Positions 1-64,000 of a stretch of DNA of 64,000 nucleotides are shown one piece after another. The stretch's first letter is position 1. Each line of letters begins with the position of its first letter. Location of the stretch: positions 219,522 to 283,521 of the forward strand of contig OZ252113.1 of NCBI GenBank assembly GCA_965248645.1, read 5' to 3'. Source of the DNA: Acidobacteriota bacterium. GTDB lineage: Bacteria > Acidobacteriota > UBA6911 > RPQK01 > G965248645. Position numbers and translations under genes: made by a program. The notes beneath the pieces were generated by a model. It worked only from the letters and a program-made list of their open reading frames with translations. It searched no databases and was not told the DNA's origin.

Positions 1-174
1 GTAGGGTGGACCATCATGAAGGACGAAAGTCGGTCGGCCTCGTTGTGCCAGTCGAGTCTTGTGATACAAGCGTATCTTATCCCATAGCTGCAGGATTTTG
101 GGTTCTAGGTGTGGAAGATTGGCCTTCATCGGAAAACCGGTCCTAGGTAGGTTTATGGTGTTTTTTAAGTCCAC
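1..174 (-). CDS. ileS: Isoleucyl-tRNA synthetase, N-terminal fragment (gene continues beyond the left edge of the window)
   Basis: Minus-strand translation gives [58 protein letters not shown]. This is the canonical IleS N-terminus (TLNLP..GFPMRANLP..E....W......Y........KFILHDGPPYANG). There is no stop inside the window, so the ORF track omits it. A GTG start is inferred. Confidence 0.7.
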
Positions 175-286
175 TAGGTTGAGTCTTTCTTTCCCGTTAG
201 AGTGTACTCTCGAAATTATATGGAAATACTGACGGTTTGGAAACGGGAATTCCGAGCGATCTTGAGTTGAGGTTGAAAGGTGGACC

Positions 287-1135
287 CTAGCGAAGATTAA
301 ACATTACTTCAATGGTGGCTAGCACATCGACTGGATTGCCATTCAAGGTCCCAGGACGGAAACGCCAGCGGGTGGAGATCTCTTTAATCGCCTTTTCTTC
401 TAGTCCATGGCCGAGGCCTCTGAGAACCTTGAAACTGTCCACTCGCCCATTCTTGCGAATGATTGCCTGAAAAAGAACAATTCCTTGAACTTTTGCTCGA
501 ATTGCTTGATCCGTGTAACTCGGAATCGTCTGTTCTATAATTTCTGGATTGGTAACACCACCCCCCAGCGTATAGACGCCGCTTCCATCCCCTGTAGCGG
601 AACCGGGTCCGGACTGGGAACCAGCCCCACGACCTTCGAGACCCACCCCTCGTTCCCTACTTAAAGAGGAAGATGGAGGCGCAGTGATATCTCCTATGTT
701 CAATTCGGCTAAGATTTCATCCTGGATTTGCGGTGTCTCCTGGATTTCCTTTCTACGAATCGGTTCTGGTTCGCTGGGTGTAGGATCAGGAATGGGGATG
801 ACCGTGGGTTTTGGTTTCCGAACCTTGGGTTTTGCCGCTGCTCTTGGCTTGGGTGGCTCACCCCCCATTAGTCGGGCGGGTTTTGCCAAATTTCTCAAAA
901 TCAGTACTTCTGTGGGCTGAAACACGCGGTTTCCAAAAGAGGGGAAGACGATCAGAAAAAGCATAATGTGAATCAGGATCGCCAATATTGAAGCCACCTG
1001 AATTCGACGGCGAGCCAGTAGGTCTCCGGTAAAGAGCATGTATGGATCTCTCAGGTACTGCAACCTTTGAGGCTCTGCAATCTTCAAGGCGAAAAGTTTC
1101 TCCAAGAAATCTCTGCATTGGTTGATAGTAGTCAT
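287..1135 (-). CDS. TonB-family energy transducer (N-terminal TM anchor, Pro/Lys-rich linker, TonB C-terminal domain)
   Basis: 282 aa. Hydrophobic segment [17 protein letters not shown], proline-rich spacer [24 protein letters not shown], and a C-terminal block [41 protein letters not shown] typical of the TonB_C domain. Confidence 0.7.
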
Positions 1136-1214
1136 TATTCTTTAAAACTATTAAGTGGATATGCCAGGCCTAATCCTAAGAAAACCTTGGTGGTAGAGTC
1201 AACTCTTCGACCCT

Positions 1215-1922
1215 TCATTTAGGATGAATACCGTCTGTAAATGGCTCACCATCGGTCGAAAAAAAAGATCTCGAACGAAGATACTGGTGAGTACGATGGG
1301 GCAAATCTTTTGGACGAGATGCCAAATCCCGTTGAAGTCTGGCCAGGTCGGTGCCTGTATCTACGTCGTACCAGGGAGGTAATAGGTGGTACTCTCTTCG
1401 ACTGAGTTTACCCACCGTCTGTGCTAGAACTTCCGAAGTGCCCCAATCGATACCTTCAAACAATTCGGGACGAGGCTCTGCGAGACCTAACAGGTAGTAT
1501 CCGCCGTCCTCCGCTGGCCCAATCACGACCGGGACATTGATCAAATGGTGAAGGGCCTGATTGATATAGGGGAGGGGTAGGTTCGGAGTGTCGCAGCCTA
1601 TGAAGATAACTCTCTCGATTTCCCCCGAGATCTTTCGATATGCATTCCACAGTCGCTGACCTAGATAGCAACCTGATTGGCGGTCAATGCGAACATCTGG
1701 TCTTAGCGAATGTTCGCTGGCAAAGCGGATTTTTTCCTTTTCGGAGCAATCCGATAGATAAAGGTAGCAGTGAATCTCCAACTGGGCAATCCGATCGAGG
1801 GTGTCCAGCAAAAATGCTATGTGAAGATGAAGTCGATCCCTGGAGGAGAGCACGGGAGATAGTCGAGTCTTGACCTTTTCAAGGCGAGGGTAGCGGGCGA
1901 ACAAGACCAGTGCTTCAGGCAA
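1215..1922 (-). CDS. DUF2064/TIGR04282-like MobA-fold nucleotidyltransferase-like protein
   Basis: 235 aa. The N-terminus ALVLFARYPRLEKVKTRL and the later GCDTP..GPAEDGGYYLLGL motif resemble the DUF2064 family. It overlaps the upstream HNH gene by 8 nt, so the two are probably co-transcribed. Confidence 0.5.
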   Translation of the reverse strand: MPEALVLFARYPRLEKVKTRLSPVLSSRDRLHLHIAFLLDTLDRIAQLEIHCYLYLSDCSEKEKIRFASEHSLRPDVRIDRQSGCYLGQRLWNAYRKISGEIERVIFIGCDTPNLPLPYINQALHHLINVPVVIGPAEDGGYYLLGLAEPRPELFEGIDWGTSEVLAQTVGKLSRREYHLLPPWYDVDTGTDLARLQRDLASRPKDLPHRTHQYLRSRSFFSTDGEPFTDGIHPK

Positions 1923-2463
1923 ACTTGGTATCCACGTGCCAGAAAATGTAGGTTTTCCAACTTTCCGGGGTAGTATTGCGACTCAGAAAGAAGCGTATTT
2001 TATGGGGGAATCCGGGGGGAGCTTTTGGGTTTCGTAGCAGTCTGAGACCGGCTTCTTCCGGTGTGTGTCCTCCTTTTCTACGATTGCAGGCTATACAGGA
2101 AGTGACGATATTGTCCCAGGATTTGGAGCCCCCTCGAGAGACTGGGATAACGTGGTCGTAAGTCAGTTCCCCTAAAGCGAGACGACGATCGCAATATTGA
2201 CAACGGTAGTCATCCCTAGCCAACAGATTGGACCGAGTGAATCTCACTTGATGGTATGAGCGCTTGATCCTTCTATAGGAGAGTAATCTCAAGACCGATG
2301 GCAACCTCAGGGCTAAAGAAACGCTTCGGACTTCGCGATCGTACTCCTCAACCACTTCTACTTTTTCCTGAAACAGCATTCGGACCGCACGTTTCCAGGA
2401 GACGACCCGTAAAGGTTCGTAAGTGGTATTTAAGAGGAGAGCCTGTTCTGCCGCCAGATCCAT
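1915..2463 (-). CDS. HNH endonuclease (McrA-like, zinc-finger HNH)
   Basis: 182 aa. The C..C....DHVIPVSRGG....N....C..CN motif (CQYCDRRL..YDHVIPVSRGGSKSWDNIVTSCIACNRRKGG) is diagnostic of the HNH nuclease fold. The true start may lie inside the ORF. Confidence 0.65.
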   Translation of the reverse strand: MDLAAEQALLLNTTYEPLRVVSWKRAVRMLFQEKVEVVEEYDREVRSVSLALRLPSVLRLLSYRRIKRSYHQVRFTRSNLLARDDYRCQYCDRRLALGELTYDHVIPVSRGGSKSWDNIVTSCIACNRRKGGHTPEEAGLRLLRNPKAPPGFPHKIRFFLSRNTTPESWKTYIFWHVDTKFA

Positions 2464-2686
2464 TTACTTTGATCCTTAGATGTGGCCCTGCGGGCCCCGG
2501 AAACTGTCTAAGGGAAACTGATCGAATTGTCAAGAGATGTGAGAGCCTGAGTTCTGGGTGATTTGCACATTTTCTGGTTCTCTTTTCTGCGGCCGGTCTG
2601 GCCAGTGTCTATCGTTGCTTCTTTTCGCTTTACCGTGTTGCAGAGTTCTTTCCCCTCTGACGCGGGTTTTGTCCTAAAATAAATAG

Positions 2687-3571
2687 ATGAAGTTGTATCT
2701 TAGCTTATTATTGGTCCTCCTGATGAGGCCAGGCATCACCTTTTTGGCTGCCAGTGATCGGGCAACCCAGGTTACGCTCTTCTTTACCGGTTTCGTACAG
2801 GGAGCATTCGAACCGTGTGGCTGAAAGGTAAGTCCCGCCGGGGGACTGGCTCGTCGAGCCGGTTACGTTAGCCATTATCGCAGGGAAAACGGGGGGTATG
2901 TCCTTCAGGTCGATTCGGGAAACTACTTTAAACCCTTGGGGACGAACGCTAGGATGATTAATCGATTAATGATCCAGAGCCTGGATCGATTACCCATTCA
3001 TGTATTTAATCTGGCTGCCGAAGATTTGTGGTTATGGCAAGAGCTGTCCAGGGCCCAAGTGGTTACCAGCATCATCTCGACTAACCTTGTTCCCCGTCGT
3101 TCCAATGTGCCTAGCCCGGCGCCGTTCTTCATCGTTGACGTACCCGGGCCTGAGGTTGGCCTCAACAAAAACGTTCGGATCGGCTTTCTGGGACTGGCCG
3201 CTCCAAATAGGATAAAACCCAATTCCGAGTTTTTGGCTCTGGACCCTCTAAATGCGGTGGCGGAAAGGAAAAGCCAATGGGCAGGAAGAGCAGATTTCTG
3301 GGTTGTCTTAACAGATTTACCCAGAGAAACTGCCCGTCAACTGGCCTTGGCGCATCCAGAGATTTATGCGATTTTGCTGGCAGAGAAAAGATTCATCCTT
3401 CATCCTCCTGAACAGGTGAACCATGCCGCCATTCTATCCAGCGTGGAGAGGGGACGCTACCTTGGTCGCCTAACTTTTGAGTTGGATGAGGCGGGTAATG
3501 TGGTTGGCCTAGAATCGGAGCTGATTGAATTGAAGAAAGGTGTTCCCGAAGATTCGACTCTGTTGAAATAA
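2687..3571 (+). pseudogene. Calcineurin-like metallophosphoesterase / 5'-nucleotidase N-terminal-domain homolog with an in-frame TGA (2822-2824) and degenerate metal-binding motifs
   Basis: The ATG at 2687 gives a signal peptide MKLYLSLLLVLLMRPGITFLAASD followed by VTLFFTGFVQGAFEPCG, the counterpart of ILHTNDIHGRLEP. A TGA follows, and the same frame continues with GGLARRAGYV...ENGGYVLQVDSGNYFKP (the LLDAGDxxQG motif) and NLAAEDLW (in place of GNHEFD). Then comes ADFWVVLTDLPRETARQLALAHPEIYAILLAEKRFILHPP, which corresponds to DVVIALSHLG..DLELAK.VPGIDLIIGGHSH. The catalytic H/D/N residues are replaced, and there is no C-terminal 5'-nucleotidase domain. Confidence 0.5.
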
Positions 3572-3611
3572 ATCTCAAAAGGGTGCTCGCATTGCAGATC
3601 GATCCGGACGG

Positions 3612-3917
3612 ATGATGATGAAAGGCCTCGGGTCTCTTCTTTCGGCGTTTTTGACGGATGTAGTGAAAGACCATGAGGTCACGTTGATTTTTTTGAAGGA
3701 ACTATGGCCGCAGATTGTGGGAAAAGAGTTGGCGCGAAGAAGTTGTCCCTTGGCTCTTCAAGGTTCGACTTTGCGGGTCGCGGTTCAGAGTGAGGTCTGG
3801 AGAGAAGAGCTCTGTGATCTTCACAGAATGTTGGTTCAGTCGATTAATGACTTTTGGGAATTGCCCCTAGTTGAGAAGATCGAATTTGAAAATCGTCTAC
3901 ATCAAGTTGGGAATTGA
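3612..3917 (+). CDS. dciA: DUF721 / DciA-like protein (putative helicase-loading factor)
   Basis: 101 aa. The block LWPQIVGKELARRSCPLALQGSTLRVAVQSEVWREELCDLHRMLVQSIN fits the DUF721 signature (W..IVG..LA.H..P..L..G.L.V.V.S..W..EL). Confidence 0.5.
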   Translation: MMMKGLGSLLSAFLTDVVKDHEVTLIFLKELWPQIVGKELARRSCPLALQGSTLRVAVQSEVWREELCDLHRMLVQSINDFWELPLVEKIEFENRLHQVGN

Positions 3918-4142
3918 ATAACCGTGGTCCCAGAAGGAACCAGCGTAATCGCTTTGCCGAGGAGGCAGTCTGTCCTCGACTCCCAGTCAAGGTGTGGCAT
4001 CCTCTTTGCTTGGGAGGGATTACGCTAAACGAACGCCGGAAAGACTCTTTAATGTCCAACGCAGCCTGTCTGTTGAGAAAGGTGCAGGGAAAGGGGTCAA
4101 AGGTATCTTGAAAAGGTGTAAACCTATAAACTCGCTCGCTCG

Positions 4143-6092
4143 ATGTGCCATAATATAGTCATGTTTCAGTTGCTTGCAGTAATCGGTCTGGCTGTAGTAC
4201 CTGCTAGCGAGTCTAGCCAGGGGGAAATTGACCTAGCTCGGTCCTATTATCACTTTAGCCTGGCCAAGACACTTACTTTTGCGGAAAAGTACCCACAGGC
4301 GATTGCTGAATTCGAGAAAGCCATCACCTCGAATCCCCAAAGCTCTGAACTGCGTCTTCAATTGGTGGAAACCTTGCTGCGAGCGCAGGAGATTAAGCGC
4401 GCCCTAGAGCAAGGAGGGAAAGCGATCGACTTGGCGCCGAACAGTGTGGAGGCCCATCTCTTGCTGGGGCATATTTATTTCGGTTACCGATGGAGTGATC
4501 ATGCAAAGATGCTCCAAAAGGCCCGGGCTGAATTTGAACGAGTCATGGCACTGGATCCCGCAAATTCGAGGGCGCTCGAAGCACTGGGGAGAATCTATCT
4601 CATCAAGGAGGAGTATCCGAGGGCAGCTGATGTCCTCGCGCAGTTAAATCAGATTCGCCCCTCTTTTCTGGAAGGGTACTATCTAAGTGCCCATGCTCGC
4701 CTCGGGCTAAAAGAAACTGAGCTTGCGATTGAGCTACTGGAGCAGTCTTTGAAGTTCGGTGCAGGCGGTCCACAAAATCTTAAGCAGATGACGGAGAATC
4801 TGAAACTTTTAGGCAATCTTTATGAGCAGACCAATCAATACGAAAAGGCAGTCCAGACCTATCGTCAAACGATCCAGTATAATCCAGGTGTTAGGATCCG
4901 TCGCCAGCTTGGGGTTTTGCTAGTTTCCCTCAAGCATTTTGAAGAGGCCATTCCCATCCTCAAAGCACTCTCCGATCAGTATCCGCAAGACAGCCAAATC
5001 AAATTGGAACTGGGGAAGGCCTTAAAGGGGCAGGAGAAGTACTCTGAGGCATCGGGCATCTTTTATCAGCTGCTGAGTGAGGACCCCGATCATATCGAGG
5101 GTAACTATCAGTTGGCTCTGGTACTGGCGGGCCTTGGAGAGCGATCCGAGGCAATTGATAAATTGCTGCATGTTCTTGAAATTGAGAAGTCACAGCGTAG
5201 CCGAGATCTGTTTCGTACTCACCTAGCGTTCCTTTACCGAGAAATGCGCCAATTCGACGAAGCGATTCCTCTGTTTGAGGAAATGAGTCTTGAGCGGCCA
5301 GACGATGTTTTCGTGCAAGTGTCATTGATTGAAACGCTGCGCGATGCTGGGCGGCTTGAGGAAGGCCTATCTCGAAGCCTTCAGCTTCTGAAGGAACACC
5401 CTGATGTGCCAAGAGTAAGTATCACTCGGGCTCTAGTTTTGTCTGCCGCTCGACGCCTCAAGGATGCGATCAGTTTATTGGAAGATCGGATCAGACAATA
5501 CCCAGATCAAGACGAATTTTATCTGTGGGCTAGCCAGCTCTATTTGGAACACAAAAAGTACGCCCAGGCAGAGAGGATCATACGACAGGCGCTTTCAATC
5601 GCTCCGGACAATCAGCGAATACAGTTTCAGCTGGCCGCGGTGCATGAGCGCCGAGATTCCCTCGAGCACGCGGAACAGCTTTTCACCCAAATTTTGGAAA
5701 ATGATCCAGAACATGCCGGAGCCCTAAATTATTGGGGCTATATGCTGGCCGATAGGGGGATTCGCCTTCAGGAAGCTCTGGAATACATCCAAAGGGCGGT
5801 GGAGATCGAGGCTCACAACGGGGCTTATCTGGACAGTCTGGGATGGGTATATTTCAAGCTCAATCGGCTGGAACTGGCAGAAGTGCATCTCCGCCGAGCT
5901 GCCAAGATCAATGGAACCGATTCCACGATTTGTGACCATTTAGGGGACCTTTATTACAAAATAGGAGATTATGCAAAGGCTTGCCAATACTACGAGCAGG
6001 CCATCCGTTATACGAGCGAACAAAGGGAACGGGAAAGGATCCACAAGAAGTTGGCAGATGTCAAGAAGCGACTTTCCCGGGCTGGTCATTGA
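4143..6092 (+). CDS. Secreted tetratricopeptide-repeat (TPR) protein
   Basis: 649 aa. N-terminal signal/TM MFQLLAVIGLAVVPASE, followed by many 34-residue TPR-like repeats (W-LG-Y / A-F-A-P patterns, e.g. AHLLLGHIYF, ALEALGRIYL, ALNYWGYMLA, YLDSLGWVYF). Confidence 0.7.
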   Translation: MCHNIVMFQLLAVIGLAVVPASESSQGEIDLARSYYHFSLAKTLTFAEKYPQAIAEFEKAITSNPQSSELRLQLVETLLRAQEIKRALEQGGKAIDLAPNSVEAHLLLGHIYFGYRWSDHAKMLQKARAEFERVMALDPANSRALEALGRIYLIKEEYPRAADVLAQLNQIRPSFLEGYYLSAHARLGLKETELAIELLEQSLKFGAGGPQNLKQMTENLKLLGNLYEQTNQYEKAVQTYRQTIQYNPGVRIRRQLGVLLVSLKHFEEAIPILKALSDQYPQDSQIKLELGKALKGQEKYSEASGIFYQLLSEDPDHIEGNYQLALVLAGLGERSEAIDKLLHVLEIEKSQRSRDLFRTHLAFLYREMRQFDEAIPLFEEMSLERPDDVFVQVSLIETLRDAGRLEEGLSRSLQLLKEHPDVPRVSITRALVLSAARRLKDAISLLEDRIRQYPDQDEFYLWASQLYLEHKKYAQAERIIRQALSIAPDNQRIQFQLAAVHERRDSLEHAEQLFTQILENDPEHAGALNYWGYMLADRGIRLQEALEYIQRAVEIEAHNGAYLDSLGWVYFKLNRLELAEVHLRRAAKINGTDSTICDHLGDLYYKIGDYAKACQYYEQAIRYTSEQRERERIHKKLADVKKRLSRAGH

Positions 6093-6150
6093 GATCTGGA
6101 GCGCCTACTAGAAAACCCACCATAAAGCGCACACACAAATCCCTGGGTCC

Positions 6151-7080
6151 ATGTCGCTAGTGCTTCCTTCTTTCGCTAAAGTAAACTGGCTCCTGAAAGT
6201 TCTGGGCAAGCGAAGGGATGGCTATCATGAAGTGGTAACCGTCTATCAGACTATCAATCTGTGCGACGAGATCTTTTTCGAACTAGCTCCCAAGTCGATT
6301 CGGTTGTACATCGAAGGGCGAAAGGTCAGCTCAGGTCAGGACAATCTTCTCCACCGTGCCGCCTGCTTGCTCCGCGAGGCGAAAGGAATTCGAGCCGGAA
6401 TCCAAATACGGTTGAGGAAGAATATCCCGGTTTGTGCAGGACTAGGAGGAGGTTCCAGTAACGCCGCCATGGCGCTTTTGGCCATTAACCAGCTTTGGGG
6501 GTGCAATTTCAGACGACAGGACTTGGCGAAGATGGGTGCAGAATTAGGTTCTGATGTCCCTTTCTTTCTGTCAGGGGGTACCGCTCTGGGTGTCGGGCGA
6601 GGTGAGAAGCTTCACCACTTTCCGGACACCCTGGGGACAAGACATCTCGTTTTGGTCTATCCTCGTTTGGAAATCCCTACTTCCCAAGCCTATTCAGTGG
6701 GAGATCGACAGCATTGGAACCGATCCAGAATATTGACAAGCGAGAGGATGGATACTAAAATTCTTCGCTTTCGCGAGGTTCTGAAAAGAAAGACATCTCT
6801 TGGAACTAACCTGGAAAACGATTTCGAAGGTCCCCTTTTAGATAAGTATCCAGTGCTAGCTAAGACAAAACAAATCCTTGAAGAAGCGGGTTGCAAGAAG
6901 GTGATGCTTTGTGGGAGCGGATCTACTCTAATGGGTCTGAATGAACCCTTTGAGGTAGACAGGGTGATGGAGGCAGTTTTAGATAGTGATGTGGGTGAAG
7001 TTTTTTATCAGCAGACTCTGTCTCGCAAGAGATATCGGGAAATTTTGACCCGATCCGGTTTGCATTGGCCTGAAAAATGA
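6151..7080 (+). CDS. ispE: 4-diphosphocytidyl-2-C-methyl-D-erythritol kinase
   Basis: 309 aa. PSFAKVNWLLKVLGKRRDGYHEV and the GHMP-kinase motif IPVCAGLGGGSSNAAMAL. Lies in the conserved ispE-prs-rplY-pth cluster. Confidence 0.85.
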   Translation: MSLVLPSFAKVNWLLKVLGKRRDGYHEVVTVYQTINLCDEIFFELAPKSIRLYIEGRKVSSGQDNLLHRAACLLREAKGIRAGIQIRLRKNIPVCAGLGGGSSNAAMALLAINQLWGCNFRRQDLAKMGAELGSDVPFFLSGGTALGVGRGEKLHHFPDTLGTRHLVLVYPRLEIPTSQAYSVGDRQHWNRSRILTSERMDTKILRFREVLKRKTSLGTNLENDFEGPLLDKYPVLAKTKQILEEAGCKKVMLCGSGSTLMGLNEPFEVDRVMEAVLDSDVGEVFYQQTLSRKRYREILTRSGLHWPEK

Positions 7081-7093
7081 CACCCCTAATACC

Positions 7094-8029
7094 ATGTCTG
7101 ACTTAGTTATTTTTTCCGGGAATGCGAACCCCAGACTGGCCCAAGAGATCAGCGAATATTTGGGACTACCCCTGGGACTAGTCAAACTAAAGCGCTTCAG
7201 TGATGGCGAGATAAATTTCCAGACCCTGGAGAATGTGCGAGGCAAGGACGTCTTCATTGTTCAACCTACCTGTCCTCCTGTCAACGAAAGTCTCATGGAA
7301 CTCTTGATTATGATCGATGCGTTCAAGAGGTCGTCTGCTCAACGTATTACCGCGGTGCTCCCATATTACGGATACGCTCGTCAGGATCGCAAAGACAAAC
7401 CACGGGTCCCTATTTCCTCCAAGCTGGTCGGAGACCTACTGTCAGCGGCCGGAGCTCATCGCTTGCTTACCCTCGATTTGCACGCGGGTCAGATCCAGGG
7501 TTTCTTCAATATCCCTGTCGATCACCTTTTCGCAACACCGGTCATGCTCGAGTATCTCTTGGAATTGGAGCTTAGGGAACTAACCATCATTTCCCCGGAT
7601 GCTGGAGGAGTGGAGCGGGCTCGTGCCTACGCGAAGTTGCTCGGGGCTAGTCTCGCCATCATCGACAAGCGCCGGGTAGAAGACAATGAGGCGGCCGTCA
7701 TGCACATTGTCGGAGAAGTCGAAGGGAAAGATGTAGTGATCGTAGACGACCTTATCGACACTGCGGGAACCATGGTTCAGTCGGCTGGTGTATTGAAGGA
7801 GAGAGGTGCACGTCGGGTCTTGGGGGCCGCTACCCATCCAGTCCTTTCGGGACCTGCTATTGCTAGGCTGGCGAACTCAGATTTCGAGATGATTATCGTG
7901 ACCAATACGATTTCCCTGTCTCCGGAAAAGAAAATTCCGAACATCAAGATTCTGAGCGTCGCGGGTCTTTTGGGAGAGGCCATTAAATCCATTCACGAAG
8001 AGACGTCAGTGAGCAGACTCTTCGTTTAA
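7094..8029 (+). CDS. prs: Ribose-phosphate pyrophosphokinase (PRPP synthetase)
   Basis: 311 aa. VIFSGNANPRLAQEISEYLG..KRFSDGEI, the DLHAGQIQGFF motif, and the VIVDDLIDTAGT PRPP-binding loop. Confidence 0.9.
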   Translation: MSDLVIFSGNANPRLAQEISEYLGLPLGLVKLKRFSDGEINFQTLENVRGKDVFIVQPTCPPVNESLMELLIMIDAFKRSSAQRITAVLPYYGYARQDRKDKPRVPISSKLVGDLLSAAGAHRLLTLDLHAGQIQGFFNIPVDHLFATPVMLEYLLELELRELTIISPDAGGVERARAYAKLLGASLAIIDKRRVEDNEAAVMHIVGEVEGKDVVIVDDLIDTAGTMVQSAGVLKERGARRVLGAATHPVLSGPAIARLANSDFEMIIVTNTISLSPEKKIPNIKILSVAGLLGEAIKSIHEETSVSRLFV

Positions 8030-8113
8030 ATCAAGTTCCCAGTGAGCCATTAGCGGGCACTTTGCTTGCCAAAGATGGTTATTCGGGGTCTCTGACTTCT
8101 CAGGAGGTTAGAA

Positions 8114-8767
8114 ATGAAAAGGCTATTAGTCGAAGCCAAGGAGCGGAAACTAAGCGGTAAGAACGCCAATCGGCGCTTGCGTCAGGACGGAAGAATTCCA
8201 GGGGTAGTCTATGGGAAAGGACGGCAGTCCTTTTCAGTCAGCATTGACTCCGCAGAGGTTTACCGTATCCTCCACTCTGAGGCGGGCCGCAACACGATTT
8301 TTAAACTTGAAATGGGTGGATGGCTCAGTGATGTTTTGATCAGGGATTACCAGCTGGATCCAGTCAAAGAGGACTTGGTGCATGCAGATTTTCAGGTGGT
8401 TTCGATGGACCAGAAAATGGCGTTCCAGGTTCCGATAGAGGCCGTCGGTCTTTCCAAAGGTGTCAAGGCAGGGGGTATCTTGGACATTGTGCTTCGAGAG
8501 GTCGAGTTACTCTGTCTGCCGTCGGACGTGCCCGATCATATCCGTGTCGATGTTACCGATTTAGAAGTGGGAGACATAGTTCGGTTGGAGAAGGTGGAAG
8601 TTGATGTTAGCAAGGTCACCATTCTTTCAGATTCTAACCTCGTAGTGGTGACGGTGGTGCCACCCCCTGTGGAAGAAGAGCCGGAGATAGATGAAGTGGA
8701 GGAAGCTGCCGAGCCCGAAGTGATCAAGAGGGAAGCAGCTGAAGAAGAGGAAGAAACAGCAGGCTGA
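8114..8767 (+). CDS. rplY: 50S ribosomal protein L25 / general stress protein Ctc, with acidic C-terminal tail
   Basis: 217 aa. The N-terminus KERKLSGKNANRRLRQDGRIPGVVYGKG matches the L25/Ctc family. The glutamate-rich tail EEEPEIDEVEEAAEPE is present. Confidence 0.85.
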   Translation: MKRLLVEAKERKLSGKNANRRLRQDGRIPGVVYGKGRQSFSVSIDSAEVYRILHSEAGRNTIFKLEMGGWLSDVLIRDYQLDPVKEDLVHADFQVVSMDQKMAFQVPIEAVGLSKGVKAGGILDIVLREVELLCLPSDVPDHIRVDVTDLEVGDIVRLEKVEVDVSKVTILSDSNLVVVTVVPPPVEEEPEIDEVEEAAEPEVIKREAAEEEEETAG

Positions 8768-8782
8768 GGAGTAATTTCTGAA

Positions 8783-9340
8783 GTGCATCTGGTCGCTGGC
8801 CTGGGTAATCCCGGTGCAGCACATCGAAAGAATCGACACAACGTGGGATTCATGGTGGTCGATCGGATAGCCCGGCAGGTCAACAGACGTTGGCGACGGT
8901 CGTTAGCTTATTCGCAGGTGTGCTGGGTGCGGCGGGCTAGTCAGCGGGTTCTTCTAGCTAAGCCGCAGACCAGCATGAACTTGAGTGGTCAAGCCCTGGC
9001 AGAGCTTCTGGATTACTGCCCTTTCGAGCTTTCCCGAGTGCTGCTTGTCTATGACGATATTGCCCTTCCATTGGGGCGGATCCGCATTAGGCATTCGGGA
9101 AGCGCTGGAGGACAAAAAGGGATGCAGTCTGTGATTGCGGCCCTAGGAACTGAGAATATTCGTCGATTGAGAGTCGGTATTGGCCAAGACATGCTGCCTG
9201 CAGACTACACTCAATATGTGCTGGGTGATTTTGGAAAAGAAGAAGAGGCAGTCTTGGACCGAGTCCTGGAGCGGGCTATCGAGGCGACTTATTTCATCAT
9301 GGACCAAGGGATAGATCGGGCCATGAGCGTCTATAATTGA
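8783..9340 (+). CDS. pth: Peptidyl-tRNA hydrolase
   Basis: 185 aa. MHLVAGLGNPGAAHRKNRHNVGFMVVDRIA is the canonical Pth N-terminus. Confidence 0.9.
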   Translation: MHLVAGLGNPGAAHRKNRHNVGFMVVDRIARQVNRRWRRSLAYSQVCWVRRASQRVLLAKPQTSMNLSGQALAELLDYCPFELSRVLLVYDDIALPLGRIRIRHSGSAGGQKGMQSVIAALGTENIRRLRVGIGQDMLPADYTQYVLGDFGKEEEAVLDRVLERAIEATYFIMDQGIDRAMSVYN

Positions 9341-9382
9341 GGTTGGCAGGAGGTTGAAGTGAGCGAGGTGAGAATAGTTACA

Positions 9383-11377
9383 ATGAGCTATGTCTATTTG
9401 TTCCCACTGCTTGGACTTATTGGACTGGTCTTGGCTGGGGCCATGTATTCTTCTATCAAGAGAATCAAGGTGACCAATGAATTGATGGTCGAGATTTCCG
9501 AAGCGATTCACCAGGGTGCCATGGTTTTTCTGCGTCGAGAGTATGGCGTTTTGGTGCTATTCGTTACGGTGGTGTTTCTTTTGCTCAGTTGGAAGATTGC
9601 GGTCGGGACGGGTGTGGCTTTCCTGTTTGGAGCGACCTGCTCGATGCTGGCTGGCTTCTTCGGGGTGAAGGCAGCGACTCGTGCCAATGTACGTACTGCT
9701 CAAGCCGCTCAAAACTCAGGGATAGGCCAGGCCCTTGAGGTTGCCTTCTCGGGGGGCGCGGTCATGGGCTTGTCAGTGGCTAGTCTGGGATTATTCGGCA
9801 TAGCGGTGGGCTTTATTTTCCAACAACAAGGCTACATTGAAGTCACCGATATCGGTGGATTTGCTATGGGTGCCAGTTCAATTGCCCTCTTTGCCCGTGT
9901 GGGAGGGGGAATCTTTACCAAAAGCGCCGATGTGGGAGCTGATCTGGTTGGAAAACTAGAAGCTGGAATTCCAGAGGACGATCCTCGCAATCCTGCCACC
10001 ATCGCCGACAATGTGGGTGACTGTGTGGGAGACACTGCGGGAATGGGGGCCGACATCTTTGAGAGCTATGTGGGCTCAGTGGTGGCCACTATCGCCATTG
10101 CCGCTACCGGGACTTCGCGCCTCCTTGATTTCACAAGTTATCGAGAACTCTATATCTTGTTACCCATCTTTATGATGGCCTTGGGTCTGGTCTCTTCTCT
10201 AGTGGGAATTTGGTGCCTTCGGCTACTCCGCCACCTAAGCCCAGCGGCTGCTTTGCGCAATGCAGTCTATGTGAGTAATTTCCTTTTTCTCGCAGCTGTT
10301 TTCCTGGTGATTAGTGGCCTAGGTCTAGAACTGGGCATTTTCTGGGCTATTTTTCTGGGTAACCTGGCCGGTGTGGTGATCGGTCTGCTGACCGAATGGT
10401 ATACGGGAGGTAGTCCCGTTCGGAGGATTGCTGAGGCTTGTAAGACGGGTGAGGCTACCAATGTGATTGTGGGATTGGCTGTCGGAATGCAGTCCACCGC
10501 TCTTCCTGTGCTGACCATCTGCGGTGCTATCTTGATCGCCTACAGTTACGCTGGGGTATACGGCATCGGAATTGCAGCAGTAGGAATGCTGGGGACGGTG
10601 GGAATCACAATGTCCGTTGACGCCTATGGTCCTGTCGCGGACAATGCAGGCGGCATCTCAGAGATGAGCCGCTTGGGTCCTGAAACACGGCAAATCACCG
10701 ATCGATTGGATTCCTTGGGAAACACCACTGCTGCCATGGGGAAGGGTTTTGCGATTGGATCGGCAGCTCTGACCGCGCTGGCTCTCTTTTCTGCCTATAT
10801 CAGGACGGTAGGTCTAGAAATGCTTAACTTGATCGATCCCATCGTGGTGGTTGGGTTATTCGTTGGTGGCATCCTTCCTTTCGCAATTGCCGACCTCACC
10901 ATGTCATCGGTGGGTAAGGCCGCCTTCAAAATGGTGGAAGAGGTGCGCCGTCAGTTTCGCGAAATTCCTGGCTTGATGGGAGGAACTGACAAGCCGGACA
11001 CTGCCCGCTGTGTAGACATTGCCACACGTGCTGCTCTACGGGAGATGATTCTTCCCGGTTTGATTGCCGTTTCTTGCCCGGTTATGATCGGGTTCCTACT
11101 GGGCGCAGAGGCCTTGGGAGGCATGTTAGTCGGAGCGACTTTAGTGGGTGTGCTCTTGGCTCTTTTCATGGCTAACGCCGGTGGAGCTTGGGATAACGCC
11201 AAAAAGCTCATTGAAACGGGATTGATGGGGGGGAAGGGTTCAGCTGCCCATCGGGCAGCCGTGGTCGGAGATACGGTCGGGGATCCCTTTAAGGATACCA
11301 GTGGACCCTCGATGAACATCCTCATCAAATTGATGTCCATCGTATCCCTGGTTATCGCTCCATTATTAAAGGCGTAG
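9383..11377 (+). CDS. hppA: Membrane-bound proton/sodium-translocating pyrophosphatase (H+-PPase)
   Basis: Polytopic membrane protein with the signature motifs [38 protein letters not shown] and [15 protein letters not shown]. The ATG at 9383 is preferred over the GTG at 9359 because of the GAGGTGA ribosome-binding site. Confidence 0.9.
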
Positions 11378-11402
11378 TGATAGATTTCCGCTGGTCGATT
11401 CA

Positions 11403-11431
11403 GGTGTGCTACCGCATCATTGTGGTACAAT
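11403..11431 (+). promoter_or_regulatory. Candidate extended -10 promoter (TGgTACAAT) upstream of rpsF
   Basis: TGnTACAAT at 11423-11431, 24 nt upstream of the rpsF start. The -35 is weak. No transcript data are available. Confidence 0.25.
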
Positions 11432-11454
11432 GACTTTTTCTCTAGAAAGTTAGA

Positions 11455-11856
11455 ATGAGGCGTTACGAGGTCGTATTTGTACTAGTCCCCACGCTGGCCG
11501 AGGAAGAAGTCGATCAGGCTATTGAAAGCTTCACCCGGATCGCGCAGGAGAAGAGTGCCGAAATCTTAGAGGTGGATAACTGGGGGAAGAGACGTCTCGC
11601 TTTCTCGGTCAAAAAGCACGAAGAAGGCATTTACGTGATCTTGAGCCTGGAGGAGCCTGCCGCGGAAGCGGTGGCAGAGTTGGAGCGAAGGTTCAAGGTG
11701 ACAGATTCGGTAATCCGCTTCCTGACGGTTCGAGTCGATCAGGATCTTAAGCGAGCCGAGAAATTTCGAGCCAAGCGGGAATTGGGCAAGGCGCGTCGAG
11801 CTGAGAACCGCTTGGTGCATCAGCGGGCGAAGGCGGAGTCTGTCGGGGAAAAGTAG
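11455..11856 (+). CDS. rpsF: 30S ribosomal protein S6
   Basis: 133 aa. [14 protein letters not shown]...WGKRRLAF is the S6 signature. Basic C-terminal tail. Confidence 0.9.
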
Positions 11857-11862
11857 ACCATC

Positions 11863-12075
11863 GTGAGACGACGAAGAAAATTCTGTAAATTCTGCGTTGA
11901 GAAGGTTGATTACATCGATTATAAGGATGTTAAAAGATTCTCAGGTTTTATTTCGGAGCGGGGAAAAATTCTCCCACGTCGAATCTCGGGTGTGTGCATT
12001 ATTCACCAACGTAAGTTTTCAAGAGCCATAAAGCGAGCTCGACACCTGGCTTTGATTCCTTACGCTGCCGATTGA
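11863..12075 (+). CDS. rpsR: 30S ribosomal protein S18
   Basis: 70 aa. [58 protein letters not shown]. Confidence 0.9.
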
Positions 12076-12176
12076 AAATCGAGCGAGCCATCCAGCTGGG
12101 AACTCGACGGTATTTTTCTTGGGAGCGATCTTTAGAGATTGAGGAAGAGGTTGGAATATTACCGCAGGCGGAAGAT

Positions 12177-12794
12177 ATGCGAGTGATACTGATCGACGAT
12201 TTTCCTGGTTTGGGAAAGCGGAACGAGGTTTTGGATGTGGCCGGCGGCTATGCTCGTAATTACCTGATCCCCAAGCGTCTAGCCGTCCTTGCCACGTTGG
12301 CCAATGTAAAGATCATGGAGCAGAAGCGGGTGGTCTTGGCCAAGAAGGAGGCCAGATATTTAGACGAGATGAAAATCTTGTCCCAAGCATTGAAGCAGCT
12401 GCATTTGTTGATCAGCCGAAGGGCGGGTGAGACAGGTGTTTTGTTTGGTTCAGTCGGCTCAAAGGATATTGTTGCACTGTTGGGGAGAGATGGCATTCGG
12501 CTGGATCGACGCAAGATTGTGCTCGCTCAACCAATCAAGCGTATTGGAAACTACACACTTGAAGTCCGTCTTCATACCGAAGTAGAGGCTCAACTTCTAC
12601 TTTCGGTGCTGGTAGAGACCGACGGTTCTATAGCACAGGTGAAAAAAAAGGACGCAGAAAGCGATCGCGTGGTTGAAGAATTGGACACCAAAGTGAGGGA
12701 AATCGAGCAGCGGTTGGCCGTCGAGCAGGCCCAGGAATCTTCAGCAGAACCAGAGGCCGATCAAGTATCTGACCAACCGTCTGCGGAGGACTAA
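12177..12794 (+). CDS. rplI: 50S ribosomal protein L9 with acidic C-terminal extension
   Basis: The internal Met start (MRVILIDDFPGLGKRNEVLDVAGGYARNYLIPKRLAV) matches the L9 N-terminus. The longer ORF that begins at 12072 overlaps rpsR and is probably not translated from there. A preceding GGCGGAAG sequence could serve as the RBS. Confidence 0.8.
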   Translation: MRVILIDDFPGLGKRNEVLDVAGGYARNYLIPKRLAVLATLANVKIMEQKRVVLAKKEARYLDEMKILSQALKQLHLLISRRAGETGVLFGSVGSKDIVALLGRDGIRLDRRKIVLAQPIKRIGNYTLEVRLHTEVEAQLLLSVLVETDGSIAQVKKKDAESDRVVEELDTKVREIEQRLAVEQAQESSAEPEADQVSDQPSAED

Positions 12795-13203
12795 CTCCGC
12801 AGGGAATCAAGACGACAAAATCGCCTGAATCCAAATCTGTGCTTCGTTTTCTCGGCGCGGGTAGGAGCTTTTTCTCGAGTCGTTTCTCGGCACTTAGTAG
12901 GAGTCATAGACTTAGCCAAAGTCCTTTTTGTCTGTTTTCGTTAGACCTCTGGCCCGCATTGCTCACCCTGGACCCCAGTTAAGTGCCGGAAAAGTCGGAT
13001 TTAACAGGGCTTCGCGACCGAGAGGCCCCCAGGCATACTCGTTGAGTCACCTGGAGGAGGTTCCCACCGAGTAACGCAGTCAAGGCGGATGATTTCGGAG
13101 ATACAGTAGGTTGGGTGTGAGGAATAGAGGGGGGAGCGAGTAGAAGAGTTTTTGTCGTCTTCTCTTTTATTCTGCATAATAGAGGCGGTAATCTGAGTTT
13201 ACG

Positions 13204-14571
13204 ATGGAAACTAAGGTCATTCCCGAAAAAAGTCTGCCCCACAGCCTGGAAGCCGAACGTGCTGTTCTCGGGACAATTCTTCTCGACAACAACCTGTTTG
13301 ACCAAGCTTCCACTATGCTGACTAGGGAGGATTTCTATCTGGGGGGGCATCGAAAGATCTTTTCCAAGATGTCTGCGCTCTCGTCTGATTCGCGTGCCAT
13401 CGACTCCCTGACTTTGCGAGAAGAGCTGGAAAGGGACAGGGACTTGGAAAGCGTGGGAGGAGCGACCTATATTGCCTCACTCTTGGACGGAGTCCCCCGG
13501 GTGTCTAATCTCCAGCAGTATGCACGGATTGTCAAGGAAAAATCCCTTCTTCGAAAGCTTATTCACGCCGCTAACGAGATTCTAGCCAGGAGCTTTTCCA
13601 ACGACGAAAATCCTGTGGATCTTTTGGAACAGGCGGAGAAGGCGATCTTTGAGATTGGCCAGGAAAAAGTTGAGAGTGGGTTCGCCCATTTGCAGGACTT
13701 GCTCACAACAACCTACAAGGCCATAGAAAGCCTGTACCATCGTAAGGAGTTGATCACGGGGCTCTCAATGGGTTTTACTGAGCTAGATCGGCTCACAGCA
13801 GGCCTTCAGCCGGCCGATTTGATCATTGTTGCTGCCCGGCCTGGGCTTGGGAAAACTAGTCTTGCCTTGAACGTTGCTCAGTATGTAGCCACCAAAGCAG
13901 ATAAGGTGGTGGGAATCTTCAGTCTCGAGATGGCGGCGCCACAGTTGGTAACCCGAATGCTCTGTGCGGAAGCTAGGGTGGATGGCCACAAAGTCCGATC
14001 GGGTTATTTAAGTAAGGAAGACTGGACTCGTCTGGCAAAGGCCATGAGCCGATTAGCAAAATCTAGAATCTTTATCGATGACACTCCGGGACTATCCATT
14101 ATCGAAATACGGTCCAAAGCTCGTCGTCTCAAGGCCGAACACGGACTGGACTTGTTGGTCGTTGACTACTTGCAGCTCATGTCAGGAACCGGTGGCGGAA
14201 ATCGTGCGCGCTTTGAAAACCGGCAGCAGGAGATTTCCGCTATCAGTCGAAGCCTCAAGGGCTTAGCCAAGGAGCTGACGATTCCTGTTATCGCTATTTC
14301 TCAGCTGAGCCGTGCTCCTGAGCAGCGCCGCGGTGATCATCGTCCGCAATTGTCTGATTTGAGAGAGTCAGGATCCATTGAACAAGATGCGGATGTGGTT
14401 CTTTTTATCTATCGAGAAGATCAATACAAGAGATCGGATGAGCCGGACGAAGACGGTGGCGTCGCTCAGATCATTATTGGGAAACAACGTAACGGTCCTC
14501 TTGGAACGGTCAAGCTGGCTTTCATCGATCAGTGGACCAAGTTTGAAAACCTTGCTCGCCAATCGGGATGA
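13204..14571 (+). CDS. dnaB: Replicative DNA helicase DnaB
   Basis: 455 aa. LPHSLEAERAVLGTILLDN N-terminal domain, Walker A ARPGLGKTSLAL, and RecA-like SQLSR..E....P.LSDLRESGSIEQDADVV motifs. No intein. Confidence 0.9.
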   Translation: METKVIPEKSLPHSLEAERAVLGTILLDNNLFDQASTMLTREDFYLGGHRKIFSKMSALSSDSRAIDSLTLREELERDRDLESVGGATYIASLLDGVPRVSNLQQYARIVKEKSLLRKLIHAANEILARSFSNDENPVDLLEQAEKAIFEIGQEKVESGFAHLQDLLTTTYKAIESLYHRKELITGLSMGFTELDRLTAGLQPADLIIVAARPGLGKTSLALNVAQYVATKADKVVGIFSLEMAAPQLVTRMLCAEARVDGHKVRSGYLSKEDWTRLAKAMSRLAKSRIFIDDTPGLSIIEIRSKARRLKAEHGLDLLVVDYLQLMSGTGGGNRARFENRQQEISAISRSLKGLAKELTIPVIAISQLSRAPEQRRGDHRPQLSDLRESGSIEQDADVVLFIYREDQYKRSDEPDEDGGVAQIIIGKQRNGPLGTVKLAFIDQWTKFENLARQSG

Positions 14572-14758
14572 CCTGTTGTTGAACCGGCTGGTCTGTCTTT
14601 CCTCACACTATCTTACGCCGGACGTGGCTGGAGAGGGACAGCCAGCAGGGGTTAAAATGAGCGATCAAAAGGTTTTTTTTTTGAGAGAGCACCAGGGACT
14701 AAAATGACTGCTTGCCGCCTTTTTTTCTCTTGTGCGCTTTGGCTTTTAGAAGGAGGAG

Positions 14759-15715
14759 GTGCTTATGAGATTGTGGCTGATGCGCGCATTGTTTGCCATA
14801 ACCTTCACTTCAGTTACCCTCCTTCTGAGACCTTTTGAGTTTTCCTTCCACCAGGCTCTCCTTGCCGGACTTTTGCTTTCGGCCGCGGCCATACTCTTTG
14901 AAGTTAGGGTCCGAGACACTCCGGTGAGGAAACTCGTTGGAGCAGCCTTGGGCTCTATTTTTGGAATCCTTGGGGCATCTCTGATTAGTTTGGTGATCGA
15001 TAACCTGACATTCGTTTCCCAAAAAAACAGAAAGCTTCCTCCAAGTGCTCGTGTTGGCCGTCATGACCTATGTCGGATTGATTGTTGGAGTGACCAAAGG
15101 CAAAGAATTCAGCTTCCAAGGTAGTTTGTTTGGGAAGCGCGTGGACAGCAAATTGGCCAAGATTTTGGACACCAGCATCATCATCGATGGAAGAGTCGCA
15201 GATATCGTCGAAACAGGCTGCTTAGAGGGTCAGCTGATGGTTCCAGAGTTCGTCTTACGGGAGCTCCAAATGGTCGTTGACTCCGCGCGCGCCGACTCGG
15301 TCAAAAGGAGTCGCGTGGTCGTCGAGGTTTGGATATCCTCTCGAAGATTCAAAAGAAACCCAATGTCAACGTGCATATTGTCGAGCGGGACTATGCTGAA
15401 ATCAGAGAAGTTGACATGAAACTCATCGAGTTGGCCAGAGAGACGGGGGCTAAGATCGTGACCAATGATTTCAATCTGAATAAGGTGGCGCAGCTCCGCG
15501 GGGTTCAAGTACTGAATATTAATTAGCTGGCGTATGCCCTTAAGCCGGTGGTCTTGCCAGGCGAAACAATGAGAGTCTTCATTCTCAAGGAGGGCAAAGA
15601 GTATAATCAGGGTGTGGCCTATCTTAACGATGGCACGATGGTCGTAGTGGACCATGTGCGCCGTATGATCGGCAAAAGATATTTTGGTGACCACTGTGCT
15701 GCAGACCACCGCTGA
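14759..15715 (+). pseudogene. yacL: YacL-like PIN/TRAM-domain membrane protein, disrupted by two frameshifts and one in-frame TAG
   Basis: The N-terminal TM region is in frame 2 and shifts to frame 0 at the A7 run (15021-15027). The PIN domain reads [49 protein letters not shown] 2-nt indel near 15316 returns the reading frame to frame 2: [24 protein letters not shown]...[23 protein letters not shown]. The TAG at 15524 is followed in the same frame by [41 protein letters not shown], which is the TRAM domain. The order and sequence mirror Bacillus YacL. Confidence 0.6.
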
Positions 15716-15796
15716 AAAAATGATCTTTGGGAAATATCCAACCAATGGTGAAATGCAACACAAAGGGCACTACGAGCGGGAGCGGGTGTCGCGTTT

Positions 15797-16447
15797 TTGA
15801 TTGGTCTTATCTTGGCTGCTGCTGGCTCTGGCTGTCGCTTCGGATCTGCAATCCCAAAACAATTCACTTCTCTCCAGGGAAGAGCTCTCTATCTCCATGC
15901 GTTGGAGCCTTTTGCCGCGTTCGTCTCGCAGGTTTCTGTGGTTGTTCCTGAGACCTGGATTGAGCGAGTTGGCAAGCACCTTCAGTCCCTCTCTTATGCC
16001 CACAAGCTGATGGTGCAGATCGGTGGCCCACAACGCCAGGATTCTGTGTATGAAGGCTTAAAACGGCTGTCCCACTCGACCAAGATAGTTCTGGTTCACG
16101 ACGCGGTACGCCCTCTCGTTTCAGCGAGCTTGATTCGTAGAGTAATTCAAGGGACGCAATTAAACCGGGCCTGCATACCCGTTTTGCCAATACCGGAAAC
16201 GGTCAAGGAAGTGCTCGACGAGCAGGTTGTGGCTACTCTGGAGCGCCAGCGTTTACGACTTGTTCAAACGCCCCAAGGATTTGAAATCAATCTCTTAAGG
16301 CGGGCTCTTGAGGAGGCAAGGCAAGATGGTTTTTATGCCACAGATGAGTCAAGCTTGGTGGAGCGCATCGGACAGAACGTGTTTGTGGTTGCCGGGGATC
16401 CCGCCAATAGGAAGATCACCTGGAAAACTGATTTCGAGAGAATTTAG
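15797..16447 (+). CDS. ispD: 2-C-methyl-D-erythritol 4-phosphate cytidylyltransferase
   Basis: 216 aa. ILAAAGSGCRFG..PKQF, VLVHDAVRPL, and TPQGF motifs. TTG start inferred. Confidence 0.85.
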   Translation: MIGLILAAAGSGCRFGSAIPKQFTSLQGRALYLHALEPFAAFVSQVSVVVPETWIERVGKHLQSLSYAHKLMVQIGGPQRQDSVYEGLKRLSHSTKIVLVHDAVRPLVSASLIRRVIQGTQLNRACIPVLPIPETVKEVLDEQVVATLERQRLRLVQTPQGFEINLLRRALEEARQDGFYATDESSLVERIGQNVFVVAGDPANRKITWKTDFERI

Positions 16448-16465
16448 AGCCGTTTCTTAATTCTG

Positions 16466-16960
16466 ATGAGGATTCCTTTCCAATATCGAATTGGACTCGG
16501 ATACGATTTTCACCCATTTGAGCATGGAATTCCGCTGGTGCTCGGTGGGGTATGCATTCCTCATTCTAGCGGTTTGCTGGGCCATTCCGATGCCGACGCC
16601 TTGCTCCATGCAGTTTCCGACGCCTTGTTGGGTGGGGCCGGATTGAAAGATGTTGGACACTATTTCTCTGACCGTGATCCCAAATATCGGGGGATGTCGA
16701 GCCTCTTGATCTTAGAAAAGGTCTACCGACTGATTCGAGGGCAGGGATTCTTGGTAGGCAATATCGATATGACTGTGATTGCCGAAGTGCCAAGAATTAG
16801 CCCCTATGTTGACGCTATCAAAGCTAACCTAGGACGTGTCTTATCCCTTGAGCTCAACCAGATCGGCATAAAAGCAACAACTATGGAGGGGAGAGGAGCC
16901 ATTGGGCGTTGCGAAGGGCTTGCGGTACAGGCTGCTGTCTTGCTGGTGCGAGAAAAATGA
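16466..16960 (+). CDS. ispF: 2-C-methyl-D-erythritol 2,4-cyclodiphosphate synthase
   Basis: 164 aa. IGLGYDFH...LGHSDADALLHAVSDALLGGAG..D.G..F.D is the IspF metal and substrate site. Confidence 0.85.
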   Translation: MRIPFQYRIGLGYDFHPFEHGIPLVLGGVCIPHSSGLLGHSDADALLHAVSDALLGGAGLKDVGHYFSDRDPKYRGMSSLLILEKVYRLIRGQGFLVGNIDMTVIAEVPRISPYVDAIKANLGRVLSLELNQIGIKATTMEGRGAIGRCEGLAVQAAVLLVREK

Positions 16961-17059
16961 AAAGGTTAGTCCCCCTATGGCCGTCATTTCGATATTGGAA
17001 AAGCTCGGAATAGAACAAAATCAGTTCTGGGAGCTGAACGAGAATTAAGTTGAAATCTC

Positions 17060-17450
17060 GGCATTTTAAAGAAAGACTCCAGTAACCCGGTTACGAAAAT
17101 GGACCTGAGAGCTGAGGAAATAATTGTCAATAATTTACGGCTTCATTTTCCGGAGCATCAGATTCTAGCTGAGGAGCAGACCAACCGAAAAGGAACTTCG
17201 CCTTGCACTATCGATCCATTGGACGGAACCACCAATAACGCTCATGGCTATCGGTTCTTCTGTGTGTAGCTCTTACCTTGGAAATCGCAAGAGAAGTGGC
17301 TTGGGGAGTGGTCTGCGATCCCGCGGAGAGTTGTTTAGCGTGGAACGTGGAGCAGGCGCCTGTGTAAATTTCGGCCCATTGCAGTTTCGACCAAGGAGAA
17401 GCTAGAAAGAGATTGGCCTGTCCCGCTGCCATCCTCCGGGCAGAGGGGGG
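17060..17450 (+). pseudogene. Inositol-monophosphatase (SuhB/IMPase) family remnant: N-terminally truncated, with multiple frameshifts and stops
   Basis: Frame-hopping translation gives NPVTKMDLRAEEIIVNNLRLHFPEHQILAEEQ...CTIDPLDGTTNNAHGYRFFCV*, then VALTLEIAREVAWGVVCDPAESCLAWNVEQAPV*, then ERGAGACVNFGPLQFRPRRS*. These pieces are collinear with IMPase motifs (DPIDGTTNF.HG...F.VSIAL...GEPVLGVVYDP.....F.AERG.GAFLNG). Confidence 0.5.
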
Positions 17451-17562
17451 TTGTTGAGGAAGTATCCGGGCATCGCTTTTCTCTTCACGCTCTTGATCCT
17501 GCCTCGGGTTAGGTTTGGTCCTGGGTAGGCTGTGTCATAGGCCAATTCTAGAATTGCGGTAG

Positions 17563-18138
17563 ATGAAGATTGCTATCGGTAGCACCCGAGAGGTTAAAGT
17601 TGAGGCTGTCAAGGAAGCCTGGGAAGTCTTTGCGGCTAAAATCGTTCAAGATCCCGATGAACTCGTGACGTTCCATGATTACGATGTTACACACCCAGCC
17701 CCGCGCACGCCTCTTAGCTCTAGGGCCTTGATGGAGGGAGCTCAGGGTCGCGTGGAAAACTTGCTCCTACAGTTGAAGCGAGAGAAGGGAGAAGCTGATT
17801 TCTACGTCGGTTTGGAAGGGGGCTTCAATGTGGTCGATTTGGATGGCCCGCGGCGGCAAGTTTTCCTGGAGAATTGGGCCTATGTGTCGGATGGGTACCG
17901 AGGTTATTTTGGCCACGGGGGTGGAGTTTCGGTTCCCCCTCAAATTGCCGATCCGGTGATTGATCGTGGAATAGAGTTGGGGATAGTGATTGACCGTTTC
18001 AATCAAATCTCGGAGAGGCAGAGGAAGGAAGGGACTTGGAGCATCCTCACACTCGACATTCTGACCCGGAAACACTCTTTTGTGATCGCCTTGATTGCCG
18101 CATTTGCCCCATTTTACAACGAGGAATTCTTCCAATGA
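17563..18138 (+). CDS. YjjX/DUF84-family inosine/xanthosine triphosphatase (non-canonical NTPase)
   Basis: 191 aa. KIAIGSTREVKVEAVKEAW, VGLEGG, and the C-terminus LGIVIDRF..ISERQRKEGTWSILTLDILTRKHSFVIALIAAFAPFYNE parallel the E. coli YjjX C-terminus. Confidence 0.7.
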   Translation: MKIAIGSTREVKVEAVKEAWEVFAAKIVQDPDELVTFHDYDVTHPAPRTPLSSRALMEGAQGRVENLLLQLKREKGEADFYVGLEGGFNVVDLDGPRRQVFLENWAYVSDGYRGYFGHGGGVSVPPQIADPVIDRGIELGIVIDRFNQISERQRKEGTWSILTLDILTRKHSFVIALIAAFAPFYNEEFFQ

Positions 18139-18191
18139 CGGCGTGTGGTCATGGATCCGGCGCCTGAGGAAACCAAGGCATTCAGCGGTGC

Positions 18192-20006
18192 CTATGCCAG
18201 AGCCTCTTTGACCTGTCGAGCCAGCTTTTGACCGACAAATGGGGTCAACTCTGCCACACTGGCCCGCCCAATTCTGGTGACGCTTCCGAAATTGCGCAGC
18301 AAACGTTTTTTGCGCTTGTCTCCAATGCCAGGAATGCGGTTCAATTCTGAGGCAAAGTCTTTCAGTGAACGGCGCTTGCGATGAAAGCTCAGGGCAAAAC
18401 GATGAGCTTCATCCCGGATCTCCTGCAATAAATGAAGAACTATCGATGTATTTTCCAGAATCAATGGATCCTCCTGACCCTGGACAAATAGTTGTTCCTC
18501 TCTTTTTGCTATGCTCACTAGTGGAGTGTCTTCAATGGCCAATTCGGAAAGGGCTTGGTAAGCGAAATGAAGCTGTCCCTTACCCCCATCGATGAGAATC
18601 AGATCAGGAAGTTTCTGCCCTTCTTCCAGTAGGCGGTGATAGCGACGATGGACCACCTCATAGATGGAGGCACAATCGTTGGCTCCCTGGACTTTTCTCA
18701 ATTTGAATTGACGGTACTCGCTCTTTTTCATGACTCCATCCTGGCACACTACCATGGATGCCACACTTTCGACTCCTTGGATATTAGAGATGTCGAAAGC
18801 TTCAATCCGTCGAGGAATTTGGAGTAGATCAAGTTTACTCTGAAGCCTTTCCAATAGTTTGTCCTTTTCGGATCGAAGGATCTTAAAGCGACCTTCGAAG
18901 GCGACCTTGGCATTACGCTCAACCAGCAACAACAGGTCGTATTTCCCCCCCTTCTGGGGAACCAGGATCCGTACCGTCCGTTCCTTCTTACTGCCTGCGA
19001 ATTTTCTACTGAGCCAGCGGGCGATAAGATCCTGATCTCTTATCCGTACCGGAAGGTAAATTTGGTGGGGAATAAATCTAGAGGTTAGATAGTATTGTTG
19101 AAGGGCTTCCCCAACGAATTGTGCAGGATCAAAAAAATTAAGATCAGACCAGAAAAATTCCCGTTTACCCACAATTTTCCCTTTTCGTAGGGTGAACAAT
19201 TGTAAAGCGAGACGGGACCCCTCGCGGTAATAGGCAAAGATATCCACGTCCTTCGCCCCGGTGAGAATCATCTTTTGCTTTTTGGCCAGATCGCGGACCA
19301 TCCTCAGGCGATCTCGATAGAAGGCGGCAGCTTCATAGTGTTGTCTCTCTGAAGCTTTCCGCATTCTCTGGGTCAATTGCCCGATCAACTCTTCATTCTT
19401 TCCTTCTAAGAGAAGAATCACCTCCTTAACCGCTTGCGAATACTCATCGGGAGTGCACAAACCATTGACACAAGGACCGAGACACCGCTTAATGTGGTGC
19501 TCAAGGCAGGGTCGGTCCATGCTTCCGTCGATGCTCAGATCACAGGTCCGCAGGAGAAAGTGGCGGTTAATAATCTTTACCGTGTTTCGGGCCAAAGACG
19601 CAGGGGTGTAAGGCCCGAAATAGAGGGCACCGTCATGGAGTACTCTTCGAGTGAGAAGAACCCGAGGGTAAGGTTCATGGATCGTCAATTTAATGTGTAG
19701 GAAGGCTTTGTCGTCCTTGAGGTTGACGTTAAATTGAGGTTTGTGTTTCTTGACTAAATTGCTCTCCAGAAAAACTGCCTCGACTTCATTGTCCGTGACA
19801 ATATATTCCAGATCGCTAAGGTGTTGCCGCAGAACTCCCGTTTTGTGATCGGTGAATCGACGGGGTTGGAAATAGGAGCGCACACGACTTTTCAAATTCT
19901 TGGCCTTGCCGATATAGATCACCTTATGTCGGCAATCCCTGAAAAGGTAGACGCCAGCTTTGACTGGCAGGTGTTCAAGTTGATCCTGCAAGAGGTCTTC
20001 GTTCAC
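18192..20006 (-). CDS. uvrC: Excinuclease ABC subunit C
   Basis: 604 aa. N-terminal GIY-YIG (GVYLFRD...VIYIGKAKNLKSRVRSYF), central UvrBC-interaction and endonuclease V-like domains, and a C-terminal helix-hairpin-helix (ELNRIPGIGDKRKKRLLRNFGS). Confidence 0.9.
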   Translation of the reverse strand: MNEDLLQDQLEHLPVKAGVYLFRDCRHKVIYIGKAKNLKSRVRSYFQPRRFTDHKTGVLRQHLSDLEYIVTDNEVEAVFLESNLVKKHKPQFNVNLKDDKAFLHIKLTIHEPYPRVLLTRRVLHDGALYFGPYTPASLARNTVKIINRHFLLRTCDLSIDGSMDRPCLEHHIKRCLGPCVNGLCTPDEYSQAVKEVILLLEGKNEELIGQLTQRMRKASERQHYEAAAFYRDRLRMVRDLAKKQKMILTGAKDVDIFAYYREGSRLALQLFTLRKGKIVGKREFFWSDLNFFDPAQFVGEALQQYYLTSRFIPHQIYLPVRIRDQDLIARWLSRKFAGSKKERTVRILVPQKGGKYDLLLLVERNAKVAFEGRFKILRSEKDKLLERLQSKLDLLQIPRRIEAFDISNIQGVESVASMVVCQDGVMKKSEYRQFKLRKVQGANDCASIYEVVHRRYHRLLEEGQKLPDLILIDGGKGQLHFAYQALSELAIEDTPLVSIAKREEQLFVQGQEDPLILENTSIVLHLLQEIRDEAHRFALSFHRKRRSLKDFASELNRIPGIGDKRKKRLLRNFGSVTRIGRASVAELTPFVGQKLARQVKEALA

Positions 20007-20015
20007 AAACTCTAA

Positions 20016-20471
20016 TTATAACAAGTGACGCCTGGGGTTGAAGCTGGCTGTAGATGGTGTGTATAGAGCAAGAACACTCCACCAGTGGGTTAGGTGTCGA
20101 GAATTTCGAAACGCATGCTTGAATCGTCCGGCGGCGATTAGCCTTATCCAGCTCATCAACAAGGCTGGTTCCATTGGGTGAGTCACGAGCTGTAGCTCCC
20201 CGTTTTTGATTGCAGCGATCCCTGAATTCACGTTCTTTTCTGCGTGAATCAAGCTGTGAGTTTGTTCCGGCTGCAAAAGTTGATGCAGATCGGAACTATC
20301 CACCAGGGGGATATGACACTTGAGAGCTATTCTTTCGGATCGGCGGTTAAAATCCATCCCTCGTGGATAAAAGAAATTGTACTCGATGGCGTCGAACAGT
20401 CCCCACCACTCTTCCAAGGATTCCCGCAGCACAGAAAGGATCGGATAAAATGGATGGGGTACATTGACCAT
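20016..20471 (-). CDS. Hypothetical protein immediately upstream of uvrC (same strand)
   Basis: 151-aa ORF with no recognisable family. Its stop is 10 nt before the uvrC start. In a region this rich in pseudogenes it could itself be a remnant. Confidence 0.3.
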   Translation of the reverse strand: MVNVPHPFYPILSVLRESLEEWWGLFDAIEYNFFYPRGMDFNRRSERIALKCHIPLVDSSDLHQLLQPEQTHSLIHAEKNVNSGIAAIKNGELQLVTHPMEPALLMSWIRLIAAGRFKHAFRNSRHLTHWWSVLALYTPSTASFNPRRHLL

Positions 20472-21040
20472 CTATTCTAGACCCTCATTTTCGCAAACGA
20501 TCTGAAAATCTCTTTAGAAGGGAGCATAGGTGGGAAAGTTATACAGAAGTATGTCCTTGGATTCTAACGTTGCTTTAACTCCGAGGATGAGCAGAATACT
20601 CTTGCTCCACCCATGGGCCTTCAACTCATTGTTTATGTAAGTTTACCTTGAGCCACCTCTTCTGTGGTGATCAACAGGAATGTTACCCACTGTGATAGAT
20701 TCACTTTCTCCGGCCATCTTCCTGGCCTAGAGGACGTTGCGAGGGTTTAACAGTGAATATTTCCTATCGACTCAGTATTCTAGGTCTACCACTTGTTCTG
20801 TGTCTAACACTGTAGTCAACTGGGTGTGGGAAGATGTCTCGCAGGTAAGCGTAGTACGACAGAGCCATGTACCCATGTACCCGCCGCGTATCCGGATGAT
20901 GTCTACCTGCGAACCACGTTCGAAGCGGGTTCAAAAAAGAAATAGAGTCCCTTGACTCTGGTTGTGTTATAGATCAGTGGCCTGTGCACTTGTACTCACT
21001 CCTTTTTATCCGGGATTTGTGCTAAAGTGGGGTAGGTTCC

Positions 21041-21673
21041 ATGAATTTACCTAACTCCTTGACCCTGTTGCGAATCTTCTTAGTACCTTTGTTATTGGTG
21101 GTCTTGCTCACCGGGCGTTTCCCGGAGCGTGAGCTCTTGGGTTGTATCGTATTTATAGCGGCGGCGGTCACCGACTATTTTGATGGGTATCTAGCCCGTA
21201 AGCGGTGGCAGGTGACTACAATGGGCACTCTTCTGGATCCCATCGCCGACAAACTGCTTGTTTCTGCCGCCTTGGTGTCCCTGGTTGAGCTAGGTATTGC
21301 TCCCGCCTGGATGGTGGTCGTGGTCATTGGCCGAGAGTTTGCCGTCACTGGATTGCGAAGTATCGCTTCAGCAGAGGGTTTTACTATTTCCGCGTCCCCT
21401 TTGGGAAAATACAAGATGGCCAGTCAGGTTGCCTGTGTCAGCTGCCTGCTGGTGGGGAGCCACTTCTCTCCTTTTCTTCTCGCCCAGCGGGTCGGGATCC
21501 TTCTTTTGTGGGTGGTCGTCCTTCTTGCTTCTCTCTCTATGGTTCAGTATTTCCGTCGCTTCTGGGGCCAGATAGACGAAAGTATTCGGCGGCAAGCCCG
21601 CCAGGAAGATGGACGATCGATTGGCTTAGTTGAAAGGCGTCGAAGAAGCTCTGATGCCGTTATTAACACCTGA
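21041..21673 (+). CDS. pgsA: CDP-diacylglycerol--glycerol-3-phosphate 3-phosphatidyltransferase
   Basis: 210 aa. NSLTLLRIFLVPLLLVV and the CDP-alcohol phosphatidyltransferase motif DYFDGYLARK....T.G..LDPIADK. Confidence 0.8.
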   Translation: MNLPNSLTLLRIFLVPLLLVVLLTGRFPERELLGCIVFIAAAVTDYFDGYLARKRWQVTTMGTLLDPIADKLLVSAALVSLVELGIAPAWMVVVVIGREFAVTGLRSIASAEGFTISASPLGKYKMASQVACVSCLLVGSHFSPFLLAQRVGILLLWVVVLLASLSMVQYFRRFWGQIDESIRRQARQEDGRSIGLVERRRRSSDAVINT

Positions 21674-22072
21674 TGAACAGTTGGAACTCCTTGGAATAAA
21701 ACAAAAAACATTTGGTCGGGCTGTATTGAGGGGCGAGTCTTGCCAGCAAGTTCCTCTGGCTTACTTGCTCGAGCTTGGAGCTGTCTTTGTAACCCTGCGA
21801 AGTGACTCCCAGCTCCGGGGCTGTATGGGTTATCTCTCCGGTCTCTTCTCTTTTCTAAACCGTGGTGGAGGAAGAAACCCCCGAGTTGGAGATTGAGATG
21901 TCTCTTCTCGGTCCTTTGAAGGAGATTGAGGCATCGGCCAGAGATTAAGATCGGAAAGCATGGACTGATCTTGCCCCAGGTTGCCCGAGAATGGGAACGC
22001 TTTAGCATGTTCTTGCGAGATCTTAAAGCAGGACTCTTAACCGACGTGTGGACAAATGGAGCGCGAATGTAG
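21654..22072 (+). pseudogene. AMMECR1-domain protein (AmmeMemoRadiSam system protein A) remnant with frameshifts and stops
   Basis: MPLLTPDEQLELLGIKQKTFGRAVLRGE...LGAVFVTLRSDSQLRGCMGY gives the GAFVTL...LRGCIG core of AMMECR1. The frame is then lost. In other frames, EVSLLGPLKEIEAS and IKIGKHGLILPQVAREWERFSMFLRDLKAGLLTDVWTNGARM reproduce the AMMECR1 C-terminal half (G.DGLIL.....LLPQVA.E.GW..EEFL..LC.KAGL..DAW). Confidence 0.55.
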
Positions 22073-22110
22073 GTCTTCACGGTTGAGGTCCTTACCTAGC
22101 CACCACTTCA

Positions 22111-23559
22111 ATGCTGAACCTCTGTCTTAGTCTTGTAGTCTCTTCCCCATCGGTGTTAGCTGAGAAAATACTTTACTATGATGGTAAAGTACCCTACATA
22201 GAGATCCGTTTGGACTGTCTAGCCAAACCGAAAATCCCCCCCCTTCCTCCCAATAGGAAGAGCCAATTTATTGCTACGTGCCGACCCGCGAGAGAAGGAG
22301 GGTGCTACGCTGGATCAGAAAGAAGGCGACTGCAACTCTTGCAAGAAGCGGCGCGGTGTGGGTTTTCTTGGATCGATCTGGAGAAGGATGTAGGTCGACC
22401 CTCTCTGCCTTCCTTCGTTAAGGTTATCCGATCCTATCATTCCATTGGAGAATTCCCTGCAGCATTGTCCGACCTTTTCCGGGAGTTGAAAAACCAGGGA
22501 GGGGACGTAATCAAGTTGGCAGTTTCTGTTTCCAATACTGTCGAGTTGGTTTGCCTCCTACGATGGATGGAGACTGCTCCACGAAGTATTCCCCATCTTA
22601 TCATGGGGATGGGGCAGTATGGCCAACCCTCCCGTTTCCTGGGGGGATTTCTGGGCAATTTCTGGGACTACGTCGCCGAATCCGAATGGAATATAGCAGC
22701 TTCGGGTCAGTTTACTCTGAGCCAAGCCCAGCAGATCTACCGTTTGCACTATTGGGAGACCATCCCGTCGTTGTATGGCGTCTTGGGAAACCCGGTGATT
22801 CAATCCCTATCGCCGGTCCTTTACAACCACCTTTTTTGTCATTATGGTTTGAACAAGCTTTATTTCCCTTTCCTGCTTGACAATCTGGGTGCTTGGTTTG
22901 GCTACCTTGCCTCCAGCCAGCTAAAGTTCGAAGGATTTAGCGTGACCTTGCCTTTTAAGACCGATGCGATCCGTTTTGTCGATACCCTGGATTCACCAGT
23001 GGAGGCTCTAAATACCATGGTCAAGAAGGGCTCCGGGTGGGAAGGTCTCTGCACCGACTATCTGGCCTTTCTAAAACCGCTTAAATCGAGGTTCTCGTTG
23101 AAGGGAAGTACAGCTGTCGTGTTGGGAAGTGGGGGGAGCGCTCATATGGTGGTCGCTGCACTTCAAAGCGAAGGAGTTCGTGTGACCGTAGTGGGGAGGA
23201 ATCGGGATAAGCTTGCTCAACTTGCAGTTACCTATGGTTGTGGATCGGCGCTTTTTTCCGATCTTCCTCTCTCGGCTACTCTCTGTGTAAATACGACTTC
23301 CGTTGGCCAGTATCCCCAACTGGAGGATTCTCCTATCCGTGAGAAACACCTCAATTCCGAAGTCGTCTATGATCTGGTCTACCATCCGAAAGAGACGCTT
23401 CTCCTGCGGTTGGCGGGCGCCAAAGGATTGCGAACGATCTCAGGGATGGAGATGTTCGTGGAACAGGCAGCCTTGCAATTTACCGCGTGGACGACCTTGA
23501 ATCCCGATAGGGGTCTGATGAAAGAAATGATTGAACAGGAGCTTGTCAGTAAGAGCTGA
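22111..23559 (+). CDS. aroDE: Bifunctional 3-dehydroquinate dehydratase (type I) / shikimate 5-dehydrogenase
   Basis: 482 aa. The N-terminal half carries an AroD-type I-like IEIRLDCL motif. The C-terminal half has the AroE motifs (LCTDYLAF, Rossmann VVLGSGGSAHMVVAALQSEGVRVTVVGRN). Confidence 0.7.
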   Translation: MLNLCLSLVVSSPSVLAEKILYYDGKVPYIEIRLDCLAKPKIPPLPPNRKSQFIATCRPAREGGCYAGSERRRLQLLQEAARCGFSWIDLEKDVGRPSLPSFVKVIRSYHSIGEFPAALSDLFRELKNQGGDVIKLAVSVSNTVELVCLLRWMETAPRSIPHLIMGMGQYGQPSRFLGGFLGNFWDYVAESEWNIAASGQFTLSQAQQIYRLHYWETIPSLYGVLGNPVIQSLSPVLYNHLFCHYGLNKLYFPFLLDNLGAWFGYLASSQLKFEGFSVTLPFKTDAIRFVDTLDSPVEALNTMVKKGSGWEGLCTDYLAFLKPLKSRFSLKGSTAVVLGSGGSAHMVVAALQSEGVRVTVVGRNRDKLAQLAVTYGCGSALFSDLPLSATLCVNTTSVGQYPQLEDSPIREKHLNSEVVYDLVYHPKETLLLRLAGAKGLRTISGMEMFVEQAALQFTAWTTLNPDRGLMKEMIEQELVSKS

Positions 23560-23640
23560 CCGTTACCGGCTTCCAGGTTGATCCTGACTATCGATGAGGA
23601 ATGATCTGTACTGCCGTATACCATTAGGGAATCAAGATTC

Positions 23641-24561
23641 GTGCCTCAATCCAGAAGCTTCACCGTTCAGGTTCCCGCCAGCAGCGCTAATTTCGGTTCT
23701 GGCTTCGATACGATTGCTACGGCACTGAGCCTCTACCTGGAGGTCAGGGTTGAGTGCGGGGGAAAGAGTGGGATTGAGTGGCCCGAGGGTTGGGATCTTC
23801 CTCTAGAGGACAATATCTTAGATCGCTCCCTACGCGCGGCTTTCCAGGTCCTGGGTCAGGAACCACCCGGTTTGCGCTTGGCCATCAACAACCCCATTCC
23901 CGTTCAGCGTGGGTTGGGGAGCAGTGGTACAGCCATCATAGCGGGAATCAAGATCGCCGAGCACCTATGTGCGATCAGCCTTGATCGCGAGCAGATGTTC
24001 GAGATCGCCTTGCCTTTGGAAGGGCATCCAGACAATCTAGCGGCCAGTTTGCTTGGAGGATGGGTTCTTTCCTGGATCTCCGGAGGAAAGATGTGGTCCG
24101 AAAGGTTGCCCTCCACCTTCCCTTGTCGATTTATTTTAGCCATACCCAAAGTCCTGATTCCAACTCGCGAGGCCCGCAGTATTCTTCCTAATCGTTATCC
24201 TAGGGCCCAAGCGATCTTCAACTTACAGCGCTGTGCACTACTGGTCCACTCACTCCATACGGGGCGCAGGGAATTGCTCAGGGAAGCGACTAAGGATCAA
24301 CTGCACCAGTCCTACCGCTCGCGACTGGTGCCCGGGATACAGCCAATTCTGGAGCGTGATGGTCTGGATAAGGATTTGTCCCGCGTGCTTCTGAGTGTAA
24401 CGATTAGTGGATCTGGCTCGACAGTGGTCGCGTTAGCGGAGGATCACTGGGAAGAAATCAGCAAGTGGATGCTCCAGACTCTCGCTCAGGCGGGCACCTC
24501 AGCGACATCACTCATACTGGACCAGGATCAAAGAGGGGGAAGAGTGCTTTCCGAACCTTAA
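23641..24561 (+). CDS. thrB: Homoserine kinase
   Basis: 306 aa. VPASSANFGSGFD, the GHMP motif PVQRGLGSSGTAIIAG, and EGHPDNLAASLLGG. Confidence 0.8.
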   Translation: MPQSRSFTVQVPASSANFGSGFDTIATALSLYLEVRVECGGKSGIEWPEGWDLPLEDNILDRSLRAAFQVLGQEPPGLRLAINNPIPVQRGLGSSGTAIIAGIKIAEHLCAISLDREQMFEIALPLEGHPDNLAASLLGGWVLSWISGGKMWSERLPSTFPCRFILAIPKVLIPTREARSILPNRYPRAQAIFNLQRCALLVHSLHTGRRELLREATKDQLHQSYRSRLVPGIQPILERDGLDKDLSRVLLSVTISGSGSTVVALAEDHWEEISKWMLQTLAQAGTSATSLILDQDQRGGRVLSEP

Positions 24562-24731
24562 GTATCCATCGATCAGGTGGTCCCTCTGAAGTTCCTCCAG
24601 TCCTCGAATTGTCTAGTTGCAGATCACCTGTTCCATCCTGGTAACTCGTCGTTGGCTCGAGTATTGCCAGTCAGCAAATACCTGCGCTAGTCCAGTGTAA
24701 GCAGTGCGAGGGGAGACAGAGCGATGATACA

Positions 24732-25760
24732 ATGACGTCCGTGATCGAGGATCGCTATTCACGCCAAATGCTCTTCTCTGGTGTCGGAGTGGAAGGACAA
24801 AGTAAAATAGAGGGCGGCCAGGTAGCAGTGATTGGTTGTGGCGCTCTGGGTACGGTTAGTGCCGAGATGTTGACCCGAGCGGGCGTTGGTCGGCTCACGA
24901 TCATCGATCGAGACTTCGTCGAAACGAGCAATCTTCAGCGTCAGAGCCTCTTTACAGAAGAGGACGCCCGACTGGCATTGCCCAAGGCGGTTGTGGCAGA
25001 GAAAGCGCTAATAGCCATGAATTCCCAGGTTCAGGTTAGGGGCGTGGTTCAGGATGTTTGTTGCGGAAACATCGAGGAACTCTGTCAGGGCGCTCAGGTG
25101 ATTGTGGACGGGACCGACAATTTTGAAACTCGCTACTTGCTGAACGATTTTTGCGTGAAATGGGAATGTCCTTGGCTTTATGGAGCCTGTGTGGGCAGTT
25201 ACGGGACTGCGTTTGCCTTCCGGCCTCAACACACACCTTGTCTCCGATGCCTGTTTGAGACGCCACCGACACCAGGGACCAATGAGACCTGTGATACCGC
25301 TGGAATTCTGGCTTCAGTCGTGCACATTGTCGCTTCCTATCAGGTGACTCAAGTGCTCAAATTGCTAGTGGGACAATCGCCGTCGGCTCAGCTCCTCAAG
25401 GTGGACGTTTGGCAGGATGTCTGGCGCACTATTCGAGCAGGAGGGGCCCGTAATCATTTCTGTCCCTGCTGTGGGAAGAGACAATTTCGCTTTTTAGAAG
25501 GAAAGGAGCAAAATCAGCTTACTCGTTTGTGTGGTCGGAATGCGGTTCAGATATCCCCGGGCCGTCCTTCTCGGTTGAACTTCGAGGAACTGTCTCAGCG
25601 ACTGCGAAAAACTGGAAAAGTGGACTTCAACCCATATATGATGAGGATTCAAGTGAACGGTTACGAGATCGCTCTCTTTCCCGACGGGCGTTCTATTATT
25701 CGTGGGACAGAGGATTTTTCCCAAGCGCGGGCCGTCTATGCTCGGTACATTGGAAATTGA
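24732..25760 (+). CDS. ThiF/MoeB/HesA-family E1-like adenylyltransferase with ~90-aa C-terminal extension
   Basis: 342 aa. RYSRQ..F..VGVEGQ..I....V.VIGCGALGT Rossmann/ATP motif, and the zinc-site pairs CLRC and CPCC. The tail RIQVNGYEIALFPDGRSIIRGTEDFSQARAVYARYIG is neither a rhodanese nor a recognisable ThiS. Confidence 0.7.
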   Translation: MTSVIEDRYSRQMLFSGVGVEGQSKIEGGQVAVIGCGALGTVSAEMLTRAGVGRLTIIDRDFVETSNLQRQSLFTEEDARLALPKAVVAEKALIAMNSQVQVRGVVQDVCCGNIEELCQGAQVIVDGTDNFETRYLLNDFCVKWECPWLYGACVGSYGTAFAFRPQHTPCLRCLFETPPTPGTNETCDTAGILASVVHIVASYQVTQVLKLLVGQSPSAQLLKVDVWQDVWRTIRAGGARNHFCPCCGKRQFRFLEGKEQNQLTRLCGRNAVQISPGRPSRLNFEELSQRLRKTGKVDFNPYMMRIQVNGYEIALFPDGRSIIRGTEDFSQARAVYARYIGN

Positions 25761-25847
25761 TACTTGAGCTAAGTCTAGATAGTTGGAAATCAGATCTCCT
25801 GGTGGGGGCATGATCTCAAGTCTTCTAGGAGTGGCCATAGGAGCTTA

Positions 25848-26753
25848 TTGGATCGTTCGCCCGTCAGAGCCAAGATATTTCACCAGACTGGACTGCGATC
25901 ACCCAATATGAAAACTGATGACCTGGAATGGGCAGGGAAGAGAGCTGCGAGGCGGACGGTAATCGGAGGAGAAGGTCGCCGCTACCAAGCCAGGATCGGC
26001 GCTGTGCTGCTGTTTCTAAGCTTGAGCTCCGTAGTTTGGGGTTGGGAAGAGGAAGAAAAGCCGCGCCAGGTCATCCAGGCGGCAATAGAAGCTATGGGCG
26101 GGCAGCAGTATCTGGATGTCCGCAATTCTCACAGCAGTGGGCGCTATTTCGTGTTCGAAAAAAACAGTAAGGGATTTTCGCGTTTCCTAGATTGGACCGT
26201 CTATAAACCTATCAAATCCCGTTTTCAGCTGGGAAAGGACAAAAATTCACAGCTGTCCATCTATAATCTGGAAACCCGTAAAGGGTGGAGATTGGAGGGA
26301 AAGTCCGATTTGGAGGAGATTCCGGAAGAGGAAATCGAGCACTGGGAGAGATCGATAAAGGACCATATTGATCTCTTGTTAAAGAAGCGAGTCCATGAAA
26401 AGGACATCTACTTGTATTACTATAGTCGCACCGATATTGCGGGCTCCGGGGATCATGAAGCCGTCGAGGTCTTGGATGCCAGCAATCATTCCACCATTGT
26501 GTTCTTTGATCTCGAGACCCACCTGCCGTCCAAAACAGAAAGCCATTTTACGGACAAACTGGGCATTCGGCACAAACGGGAAACTGAATTCTTCAACTGG
26601 CATACCATCCAAGGGATCCGCACACCCTTGCGGGTCGACGTCCATGTAGATGGTGAGAGATCCAACCAGCAGTTCCTAGAGACAGTGATCTATAATGTGA
26701 ATATTCCGCCGGAGTACTTCCTTGAACCCGAGACGAAAGAGAAGCGAGAATGA
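25848..26753 (+). CDS. Hypothetical exported protein
   Basis: ORF with an internal signal-like segment IGAVLLFLSLSSVVWG. The real start is probably an internal Met. No family recognised. Confidence 0.35.
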   Translation: MDRSPVRAKIFHQTGLRSPNMKTDDLEWAGKRAARRTVIGGEGRRYQARIGAVLLFLSLSSVVWGWEEEEKPRQVIQAAIEAMGGQQYLDVRNSHSSGRYFVFEKNSKGFSRFLDWTVYKPIKSRFQLGKDKNSQLSIYNLETRKGWRLEGKSDLEEIPEEEIEHWERSIKDHIDLLLKKRVHEKDIYLYYYSRTDIAGSGDHEAVEVLDASNHSTIVFFDLETHLPSKTESHFTDKLGIRHKRETEFFNWHTIQGIRTPLRVDVHVDGERSNQQFLETVIYNVNIPPEYFLEPETKEKRE

Positions 26754-27671
26754 GAGCTGGCAAGCATTGGCGAAACGAAGCGGTTAAGGAAAACACTTCT
26801 AGCATTCTCCCTAGCTCCCCGTGTCCCGTTCCGAGAGTAGGATGGTATTTGCGTGGTCGGATTTGACTGGACGAGGTCAAGGCACGAAGAGGCAGACGGG
26901 AAGGAAGCCTTAGGCAGCCATCTAATGTGTGGACTGGACTGCTATCCCCGCGAATTTTTCTTCTGACCGACGGTTTCCCCTATGAATGCGAGGAACCCTA
27001 CCTCGGTTCATTTCACATTGATAACCTAATTTTTGATTCTGGATACTTTAGCCATTTGTGGCGTGTGCTGCTAGCACTTGATGGATCTTTACTACTCGGC
27101 ATACTGAGACAATCGTGTTCGACCATTGATGAAATTGGCCGGGATGTTCAAAGTATCGTGTAGTTTCTTGTTTACAACGAGTATGGCACGCGGACAGGAT
27201 GGCTACAGCGGTTAATCCTTGGTCTCTATTTTGCTCTCAGGATTATCTTCAAGGTTCAGGCTCTAATCCTATCTACGGTCCAATCCCCCCGTTTGCTCCT
27301 TTTCATGATTGGTGATTACACTACCTGGGCTTTCCTTCGGCAGTGCGCGCCTAAAATTTACCCGAGAGGCGTCTGGTGCATCGATGAATTTGTGGTTAGG
27401 AAAGGCACTGATACATTTCCCGTCTGTTAGATTGAATAGAGTCCGCAGTGAAGCATCGGTCCGCCACTCCAAAGAAACATTTCTTCCTCAGTGGTCCAGC
27501 ACTGCTGGAAGCTACCGTGTCTCTGGTGCAACACCTATGTGGCTAACTGCATACAGTGGCGAGAGCTCTGTTTCTTCAATCCATTGTCATTTCAGCCTTT
27601 TCGAGAGTCTGGCGCCTTTCTTGCTTCCCTTATAAGGGGGAGGGAGTTTTTCTTAGGACTAATCAGAGAGT

Positions 27672-28568
27672 TTGTCGAGGGTCCTCAGGATGCAAACAAC
27701 TATTGCGGGGTTGGCCAAGATCTCTGGGGTAGGTCTTCACACCGGATGTCGAGTGAAGCTTGAGCTTAAACCAGCGCCGGAAGATAGTGGTATCACTTTT
27801 CGGCGGGTGGATCTTAACGGCTTCGAAATCGAGGCGTTGCGCAGCCATGTCTCCCGGGTGGTTCTTGCCACGACGCTGATGAAGCGTGGCGTCATGCTGT
27901 CGACTGTTGAACATCTTTTGTCGGCCGTTTATGGGATGGGGCTTGACAACCTTTATATCGATATCGACTCTTTAGAAGTACCGATTTTGGATGGGTCGGC
28001 CCTGCCCTTCGTGGAGCTGATGAGGGAAACAGGCATTGATCGACAAAGAAAAGAGCGCACCTTTTTGAAAGTTGAAAAGGCCTTCTGTGTCAAAGAAGGT
28101 GAGAAGTTCATCTCTATTGCACCTTGGCCAAGTTTCCGCATTACCTACCAGATTGATTTTTCTCATCCGGTCATTGGGCAGCAGGACTTGGACCTGGAGA
28201 TTACCCCTGACAGCTATGCTCGAGAGACTGCCTTTGCTAGAACTTTCGGTTTTTACGAGCAAGTAGAGAAACTTTTCAAACAAGGTTTAATCAAAGGCGG
28301 ATCGTTCGAAAATGCCGTTGTTCTTAGCAAGACGGGAATCATGAACGGGGGATTGAGAACACCTGATGAATTCGTCCGTCACAAGGTACTGGATCTAATC
28401 GGGGATATCTCTTTGTGCGGAAAACCGATTCTCGGTCACATCACAGCCTATAAAGCTGGGCACGCCTTACACGCTCGTCTGGCCACCGCATTGGCCCGTA
28501 GTTCCCGGTTATGCCGAGAAGTGAAAGAATCAGAAGTCATCTCCGATCCTATGGCTTTGACCCGCTAA
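27672..28568 (+). CDS. lpxC: UDP-3-O-acyl-N-acetylglucosamine deacetylase
   Basis: 298 aa. MQTTIAGLAKISGVGLHTGCRVKLELKPAPEDSGITFRRVDL, and the HKVLDLIGDISL and GH.TAYKAGHALHARL zinc-binding motifs. Confidence 0.9.
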   Translation: MSRVLRMQTTIAGLAKISGVGLHTGCRVKLELKPAPEDSGITFRRVDLNGFEIEALRSHVSRVVLATTLMKRGVMLSTVEHLLSAVYGMGLDNLYIDIDSLEVPILDGSALPFVELMRETGIDRQRKERTFLKVEKAFCVKEGEKFISIAPWPSFRITYQIDFSHPVIGQQDLDLEITPDSYARETAFARTFGFYEQVEKLFKQGLIKGGSFENAVVLSKTGIMNGGLRTPDEFVRHKVLDLIGDISLCGKPILGHITAYKAGHALHARLATALARSSRLCREVKESEVISDPMALTR

Positions 28569-28742
28569 TCTGTAGCCTTCCAACTCGTCTATTCCAAATA
28601 AGTTGTCGGTTTCGCACCGATTACTTCAACCAAAAACCAAAATAAAAAGCCAACTTCGTGTAACCCAGGTGTGAGAGAAAATCCGCATTAGAGAAAGGAG
28701 GGACGGATCCTCGTCAATCGCTTTAAGTATAATGTCGCCAGG

Positions 28743-30245
28743 ATGTGTTGGCGAGGACGCTTGAGGGTTGGGCTGACCGGTATCTGGTGCTTTGTTGCCG
28801 CTATTCTCATAACCCCAGGAGCCAGGACTCAGGATCTGGAGATCTGGACAGGCGAAACGAGAAGTCGTGTCGAAAGACGGCAAAGAGAGGATCAAACCTA
28901 TTGCAACCTGAGTCGCCTAGTCTCTATTGTGGGTTTGCACTTAGAGGAAAGCGAAAAACACTTGATCCTTCGAGGGCCTCGGGGAACGCTGAAACTGGAA
29001 GATGGGCGCCGGCTGGTGGGTCTTGAAGACCAGCACATCCTACTCTCAGGACCTTCTTGGAAGAGAAGAGCCAGGGACTGGTATGTTACTCAAGACTTTC
29101 TTGACAAAGCGCTTCCTCTGATCCTGGACCGGAAAATTGAGAAAATGGCTGATGACCGCTATCGGCTTGAAAAGCTCTTCGAGAATCACGTCCAAGTGAA
29201 GGTCGGCAATTACACTGATCACGTCCGTATAGTTTTCGTTTTGGAAAAGTCGTCGTCGATTCGGGTAAGGGAATTTCCCGGCTATATACAGTTGGAATTC
29301 ACCGCTTATCGAGTTCGAGCCATCCTGCCTTCCACCCAACCCGATTTTAGTTTGGTAGCTTCAATTGGGCTCAATCCCCACGATCTATATGGTGTATTTC
29401 GCATTTACAAAGGAAAGAGCTTCGACCACTTTCGAGAGTATTCCTTGGAGGGTCCCTCGAGAAAGGTGATCGATGTTTACGCTCGACCGGCGGCAGCCGA
29501 TTCCTCAGGCCCAGTCCCTGACTCGATTGGTTCGTCCGACGATCAAGAGGTTGCGTCCTTTTCCTCTCGCCCCGACGATGGTGTCCTCACTATTGACCCG
29601 GGACACGGAGGTGCGAATTATGGGGTACATCCCTCCCAGGAGCTGTTGGAGAAGACCTTCGCACTGCAGATCTCGAAACAGCTTGAGAAAAACCTCCAAG
29701 AGAGTGGCTATCGTGTCCTGTTGACCCGCAAGCGGGACGTCGATTTGCCAGTCGAGCAGCGCAGTTCCATAGCGAACCATTACAAGTCTAGGATCTACCT
29801 AAGCATTCACCTTGGAGGTTCTGCATTTGGAGAAACGCACGGGCCGGTGGTCTACATCCACCGCTTCTCCAGGGCCAAGGCTTCAGCCGTGGATCTGAAA
29901 GGAATTCGTCAGGCTCCCGATGTCGATGCAGCTGTGACTAAAGGGTGGTTAGGTGAGGGGTTCCAGTTGTCAGCATGGGAGAACGGGCAGTTGCACCACC
30001 TTGGAAAGAGTCGTGAATTAGCACAATTGATTCAAAATCAGCTTAACGATCTATTTGAGACCACAAATCGGGTCGTGGAGGCTCCTCTGGCCGGACTGGC
30101 TCCAGTCATGGCACCCGCTGTTTTGATTGAAGCCGGATTTCTGACCCATGAGGAAGAGGGCGAACGGCTGAAATCGCACAGCTTTCAGGGCCAGATTGCC
30201 GAGGCCATGACCATCGCTGTGCAAGAGTTTCTCGAGGAATACTGA
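28743..30245 (+). CDS. N-acetylmuramoyl-L-alanine amidase (AmiC-like, N-terminal AMIN domain + Amidase_3)
   Basis: 500 aa. Signal peptide. Catalytic domain TIDPGHGGANYGV..........SIH and the C-terminal E..FL motif. Confidence 0.8.
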   Translation: MCWRGRLRVGLTGIWCFVAAILITPGARTQDLEIWTGETRSRVERRQREDQTYCNLSRLVSIVGLHLEESEKHLILRGPRGTLKLEDGRRLVGLEDQHILLSGPSWKRRARDWYVTQDFLDKALPLILDRKIEKMADDRYRLEKLFENHVQVKVGNYTDHVRIVFVLEKSSSIRVREFPGYIQLEFTAYRVRAILPSTQPDFSLVASIGLNPHDLYGVFRIYKGKSFDHFREYSLEGPSRKVIDVYARPAAADSSGPVPDSIGSSDDQEVASFSSRPDDGVLTIDPGHGGANYGVHPSQELLEKTFALQISKQLEKNLQESGYRVLLTRKRDVDLPVEQRSSIANHYKSRIYLSIHLGGSAFGETHGPVVYIHRFSRAKASAVDLKGIRQAPDVDAAVTKGWLGEGFQLSAWENGQLHHLGKSRELAQLIQNQLNDLFETTNRVVEAPLAGLAPVMAPAVLIEAGFLTHEEEGERLKSHSFQGQIAEAMTIAVQEFLEEY

Positions 30246-30255
30246 GGAACAGGGT

Positions 30256-30828
30256 ATGAGGGAATACCGAAACATGGTGGTGGCCTTTGTTCTGGTCGTA
30301 TTGGCTTTTCTAGTGACCTACTTCCTTTACCACCTCGAGCGAAAACGCCAGAGTGAAGGGCTGCAAAGTGACCACCAGACCTTAGCCATGGACTCGAGTC
30401 TCTTGGAAGCTCAGAGCTTAGGTAAAGTCGAGGTCGCTATTTACGTCTACCGGCCTGGAGCAACCGTGCCCGATCAGGACTTCCTGTCGGTTCAGCAAGG
30501 ATGGATCTTGCAGACCCAAGATCCTATGCTCAATGCTCGCCAGATCGTAAGTGAAGTGATCCGAGGGTCCCGTGGCGATGGCTATTTTGATGAAGAGGCC
30601 CGATTCTTGGAAATTTATCTACTAGAAGATACTGCCGTTGTGGATTTATCAGCTAAGTTTTCAGAGTTACCCGTAGCAGGTGTCACATTCGAGTTGGCTA
30701 CCCTTTACTCGATCACTCGCTCTTTGGTGGAGAACATCCCTGAGATCAAACAAGTGAAATTCTTGGTCAATGGGAAAGACCAATCCACTTTTGCGGGGCA
30801 TGTTTTCATCCATGAGCCCTTCATGTAA
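30256..30828 (+). CDS. GerMN-domain protein
   Basis: 190 aa. N-terminal TM segment. The C-terminal region ([23 protein letters not shown]...[13 protein letters not shown]...[11 protein letters not shown]) fits the GerMN fold pattern. Confidence 0.5.
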
Positions 30829-30838
30829 AATGCTTGGC

Positions 30839-31630
30839 ATGTTGGTGAGAAAGGATTTACGGGCTCTAAGTCAGCTGCGGCCGGTTACGATTCTGGCTAA
30901 TTACAGTAAATATGCCGAGGGTTCAGTACTGATCCAATGTGGAGACACGCGACTGATCTGTACCGCCAGTGTGGAAAACAAAGTGCCATACTTTTTAAAG
31001 GGAGCCGGAAAAGGATGGATTACCTCAGAGTACGGCATGATCCCGCGTTCCACCAGCACTCGTATGGCTCGAGAGTCGTCCAGGGGTCGACCCTCAGGTA
31101 GGACTCAAGAGATCCAGCGTCTCATTGGACGTTCCCTTAGGTCGGTTGTCGACATGCGGGTTCTGGGCGAACGGACCATCTGGTTGGACTGTGATGTCGT
31201 TCAGGCTGATGGAGGTACTCGCACAGCCGCGATCACCGGTTCCTTTGTGGCCCTGGCGTTGGCAGTCGCTGAACTCCGACGGAAAAAGTTGCTCGAGAGG
31301 TCACCACTCTTGGCTTATGTGGCAGCCGTCAGTGTGGGAATCGTCGATGGTACACCCCGACTGGATCTCAATTATGAGGAGGATCTGAGAGCTGAAGTGG
31401 ACATGAATGTGGTGATGACTAATCGGGAGCATTTTGTTGAGGTCCAGGGGACTGCCGAGGGGCAACCCTTTTCTCGAGAACAGTTGGATAGTCTGCTGGA
31501 CCTAGCCCGAAAAGGGATCGGTGAGCTGATCCAACACCAACAAGCTACCCTTCTGGAGGAAATGGAGGAAGTTTCCAGTTTATTCCCTGAAACGACAAAA
31601 ATTGCACTTACTTCTAGCGACGAAGAATAG
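30839..31630 (+). CDS. rph: Ribonuclease PH
   Basis: [46 protein letters not shown] matches the RNase PH N-terminus. The start is set at the internal ATG (the ORF-track start at 30770 overlaps the GerMN gene). Confidence 0.85.
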
Positions 31631-32201
31631 GGGTAAAATCGAGGAGATTCAAATTTCTCTTCGAGGATTGGACATTGATTTCGAGTCTCTACCGACGCAA
31701 GGCGATCTGTCCGAACCGACAGAAAACGGTTCTACTTTTGGCCAGAATGCCCGCATCAAGGCTGAGCATTACTATCGCCTGAGTGGAATTCCTGCTCTGG
31801 CCGATGATTCTGGATTGGTGATTGATGTCTTGCAAGGGGCGCCAGGTGTCCGATCGGCACGCTTTGCGCCGACAGATGAACGGCGGATAGAAAAACTGCT
31901 GAGGAAGCTGGGAAACTTGGGTCATGCGGAGTTGGATCGGAGGCGAACAGCACGGTTCATTTGTGCTCTTTGCCTATATCTGCCGGGTCAAATCATCGAA
32001 GTGGAGGGCACGGTAGAAGGTCAGATTACCGAGGAGCCCTGTGGCAGCGCGGGATTTGGCTATGACCCGATCTTTTACTATCCTCCTCTCGACAAGACAT
32101 TCGGGGAGATGAGTTCCTCCCAAAAAAGCACCATTTCTCATCGGGGCCGCGCCCTACAAGAATTGAGGTTCCACCTAGCCCAGATTTCTCATGGGATGTA
32201 A
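31602..32201 (+). CDS. rdgB: dITP/XTP pyrophosphatase (Maf/Ham1 family)
   Basis: 199 aa. [37 protein letters not shown], and GFGYDPIFY....KTF.EM....K..ISHRG.A. Confidence 0.85.
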
Positions 32202-33016
32202 TAAAATGTCAGCTTCTTGTTTAATAAAGTTTGTTATAAAAATTATTTAGGAATTACAGGGTCTTTCCCTATCAGACTCTGCAGAGTTTGGAGTCAGGAG
32301 CGGCGAGTAGTCCGCAAGGGAACGCGGAAAATCACATTAAAGAGCAGTAGCTGGAGCTGTTTACCGACTGCGCTTCCACCAGCCGAACGAAGTCCAACCA
32401 GCTGCTGCTATGGTTTTCCACAGTTACCTATAACCTGCTACGGATGCTGAGACGGGTGGTGTTGGCCCACCACCCAGTGGGCTTGGGATCAGTGCCAGAT
32501 GATCCGGTTGAAGCTCTTGAAGAATCGGGGGGCCACAGATGCGGGGCAGTCTCCGCCAGGTTAGCTTCTCCCTGAGCGAGGACTTATTCCTACCAAGAAG
32601 CTTTTTCCCAAGTTCTAGCTCATCTGCAACGGACCAGCTGCCCCCCCTTCCAGATGCGCGTAACCTATCCACTCGAGGTGTCTGTGAAAAACCGGTTTTT
32701 GACCTCCTACGGGGATCCTCATTGCCACTGGTTGACCTCAAGCAGTGCTACCCTGTGTCATTTCGTCTCTAGTAGATCCCAAGAATCAACAAGATTACTC
32801 ACAACCTCCCTTGAATACTCACTCTGTAATAAATGTGGACTAGGGGCTAACTTCGGTGAGAAAAGGGGGTGTCCTGGAAACACCAGTCACCGACTTTTCC
32901 TACAAGGTGGCGGCGGGAGGGGCTAATCTGTTTGTCGCTTCTCCGCATGATGTGCTGTAGCATCATGTTCATCTTCGCTTCGCGACCTTGGTTCCGTCGC
33001 GCTCGTCACGGGACTC

Positions 33017-35083
33017 TTATCGGGAATGCAACAGGAGTTTTTCCAGCTGCTCTGGGGATGTGACTGGTTTTTGGCAAATGTAATCCTGGCACACATAAGC
33101 GGCGGTTTTTCCATCGATAATGCTCTTTCCTGCCAGAAGAGGAACTTTTTCAGCTAGATTTTGGTCCACTACTTCCGCGATGGCTATTACCTTGCATGGC
33201 AGGAATAGGGTTCGAAGAGGTTGAAGAAGCTTTTCTCTCTCATCGCGAGGTCCAATCAAAGCAATTTCCTCGACCGGGCCGAAGAAAAAATCTAATGCTT
33301 GAAGCCAATAGCCAAACGCCATGGGGTGACGAGAAAGAGAGTTGGCCATGTAGCGCAGGATTTGTTCGCCTTGTTGGTAATATCTTTTTTCACCGACTAA
33401 TTTAGCCAACCGAAGCAGGTTAAAACAGCTCACTGAGTTCCCGCTGGGAGTCGCGTTGTCAAAGTACTCTTTCTGTCTCACCAACAAGGATTCATGGTCA
33501 GAAGAAGTGAAGAAAAAATCTCCTATTCCGGTATCCTGGAAGAGTGTGCACTGAAGTTCCATCAGGTCACGTGCCCAATCCAACCACTGGGTATCACCCG
33601 AGGCCTGGTAGGTGGTTAACAAACCTTCAATTACCAGAGCGTAGTCTTCCAAATAGGCATTTAGCTTGGTTTTTCCATCCTTCCAACTTCGCATCAGTCT
33701 GCCCTTGACCATCATCTCAGTCACCAGAAATTGTGCATTCCGTAGTGAAACGTTCAGATAGTCAGCTCGATTGAATACCCATGCCGCCTGGGAAAAAGCG
33801 GTGAGCATCAGGCCATTCCATGCGGCTAAAACCTTCTCGTCTCTACCTGGAGCGATCCGTTTTCCCCGGGCCTGAAAAAGCTTTTTACGATGTTGGTCAA
33901 GGAGTCTTTTCAGCTCGGCACCTGACATATGCAAGTTAGAGGCAAAGGCATTGAGGTCCATCCGAGGGTGTAAGATGTTCTTATCCTCGAAATTACCGGC
34001 CCTCGTGACATCGAAATAGTCGGCGAACAACCTAACCTCCTCTTTACCCAACACTGCCTGGACCTCGGCCATGGACCAGAGAAAAAATTTACCCTCCTCT
34101 CCTTCGCTATCGGCATCCTGTGAAGAATAGAAACCTCCAGCAGGGTCGAGCATTTCACGCTGAACGTAGGTCAGCGTTTCTTCAACGATCTGTCGAAAGA
34201 GGGGCTCTCCAGTAGCCTGATAGGCTTCCAAGTAGAGCCGAGTCAAGAGAGCATTGTCATAAAGCATCTTTTCAAAGTGAGGTACCAACCATCGCTCATC
34301 TACCGAATAGCGGTGAAAGCCCCCTCCCAACTGATCGTAGATTCCTCCATGGGCCATTTCACGGAGGCTAAGATTTATCATTTCAAGAGCACTGACATTC
34401 CTTTTGCGATGGTAGAATCGGAGTAAGAAACCTAGATTCATGGCACTGGGAAATTTAGGTGCTCCCCCGAAACCTCCGTGGTGAGGGTCAAACTGTCGTG
34501 AGAGACTGGTATAAGCTTTTTCTAGGATGGTTTCATCAACGATGCTGGCAGTGGCATTGAGTTGCGCTGCCGCTGTCAACCGTTTAAGAGTTTCTTCGTG
34601 TCCTCTTTCGAGTTTCTGGCGCTGCTCTTTGTACATTTTAGAGATCGTTTGCAGCACCCGTTTGAACCCCGGGCGACCGTAATGGTCATGCGGAGGGAAG
34701 TACGTTCCTCCGAAAAAAGGCATCTGTTCGGGTGTGAGAAAGGTGGTCAAGGGCCAACCTCCCGATCCCGTCGTCATCTGGACATAGCTCATATAGATCG
34801 CGTCCAAATCCGGACGCTCTTCCCGATCTACCTTGATGTTGATGAAGTGTTCATTCATCAATTCGGCAATCTCTTCATCTTCGAAGGACTCGTGCTCCAT
34901 CACATGACACCAGTGACAAGCCGAGTAGCCGATGCTCAGCAAGATCGCTTTGTCCTGTTCTCGGGCTGCCCTGAGTGCTTCCTCACCCCAGGGATACCAA
35001 TCCACTGGATTATAGGCATGCTGCCGGAGGTAAGGGCTACTCTCGTGCTCTAAGCGATTAGCTGATTTGACGTTTTTATCCAT
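33017..35083 (-). CDS. Thioredoxin-domain protein of the DUF255/YyaL family (thioredoxin-like domain + six-hairpin glycosidase-like domain)
   Basis: 688 aa. [75 protein letters not shown] is the DUF255 signature. Confidence 0.85.
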
Positions 35084-35256
35084 GATATCGATATTTTATC
35101 ACGTGTATATTTGATCTGGACAGAACGACTTTGTGATCTGATCGTCCCTTGGTTATTCAACAGGCTAAAAACAATACCCAGTAGAATATGGGTGATCAGG
35201 TCAGAGGTGTGAACTTGTCTAAAGCGAATCCGTTTCAGTTCAGTGTAGAGACTCGA

Positions 35257-35526
35257 CTAGTGTTGCCTGCAGTCGACGCTCCTAGGTGGTTTTCGGGTGC
35301 AGGCGATTGACTCGGTCATTCCGGAGACTAACTGGGCGCAGGCGTTGTCAATTGCCGTCTGCCGAGCTTCTTCTCTGGTCGCTCCAGCGGCAGTCCGACA
35401 GGCTACCTGACCTCGAACTTCAACGCACACTTCACACTGAAACTTACTGAGGTTAAATGAAGAATAGATCACATAGCCAACGAAGATTAGAAAGAAAGCG
35501 ACAATAAATATCCTAGGGAGATTCAT
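35257..35526 (-). CDS. Small cysteine-rich exported/membrane protein
   Basis: 89 aa. N-terminal hydrophobic helix, then about seven Cys (CEVCVEV..ACRTAAG..NACAQL..IAC..VDC). No family assigned. Confidence 0.3.
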   Translation of the reverse strand: MNLPRIFIVAFFLIFVGYVIYSSFNLSKFQCEVCVEVRGQVACRTAAGATREEARQTAIDNACAQLVSGMTESIACTRKPPRSVDCRQH

Positions 35527-35899
35527 TCAGATCAAATTATACCTCTCCAGTCCCTATAAAGAGAGCAAGGCGCTTCTCTGCGGCCGGTGTGTAAAATGCG
35601 AGCTAATGTTATTTAAGCCGGCAAACCTTGGAATCTTCCAGATTTTGGATCATAAGTTGCATATGATGATGGCAGGCCTGGGTGAGATCAGGAGTGTAGA
35701 GGAAGACATTTCTTGGAACAGCCTGGATGTGTTGAATAGTGGTTATGGGATGTGCCAGGTGAATCTCAGGACCTTTCAAGGTCTGGCTATTATCGGTGGG
35801 GTGATTACAGTAGGATGGATCATGCCGATGGGGGGGGCTTGCCGAGAGGGTTTTAATGCGCAACATTCAGGTATGCCTGGCCTGAGAAAGGAGATCGAG

Positions 35900-36730
35900 A
35901 TGCCTTCTCCCAGCATTGAAGAACTATTTGATCTTTCTGGTAAAGCAGCCCTGATCACCGGTGGGGCTCGAAACCTGGGATTCGATATGGCGATGGCCCT
36001 GGCAGAGGCTGGGACAGATATTGCCATTACGAGTCGAACACTTAAGAACGCGGAGAGTTCCGCTGTTAAGATCGCCGACGAGACGGGCCGACGGACTGCC
36101 GGTTTCGAGTGTGATGTACGGGAAGAATGGCAAGTCAAGCGTGTAGTCGAGCAGATGCTATCCGAATTCGGGCGAATTGACATACTCGTTAACAATGCCG
36201 GTAATGTCGTCAGCACTCCTGAGCAGGCGGGAATGGAAGTACGGCCTAGCGAATTGTGGCATGATACGATAGCGGTCAATCTGAATGGTGTATTTTATTG
36301 CAGCAAGCACGTGGTAGCCAAGGCTATGAAACCCGCCAACCATGGTGTGGTCGTGAACATCAGCTCCACCGCGGGCATAATCGGTAAGGATCGCCGCGTT
36401 TACAAGGGAACCGATATGGGCGGAGCGACCATTGATTATCATGCGGCCAAGGGTGGGGTCATCAACATGACTCGGGACATGGCTGTTTACTTAGCCCAGT
36501 ACAACATTCGGGTCAACTGTATAAGCCCCGGAGGATTCTTCCGTCATCAAGCTGAATCTTTTGTCAGAGCGTTTAGTGAAACGATTCCTATGGGCCGAAT
36601 GGGCCGAATGGGCCGAATGGGCCAAGATGGCAAGGAGATGAAAGGTCCTGTCGTCTTTCTTGCCTCGGAGGCCTCCAGCTATGTAACTGGACACAACCTA
36701 GTTGTTGACGGTGGGTTGACGGTTTGGTAA
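35900..36730 (+). CDS. Short-chain dehydrogenase/reductase (SDR) with an internal (GRM)n repeat insertion
   Basis: Start set at MPSPSIEELFDLSGKAALITGGARNLG (TGxxxGxG). Catalytic Y..K in VNISSTAGIIG...YHAAKGG. The C-terminus reads TIPMGRMGRMGRMGQDGKEMKGPVVFLASEASSYVTG. The 374-aa ORF beginning at 35606 is probably over-extended. Confidence 0.8.
   Translation: MPSPSIEELFDLSGKAALITGGARNLGFDMAMALAEAGTDIAITSRTLKNAESSAVKIADETGRRTAGFECDVREEWQVKRVVEQMLSEFGRIDILVNNAGNVVSTPEQAGMEVRPSELWHDTIAVNLNGVFYCSKHVVAKAMKPANHGVVVNISSTAGIIGKDRRVYKGTDMGGATIDYHAAKGGVINMTRDMAVYLAQYNIRVNCISPGGFFRHQAESFVRAFSETIPMGRMGRMGRMGQDGKEMKGPVVFLASEASSYVTGHNLVVDGGLTVW
36590..36625. repeat. Tandem 9-bp repeat ATGGGCCGA x3, plus one variant unit ATGGGCCAA, in-frame inside the SDR gene
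   Basis: Read directly: ATGGGCCGAATGGGCCGAATGGGCCGAATGGGCCAA, encoding MGRMGRMGRMGQ. Canonical SDRs have a single GRMG at this position. Confidence 0.85.
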
Positions 36731-36784
36731 CTCCTCAAAAGCAGCTCCTCGGGGTAAGAGAACTTGACCTAATGGGCGTCTTTG

Positions 36785-38110
36785 TCAAAATGCTCGAAGC
36801 TTACATCTTTTTGAAATTAGGGCAAGAGCCTTTTCTATGAGCATGAGGGCGGGAGTCTTGAATCGATCAGGGCGGAAGGGTGTGGTGTCGATGCTAGTCG
36901 GCCGACCACTGACGAGTTCGGTGATGAGCTTGCCAGTCATGGCCGCTGCAGTGAGGCCGAGGTGCCCGTGACCGAAGGCAAAATAGACCGAATCGTGTTT
37001 GGGCGATCGACCAATGACGGGCAGGGAGTCGGGCATGGAGGGTCGGCAACCCATCCACCGTGTCGCGCCATCGGCGTTAACGTCGGGGAGGATGCGCCGT
37101 AGCGCATGAAGAAGATTGTCAGCACGGGAATAGTTTGGGGGTGCACCGATGCCCGCGAATTCCACGGTTCCGGCTAAGCGAAGTCCCGCCTGCATTGGCG
37201 TCATACCGAAATAGTAATCGCCACAAACAACTGCTCTCTTCAGCTCGATTCCGGGTCGGGGAAGCATGAGGTGATAGCCACGCTCTGTGTCTAATGGTAG
37301 TCTGCTGCCGAGCAGAGCCGCCAGTCCTTTTGAGTGTGCACCAGTAGCTAGAACCAGACGGTTCAGCTTGTGCCGACCTATATTTGTGCAGACTGTCGAT
37401 GAGCCTGCTGGCTCGATCTCAAAGCTGATTACCTTCTGTCTCAGGATATGCCCGCCGCGGCGAGTGAAGTCGAGAGCCAGCAGCTGGGTCAATCGAAGCG
37501 GATCAGTCGTGTGGGACGTTTCGGGGAAGAACACGCCACGGCTGAACTTGTCAGACAGAGTGGGCTCCAGTGCACCAATTTGTTTCGAATCAAGGAACTG
37601 AAGCTTGACACCCCGCCGCGCCAATAACTCAAACTTTGGCCTGGTTTTTTCGAAGGTCCGGTCAGTGAGAAAGACATCCAGCCGACCCTTGGGGACGATC
37701 AGATGTTCGGCCCTGGCCCGTCTGAGGAGGCAACTAAATGTTTCTAGTGGTTCTCGCGTCAGTGTGTACAATGCCTTGGCGATTGACTCGACGTGATTCA
37801 CTGAGCTAGCGGCGACGAAGCGGAGGAGCCAGGGAAGCAACCGCGGCAGGTAGCGCCAGCGGATAGTGAGTGGCCCCAGGGGATCAAGAAGCATACCGGG
37901 GACGGCTTTGACGATTCCCGGCATGCCCACGGGCACACAATATCCGGCCACAAACTGGCCTCCACTTCCCTGGGAACAACCTTCGCCAGGCCCCCCCTGG
38001 TCCAAAATGGTCACCTGGTAGCCGTCTCGTTGTAGATAGAGCGCACAGCACACACCTACGATTCCGGCGCCGATGACTGTTACCTGACTATCTTTTCCCT
38101 GCGGGCTCAC
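36785..38110 (-). CDS. FAD-dependent oxidoreductase, DAO family (D-amino-acid dehydrogenase / glycine-oxidase-like)
   Basis: 441 aa. N-terminal VTVIGAGIVGVCCALYL..G..V.ILD dinucleotide fold and the C-terminal GHGHLGLT motif. Confidence 0.75.
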   Translation of the reverse strand: MSPQGKDSQVTVIGAGIVGVCCALYLQRDGYQVTILDQGGPGEGCSQGSGGQFVAGYCVPVGMPGIVKAVPGMLLDPLGPLTIRWRYLPRLLPWLLRFVAASSVNHVESIAKALYTLTREPLETFSCLLRRARAEHLIVPKGRLDVFLTDRTFEKTRPKFELLARRGVKLQFLDSKQIGALEPTLSDKFSRGVFFPETSHTTDPLRLTQLLALDFTRRGGHILRQKVISFEIEPAGSSTVCTNIGRHKLNRLVLATGAHSKGLAALLGSRLPLDTERGYHLMLPRPGIELKRAVVCGDYYFGMTPMQAGLRLAGTVEFAGIGAPPNYSRADNLLHALRRILPDVNADGATRWMGCRPSMPDSLPVIGRSPKHDSVYFAFGHGHLGLTAAAMTGKLITELVSGRPTSIDTTPFRPDRFKTPALMLIEKALALISKRCKLRAF

Positions 38111-39861
38111 CTGGATAACGCTCTCCGTTCACGAAGGCATTTCGTGGCTCTCTGATCAATGGTGGGGAGTGTACCGTCGATGATAGCGACACCATATGCT
38201 TCTTCAGCATGCCCGATTGAGATCTTCTGCTCGATCACATCGAGCAGCACGTGTCGCGGGTCACGCTGGAACGGGTCGCCGTAGCCCCCTCCCCCGGCGG
38301 TGACGTGGCGAAATAGTTCGCCGCGGCGAAGCAAAACAGGATTCATCGGCAGAACGGGTAGGATGGTCTGGGCTGGGCCCGGATTAACTAAGTTCCACGA
38401 TGGTGCACCCTCTTTGCCACCGAACAGGCCGTAAGGCCGGTGACTTCGCTTGTCGGAGCGGACGTTAAGGGACAGTTTGTCAGCTAACACCCGGTAATCC
38501 CGTACGACAGAGAGCCCGCCGCGGTGTTTACCTGGGCCGCCAGTGTCGGGCAGGAATCCATATCGCTCAATTTGAAGAGGCTGCTCCACCTCGATCATTT
38601 CGATCGGTACGTTGGCGACGTTCGCTCCCAGGTGTGGCACTCCCTCCTGGCCGTCGTGGAAAGCCGTAGCTCCCCAGCTTCCCATCAGGCACTCACAAAA
38701 TACAATGGGTCGGCCATCCTTCCATCCACCAAAGGTCGGAAGAGTTGAACCGCCACTTCCGTCGGCAGCGACTCGTTTGGGTACGGCCTGGGCCAAGGCG
38801 CCGAAGAGACAGTCGATCATACGGTAACCCGTGATACCCCTAGCGCCAGTCGGGCCGGGAAAGGTGGGATTGGCAATCGATCCGCTCGGTGCCGTTACCG
38901 AAATTGGGCGGGTATAGCCATGGCAGTTGGGAACATCTTGGTCCATGATGCTGCGCAGGGCCGTATAGGCACAGGAGCGAGTGAAGGGTAATGGAGAGTT
39001 AACGCCTCCTGCAATCTGAGTGGAGGAACCGCTCCAGTCGACATGAACCCTATCATTTTCAACGCTCAGAGTGACCTGTAAGACAATTGGCTGCGGATCA
39101 TCCCCGATACCGTCAATATGATGTCTAAATTGATAGGTCCCGTCAGGGATCTTGGCAATGTGGGCGCGGGAAAGATGCTCCGCATAGTCGTGCAGGTGCT
39201 CGATATAGTGGCCGATCGTCTGGTAGCCATACCTCGCGATAAGCTGCTGCAACTCACGCTCTCCTGTGGTGGCTGCGGCCATTTGTGCCTGGAGATCCCC
39301 CAAGACCTTGTCGGGTGTGCGGACATTAGTCGCGATGAGGTCCCAGATGGCCTGATTGGGTTTGCCTTTCTCGACGAACTTGATGAGGGGGATGCGCAAC
39401 CCTTCCTGGTAAATCTCGACTGCTCCCAGTGCGTTTCCGCCAGCTACGATACCTCCCACATCGCTGTGGTGGGCAATAGTTGTAGCCCATGCGGACAGTA
39501 TCCCCTCGGCAAAAATAGGCTTGATGATGTAGATGTCGGGCAGGTGCTGTCCCGCTGCGGTGTAGGGATCGTTGCAGATAAACACGTCGCCGCTGGTAAT
39601 GCGGCCCTGGTAACGGTTGATCAACAGGCGCATTGTGTCGTAGAAGCTGCCCAGGTGCATCGGTACCGTCACGCCCTGGGCCACGGTCTGGCCTTTTGCG
39701 TCACAGATCGCAGTTGAAAAGTCCATCGCGTCACGGACAATTCCGGAATAGGAGGTACGCATGAGGATGAGAGCCATGTTATCGGCAATCGTATCGAAGG
39801 CGTTCTGAAGGACCTCGAGCAGAAAAGGGTCGATGTTAGTGAAGGATTTGGAGACTGCCAT
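38107..39861 (-). CDS. hyuB: Hydantoinase B / 5-oxoprolinase subunit (HyuB family)
   Basis: 584 aa. Beginning DPFLLEVLQNAFDTIADNMALILMRTSYSGIVRDAMDFSTAICDAKGQ, typical of Hydantoinase_B. 4-nt overlap with the downstream oxidoreductase. Confidence 0.85.
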   Translation of the reverse strand: MAVSKSFTNIDPFLLEVLQNAFDTIADNMALILMRTSYSGIVRDAMDFSTAICDAKGQTVAQGVTVPMHLGSFYDTMRLLINRYQGRITSGDVFICNDPYTAAGQHLPDIYIIKPIFAEGILSAWATTIAHHSDVGGIVAGGNALGAVEIYQEGLRIPLIKFVEKGKPNQAIWDLIATNVRTPDKVLGDLQAQMAAATTGERELQQLIARYGYQTIGHYIEHLHDYAEHLSRAHIAKIPDGTYQFRHHIDGIGDDPQPIVLQVTLSVENDRVHVDWSGSSTQIAGGVNSPLPFTRSCAYTALRSIMDQDVPNCHGYTRPISVTAPSGSIANPTFPGPTGARGITGYRMIDCLFGALAQAVPKRVAADGSGGSTLPTFGGWKDGRPIVFCECLMGSWGATAFHDGQEGVPHLGANVANVPIEMIEVEQPLQIERYGFLPDTGGPGKHRGGLSVVRDYRVLADKLSLNVRSDKRSHRPYGLFGGKEGAPSWNLVNPGPAQTILPVLPMNPVLLRRGELFRHVTAGGGGYGDPFQRDPRHVLLDVIEQKISIGHAEEAYGVAIIDGTLPTIDQRATKCLRERRALSR

Positions 39862-41993
39862 CAGTTTTGTTTTAGGTCGATTATAATGTTGTCCAGATCG
39901 TCAATCCTGACCCAACAATGGGGGGGAACAACGACAGTCGCCTCATACTCTTCGATGACTAAAGGTCCATTTCGCGGAGACGTTGTTAGCCCACTGCGAC
40001 CGACCACCGCTGTCTGTACCACACCGACTTGCTGTCCGAAATAAGCCTTCCGTGTCGTCTCCGGTCTACTCTGGTTGTTGTGGCAGCGACGGAGCATGGG
40101 AGCAGGTTGCGGACGGATCGTGCCCACCACCCGCAGGTTCACCGTTTCCAGAGGGTATTCACCCGAGAAACGGTGTCCATAGATGCGCTCATATTCGACT
40201 TCAAAGCGCCTGGAGAGTTCGCCGATCACCTTTTCGTCAATATCCAGTCCCGGCAGTGGGATCATCAGTTCGTAGGCTTGTCCAGTATAGCGCATGTCAG
40301 CGAAGCGTTTGTATGTGACCCTGGAGCTAGCCAGACCCATCTGGGCAGCTGCCTCCTTCTCCAGTTTTGCATATAGGTGTCCAGCGCCATCAACCGTCAT
40401 CTGCACCGTTGGTTTTAGATAGGAGCGGCTGATATTGACCTGCATATTCGCGAGCAGTAGCCCCAATGCACTGAATACACCTGCGACTGGTGGAATCATG
40501 ACTTGTTTGATTCGAAGTTCCCGTGCCAGAGCAACGGCGTGAATCCCACCACTCCCCCCGAAGGCCATCAGAACGAAATCTCGAGGGTCTCTTCCCCGAT
40601 AGGTGGTGACGGCCTTAATCGAGCGGATCATGTTTGAGTTGGCGATTTCATAGATGCCATATGCTGTCTCCATGAGTTCTCGACCCAGGGGTTCAGCCAC
40701 CTGCGATCGGATGGCTCTTTCGGCCAGACCGGCATGGATTGGTACAGTTTCCCCTGCCATAGATCGGGGATTGAGATAACCGAGAATCACGTTGGCATCG
40801 GTCACCGTGGGTGCCTGGCCACCTTGGCCGTAGCAGGCCGGACCTGGGGACGCACCAACGCTTTGCGGGCCTACTTTAATCATGCCGACTTTGTTCAGCC
40901 GGACTATACTGCCGCCGCCAGCGCCCACTTCCGCGATGTCTACAACCGGGAGTTTTAGGGCATATCCACCACCGTTGACGAGGGGGCTCGCTACTGAAAC
41001 TGAATCCTCGCAGCCGACCTCATAGTCCGTACAGACGCTGAAATTCCCCTGTTCGATCACCGACACTTTAGCGGTTGTTCCTCCCATGTCGAAAGAGATC
41101 AGATTCAAAACATTGCTGGTTTGGCCCACTGCTGCAGCACCAATCACGCCCGCAGCCGGGCCGCACTCGATGATCTGAGCTGGCTTGTCCATAATCGCGT
41201 TTGCGTCCAATATCCCTCCACTGGACTGCATGACCATCAGCCGACCGTTGATCCCTGTGGCTTTCAGTTTCTGGCTAAGCGATCGTAAGTAATGGCTTAC
41301 GGGAGGACCGACATAAGCATTGATGACGGTGGTGCTGGTACGCTCGTACTCACGCATCTGAGGCAGCACATCAGCGGAAAGCGAAATGAAACAGCCCGGA
41401 AGCTCTTGGCTCAGGATTTGGCCTATGGTTCTTTCGTGTACGTCATTGGCATAGGAATGGAGCAAACAGACGGCTACGGCATCCACATTCGAGGCTTTGA
41501 TTATCCGGACCGCACGATCCACGTCTTCCAGATTCAGGGAGGTCGTTATTTGGCCTGTTGCATTAACGCGTTCCCCAACTTCGAGTCGAAGCCGTCTTGC
41601 TACCAGCGGTTTAGGTTTCACATACAAGAGATCATACAGACGCGGAAGACGGGTTCTCCGTAGCTCCAGTACATCGCGGAAGCCACTTGTAGTAATCAAG
41701 GCCGTTTTGGCACCCTTGTGCTCCAGAATAGCATTGGTCGCGACCGTGCAAGCGTGCAGCACCTGCTCGATCTTGTCAGGTGTTAGGTCTAGGCTCTGGT
41801 TTAAAGCATGGATTCCCTGGATCACACCATTGGCGTAGTTGGTTGGCGTCGAAAGCAGCTTCCATGTGGTGATGGCACCGTCGGCTGCCACATGGGCAAC
41901 GTCTGTGAATGTTCCCCCTATGTCGATGGCAATGCGGTGAGAGTGAACACTCATACACTCGCTACCAGAAGCAGGTTCAGAGCAGACGACCAT
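39861..41993 (-). CDS. hyuA: Hydantoinase A / 5-oxoprolinase subunit (HyuA family)
   Basis: 710 aa. IAIDIGGTFTDV and the second ASKHA-fold motif DMGGTTAKV. 1-nt overlap with hyuB. Confidence 0.85.
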   Translation of the reverse strand: MVVCSEPASGSECMSVHSHRIAIDIGGTFTDVAHVAADGAITTWKLLSTPTNYANGVIQGIHALNQSLDLTPDKIEQVLHACTVATNAILEHKGAKTALITTSGFRDVLELRRTRLPRLYDLLYVKPKPLVARRLRLEVGERVNATGQITTSLNLEDVDRAVRIIKASNVDAVAVCLLHSYANDVHERTIGQILSQELPGCFISLSADVLPQMREYERTSTTVINAYVGPPVSHYLRSLSQKLKATGINGRLMVMQSSGGILDANAIMDKPAQIIECGPAAGVIGAAAVGQTSNVLNLISFDMGGTTAKVSVIEQGNFSVCTDYEVGCEDSVSVASPLVNGGGYALKLPVVDIAEVGAGGGSIVRLNKVGMIKVGPQSVGASPGPACYGQGGQAPTVTDANVILGYLNPRSMAGETVPIHAGLAERAIRSQVAEPLGRELMETAYGIYEIANSNMIRSIKAVTTYRGRDPRDFVLMAFGGSGGIHAVALARELRIKQVMIPPVAGVFSALGLLLANMQVNISRSYLKPTVQMTVDGAGHLYAKLEKEAAAQMGLASSRVTYKRFADMRYTGQAYELMIPLPGLDIDEKVIGELSRRFEVEYERIYGHRFSGEYPLETVNLRVVGTIRPQPAPMLRRCHNNQSRPETTRKAYFGQQVGVVQTAVVGRSGLTTSPRNGPLVIEEYEATVVVPPHCWVRIDDLDNIIIDLKQN

Positions 41994-42628
41994 TTCACAC
42001 AGCAGGTGGAGACAGGGATGTGTTCTTTTTTCTCCAATGCTATCTTGGCTGTATAAAAAGGGTTAGCGAATAGTTCAGATCTGTGGGGAATAGGATACCA
42101 GACGGGCCAGGCGATCATTGGATAACTAGCCAGAGCACGATGGGTGAACGATTGTGGTTGCAGGAAAGAATGACGTCGAAATCCCAACACTGGGGTGCTC
42201 ATGCCATTATTCCTCTAAAAGGGGTGCTTGCTGCCGGCGAACGAACTGGTGGAGAGCAATACCATAGGCTAGGGACCCATGCTGCCCATTCACTGGGCAA
42301 AGTCTGCATCGGTTGCTTTCCTTGTGATGGAATAGTCGCATAGGTGGCTGTAACTGGACCGAATTTAAAGCGGCCAGCTTGAGCCACTGTGCCACTCAGG
42401 AGTAAATGTTTCAAGTCATCAGGCACCACAGCCTCGTTATCGAGATGTCTCTTCATGGCGTGCCTGATGATCAGATCTGGCAAATCATCGACTTCATCAA
42501 CGACGCCCGCTCAACATATGTAGTCAGAAAGTTAAGCGGGGATTGTAGAGCGTAAAGGACGGGTCGCACTTTCAGAAGGAGACTAATTGTCATGGCTCCA
42601 AACACCTACCTCCTGGATGCAAATTACT

Positions 42629-43678
42629 ATGTGACCAATGGGGTATCCACTGGACTCAGGTAACCACAACATCTTGTGGTTGGGCTCACGGGGCCTCGGC
42701 GTCCCAGTCGGCGACGATCGATCGATACGGCGTTGGGTCCACGGCGACTGCCTGCTGCACAAGGCGGTAGAAGAGTTTTCCCCGGCTGCGTGAGTTGCGC
42801 CGGTTGAAGCGGAACACAAACTCGTCGAGGTAGTAGTCCAGATGCTCGTGGCTAACCGCGCCTTGGTGCGTGCCCAGCAGCCAGCGCTTGAGCAACGAGA
42901 TCGCTTGGTGCACCCTCGGCAATAATTCCGAGGCCTGCTTGCGGCGGCCCGACAGAAAGACGATGCGATGCTGGTAGCCCTTCTTCTCCAGCGGCTCGTA
43001 GCCCAGCCAGCCGTCGGTGTGCACCAAGCTTCCCGGCTCGACCGACTCCTCCACGAAGGGCATCAAACTGGCCGCCGATGCGTTCCGCACGCGCTGCGTG
43101 CGGATCCGTCCTAGCCCGCGGCCTCTCCCTTCCGCGGCTACTTAAATCAATGCTTTACGCTCGTTCTGCCGGCCGCTAACACCCTCTTACTCAGCGCCCC
43201 AATAGGTCTCATCGACCTCGACTACGCCCGCCAATCGCTCCCGCCCCGGACGCACCATCGCTCGCCGCAGCTTGTGCATCCAGGTCCACGCAGTTTGATA
43301 GCGGCCCAACCCGAGAACGCGCTGCAGACCCAGCGCGCTGACCCCGTTATTTTGCGAAGTGACGTGCCAGATCGCCCGGAACCACAGCCGCAGCGGCTTA
43401 CGTGTGTCTTGGAAGATCGTGCCCGAGGTCACCGACGTCTGCCGCCCGCAGCGAGCGCATTCGAACCACACTTTGCGCACCGGCCATGCCCGCTCATGCC
43501 CGCATCCCGGACAGTGGAAACCCTCCGGCCAGCGCAACGCAGACAGATAGTCGCGACAGGCCTCTTCGCTGGCGAAGCGTACCTCGAACTCGAGCAGGTC
43601 GCGTGGACAATCCTCCACGAAGGCACATACTACATCTTGGGGTCACCTGAGTCAAGTGGATATCCCATTGTGACCATA
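42629..43678 (-). mobile_element. IS1595-family (ISXO2-like) insertion sequence, ~1.05 kb, with ~50-bp imperfect terminal inverted repeats. The transposase is inactivated.
   Basis: The left end 42629-42678 (tatgtgaccaATGGGGTATCCACTGGACTCAGGTAACCACAACATCTTGT) is the reverse complement of the right end 43630-43678 (ACTACATCTTGGGGTCACCTGAGTCAAGTGGATATCCCATtgtgaccata). About 40 of 50 positions match. The repeats bracket the transposase ORFs exactly. Confidence 0.65.
42686..43618 (-). pseudogene. IS1595-family transposase (N-terminal zinc ribbon + DDE domain) interrupted by two in-frame TAA codons
   Basis: N-terminal part CPGCGHERAW...FECARCGRQTSVTSGTIFQDTRKPLRLWF...VEVDETYWGAE. Then TAA, then EGVSGRQNERKALI, then TAA, then VAAEGRGRGLGRIRTQRVRNASAASLMPFVEESVEPGSLVHTDGW..Y, all in one frame. 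This is collinear with the ISXO2-like transposase (VEIDETYIGGKEKNKH...GRGAVGKTPVVG..ER.GKV.A.VV.......L..FV.E.V.PGS.V.TDE...Y). Confidence 0.7.
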
Positions 43679-43773
43679 AGCGGTAGCAAGTTTCTTTTCT
43701 CCTTCGTGGTCAAAGTGAGGTCCGAGAACTGGGTTTGCTTTGGATTTGACGAGTCGTTAAAGTAAGGTCCTAC

Positions 43774-44724
43774 ATGGTGGAGGGTAACTTGACGGTGGAT
43801 AATGAACCGCAGGTGTTCTTGAACGGGAGATTCATTGCTGCCTCCCAGGCTTCGCTCGCGATCTATGACTTGGGTATAGTTCTCGGTGCGACGGTGACCG
43901 AAATGACCAGGACCTTTCGGCAACATCCCTTCCGACTGGGTGATCACATCGCACGCCTATACCGCTCCTGCCGCTATGCGCGTATTGCTCCACCTTTTGA
44001 TCAAATTCGCATGAGTGAGGTGTCGAAGCGGCTAGTCGAGAACAACGCCCGTCTTCTGCTCCCGGATCAGGAGCTGGGACTCATCCACTTCCTGACGCCA
44101 GGGGAGTGCTCCATTTACTCAGGATCAGCAAGGCTTGATGAAGAAATGAGTCCAACCCTCTGTATTCATACCTTTCCCCTTCCTTTTGATCACTTCGCTC
44201 ACTTCTTCATTAAGGGAGCCCATGTGGTGACTCCTTCGATTCGCCACTTGCCACCCCAGTGTGTGGAATCGAAGATGAAGCATCGTAGTAGAATGCATCA
44301 GTGGCTAGCCGATCAGGAAACGCGCCAGGTCGATCCACGGGCAGTGACTCTTTTCCTCGATCTGGACGGGAACGTTACCGAGACGAGTGGGTCCAATTTC
44401 GCCATCGTCCAGGATGCCAAGGTCATTGCCCCTACCTTTCGCAACACCCTGCCAGGGATAAGCCTTTTAACCGCGAAAGAACTGTGCGCAGAACTAGGTA
44501 TCGGATTTGAGCAACGTGACTTCAGGGTCTATGATGTGGTGACCGCCGATGAGGCAATGCTTTTAACCACACCCTATTGTATGGCTCCTGTAACAATAAT
44601 TAATGGGGTTTCTATCGGTTGCGGAGAAGTTCAAGGGCCCATTTTCCAAAAGCTCATTGAAGCCTGGGGACGGCGTGTCGGGGTGGACATCATAGCGCAG
44701 GTCACTCAAGGGGTTTCTACGTGA
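43774..44724 (+). CDS. Class IV (fold-type IV) aminotransferase: D-amino-acid / branched-chain aminotransferase family
   Basis: 316 aa. VFLNGRFIAASQASLAIYDLGIVLGATVTEMTRTF......L.DH..RL..S......P and the overall length fit the Aminotran_4 family. The subtype cannot be assigned. Confidence 0.7.
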   Translation: MVEGNLTVDNEPQVFLNGRFIAASQASLAIYDLGIVLGATVTEMTRTFRQHPFRLGDHIARLYRSCRYARIAPPFDQIRMSEVSKRLVENNARLLLPDQELGLIHFLTPGECSIYSGSARLDEEMSPTLCIHTFPLPFDHFAHFFIKGAHVVTPSIRHLPPQCVESKMKHRSRMHQWLADQETRQVDPRAVTLFLDLDGNVTETSGSNFAIVQDAKVIAPTFRNTLPGISLLTAKELCAELGIGFEQRDFRVYDVVTADEAMLLTTPYCMAPVTIINGVSIGCGEVQGPIFQKLIEAWGRRVGVDIIAQVTQGVST

Positions 44725-44782
44725 TCGCGATAGAGAAAAGTTTATCTTTGGGCACCTGCAGGCACGGGCGATTTTTTGGAGA

Positions 44783-45196
44783 TCAATTGTCCACTTTCTG
44801 GTTTTCGATCTTTTCACGCACAAAAGATATGATCTCTTCAGTACTACTGCCTGGTTGAAAGATCTTCGCTACGCCTCTTTTTTTGAGTGTAGAAATATCC
44901 TCATCGGGAATGATGCCCCCGCCAAAAATCAGGATGTCCTCGATCCCCTTTTCTCTAAGCAAGTCGATGACTCGAGAAAAAAGGTGAATATGGGCGCCGG
45001 AAAGAATCGATAGGCCCAGTACATCTACGTCCTCCTGTAAGGCGGCCTGAGCGATTTGCTCGGGAGTCTGCCGCAAACCGGTATAAATGACCTCCATGCC
45101 GGCATCTCGTAATGCCCTGGCTACCACCTTGGCTCCTCGGTCGTGACCATCGAGTCCTGGTTTGGCGATCAGGACCCGAATTCTTCCGCCGGCCAT
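44783..45196 (-). CDS. Methylmalonyl-CoA mutase, cobalamin-binding small subunit (B12-binding domain)
   Basis: 137 aa. [63 protein letters not shown] is the DxHxxG B12-binding motif region. Confidence 0.85.
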
Positions 45197-45280
45197 ATCT
45201 CTCCGCTTTCTTCTCCAGCCCTCTGATTCTGACCAGATTGGCTGTAACTCTCACTCGGTCTTCTCAATAAAATCCACAGC

Positions 45281-46906
45281 CTAGAATGTCGGTTCTCGGT
45301 AGACGCCGAAAACTTCCTTGAGGGTCTCACACGTTTCTCCCAGGGTAGCATATGCTCGAACGGCCTCGATCAGAAAGGGCATGAGATTCTTGTTGGAGCG
45401 GGCGGCCTCTTTTAGGGCTGCGAGAGCCTGATTTACCCCTCGGTCACTTCGCCCTCTCCGGCACTGCCGGAGACGTTGGGTCTGTCGAGTGTAGACCTCT
45501 GACCCGATTTCCAGAACTTCAACGGAGGAATCACCGTTGCCTTGGAATTTGTTGATACCCACCACAACCTTTTCCCCTTGTTCGACTGCCTTCTGGTATT
45601 GATAAGAAGCGTCCTGAATCTCTCGCTGGGGAAAGCCTTGTTCGATGGCGGGGATCATCCCACCTATGGAATCGACATGGTCGATGTATTCTCGAGCGCC
45701 TGATTCCATTTTCTTGGTTAGGGATTCGACAAGATAGGATCCTCCCAAGGGGTCAACGGTGTTGATGACGCCACTCTCGTGGCCGATTATCTGCTGAGTG
45801 CGCAGCGCAAGTCGAGCCGTTTCTTCGGTAGGCAAGGCCCAGGCCTCATCCAAGGCATTGGTGTGCAACGAATTGGTGCCTCCCAGAACAGCGGCTAGAG
45901 CCTGTATCGTCGTGCGAACGACGTTATTCATAGGCTGCTGGGCGGTCAAACTACACCCCGCCGTCTGGGAGTGAAATCTACACATCCAGGAACGCTTCTT
46001 TTTAGCAGCGAAGCGATCTTTCATCACCCGGGCCCAGAGACGGCGCGCGGCACGAAATTTGGAGATTTCTTCAAAAAAATCGTTGTGGGAGTTAAAAAAG
46101 AAAGAGAGCCGGGGGGCAAATTCATCGACATTCATCCCTGCCCGAATGCACCATTCGGCATATTCAATGCCATTTCGAAGAGTGAAGGCTAGCTCTTGCA
46201 GAGCGGTGGAACCTGCTTCTCGAATATGATAGCCGCTAATGGATATACTGTTGTAGCGAGGAAGGAACTGCCCGCAAAACTGGATCGAGTCGACGACCAG
46301 CCGCATGGAGGGCCGCGGAGGGAAGATCCACTCCTTCTGCGCAATGTATTCTTTGAGGATGTCATTTTGAATTGTACCCCGAAGCTGGTTGATCGGTACT
46401 CCGCGTTTGTCAGCTACCGCTATGTACATTGCCAGCAAAACGGCGGCGGGAGCGTTGATCGTCATCGAGGTGGTCACCTGATCGAGTGCAATGTCATTGA
46501 AAAGGATTTCCATGTCTTCAAGAGAGTCCAGCGCTACGCCGCATTTACCTACTTCACCTTCGGACAGAGGATCGTCTGAATCCAACCCCATCAAGGTGGG
46601 AAGATCAAAGGCGATTGACAGCCCGTTCTGTCCCTGTTGAAGCAAAAACTTAAGCCGTTGATTAGTTTCTTCTGGACCCCCATAGCCTGCAAATTGACGC
46701 ATTGTCCACAGTCTTCCCCGATACATGGTGGAATGAACTCCCCGTGTATAGGGGAACTGGCCCGGATCAGCCAGGTCCCGGGAATAGTTGAAATCGGCTA
46801 GATCGCTAGGCGTGTAAATGCGTTTGACCCTGTTTTTGGATAGGGTGGCGGAGGGTGGTCTGTGCCCGGAAGGCGTTCTGAATTTCTGCTTTTTGGCAGT
46901 CTCCAT
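45281..46906 (-). CDS. Methylmalonyl-CoA mutase, large catalytic (TIM-barrel) subunit lacking the fused B12 domain
   Basis: 541 aa. [52 protein letters not shown] and the downstream conserved blocks of the MM_CoA_mutase family. Confidence 0.9.
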
Positions 46907-47716
46907 ATCACACCTGACGGTCTAAAGATCAGTGGTCAGCGGGTAACGGACTGCGTACCGCGCCTTCCCTCGGTCAAGTATTGGTCCAAGCTCACAGCAG
47001 CTTGGTCGATCACTATCCCATTGTAGGCACAGAGGGAAGTGAAGCGTCAAGGCTCGAGTCGTTATTCCAGCTCGACTGCTTTTGAAAAAGCTTCAGGATG
47101 TTTTCATTGTTGCCTTGCTTGGTACAGATGTACACCTTTTCCCTCAAGAGAGACGCTTGTATTTTTTGGAATGGACATACTCAAGGGCTTGGCGAGCACC
47201 TGGTGTGCTAAAGTGTGTTGGTTCTACCAAATAATGGAATCGGCAATTTCTCTCGCCGATTCGACGAAGAGGTATTCTCCATTGGGCAGAGACCTCGACG
47301 AAGATATCTTCTTTGACGCAGCTTGAATCAACCCTTCCATTCAGTAGGTGTAAGAGGTGTGTGCAGACCTGCGCTCAGATCTCCGAGAGCCAGAGTGAAC
47401 GTTTGCCAACTTGCATAATCGTTGGAATTCATCTAGTTCGACTGTGTTGGGCTCGGTTGTCCTCCTCGACCCGAGTGCACTGGTACGTCTGTGGGGGTCT
47501 CGGTTGCAACGTCTGGTCAAGCTGTCCCTTTGAGCGTTTCACCAACTTCCGGTGTGGGACATACGGGCTAGGTCTATTTCCCCTTTCTCCCGGCTGCATC
47601 GCTGCCACCGCTCGCTTGATCAAAGTGCGAGGGTCGTTACCTTCAAAGATTTTCCCGGCTATTCGAATCTGATAGCGCATAGCTTCTCCCTGTCCATTTG
47701 GCTGTCTTTCTCATGA

Positions 47717-48316
47717 CTAGTACCTTCTCATCAAACCTACGATTACCCCCTGGACCTGTACGCGGGCTTCGCTCACATAAATGGGATCTAGGGTGGGATT
47801 GGCGGGTTGCAAACGGATCTGCTGTCCTTCCCGATAGAACTTCTTCAAGGTGGCTTTTTCCCCGTCGATCAGGGCAATGACCGTCTCTCCATTGCGTGCC
47901 ACCTCTCGTCGTTCCACAATGACGTAGTCCCCGTCCTGAATATGCTCCTCAATCATGGAATCTCCCTGAACTTTCAGCACATAGCTTTCATCTCGAGTGA
48001 GAAAGGCTTCAGGAACCGAAATTTCTTCCGAGCCGGCGATTACTTCCACGGCCCGGCCAGCGGCCACATAGCCGAGGAGGGGCAAAGAGGGAGCGGTTGA
48101 ACCCTCCGGACCCAACAGCTGGATAGACCGTGCCTGATGGGGCAATCTCCGTATAAATCCCCGCTCTTGCAAGGCCCGTAGGTGTTTATAGACGGCATTA
48201 AGGGAGGAGATGCCAAAGTGCTCGGCGATTTCCTCTAGGGTTGGAGAGTAGCCTTGCCCCTTGAGAAAGTCTCGGAGGAAATCCAAAATCTCCTTTTGTC
48301 TTCGGGTCAGTGGCAT
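47717..48316 (-). CDS. lexA: LexA repressor
   Basis: 199 aa. N-terminal winged HTH LTRRQKEILDFLRDFLKGQGYSPTLEEIAEHFGISSLNAVYKHLRALQERGFIRR, cleavage site VAAG/RA, and the S24 peptidase domain with the Ser...Lys dyad (VQGDSMIE...KRV). Confidence 0.9.
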   Translation of the reverse strand: MPLTRRQKEILDFLRDFLKGQGYSPTLEEIAEHFGISSLNAVYKHLRALQERGFIRRLPHQARSIQLLGPEGSTAPSLPLLGYVAAGRAVEVIAGSEEISVPEAFLTRDESYVLKVQGDSMIEEHIQDGDYVIVERREVARNGETVIALIDGEKATLKKFYREGQQIRLQPANPTLDPIYVSEARVQVQGVIVGLMRRY

Positions 48317-48323
48317 CTAAGTT

Positions 48324-48357
48324 ATTATGGTGAAAAAAAGGTGAATTGTCAAGTGAA
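48324..48357 (-). promoter_or_regulatory. Candidate lexA promoter (TTGACA-N17-CATAAT) with overlapping direct repeat TTCAC-N7-TTCAC (putative LexA operator)
   Basis: On the lexA coding strand: gaagtTTCACTTGACAATTCACctttttttcacCATAATaactt, then ATG. The -35 and -10 hexamers are near-consensus with a 17-nt spacer. The TTCAC(N7)TTCAC direct repeat covers the -35, which is a typical repressor position. Which LexA-box family applies in this lineage is unknown. Confidence 0.35.
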
Positions 48358-48435
48358 ACTTCGGTTTTTGTGAAGGTGCGTGTCTGCTGGGCCGCGATGG
48401 TGGTCAGGACGTTTGGTTGCTGTTAGAGTAAAGAT

Positions 48436-48708
48436 ATGGATAACCGCGAGAATCGACAAGAACTCATTCAAGAGGAGAAGAAAAAAATGCGTCGGCTACG
48501 CTTCCTAGTCGACCTAACCACCAGTGTTCTTTATCAGGATACCGACTTGACGGTAGACGAGGCACGGTCGATGATCAGAGGTGTGGAAGGAGCGGTTTTG
48601 AGGATGTTCCCGGGCAAGAAGCGGACTTTTGACATGCTCCTAGTTCCTCGCTTCGAGCGAATCATGTACGAACGATGGGGAGTCGGCTTGGATTATCTGG
48701 TCCATTAA
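48436..48708 (+). CDS. Hypothetical small protein, divergent from lexA
   Basis: 90-aa ORF that shares the lexA intergenic region and is followed 4 nt later by dtd. No family recognised. Confidence 0.35.
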   Translation: MDNRENRQELIQEEKKKMRRLRFLVDLTTSVLYQDTDLTVDEARSMIRGVEGAVLRMFPGKKRTFDMLLVPRFERIMYERWGVGLDYLVH

Positions 48709-48711
48709 TTT

Positions 48712-49164
48712 ATGCGAGCGGTCATCCAGCGGGTTGACGAATCGATTGTTACCGTGGACGGTAAGAGCACCGGCGCTATCTCCAAGGGCCTGTTGGTGTT
48801 GGTCGCTGTGGGGGCCGAGGACGACCTCTCCGACTTGGCTTTTGTCAAGAAGAAGATCCTCAATCTCCGTATCTTTGAGGATGAGGATGGGAAGATGAAT
48901 CGCTCCGTGCGGGAAGTAGAGGGTGAGATTTTACTGGTACCACAGTTTACCCTCTATGGGGACTGCCGCACAGGAAATCGTCCAAGCTACTCACGTGCTT
49001 CCCCTCCACAACAGGCAAAGCAGCTGTACACTCGGTTGCTCAGGGAAATACGTAGCCACGGGATCAGGACCGAATCTGGAAAATTTCGAGCTAGAATGAA
49101 AGTGCATCTGGTGAACGATGGTCCGGTGACGCTTCTGGTCGACTCGAAAAGAGAAGTCTATTAG
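48712..49164 (+). CDS. dtd: D-aminoacyl-tRNA deacylase
   Basis: 150 aa. MRAVIQRV..S.V.VDGK..G.I..GLLVLV.V...D and the C-terminal SGKFRA.M.V.LVNDGPVT motif. Confidence 0.9.
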   Translation: MRAVIQRVDESIVTVDGKSTGAISKGLLVLVAVGAEDDLSDLAFVKKKILNLRIFEDEDGKMNRSVREVEGEILLVPQFTLYGDCRTGNRPSYSRASPPQQAKQLYTRLLREIRSHGIRTESGKFRARMKVHLVNDGPVTLLVDSKREVY

Positions 49165-49561
49165 GTTAGAGCTTGGTATTCCTTTTCGAAAATATTCTCC
49201 CCGGTTCCAGATTTCCGGTTTCGACTTTTGATTTCTGAAAGCACTGGCGATTTTTTCGGTCTTCAGCCTGAATACGAGCAGGTAGGCTAGAATTAGCTCT
49301 AGTTCTAACAGCAGAGGCCTCATGATTTCCACTACACCCCCATTTTGAAGGTGAGATTTTGACGACTCTAGAATAAATGTCTGACGAGGTTCACCAGGGG
49401 AGCAGGCCGAGTTGGTTAGGGGCTTCCCCCCTATTCTACCCTGCCTATCAGAGCCAAATTTTAACAGAATGGTTCAAACGAGCTGACTTATTGGAAAAAG
49501 TTCTGTATCATGCTTGATTTGAGTGTTTTAGAAAGATCGGGTCAGTAACAATAGCAGCGCA

Positions 49562-50335
49562 GTGAAGAAAGATGAAATCGCAATTTTCTTCAGTAGCAAT
49601 CTCGCCTATCTAGAGCTTATGCAAGATGTATCGGATAACATAATCAATCTGGTGGGTTTCGGCGAGGATACACGTTACTGGATAAGTATGTCCGTTCGAG
49701 AGTCGGTCACGAATGCGATACAACATGGAAGCAACGGAGACCAGAGCAAGCGGGTGACTGTGCGTTTTCAGATTGCTTCTGATCGGTTAGTGATCTGCGT
49801 TCAGGATCAGGGGGAGGGCTTTGATGTATCGAAGCTGCCGGACCCTTTGGATCCTAAGAATTTACTCAAATCGAGTGGCCGGGGAATTTTCTACATTCGT
49901 TCATTCATGGAAGATGTACGCTTCAGACTCCTGCCCGAGGGTGGGCTGGAAGTGAAGATGGAGAAACGATTTAGTCAAGAACGAAAGGAGACGACCATGA
50001 GGATTGAGATGCGAACGATCAGTGGGGTGACCATCCTCGACATCCACGGCAAGATCACTCTCGGCGAAGGCACTGTAGAGGTCCGAGACCAGGTACTCAA
50101 GTTGTTGAAAGCAGGCAACAAGAAAATCGTTTTCAACCTTGGAAATGTCAGCTATGTAGACAGCACCGGCATCGGGGAATTGGTTAGCTCTTTCACCACT
50201 GTAACCAATCGAGGGGGAGAGTTGAAGCTACTCAATCTGACAAAGAAACTGCAGGAGCTCTTGGCCATCACTAAGCTTTCCACGGTTTTCGACTGCTACG
50301 ACGATGAGCAAGAGGCGGTGGCCAGTTTTACCTAA
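49562..50335 (+). CDS. Fusion of an RsbW/SpoIIAB-like anti-sigma-factor serine kinase (HATPase_c) with a STAS anti-sigma-factor antagonist domain
   Basis: The N-terminal ~145 aa carry E..TNAIQHG (N-box) and DQGEGFD...SGRGIFYIRSFMD (G-boxes). The C-terminal ~110 aa read MRTISGVTILDIHGKITLGEG..EVRDQVLKLL.AGNKKIVFNLGNVSYVDSTGIGELVSSF, a SpoIIAA-like STAS domain whose conserved phospho-Ser lies in the DSTG context. There is no stop between the two modules. Confidence 0.65.
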   Translation: MKKDEIAIFFSSNLAYLELMQDVSDNIINLVGFGEDTRYWISMSVRESVTNAIQHGSNGDQSKRVTVRFQIASDRLVICVQDQGEGFDVSKLPDPLDPKNLLKSSGRGIFYIRSFMEDVRFRLLPEGGLEVKMEKRFSQERKETTMRIEMRTISGVTILDIHGKITLGEGTVEVRDQVLKLLKAGNKKIVFNLGNVSYVDSTGIGELVSSFTTVTNRGGELKLLNLTKKLQELLAITKLSTVFDCYDDEQEAVASFT

Positions 50336-50538
50336 AGAGCCACTTGAGGGTCGAGTGACAGCGGGAGGCTTTCTCAGAATGGCTGGTAACCTCTGCTTTT
50401 CTTCTTCCATGTAGACTAAAAGTTGCTCCGGAATGTGCTTACTAGGCAGGAACAAACTAGCATCTGGGATTTTAGTGGTGGGGTAGAAGGTTAGATTTTT
50501 CTTTTGAGTTAGGGTATTTCTTCTAAAAAGGTGCTTAG

Positions 50539-51717
50539 GTGGCGAAAGACATCCTTTACGTGATCGATGGCAAGCAGAAAATCCCGTTTCTGCGCGGTAT
50601 GATGACCCATTCTCTGATCGGTCGTGGTCTGAGCTTTGATGAAGCCTACCAGACGGCGACCTCAATTCGAGATCAGGTTGGACCAAAAGGGGAGATTCGT
50701 AAGGAGGAGTTGAGTCAACTCATTGATTCCGTCTTGCCGGAGGATTCTCGGCAAGGGGGAGCGAAGAAAGATTCTCCGATCGGGGTCAGCCGGACCATTC
50801 TTGTCAAAGATGAGGACTCAGTCACCCCTTTTAGCAAGGGAGTCCTTTCTCAGTCCCTGCAAGCCTCTGGTCTCGAGCCTTCTGTCTCCTACGACATCGC
50901 GCGAGAAACAGAAGCATACTTATTAGAAAAGGATCCAACAGAGGTAACCCGGGATGAACTTCGCCGATTGATTTATGAAACGATCATGCAGAACCACGAC
51001 CGCAAGTTCGCCGAGAGATATCTTCTCTGGAGATGTTTCAAATCCCCGGACAAACCCCTGATTATTTTGTTTGGTGGTGCCACTGGAACCGGAAAAAGCT
51101 CGATCGCCGCAGAGGTTGCCTACCGACTGGGGATTCAGAAGATTGTTTCTACGGATACGATTCGACAGATCATGCGGATGATGTTTTCGAAAGATCTTAT
51201 GCCAGCTATTCACTATTCTTCATATGAAGCCTGGAAAGATATCTCTTGGTTGGAGGGAGATCCGTCGGGGGCTGTCGTGGAGGCTTTCAGACAACAGGCG
51301 CTCCTGGTTTTGGTAGGAGTCAAGGCCATGACAGAGAGAGCTATCCAAGAGAACTCCAGTGTGGTGGTCGACGGAGTCCATCTGGTTCCTGGTTTAATAG
51401 ATCTTGAAGAGTTTGAGGATAAGGCCTACATTGTTCCTCTGGTCATTTCCACCCTCAACCAGGAGAACTATCTCAAGCGCTTTCCAAGCCGCCAACGCCA
51501 GGCCTCCAATCGATTAGCCCACCGCTATCGGGAAAATTTCAAGTATATCCTAGAGATCCAGGATTACATTCTTGAGATGGCTGATCATCACGCGACACCG
51601 ATTAGTGAGAACGATAATCTGGATGACACAGTGGCTCCAATTCTCACCGTAATCTCCCATTCCCTTCAACAAAAGCTGAAGATCCGAAGTGAAGACCTCG
51701 TCACCAGGGCCTTGTAA
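50539..51717 (+). CDS. 2-phosphoglycerate-kinase-like P-loop kinase with N-terminal ATP-cone domain
   Basis: 392 aa. ATP-cone-like YVIDGKQKIPFLRGMMTHSLIGRGLSFDEAYQTATSIRDQV, then Walker A ILFGGATGTGKSSIAAEVAYRLGIQKIVSTDTIRQ, as in archaeal 2PGK homologs. Confidence 0.55.
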   Translation: MAKDILYVIDGKQKIPFLRGMMTHSLIGRGLSFDEAYQTATSIRDQVGPKGEIRKEELSQLIDSVLPEDSRQGGAKKDSPIGVSRTILVKDEDSVTPFSKGVLSQSLQASGLEPSVSYDIARETEAYLLEKDPTEVTRDELRRLIYETIMQNHDRKFAERYLLWRCFKSPDKPLIILFGGATGTGKSSIAAEVAYRLGIQKIVSTDTIRQIMRMMFSKDLMPAIHYSSYEAWKDISWLEGDPSGAVVEAFRQQALLVLVGVKAMTERAIQENSSVVVDGVHLVPGLIDLEEFEDKAYIVPLVISTLNQENYLKRFPSRQRQASNRLAHRYRENFKYILEIQDYILEMADHHATPISENDNLDDTVAPILTVISHSLQQKLKIRSEDLVTRAL

Positions 51718-52938
51718 GGGCCTTATCCTGATCCAGGATGGGATTGGTGATCGACCCATTAAGGCCTTCGAGTATAGTACTCCTTTGGAAGCCGTAGCCA
51801 CCCCATCAATGGATGCTTTAATCTGTGGGGGAATTGCCGGTCAAATGGACATTTGTGAGCCAGGAATGAGGGTAGGCACAGACGTTGGACATCGTCCACT
51901 TTTTGACCAAAAAGTGGACGATCGGGTTCATATGAGGGGACCGATGGAAGCTGTAGGAGAGGGAATTTCACTTCGCCCCGGGGATATGGCACTGCGCTGT
52001 AACTTTGCTACCGTGGATGGAAACTTCAGAGTCGTTGACAGACGTACCGGTCGAATCCGCGGCGAAGCTCTTGAGTTGGCGAACAGCCTCATCAGGTCTA
52101 TCCGGATCATGGGGTGGTGAAGGTTCTATTTCGTGCAGCCACTGAACATTAGGCTGTTCTGGTGCTGCAAGGTTTATCGGGCCAGATCTCGGACTCCGAT
52201 CCGGGAACCCACAACCGCGGGTTGCCCGTCAGGAAGGTTCGTCCGTTTACTAAGAATGTGGGTGCCAGGCGAGCGGCAAATTTAGTCAATGAATTTGTAG
52301 GAAAGTCGTATTCCATTCTCAAGAATCATCCTTTGAATCTCCAGCGTCAGCGTGAGGGGAAACTGCCAGCTAACATCACTATTACTCGAGGTGCAGGAAC
52401 TCAAGGCCAGTATCGAGATCTTCCCGCAGAACTAGGGCTCCGAGTTGCTTGCATCAGTGGTGACTGTACCGTGCTCGGGATTGCCCGACTCTCAGGTGTT
52501 GAGGCTATTTCGACTAGCGAGATGACAGGTAATCTGGACACCAATCTCGCCGAGAAACTCGAAAAGGTCATCGAAGCTCTTCACGACTCTGACCTGGTAT
52601 GTCTCCATCTGAAAGGTTGTGGCGTAGCAGGGCACTATCGTTAACCTGAGCTCAAGCGGTGGTTCATTGAGCAGACTGACGCCCTGTTGGGGAGCATCGT
52701 GAAAGAGGTGGATCACTGGAAATATCTCTATTTTTCTCTCACTGGTGACCACTTCACGCCTTGCTCCCTGGCTGGGCATAGTTCCGATCCCCTACCGGTT
52801 TTTCTGACGGGGGCGGGTGTGCCAGTGGATGGAGTGGTTACCTATGGCTAGCGCTTCTGTTCCAAGGGAGAGTTGGGCCGTATTCGCTGCCAGGATTTTT
52901 TTGCCATGCTCTTCAGCTGTCTACGTGGATGGGACTAA
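51689..52938 (+). pseudogene. apgM: Cofactor-independent phosphoglycerate mutase, archaeal type (ApgM), disrupted by one frameshift and three in-frame stops
   Basis: GLILIQDGIGDRPIK...TPLEAVATPSMDAL...RPGDMALRCNFATVD...VDRRTGRI is in frame 2 and shifts at the GGGG run (~52112) to frame 1: GVVKVLFRAATEH, TAG (52150), AVLVLQGLSGQISDSDPGTH..PVRKVRP...EFVGKSYSILKNHPLN...ANITITRGAG...LHLKGCGVAGHYR, TAA (52642), PELKRW...TGDHFTPCSLAGHSSDPLPVFLTG, TAG (52849), RFCSKGELGRI. Every segment is collinear with the ApgM consensus. The predicted stop falls at 52936-52938. Confidence 0.65.
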
Positions 52939-52939
52939 G

Positions 52940-54271
52940 CTAGTGTAGGAAGCCGATATTCTTGGAGAGGTCGTTGAAGATCACAATACCCATTAGGAGA
53001 AGAAGAAAAATGAACCCGCCTTGAGAGATCCGTTCTTTAACCTGCATGCTCAGGTCGTGTCGGATTATTCCCTCTAGCGCCAGCAAAGCAATCACACCGC
53101 CATCCAAAATTGGGACGGGCAGCAGATTGAAAATTCCTAACTGTAGAGACACCAAGGCCATAAAACCCAACAGCTGGATCAAGCCTCCAGCTGCCGCGGC
53201 TCCCGAAAAGCGGGCGATTTCGATCGGACCGGACATCGTTTTCAGGGAAGCACGCCCGGTAAAAATACGGGCTACAATATCTAAGGTCAAAGCGGTTAGC
53301 CGATAATTTCGCTCAAACGCTTTTGGTATGGCTTCAAAGAGCCTGTACTGTTCTTTGAGCATCGGCATCCCTTCCAGGACGACGCCAATACGCACCTGGT
53401 CTTCAATCTCAACGGGTGTGATCTGGTGCTCGAAGATCTGACCATCTCTTTTGATTTGAAACACTAGATTCTGATCCGGATGGGAAGCGATGAGTTCTAG
53501 GATTTGGTACAGACCGAGGGCACTTCGATCCCGGATCTGTACCTGAAGGATTTCGTCTCCCGGTTGGAGGCCCGCCGTGGTGGCAGGGGAGGCTGGTTCA
53601 ACGCTTTGGATCAAACAGGGGATGAAAGGCAAGACTCCGATCGTTCCCAGCTGGGCCCGGCCGGCTACCGACGTCGCAACTTGTCTATAGAATACTTGAC
53701 CGTTTCGCTCTACACTGAGCGTCAAGGTCCGCTCTGGGCTGGTGGCTACGGTGATCTCAACGTCCTGCCAAGTCGGACTTGGATCACCATCGATAGCGAG
53801 GATTTTGTCATTGAATTGTAGATCCGCGTCCGCGGCTGGGGATTTCACAGCGACCTTACCGATGATCGCCGGATCTCTTAGATAGGCTGGCACCTGAATT
53901 CCGTGTATGAAATTCACAACGCTCAAGCCAATCGCCAAACCAATGTTCATTGCCGGGCCAGCAAGGGCGACCAGGAAGCGCTGTAATTTCGGCCGTGAAA
54001 GAAACTCATCAGGTGTTCCGCTTAGCTTTTCGTCGTAATTCTCCCCCCTCATTTTGACGTAGCCCCCCAAGGGTAAAAGGCTAATGCGGTAATCGGTTTC
54101 CCCTCTCTGGAAACCGAACAGCCGGGGCCCAAAACCGAGCGAAAAGACTTCGACGCGAATACCCACGAACTGGGCCATTAGATAATGGCCCAGTTCGTGG
54201 ACGAAGATCATGACTCCCAGTACAAAGAGGAAAGCAGCGACGCTTAAGCCAATCGAATGGAGTATTTCCAA
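52940..54271 (-). CDS. rseP: RIP metalloprotease RseP (site-2 protease, PDZ domains)
   Basis: 443 aa. HELGHYLMAQFVGIRVEVFSLGFGP (HExxH in TM1) and the C-terminal LDG zinc ligand in NLLPVPILDGG. Confidence 0.9.
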   Translation of the reverse strand: MEILHSIGLSVAAFLFVLGVMIFVHELGHYLMAQFVGIRVEVFSLGFGPRLFGFQRGETDYRISLLPLGGYVKMRGENYDEKLSGTPDEFLSRPKLQRFLVALAGPAMNIGLAIGLSVVNFIHGIQVPAYLRDPAIIGKVAVKSPAADADLQFNDKILAIDGDPSPTWQDVEITVATSPERTLTLSVERNGQVFYRQVATSVAGRAQLGTIGVLPFIPCLIQSVEPASPATTAGLQPGDEILQVQIRDRSALGLYQILELIASHPDQNLVFQIKRDGQIFEHQITPVEIEDQVRIGVVLEGMPMLKEQYRLFEAIPKAFERNYRLTALTLDIVARIFTGRASLKTMSGPIEIARFSGAAAAGGLIQLLGFMALVSLQLGIFNLLPVPILDGGVIALLALEGIIRHDLSMQVKERISQGGFIFLLLLMGIVIFNDLSKNIGFLH

Positions 54272-54325
54272 TTGAGATCTTCCCTTCGTATGATCTGGCC
54301 TATTTTACCAAAGTCCAGCTGGCGA

Positions 54326-55480
54326 TCATCCAACCAGAGCCTCTATGGCTCCACGAGCCGCTTCACGCGAGTCGTGGTCCACGGCTAGAACGTCTCCGAT
54401 ATCCTGGACGGAAGAGGGGGAATGTTTGTTCAGGACTTCCTCGATGATCTCCGGGATGGCCGGGAAAGGGATCTTTCCTTGCAGAAAATCCTGCACCGCA
54501 ACCTCATTGGCAGCATTGAGTACAGCCGGGTAGGTTTGTCCTTTTCTGAGCGACTCGCGGGCCAATCGAAGGCAAGGAAATCTGTCGGAGTCGGGGGGAT
54601 AGAATTCCAGCGCAGGTAGTGAGAAGAAGTCTAGCGAAGGCAGATGAGATTCCCAGCGCTCAGGGTGGGCCAGAGCGTAGAGGATAACTGAGCGCATATC
54701 GATGATGCTCAGTTGGGCCAGTACTGTGCCGTCGATAAATTCCACCATTGAGTGGATACTCGATTGGGGGTGCACTACGATGGAGATCTGATCGGGGTCA
54801 ATATCGAAAAGGTAGTGTGCCTCGATCAGTTCCAGGCCCTTATTCATGAGGGTAGCCGAGTCGATCGTAATTTTTGGGCCCATCTTCCAGGTGGGGTGAT
54901 TCAAGGCCTCTTCCGCTCGAACACTATCCAGATGTTGTTTCGATTTTCGAAAAAATGGTCCGCCAGAAGCAGTTAACAACAGCCGACGAACCTCACTGCT
55001 CTGTGAGCCGCGCAGGCATTGATGGAGGGCGGCATGTTCGCTGTCGAGGGGAAGAAGTTTGACCTGGTTGTGTTTTGCCAACGACATGATCAAGGGGCCT
55101 GCCATCACAAGAACCTCTTTGTTGGCAAGGGCCACATGTTTACGGGCCACAATGGCCTGATAGGTGGGAATGAGCCCAGCTGCTCCGGTAATGGCTGCAA
55201 TGACCAGGTCGGCGTCGGGATGTTGTGCTACCTCGATGAGCCCTTTCAGGCCGGCCTGAACCTGGATCATGGGGATCCTTCCCTGAAGTATCTGGGCTGC
55301 CTGGGAGTCGTGTAGAGCAACCAGGCGAGGCCGGTATTTGAGGCACTGTTCATAAAGAACCGAGGCGCGACTGCGAGCGGCCAGAGCCACAACCTCAAAG
55401 CAATCTGGATATAGGTCAACAACGCTCAGTACACTTCGCCCGATTGACCCGGTCGATCCCAGGATGGATAATTTTTTCAT
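54326..55480 (-). CDS. dxr: 1-deoxy-D-xylulose 5-phosphate reductoisomerase
   Basis: 384 aa. KKLSILGSTGSIGRSVLSVV, VALANKE, and HPQSSIHSMVEF..G motifs. Confidence 0.9.
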   Translation of the reverse strand: MKKLSILGSTGSIGRSVLSVVDLYPDCFEVVALAARSRASVLYEQCLKYRPRLVALHDSQAAQILQGRIPMIQVQAGLKGLIEVAQHPDADLVIAAITGAAGLIPTYQAIVARKHVALANKEVLVMAGPLIMSLAKHNQVKLLPLDSEHAALHQCLRGSQSSEVRRLLLTASGGPFFRKSKQHLDSVRAEEALNHPTWKMGPKITIDSATLMNKGLELIEAHYLFDIDPDQISIVVHPQSSIHSMVEFIDGTVLAQLSIIDMRSVILYALAHPERWESHLPSLDFFSLPALEFYPPDSDRFPCLRLARESLRKGQTYPAVLNAANEVAVQDFLQGKIPFPAIPEIIEEVLNKHSPSSVQDIGDVLAVDHDSREAARGAIEALVG

Positions 55481-55492
55481 CGCAAGTGGGGG

Positions 55493-56272
55493 TCATTCTA
55501 ACAGAGCCGAAAGCAAATAATAGACTGGAAGGGCGAAAAGAAAACTATCGATTCGATCCAGCAGGCCGCCGTGGCCTGGAATTAGGTTGGAACTGTCTTT
55601 TAATCCTGCTCCCCGTTTTAGGATCGATTCGAAAAGGTCCCCTAAAAGCCCGCTCCATCCCAGTGCCAGACCAATCAAAAGTAGGTGACTTACCGGCCAA
55701 TGGGGAAAAAACTGCAAGCCAAAGATGATACAACCCATTGTTGAGGAGATGATCTGTGCTAGGTATCCTTCGAGAGATTTTTGTGGACTGATTCGAGGAG
55801 TGACCTTGTGAGTTCCCCACTTTCTACCCACCAAAAACGCGGTGCTGTCACTCACCCAAATAACGCACAGGACCATAAGTAGCTCCAGGCGGCCGGGTTG
55901 ATAGTGGGCCGTTAGAGCCAAGGGGATTCCCAGGTAAAAGAAGGCCAAAAGATTTCCCGCTGCTGAGGGGAGTCCGGCTTTCAAGTCAGGGGTGCGGATC
56001 ACAGTCCACACGAAGAGCAAAAGGGCTGCCAGGCAAAGATAGGCCGACCGAAGGGTAGGGCTGTAGATCCACACCCAGGGCAGCAGTGCCAACAGAGGAA
56101 AGGTGATACCGTAACCCACGATGCCATAGCAGGAAAACAGACTAAATAGTTCCCGCAAAGAGAGGACTGAAATTCCATCTATCAGGCAGATAAAAGCCAG
56201 CAGAGGTAGGTAGACAATACCGGCCCATACCAGGGGGATAAGGACCACTGCAGCAGCCAGGCGTCTCTTCAT
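55493..56272 (-). CDS. cdsA: Phosphatidate cytidylyltransferase
   Basis: Start placed at MKRRLAAAVVLIPL, the ATG of which overlaps the uppS stop (ATGA). The C-terminal signature is SD..AF..G...G.HK..P.ISP.K..EG. The ORF-track extension to 56419 overlaps uppS and is rejected. Confidence 0.85.
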   Translation of the reverse strand: MKRRLAAAVVLIPLVWAGIVYLPLLAFICLIDGISVLSLRELFSLFSCYGIVGYGITFPLLALLPWVWIYSPTLRSAYLCLAALLLFVWTVIRTPDLKAGLPSAAGNLLAFFYLGIPLALTAHYQPGRLELLMVLCVIWVSDSTAFLVGRKWGTHKVTPRISPQKSLEGYLAQIISSTMGCIIFGLQFFPHWPVSHLLLIGLALGWSGLLGDLFESILKRGAGLKDSSNLIPGHGGLLDRIDSFLFALPVYYLLSALLE

Positions 56273-57060
56273 GAAGTTTTCTGTAAAGGAGTCGACTGGA
56301 TTCCGCCGTAACGTCGTTCCCTTTTCTGGAACTCCACTAAAGCTTGCAAGAAATGGAGGCCACGAAAATCTGGCCAAAGCACATCGGTTATATAAATCTC
56401 CGAGTAGGCGATTTGCCAAAGCATAAAGTTACTGATGCGCATTTCTCCACTGGTACGAATCAGGAGATCCGGGTCAGGTAGTTGACATGTATATAGTTGC
56501 TTGGAGATATCCTCCTCCTCAATTGGATAGCGAGAGCCCTGTTTGAGGAGCTTGTTGACCGCATCGACCAGTTCCAGGCGGCTACCGTAATTTAAAGCTA
56601 CAACGAGCTTCATGCCCCGGTTGTGGCGAGTCTCTTCATGGACGTGGCTAAGTTCCTTTCGAACCTCGAGGGGTAGCTCGCCGATGCGCCCGATGGACTG
56701 GAAGCAGATATCGTTCTTCTGAATGGTTGGCAGTTCTCTCTTCAGATATTCTTGAAGTAATTTCATGAGCATGTTGATCTCGCCCACGGGTCGCTTCCAA
56801 TTCTCAGCTGAAAAAGCGTAAAGAGTCAGGACCGGAACCGTCAAACGAGCACAAGTTTCTACGGTGGCCTTGACAGCTGTGATACCTGCGCGATGGCCCG
56901 CCACACGGGGTAGCTTGCGTCTCTTAGCCCAGCGTCCGTTGCCATCCATGATCACTGCAACATGGGCAGGCAGGCGCTGCGAATCGAGACGCGCAATTAA
57001 GCCTATCTCCACGCTGTCGGGATTGAATATTCCTTCGAAGTTCTTGGACAATGTGTTCAT
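56269..57060 (-). CDS. uppS: Undecaprenyl (isoprenyl) diphosphate synthase
   Basis: 263 aa. PAHVAVIMDGNGRWAKRRKLPRVAGHRAG and LTLYAFSAENWKRP. Confidence 0.9.
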   Translation of the reverse strand: MNTLSKNFEGIFNPDSVEIGLIARLDSQRLPAHVAVIMDGNGRWAKRRKLPRVAGHRAGITAVKATVETCARLTVPVLTLYAFSAENWKRPVGEINMLMKLLQEYLKRELPTIQKNDICFQSIGRIGELPLEVRKELSHVHEETRHNRGMKLVVALNYGSRLELVDAVNKLLKQGSRYPIEEEDISKQLYTCQLPDPDLLIRTSGEMRISNFMLWQIAYSEIYITDVLWPDFRGLHFLQALVEFQKRERRYGGIQSTPLQKTS

Positions 57061-57127
57061 TCGTCGTGTCGGTAATCTACCATAACTCTCCAGGGTCGAA
57101 AAACTGACTTTCCGGTAGGATCGCCTT

Positions 57128-57865
57128 TCATGGATACCAAATCTTTGTCAGATAAAGTCCGTGTGCCGGAGCCGTCGGTCCAGCCTTACGGCGATCCCTG
57201 GAGTTTAAGATGTTGACCATGTCCTGCACTGACAATTGACCATTTCCCACCTGAAGGAAAGTTCCAGCCAAGTTACGAACCATGTGATGAAGAAAGCCGT
57301 TGGCCTCTACCTGGTAGACAATATCGCACCCTTTGCGACGAAATTTGGAAAGGAAGACGGTCCGAGTGTGATCCCTGACTTGGGTAGAAGAAGCGGCGAA
57401 AGAGCGGAAGTTATGAGAGCCGATCAAGAGAGGTGCCGCTCGTTGCATGCGGTCAAAATCGAGACGTCTGGTGACGTGATGGACATAGCCGGCGAGAAAA
57501 GGAGACAAGACCTGCCCATTATATATGCGGTAACGGTAACGCTTTTTCAGGGCCCACTTTCGAGCATGAAAATCCGAGGGAGCCAAGCTAAGCCGGAGTA
57601 CTCGGATGTCCCAAGGGAGGACACCGTTCAATGATTTACGCAAAGCAAGGACTCCCACTCTCTGGTCAAGATCGAAGTGGGCCACCTGTCCTAGGGCATG
57701 AACACCGGTGTCGGTTCTACTGGCCCCGATGACTGAGCTTGTTGTCCTCGTGACCTGAGCCAGGGCCTTCTGCAGGATGCCCTGAATCGTGATTCGATCC
57801 TTCTGAACCTGCCAACCGGAATAACGGGTGCCAACGTACTGGATCAGTGCTCGATATTTGCACAT
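57128..57865 (-). CDS. truA: tRNA pseudouridine(38-40) synthase
   Basis: 245 aa. YVGTRYSGWQVQ and the catalytic GASRTDTGVHALGQVAHFD. Confidence 0.9.
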   Translation of the reverse strand: MCKYRALIQYVGTRYSGWQVQKDRITIQGILQKALAQVTRTTSSVIGASRTDTGVHALGQVAHFDLDQRVGVLALRKSLNGVLPWDIRVLRLSLAPSDFHARKWALKKRYRYRIYNGQVLSPFLAGYVHHVTRRLDFDRMQRAAPLLIGSHNFRSFAASSTQVRDHTRTVFLSKFRRKGCDIVYQVEANGFLHHMVRNLAGTFLQVGNGQLSVQDMVNILNSRDRRKAGPTAPAHGLYLTKIWYP

Positions 57866-58060
57866 GAGTTGATATGACGAGTAGGGATCTTTTCTGGATA
57901 TTGATTATTGAACAGAGAGGGGGGGGATGGGAAGTACTTCATGTCGGCTCCCATTTCAACGGTTGTAGGGTGGAAGCGGTGGGGGTGATCCGATAGCCAT
58001 CCCGCTGATCTAATGATACAATTCTCCCCCCTGATTGGGTCGAAGCAGGTTGGTGAGTTT

Positions 58061-58813
58061 ATGTCCGGACATTCTAAATGGCATTCGATTCGGCACAAAA
58101 AGGCGGGTGTCGACGCTAAACGGGGTAAAATGTTTACCAGACTGATCAAAGAGATCAGCGTGGCTGCGCGCCTGGGGGGTGGGGACATCGATGCCAATCC
58201 AAGGCTGAGGACAGCCATCCAGGCTGCCAAAGCAGCCAATATGCCGCAGAACAATATCAAGCGGGCGATAATGAAGGGAACTGGAGATTTGCCGGGGCTA
58301 AGTTATGAAGCGTTCACCTACGAAGGATATGGTCCGGCTGGGGTAGCCATTCTTGTGGACGTGTTTACCGACAATAGGAACCGTACCGTTGCTGAACTTC
58401 GATATATCTTTTCCAAGAACGGTGGCAACCTGGGTGAAAGTGGAAGTGTCCAGTGGATGTTTGATCGAAAGGGCTATATCGCTGTCGAGACAGCGGCTGT
58501 TTCGGAGGAAGAATTGCTTGAGAGAGTGCTCGATGCCGGTGCGGAAGACCTGAGAGTTGAGGGCAACACTTTCGCTATTTATACTCCCATGGATGGGTTT
58601 GAAGCGGTCAAGCAGTCCCTGCAAAGAAAGGGTATTCCTATGGATTCGAACGAATTAACAATGATTCCTCACAATGAGATTCAGTTGAGAGGAAAGAAAG
58701 CTGAACAAATGCTTAAGCTGATGGACGCTCTTGACGACCACGATGATGTCCAACAGGTTTACGCTAACTTTGATATTAGCGAGGCCGAAATGGAGGCTCT
58801 CGCCCTGAACTGA
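58061..58813 (+). CDS. yebC: YebC/PmpR-family probable transcriptional regulator
   Basis: Starts MSGHSKWHSIRHKKAGVDAKRGKMFTRLIKEI (universal YebC N-terminus). The ORF-track start at 58013 is upstream of this conserved Met. Confidence 0.9.
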   Translation: MSGHSKWHSIRHKKAGVDAKRGKMFTRLIKEISVAARLGGGDIDANPRLRTAIQAAKAANMPQNNIKRAIMKGTGDLPGLSYEAFTYEGYGPAGVAILVDVFTDNRNRTVAELRYIFSKNGGNLGESGSVQWMFDRKGYIAVETAAVSEEELLERVLDAGAEDLRVEGNTFAIYTPMDGFEAVKQSLQRKGIPMDSNELTMIPHNEIQLRGKKAEQMLKLMDALDDHDDVQQVYANFDISEAEMEALALN

Positions 58814-59044
58814 GACCCTTCTGTCGTCGACATTCTCACCCCGCCGACTCAGCTTTTTACCGCGTAACTCCGAAACAGGTTTCAAACTCAAGCTTTGAAA
58901 CACTCAAACTCTCGCTGTCTAGTGTACGATGATTCACGTTGAGCAGGAAAAAGCCGTGAGTTCTTTCAGAATTAGAATAGACTCAGGAACCTTGGTGATG
59001 AGGATCAATGGTTTCGTCAGCTTTCGCAGGTATCATCCTCAAGG

Positions 59045-59560
59045 ATGATTATTATCGGTGTCGATCCCGGAAGCCGAGTAACCGGCTACGGAGTTATTGA
59101 AGTGGAAGGAAATCATTTGCGCTGTGTTCGGTACGGAGCCATCGAAGTGTACAGAACCGGAGCAAAGAGTCTTGCCGAGCGTCTCAAGAGGATTCATGAA
59201 GAACTATGTGCTCTGTTGCAATGCCACTGCCCCAGTGTTCTGGCAGTGGAAGATTTATTCTACGCAGTCAACGCCAAAACCGCGCTAAAGCTGGGACACG
59301 TTCGGGGGATTATTCTCTTGGCGGCTGCTCAGGGCGGTATTTCCTTGGCTGAATACTCCCCGCTGGAAGTGAAGAAAGCCGTGGTTGGTTATGGTCGAGC
59401 CCAAAAGAGCCAGATACAGCAAATGGTCCGAGCACTCTTAAATTTGCAGCAAGAACCCCAACCTCACGATGCAGCGGACGCTCTTGCCATTGCCATCTGT
59501 CATGCCTTCAATGGATCACTAACCCGGCGTAGACGAAGACGTTGGAGTGGTCTCCCGTGA
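59045..59560 (+). CDS. ruvC: Crossover junction endodeoxyribonuclease RuvC
   Basis: 171 aa. IIIGVDPGSRVTGYGVIE and the C-terminal D.ADALA.A.CH. There is no ruvAB downstream. Confidence 0.9.
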   Translation: MIIIGVDPGSRVTGYGVIEVEGNHLRCVRYGAIEVYRTGAKSLAERLKRIHEELCALLQCHCPSVLAVEDLFYAVNAKTALKLGHVRGIILLAAAQGGISLAEYSPLEVKKAVVGYGRAQKSQIQQMVRALLNLQQEPQPHDAADALAIAICHAFNGSLTRRRRRRWSGLP

Positions 59561-59579
59561 CCTTCCCGGAATGGCTATA

Positions 59580-60304
59580 GGCAGATCAGTTGAGCACGGG
59601 TCGCTCCTAGTGGGCGACTCGCTTCCAGGACCGCGATGATGGGTCTGTAACCACACGTGGAAATGTTGCAGCGGTGCACCACTTCGCATAGTCCTCGGCT
59701 GTTCAGGCGGAGGATCATCTCTAGTGCGAGGTTGGTCTTTCTCTGCGTTTGATTCAGCAGATTCGTAGTGATTCATGTTCGAGCTGGCGACCAACAATAC
59801 CGGTTTTGGTGTCTGCGAAATGACCTTTGTCAGGGTGGCTTCCAACTCAATCAGGCGCTAATAGTCGTGTATTCTCAAGGCCAGGGGAACAAATTGAAAG
59901 TCGTTTTCGAGGAAGTACTGAATAAAAGGTAGATGAACTTCTAAGGCGTGCTCTTGGCGATGGGCCGCAGGGTTTTCCCGAACCTGTTTACACATTCGAC
60001 AAATCTCTCTGGCCAGAACGGAATCCAGTGTCACCCGGCCAATGGAGTTTCCCAGAACTCATCGGAAACAATTGAAAGAGGAGTATCTAGGTCAAGGTGG
60101 TTGGGCCCCAGCAAGATAAATCGTCGAGGAAACTTTACCGTAGCATCCGCCAAGTTTCCCGAGTAGCTATACCCGGCGCGGGGTATCATTATCCCTTGGG
60201 AAGAAGATGAATTGGATCTGTGGGATGTGCCGTTTTAGTGAAGCTAGTAGCTTTCCTGGTTTCGCTGGATAAAATCTCCCAGCGACGGTTTCCCTCCGGA
60301 TCAT
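59580..60304 (-). pseudogene. Memo-like protein (AmmeMemoRadiSam system protein B) remnant with frameshift and in-frame stops. Its ATG overlaps the grpE stop.
   Basis: The minus-strand ATG at 60304-60302 overlaps the grpE TGA (ATGA). MIRRETVAGRFYPAKPGKLL (Memo start AVAGSFYP.DP..L), then in another frame GIMIPRAGYSYSGNLADATVKFPRRFILLGPNHLDLDTPLSIVSDEFWETPLAG, TGA, HW...RFVECVNRFGKTLRPIAKSTP, TAG. These are collinear with MEMO1 (PHAGY.YSG..AA.AY.......R.FILGPSHH.......LS....W.TPLG). Confidence 0.5.
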
Positions 60305-60930
60305 TGATTACCAGGACGAGTCGTTGGTTTTCTTTTCACCCTCAAGCGATATTGGTTAACGCGAACTCGAGCAGGTCGGATGAGATGGTCTGAATAACGG
60401 TAACCCTGCTGGAGGACTTCTGCGACCTGCTGGTCGAGATTCGGATCTTCTACGTCCATGATCTCCACGGCTTCAGCCTCATGAGGGCTAAAGGGTTTAT
60501 TCGCTACATCGATTGGTTCAACTCCGAGCGATTTCAATTTACTCAAAAACAATTCCAGATTGAGTTTCACTCCCTCCTGTAGAATCTCCAGTTTGGGCGT
60601 CGTTTCAGTTGCCTGGAGTGCACGCTCGAGGTTATCGATAACGTCCAGGAGCTCGCGAAAAAGGCTCAGCTTATCTTGTTCCAAGAGCTTTTTCATTTCT
60701 TTGGTGATTCGATTTCGAAAAGCTTTATTTTCTTTGTCGAGCTGTTGGATCTTTTCCCTTAATTTCTGTTCTGCCAGCTCGGTGCGTGCTTTTAGTTCCT
60801 CCACATACGAGGGGTAACGTTTAGAAGGGACGACTGCCTGGTCAAGAGCGTTGTCCTCTTCAACCCAGAATCGGCGGTCCGCAACTTGAAAATTGGATTG
60901 GTCTTTACTGGTTGCTGAGGTCTGTTTCAT
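60301..60930 (-). CDS. grpE: Nucleotide exchange factor GrpE
   Basis: 209 aa. Coiled-coil N-terminal half, and C-terminal G.RY.D...RPARVRV. Confidence 0.85.
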   Translation of the reverse strand: MKQTSATSKDQSNFQVADRRFWVEEDNALDQAVVPSKRYPSYVEELKARTELAEQKLREKIQQLDKENKAFRNRITKEMKKLLEQDKLSLFRELLDVIDNLERALQATETTPKLEILQEGVKLNLELFLSKLKSLGVEPIDVANKPFSPHEAEAVEIMDVEDPNLDQQVAEVLQQGYRYSDHLIRPARVRVNQYRLRVKRKPTTRPGNQ

Positions 60931-61251
60931 GCGTTTTCCATTTTGCTCCGATTGTAGGGGACTTCTAGTCGTGTTCCCTGCAGTAGGCCCATTCTAGCAT
61001 TGCGGTGGCGATTGAAAAAGCTTGAGATGGGGCCGTGTCCCCACCCGTGCCGGATCTTACCACCGGGAAACCCTTCTCGTCGCCTGGGTGCTGTGTCAGC
61101 TAGCCGGAAGGACCATCCCCATCGTCAGCACATGCAGGAGGACTCGCGGGTCCTCCTCGATGGCCAAATGAGATAATCCGTAGGGGCCGGAGTTGAAAGA
61201 AAGGGAAGGGTTAATGTTGGCACAGCTTAGGCTCAGCTAGCCTGTATTTAC

Positions 61252-61281
61252 TTGTCAAGGTCAAGAATCGATCATATAAAA
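61252..61281 (+). promoter_or_regulatory. Candidate sigma70-type promoter for clpB (TTGTCA-N17-TATAAA)
   Basis: cTTGTCAaggtcaagaatcgatcaTATAAAaatt, about 125 nt upstream of clpB. A similar TTGACAAGGTTAGG motif recurs at 61300-61313. No CIRCE element found. Confidence 0.3.
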
Positions 61282-61406
61282 ATTATGAGGAGATTTTGGT
61301 TGACAAGGTTAGGGAGTCACGATGGGAATCGTTTTGTTAAGATTGCCAACAAGCTACTTGACCGGTTAGATGAGTCAGAGAGGGGTCATAATCGAGAGGG
61401 AGGATC

Positions 61407-64000
61407 ATGGACTTGAATCGATTTACAGAAAAGATGCGGGATGGTCTTAGCGCTGCCCAATCTAAAGCACTGCGTTTCAGTCACCAACAGGTCGAACCGG
61501 AGCATCTGTTGCTTAGCCTTTTGGAACAGGATGGAGGGTTGGCGGTTTCAATTTTGAACAAGGCGGGAATCAATTTGGACAGTCTACGACAGAAGATCGA
61601 AGAGAAATTAGACCGTCTCCCCCACATTTCCGGACCTTCTGGGGCGCCTGAGCAGATCTATACTACCTCTCGTCTCAACCAAATACTCATTCAGGCTGAG
61701 ACGGAGGCTGAAAAGCTTAAGGACGACTATGTCTCAGTGGAACACGTCTTGCTAGCTATGATCGATGACAAAGGTTTGGTGGGACGGATTTTTAGAGAGC
61801 TAGGAATGACACGAGAACGGCTTTTGCAGGTTCTTCGTGAGGTTCGAGGCAGCCACCGAGTGACGTCGCCCAATCCCGAAGCCACGTATGAGGCTCTGGA
61901 GAAATATGGCCGCGATCTGACTCGACTGAGCAGGCAGGGTAAGCTTGACCCTGTCATCGGTCGTGACGACGAAATTCGTCGCCTCACACAAGTGCTCTCA
62001 AGGCGTACCAAAAACAATCCGGTTCTGATCGGAGAGCCCGGCGTGGGTAAGACCGCTATTGCCGAGGGCCTAGCCCAGCGCATCGTGCGTGGAGATGTCC
62101 CAGAAGGGCTGAAGAACAGGCGTCTAGTTGCTCTCGATATAGGGGCTCTGGTCGCCGGGGCCAAGTACCGTGGTGAGTTTGAAGAGCGCCTCAAGGCAGT
62201 TCTCAAGGAAGTACAGGACTCCAGTGGGGAAATCATCCTTTTCATTGACGAACTGCATACTGTAGTGGGTGCCGGAAGGGCCGAGGGTGCGATCGATGCG
62301 GGTAACCTTCTCAAGCCGATGTTGGCTCGTGGAGAGCTCCACTGTGTGGGTGCCACAACTTTGGATGAATTCCGGAAGCACGTGGAGAAGGACGCAGCTT
62401 TGGAGAGGCGATTTCAACCCGTACTGGTCGACCAGCCATCGGTAGAGGAGACAGTCTCGATTTTGCGTGGTCTCAAGGATCGCTACGAGGTTCATCACGG
62501 TGTCAGAATTACGGATTCGGCCCTGGTGGCGGCCTCTGCGCTTTCCAACCGCTACATCAGCGATCGTTTTCTACCCGATAAAGCAATTGATTTAGTGGAT
62601 GAGGCGGCGGCGAAGTTGAGAACAGAAATCGATTCGATGCCGGTAGAGTTGGACGAAATTTTGAGACGTGTCATGCAGTTGGAGGTTGAGCGGGAAGCAC
62701 TTAAGAAAGAAAAGGACGCCGCATCTCAAGAGCGTTTAGCCAAGCTGGAAAAAGAGCTGGCAGATGACAAGGCGCAAGCGGATGCTCTAAAAGCGCAGTG
62801 GCAGACTGAGAAGGAAGCCGTTCAGCAATTGCGTTTCACTCGTGAACGGATTGAGCAAACCAAGATTGAAATCGAGCAGGCCGAACGGGAGTACGACCTG
62901 AATCGAGTTGCCAAACTGCGGTATGGGAGATTAGCTGAGTTGGAGCGCAAGCTTGAGGCTGAGCAGCAGCGGCTAAGTAAGAAGCAGGGGGAGATCCACC
63001 TTTTGAAGGAAGAAGTGGGAGAGGAGGATATCGCCGAAGTGGTCAGCCGCTGGATCGGAATTCCCGTCTCTAAACTTCTCGAAGGAGAAATACAAAAACT
63101 GTTGAATCTGGAAGAAGAACTGCATCGGCGAGTGGTGGGTCAGGACGAGGCCGTAACTGCGGTGGCGGAAGCGATAATCCGGGCCCGCTCGGGGTTGAAG
63201 GACCCCAATCGGCCGATCGGTAGTTTCATATTTTTGGGTCCTACGGGGGTGGGTAAGACTGAGTTGGCGCGAGCGTTGGCCCAGTTTCTGTTCGACGATG
63301 AGCAAGCCATGATTCGGATAGACATGTCCGAATTCCAGGAGAAGCATACAGTGTCCCGGCTTCTGGGTGCACCTCCAGGCTATGTTGGCTACGAAGAGGG
63401 AGGACAATTGACTGAAGCCGTCCGACGACGCCCCTATTCAGTCATTCTTTTCGACGAAATCGAAAAGGCTCACTTTGACGTCTTCAATGTGATGCTTCAG
63501 ATGCTGGATGATGGGCGTCTTACCGATGGGCACGGCCGGCTGGTGGATTTTAGAAACAGCATTGCGATCATGACATCAAACATCGGGAGTTATCGGATCC
63601 TCGAATATCGGGGGGCCTTCCAAGGTGAGGGTTACGAGGGAATGAAGCGAGCGGTGCTGGAAGAAATGCACCGGCATTTCCGCCCCGAGTTCTTGAATCG
63701 ACTTGACGAAGTCATTGTCTTTCATGCTCTTTCCGAGGAACATTTAAAAGAAATTGTCCAGATCCAACTGGGTTGGTTGCAGGCTCTCCTTCTGGAGCGT
63801 AATATCCAGATCCAGCTGACCGAGGCCGCTTGTGGGCACCTGGTTCACGTGGGCTACGACCCGAAGTATGGTGTCCGGCCTTTGAAGCGGGCGATTCAAA
63901 AGAAGCTCCAGAATCCTCTGGGGAGATTGATGCTTCAAGGCCAAGTACGCGATGGAAAGAAAGTCTGCGTGGATTACGATCCCACTGCTAGGGAGTTGAT
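61407..64000 (+). CDS. clpB: Chaperone ClpB (AAA+ disaggregase), 3' partial. The gene runs off the window edge.
   Basis: [22 protein letters not shown]...[12 protein letters not shown] (Clp_N), NBD1 Walker [19 protein letters not shown], the long coiled-coil middle domain, and NBD2 [15 protein letters not shown]. Missing from the ORF track because no stop occurs before position 64000. Confidence 0.9.

Follow-up and report, generated by a model that had tools for sequence, protein, structure and literature searches.

Why do several reading frames, lying among intact housekeeping genes, carry in-frame stop codons and frameshifts? The question is raised by a 64-kb stretch of an Acidobacteriota chromosome (hereafter the window, meaning the whole of the 64,000 nucleotides analysed), in which the original prediction, made from the sequence alone, had listed seven disrupted loci and had read them as signs of ongoing reductive genome evolution, as in a recently host-restricted or slow-growing lineage. 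The DnaB protein of this chromosome shares 66-79% identity with its counterparts in the closest related MAGs, and the chromosome-scale contig, at 3.76 Mb, is similar in size to the chromosomes of relatives (3.6-4.1 Mb). GC content within the window is 49-57%, about 51%. The core genes that had been named as intact were found to be so, with intact dnaB, uvrC, ruvC and lexA all present, and the window as a whole consists of 78.9% intact coding sequence, 7.8% pseudogenes and 13.3% intergenic DNA. The features discussed below are collected in Table 1.

Table 1. Positions of disrupted and recoded features in the window, with the observation on which each assignment is based.
Feature	Position	Strand	Observation
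UshA-like (5'-nucleotidase-fold) PCGU gene, intact, probable selenoprotein gene	2687-3571	+	Single in-frame TGA, no frameshift
TGA, predicted to be read as selenocysteine, motif FEPCG-U-K	2822-2824	+	TGA at identical codon in relatives
Candidate SECIS-like hairpin	2844-2864	+	9-bp stem, 3-nt loop starting with G
yacL pseudogene (PIN/TRAM membrane protein), nearly full length	14759-15797	+	PIN domain match
suhB remnant (inositol monophosphatase family), heavily eroded	about 16990-17450	+	Pfam Inositol_P
AMMECR1 (AmmeMemoRadiSam protein A) remnant	21674-22080	+	Pfam AMMECR1, E=1.2e-10
DDE_Tnp_1_4 transposase fragment, additional to the predicted loci	32315-32474	+	Six-frame Pfam scan of gaps
IS1595-family transposase pseudogene	42686-43650	-	Zn_ribbon_IS1595 and complete DDE_Tnp_IS1595
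apgM pseudogene (cofactor-independent phosphoglycerate mutase, archaeal type), nearly full length	51689-52938	+	
Memo-like (AmmeMemoRadiSam protein B) pseudogene	59520-60304	-	Pfam Memo, three stretches

Locus identity was established by scanning three-frame translations of each region against Pfam, and lesions were mapped by frameshift-aware alignment of each region to an intact ortholog. By these means, six of the seven predicted loci were found to be broken homologs of known genes, while the seventh, a 5'-nucleotidase-like locus, proved to be of a different kind and is treated separately below. The yacL pseudogene is 71% identical to an intact ortholog of 348 aa and carries frameshifts at about 15023 (within an A7 run, 15021-15027), about 15310 and about 15674, as well as a TAG at 15524 in place of the Glu codon of the ortholog; the frameshift near 15674 had been missed in the original prediction. 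The yacL and suhB slots are occupied by intact genes in syntenic relatives, with yacL orthologs of 348-382 aa in four of them (L002, L007, L010 and L014) and a suhB gene of 264-267 aa. The suhB remnant is recognisable over Inositol_P profile positions 26-109 of 271 and nowhere else, with at least four frameshifts, two stops and ~64 codons gone. In one related MAG, L028, suhB is likewise split. Intact orthologs of apgM, Memo and AMMECR1 are known from other genomes and were used for alignment. AMMECR1, compared with an ortholog of 207 aa, has one frameshift, four stops and a loss of ~40 codons. In apgM, which shares 61% identity with an intact ortholog of 412 aa (P0134), the PhosphMutase and Metalloenzyme domains are distributed over two frames; there is one frameshift, at about 52092-52116, and stops follow at 52150 (TAG, Arg in the ortholog), 52642 (TAA, Gln in the ortholog) and 52849 (TAG). 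The Memo-like gene, whose best homologs are named 'AmmeMemoRadiSam system protein B' in their source records, differs from its ortholog P0254 by frameshifts at about 60220, 60041, 59731 and 59583 and by one stop, at 59860.

Two of the remnants are mobile in origin. The transposase at 42686 combines an N-terminal zinc ribbon (PF12760, E=3e-12) with an ISXO2-like DDE domain (PF12762, E=5.9e-30, positions 1-153 of 153), the combination expected of the IS1595 family, and is inactivated by TAA codons at 43189 and 43144. The DDE_Tnp_1_4 fragment covers profile positions 329-381 of 435 (E=4.4e-9).

The 5'-nucleotidase-like gene had been counted as a pseudogene, yet its only interruption is a TGA that is conserved as a selenocysteine (Sec) codon. 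TGA is found at the identical codon in strain B (described below) and in orthologs from four other Acidobacteriota lineages (L161, L162, L169, which is a groundwater MAG, GCA_016211085.1, and L170/L171), and in two further orthologs (L172 and L173) the codon is TGC or TGT. A total of 120 homologs were found, and the 47 full-length ones all carry Cys at the Sec position within an invariant C-G-C. Roughly a third of the homologs in the database have been called with a truncated N-terminus, the Sec codon being the cause in all four that we inspected. The substituted metal-binding motifs, which had been taken as a further sign of decay, are not one, as loss of metal ligands is typical of the whole family to which the protein belongs. 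The window protein (294 aa, with an N-terminal signal peptide) matches the NCBIfam model NF041198 (UshA_like_PCGU) with E=2.7e-30. Like members of NF041198 and NF049981 ('UshA-like (seleno)protein family 2'), it has P-C-G-U/C at the first metal-binding motif position of 5'-nucleotidases, a UshA/5'-nucleotidase-like fold, coexisting Sec and Cys forms and a signal peptide. Unlike NF041198 proteins, it covers profile positions 5-271 of 519 only and scores 105.5 bits, under the model cutoff of 275. This partial match, with the C-terminal half missing, marks the protein as one of a shorter sister family in Acidobacteriota and not as an equivalog; a distant homolog (P0120) has a multiheme cytochrome c domain instead of the C-terminal half. 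The fold assignment comes from an AlphaFold model of a Cys-form ortholog (P0002, 53% identity to the window protein, pLDDT 93.4), which matches 5'-nucleotidase N-terminal domains with a probability of 1.0 and a TM of 0.72 and thus points to a 5'-nucleotidase (calcineurin-like) fold.

A candidate SECIS-like hairpin begins 22 nt past the U of the UGA. RNAalifold, applied to five Sec-type sequences, predicted its pairs in each of them, including one compensatory pair, but this is weak evidence because the A-R-R-A codons give rise to a shorter hairpin at this place in the Cys-type genes as well. SelA, SelB, SelD and tRNA-Sec were not found within the 64-kb window. Judging from these sequence comparisons, the gene is probably a functional selenoprotein gene in which UGA is decoded as selenocysteine. 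We consider it unlikely that it is instead a pseudogene whose TGA was inherited from a Sec-using ancestor, the Sec machinery having since been lost. Such a history would be compatible with the absence of Sec machinery from the 64-kb window and with the finding that strain B departs from the window at four sites in this gene, every one of them nonsynonymous. However, the 4:0 split is non-significant, the divergence, at 4.5 per kb, lies near the value for intact genes, and the frame is intact on either side of the TGA, signal peptide and invariant motifs included, with no second lesion, whereas every true pseudogene in the window carries at least two. The practical lesson for this clade is that an in-frame TGA needs to be examined as a possible selenocysteine codon before any locus is annotated as a pseudogene.

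Two further assemblies cover the same region. Strain B (ena:ERZ25067264:ctg836451_25x_l, 25x coverage) is 99.2-99.7% identical to the window over 58.4 kb, and strain C (ena:ERZ25072076:ctg236344_3x_l, 3x coverage) is a strain from a separate sample that falls within the same 99.2-99.7% range of identity to the window. The same frameshifts and stop codons are present in the window, in strain B and in strain C. Between the window and strain B there are zero indel differences in yacL, AMMECR1, apgM and Memo, and for yacL this holds for strain C as well; apgM is split identically in strains B and C, into fragments of 143, 160 and 79 aa. Other remnants have continued to change: relative to the window, suhB has further 1-nt indels at 17167 and 17271 in strains B and C, and the IS1595 transposase of strain B has an additional 23-bp deletion (43234-43256) and, at 18.7 per kb, the top divergence between strains. 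Of the indels that separate the window from strain B, three lie in pseudogenes and six in intergenic DNA. Two were scored in intact coding sequence, an in-frame 18-bp repeat and a 1-nt event on the boundary base of lexA (48316), which we read as the placement of an alignment gap at an intergenic edge; no frame-breaking indel lies within an intact gene. By comparison, the 3x assembly of strain C contains six 1-nt indels in otherwise intact genes, which is what assembly error looks like. As 3x HiFi assemblies create false frameshifts, agreement between assemblies is the right test of the lesions.

Substitutions between the window and strain B amount to 3.44 per kb in intact coding sequence, 9.76 per kb in pseudogenes and 8.45 per kb in intergenic DNA, and the pseudogene rate differs from the coding rate with p=1.2e-8. 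Without the IS, the pseudogene rate is 7.5 per kb, near pS (6.5 per kb). Against the distant orthologs, with 45-71% amino-acid identity, synonymous sites are saturated. Across the three codon positions, substitutions in pseudogenes (17/11/20) are indistinguishable from uniform, in contrast to those in intact genes (46/35/79, p=5e-5). The ratio of nonsynonymous to synonymous changes does not differ between pseudogenes (28:20) and intact genes (89:71), and that of the pseudogenes is less rich in nonsynonymous changes than a simple neutral expectation, both on small counts. By their substitution rate, by the uniform use of codon positions and by the restriction of tolerated indels to remnants and spacers, the remnants evolve at the intergenic rate, without purifying selection. 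The between-strain pN/pS of 0.39 is compatible with a small effective population size, but is equally expected at such low divergence.

These observations bear directly on whether the lesions are real. That they are errors of sequencing or assembly, such as long-read homopolymer indels or the consensus collapse of mixed strains, is highly improbable, and this reading is effectively refuted already. One yacL frameshift does lie within an A7 run, and the strain C assembly demonstrates that 1-nt indels can be put into genes. Against this, the lesions are common to three assemblies from different samples, one of them at 25x, and the divergence of the remnants is neutral in rate. No fewer than 26 lesions are packed into ~5 kb as opposed to none in 50.5 kb of intact coding sequence, a clustering with a probability of about 5e-11 under uniform errors; at least 11 of them are nonsense substitutions, only one sits in a homopolymer run of at least 7 bases, and all 14 runs of that length inside intact genes are free of frameshifts. 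Tens of codons are gone from suhB, AMMECR1 and Memo. The original prediction, which had favoured a biological origin of the lesions over a low-accuracy assembly, is upheld by the independent assemblies of the two other strains and by the rate at which the remnants evolve. We regard as extremely improbable the idea that the broken frames are recoded by programmed frameshifts or stop-codon readthrough and that the genes remain functional. The UshA-like locus provides a precedent, as its UGA does appear to be recoded as Sec, but the other loci mix TAA, TAG and TGA with +1 and -1 shifts, have no slippery motif, lack conserved segments, gain further indels between strains and evolve at the intergenic rate. 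All three stop codons also end intact genes in the window (TGA 30, TAA 13, TAG 11), which agrees with the earlier argument against stop-codon reassignment; what that argument had overlooked is the local recoding of UGA to Sec. Taken as a whole, the explanation that we consider likely is that of six genuine pseudogenes, passed on by vertical descent, together with one transposase fragment and one functional Sec gene.

We then compared the density of pseudogenes with that of relatives, applying the same detection to the region of dnaB ±10 kb at 38 related loci (699 kb). This control was filtered for conserved antisense ORFs in dnaB and hppA, and a recurring hppA artefact was discounted by hand. 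The relatives have three broken versus 409 intact genes (0.7%), whereas dnaB ±10 kb of the window has two broken versus 13 intact genes (Fisher p=0.011 against relatives) and the window overall has five non-mobile pseudogenes versus 54 intact genes (p=0.001 against relatives). Pseudogenes make up about 8-11% of gene loci in the window (95% CI 3-22%). With ~10% in the window against 0.7% in the 38 relatives, the density is locally elevated, far above that of the same neighbourhood elsewhere, as had been predicted. The census covers the 64-kb window and, in strain B, ~12.6 kb of flanking sequence, where no further broken genes were found, and the window may be atypical. Several intergenic stretches of 570-940 bp in the window are without explanation. 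Nine large intergenic gaps, scanned against Pfam in six frames, yielded one transposase fragment (Table 1) and nothing else, and when relatives' ORFs were compared with the gaps by tblastn at low stringency, the matches were at chance level only. No tRNA (ARAGORN) and no Rfam match was found anywhere in the window, and promoter and terminator scans near yacL and suhB gave no signal above shuffle level. A metagenome scan with Dxr recovered soil Acidobacteria only (~52% identity), which have the rseP-dxr-cdsA-uppS block in common with the window and no more, and was of no help on apgM or Memo.

Under the favoured explanation, point nonsense mutations and small indels would have inactivated each gene before the three sampled strains diverged, and the remnants would have drifted neutrally since, some of them still gaining indels. 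Neutral drift at different stages of erosion would imply that purifying selection on dispensable functions has been lost and that deletion is slow. The range from nearly full-length genes (yacL and apgM) to heavily eroded ones (suhB, AMMECR1 and Memo) fits an ongoing process, in line with the original prediction. How far this extends beyond the window is a separate matter. The proposal that the whole lineage is in an early, still-active phase of decay, with ~10% pseudogenes genome-wide, weak purifying selection and slow deletion, is one that we advance only tentatively, and that the pattern reflects genome-wide reductive evolution or a small effective population size, with some ecological cause behind it, is an inference. 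It is also possible, though doubtful, that these are real pseudogenes at an ordinary background level, several dispensable genes happening to fall here in a genome that is not unusually rich in pseudogenes. This would accord with the 64 kb examined, the unbroken flanks of strain B, a contig size and GC content like those of relatives, intact repair genes, the absence of live insertion sequences and the split suhB of L028. It accords less well with the local excess over the 38 relatives, the intact coding density of only 78.9%, the long unexplained intergenic stretches and the between-strain pN/pS. Gene decay in the window is well documented, yet fairly ordinary.

AMMECR1 and Memo are proteins A and B of the AmmeMemoRadiSam system, which also includes a radical SAM enzyme. 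Homologs of both are recognisable in the window but, unlike in that system, both genes are dead and, instead of being neighbours, are separated by 38 kb, and the radical SAM partner is absent from the window. That both proteins are dead fits the loss of the whole function.

Accumulation of pseudogenes under relaxed selection or reductive evolution is known from Mycobacterium leprae, Sodalis glossinidius, Shigella and Yersinia pestis. Our literature search found no description of gene decay of this type in Acidobacteriota, the phylum of the window lineage, and the record titles of its relatives name sediment, cold-seep and groundwater settings, not hosts. A sponge origin, considered because of the metaMDBG-style contig names, was dropped: metaMDBG is used in sponge genome notes, but no link was found between these samples and sponges, and the titles of the relatives speak for other sources. 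Should the lineage share the habitat of its relatives, this could be a free-living sediment or subsurface population and not a host-restricted symbiont, which would be unusual for the persistence of pseudogenes. If the local density holds genome-wide, it would represent a documented case of active decay of genes in Acidobacteriota, with three strain-level assemblies behind it, and such three-strain material would allow inactivations to be dated and indel and deletion biases to be measured in an uncultured lineage. In contrast to M. leprae, in which 30-40% of genes are pseudogenes, the fraction here is modest, at ~10% of loci in one window, and the IS expansion, visible loss of repair genes, AT drift and evident shrinkage of reductive genomes are not seen, with two dead remnants and no live insertion sequence in the window. 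As in those genomes, however, genes whose orthologs are intact in relatives have been inactivated by nonsense mutations and small indels, and their remnants lie among intact housekeeping genes at varied stages of erosion, diverging neutrally and lowering the coding density.

Three-frame translations of the flagged regions were scanned against Pfam, and every region was aligned with one intact ortholog using a purpose-written frameshift-tolerant protein-to-DNA aligner. Both approaches agree that six of the seven loci are broken members of the families claimed for them (see the table). The lesion coordinates of the original prediction were essentially correct, apart from an overlooked frameshift in yacL and the Memo strand. 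The divergence of yacL and apgM from their orthologs is no higher than that of neighbouring intact genes. Scanning the intergenic gaps in six frames against Pfam revealed one further remnant, a transposase fragment.

Table. Features of the window and related loci. Positions refer to the window unless a locus is named; L handles are DNA loci of other genomes (L167, strain C) and P handles are database homolog proteins.
Feature	Position	Pfam match	Ortholog (identity)	Frameshifts	Stop codons	State or content
yacL		PIN	L014 ORF (71%)	~15023 (A7 run), ~15310, ~15674	TAG 15524 (ortholog Glu)	nearly full length
apgM		PhosphMutase, Metalloenzyme	P0134 (61%)	one, ~52092-52116	TAG 52150 (Arg), TAA 52642 (Gln), TAG 52849	nearly full length
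Memo (minus strand)		Memo	P0254 (52%)	four	one	several codons lost
suhB		Inositol_P, profile positions 26-109 of 271 only	L006 ORF	at least four	two	~64 codons lost
AMMECR1		AMMECR1	L082 ORF (43%)	one	four	~40 codons lost
IS1595 transposase		Zn_ribbon_IS1595, DDE_Tnp_IS1595	L167 transposase (32%)	none certain	TAA 43189, TAA 43144	DDE domain complete
Transposase fragment	~32315-32474	DDE_Tnp_1_4
UshA-like gene	2687-3571	none			TGA 2822-2824	predicted Sec codon
ATP-cone gene	50539-51717					intact; 29-bp overlap with apgM
High-GC block	36001-44000					FAD oxidoreductase (DAO), hydantoinase B and A homologs, two small ORFs, dead IS1595 transposase
Tandem repeat	36590-36607					18 bp, in frame, repeated M-G-R units
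Non-coding stretch	26754-27689					936 bp
Non-coding stretch	46907-47716					810 bp
Non-coding stretch	20472-21040					569 bp
Strain C insertion	L167 12481-15464 (window ~61514-61526)					~3 kb; intact 318-aa IS1595-family transposase, two N6/N4 DNA methyltransferase genes, small ORF
suhB of a related MAG	L028 12411-13537 (CBDCMH010000011.1)					two overlapping ORFs
Sec-type UshA-like gene	L162 2700-2900					stops in expected signal-peptide region

Lesions of this kind could be errors of assembly, a possibility addressed by two very close strains found via cluster members, strain B (ERZ25067264 ctg836451_25x_l, 1.98 Mb, 25x coverage) and strain C (ERZ25072076 ctg236344_3x_l, 81.5 kb, 3x coverage). 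Strain B aligns with the window over 58.4 kb at 99.2-99.7% identity and shows no indel difference from it inside yacL, AMMECR1, apgM or Memo; therefore all frameshifts and stops of these genes are shared with an independent 25x assembly, and they are not assembly errors. What such errors look like is seen in the 3x assembly of strain C, which has six 1-nt indels in otherwise intact genes, with dnaB and aroDE split in the gene calls. All 14 homopolymers of at least seven bases in intact window genes are unbroken. Of the indel events that separate the window from strain B, three are in pseudogenes (two in suhB, at 17167 and 17271, and a deletion of 23 bp within the IS), another six are intergenic and one lies in an intact gene. 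A 1-nt event at 48316, on the base bordering lexA, is read as gap placement at the intergenic edge. The one event in an intact gene is an in-frame tandem repeat near the C-terminus of a short-chain dehydrogenase, absent from strain B, and is a length polymorphism. Strain C alone carries an insertion between grpE and clpB, in which one of the two methyltransferase genes has a restriction-endonuclease-like domain.

Substitutions between the window and strain B are more frequent in the pseudogenes (47 in 4,814 nt, 9.76 per kb) than in intact coding sequence (158 in 45,893, 3.44 per kb; P = 1.2e-8), and intergenic DNA has 65 in 7,695 (8.45 per kb). Leaving out the IS lowers the pseudogene rate to 7.5 per kb, near pS = 0.0065. 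Substitutions are spread uniformly over the codon positions of the remnants (17/11/20, P = 0.27) and unevenly over those of intact genes (46/35/79, P = 5e-5), for which pN/pS is 0.39. The ratio of nonsynonymous to synonymous changes in the remnants (28:20) is not different from that in intact genes (89:71), a comparison that has no power here. The ATP-cone gene directly upstream of the dead apgM has five nonsynonymous differences and one synonymous difference between strains, and may be the next gene to come under relaxed selection.

The window holds six to seven dead loci against 55 intact genes, or 10-11% (95% CI 4-22%); intact coding sequence makes up 78.9% of it, pseudogenes 7.8% and intergenic DNA 13.3%. 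As a control, one detection scheme was applied to the regions within 10 kb either side of dnaB in 38 related loci, together 699 kb, with antisense-ORF artefacts removed. In these relatives three conserved genes are broken versus 409 intact (0.7%), compared with two versus 13 in the same region of the window (P = 0.011) and with the five non-mobile pseudogenes versus 54 intact genes in the whole window (P = 0.001). The excess of pseudogenes is thus real locally; the high density originally proposed is borne out for the 64 kb against the 38 related loci. An extra 12.6 kb of strain B flank has no broken gene. The suhB gene of one related MAG is likewise split and was flagged as broken by 14 control queries, reflecting either a parallel loss or an assembly frameshift.

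The remaining locus, originally classed as a 5'-nucleotidase-like pseudogene, has a different explanation. Its sole lesion is a TGA in the motif FEPCG-TGA-K. A homolog search with its product returned 120 relatives, the full-length ones (305-320 aa) carrying Cys at the TGA position, with C-G-C invariant in 47 sequences, and about a third of the hits being annotated as N-terminally truncated (~230 aa). In all four truncated genes whose DNA was fetched, from different lineages including the NCBI groundwater MAG GCA_016211085.1, a TGA occupies exactly this codon between two conserved flanks; the corresponding codon of two Cys-form genes is TGC or TGT. A single TGA at a codon that is TGA or Cys in relatives argues strongly against a pseudogene, and we read it as a predicted Sec codon. 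A conserved 9-bp hairpin downstream of the UGA lends weak support, since a comparable but shorter hairpin also occurs in Cys forms. The product matches NCBIfam NF041198 (UshA_like_PCGU, UshA-like (seleno)protein; E = 2.7e-30), with a score under the model's cutoff because the match is confined to the profile's N-terminal half, and likewise NF049981 (UshA-like (seleno)protein family 2); the predicted selenoprotein is thus of a kind for which NCBIfam already has models. The AlphaFold model of a Cys-form ortholog, P0002 (pLDDT 93.4), matches 5'-nucleotidase N-terminal domains, so the fold was called rightly. The substituted metal-binding motifs, taken earlier as a sign of decay, characterise the whole family and are a trait of it.

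A distant homolog (P0120, 507 aa) is a fusion of a UshA-like PCGC domain with a domain of multiheme cytochrome c type (Cytochrome_C554), which hints that the CGC/CGU family serves redox reactions or electron transfer outside the cytoplasm rather than acting as a phosphoesterase. In another Sec-type gene (L162), the stops lie upstream of a conserved FFTGF motif and could be due to a frameshift, another start codon or assembly error. The family occurs on at least three different Acidobacteriota chromosomes of sample ERZ25067264 (L163, L171 and L173), namely strain B and a circular 4.10-Mb contig, both with the Sec form, and a 1.34-Mb contig with the Cys form; therefore Sec and Cys forms coexist within one community.

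The window DnaB is 66-79% identical to those of uncultured Acidobacteriota MAGs, the best match being 'Acidobacteria bacterium AH-259-G07', and other relatives bear groundwater, cold-seep (CSMAG) and similar titles, one of them UBA6911. About 55 genes are intact and no tRNA gene was found in the 64 kb. GC content is ~50% except in one block of 55-57%, also present in strain B, which looks like a horizontally acquired island. Three long non-coding stretches gave no Pfam, Rfam or relative-derived match, and two of them differ between strains by 1-nt indels; these stretches may be pseudogenes eroded past recognition.

The claim that decay is ongoing agrees with remnants at different stages of erosion, from the nearly full-length yacL and apgM to the heavily eroded suhB, AMMECR1 and Memo, and with the strain-specific indels that suhB and the IS are still gaining. 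Decay is a continuing process with an onset before the split of the three strains. Both AmmeMemoRadiSam partners, AMMECR1 (protein A) and Memo (protein B), are dead, as would be expected if one whole function was lost and not if genes were hit at random. In the window there is no sign of host restriction, of a bloom of insertion sequences, of lost repair genes or of drift towards AT. We therefore take gene decay here, with high confidence, to be real and still under way, and regard a host-restricted lineage with a genome in reductive evolution as a possible reading. The decay is of the same familiar kind as the known accumulation of pseudogenes under relaxed selection, and the chief value of the finding is as a clean example with three assemblies and as a warning about Sec codons.
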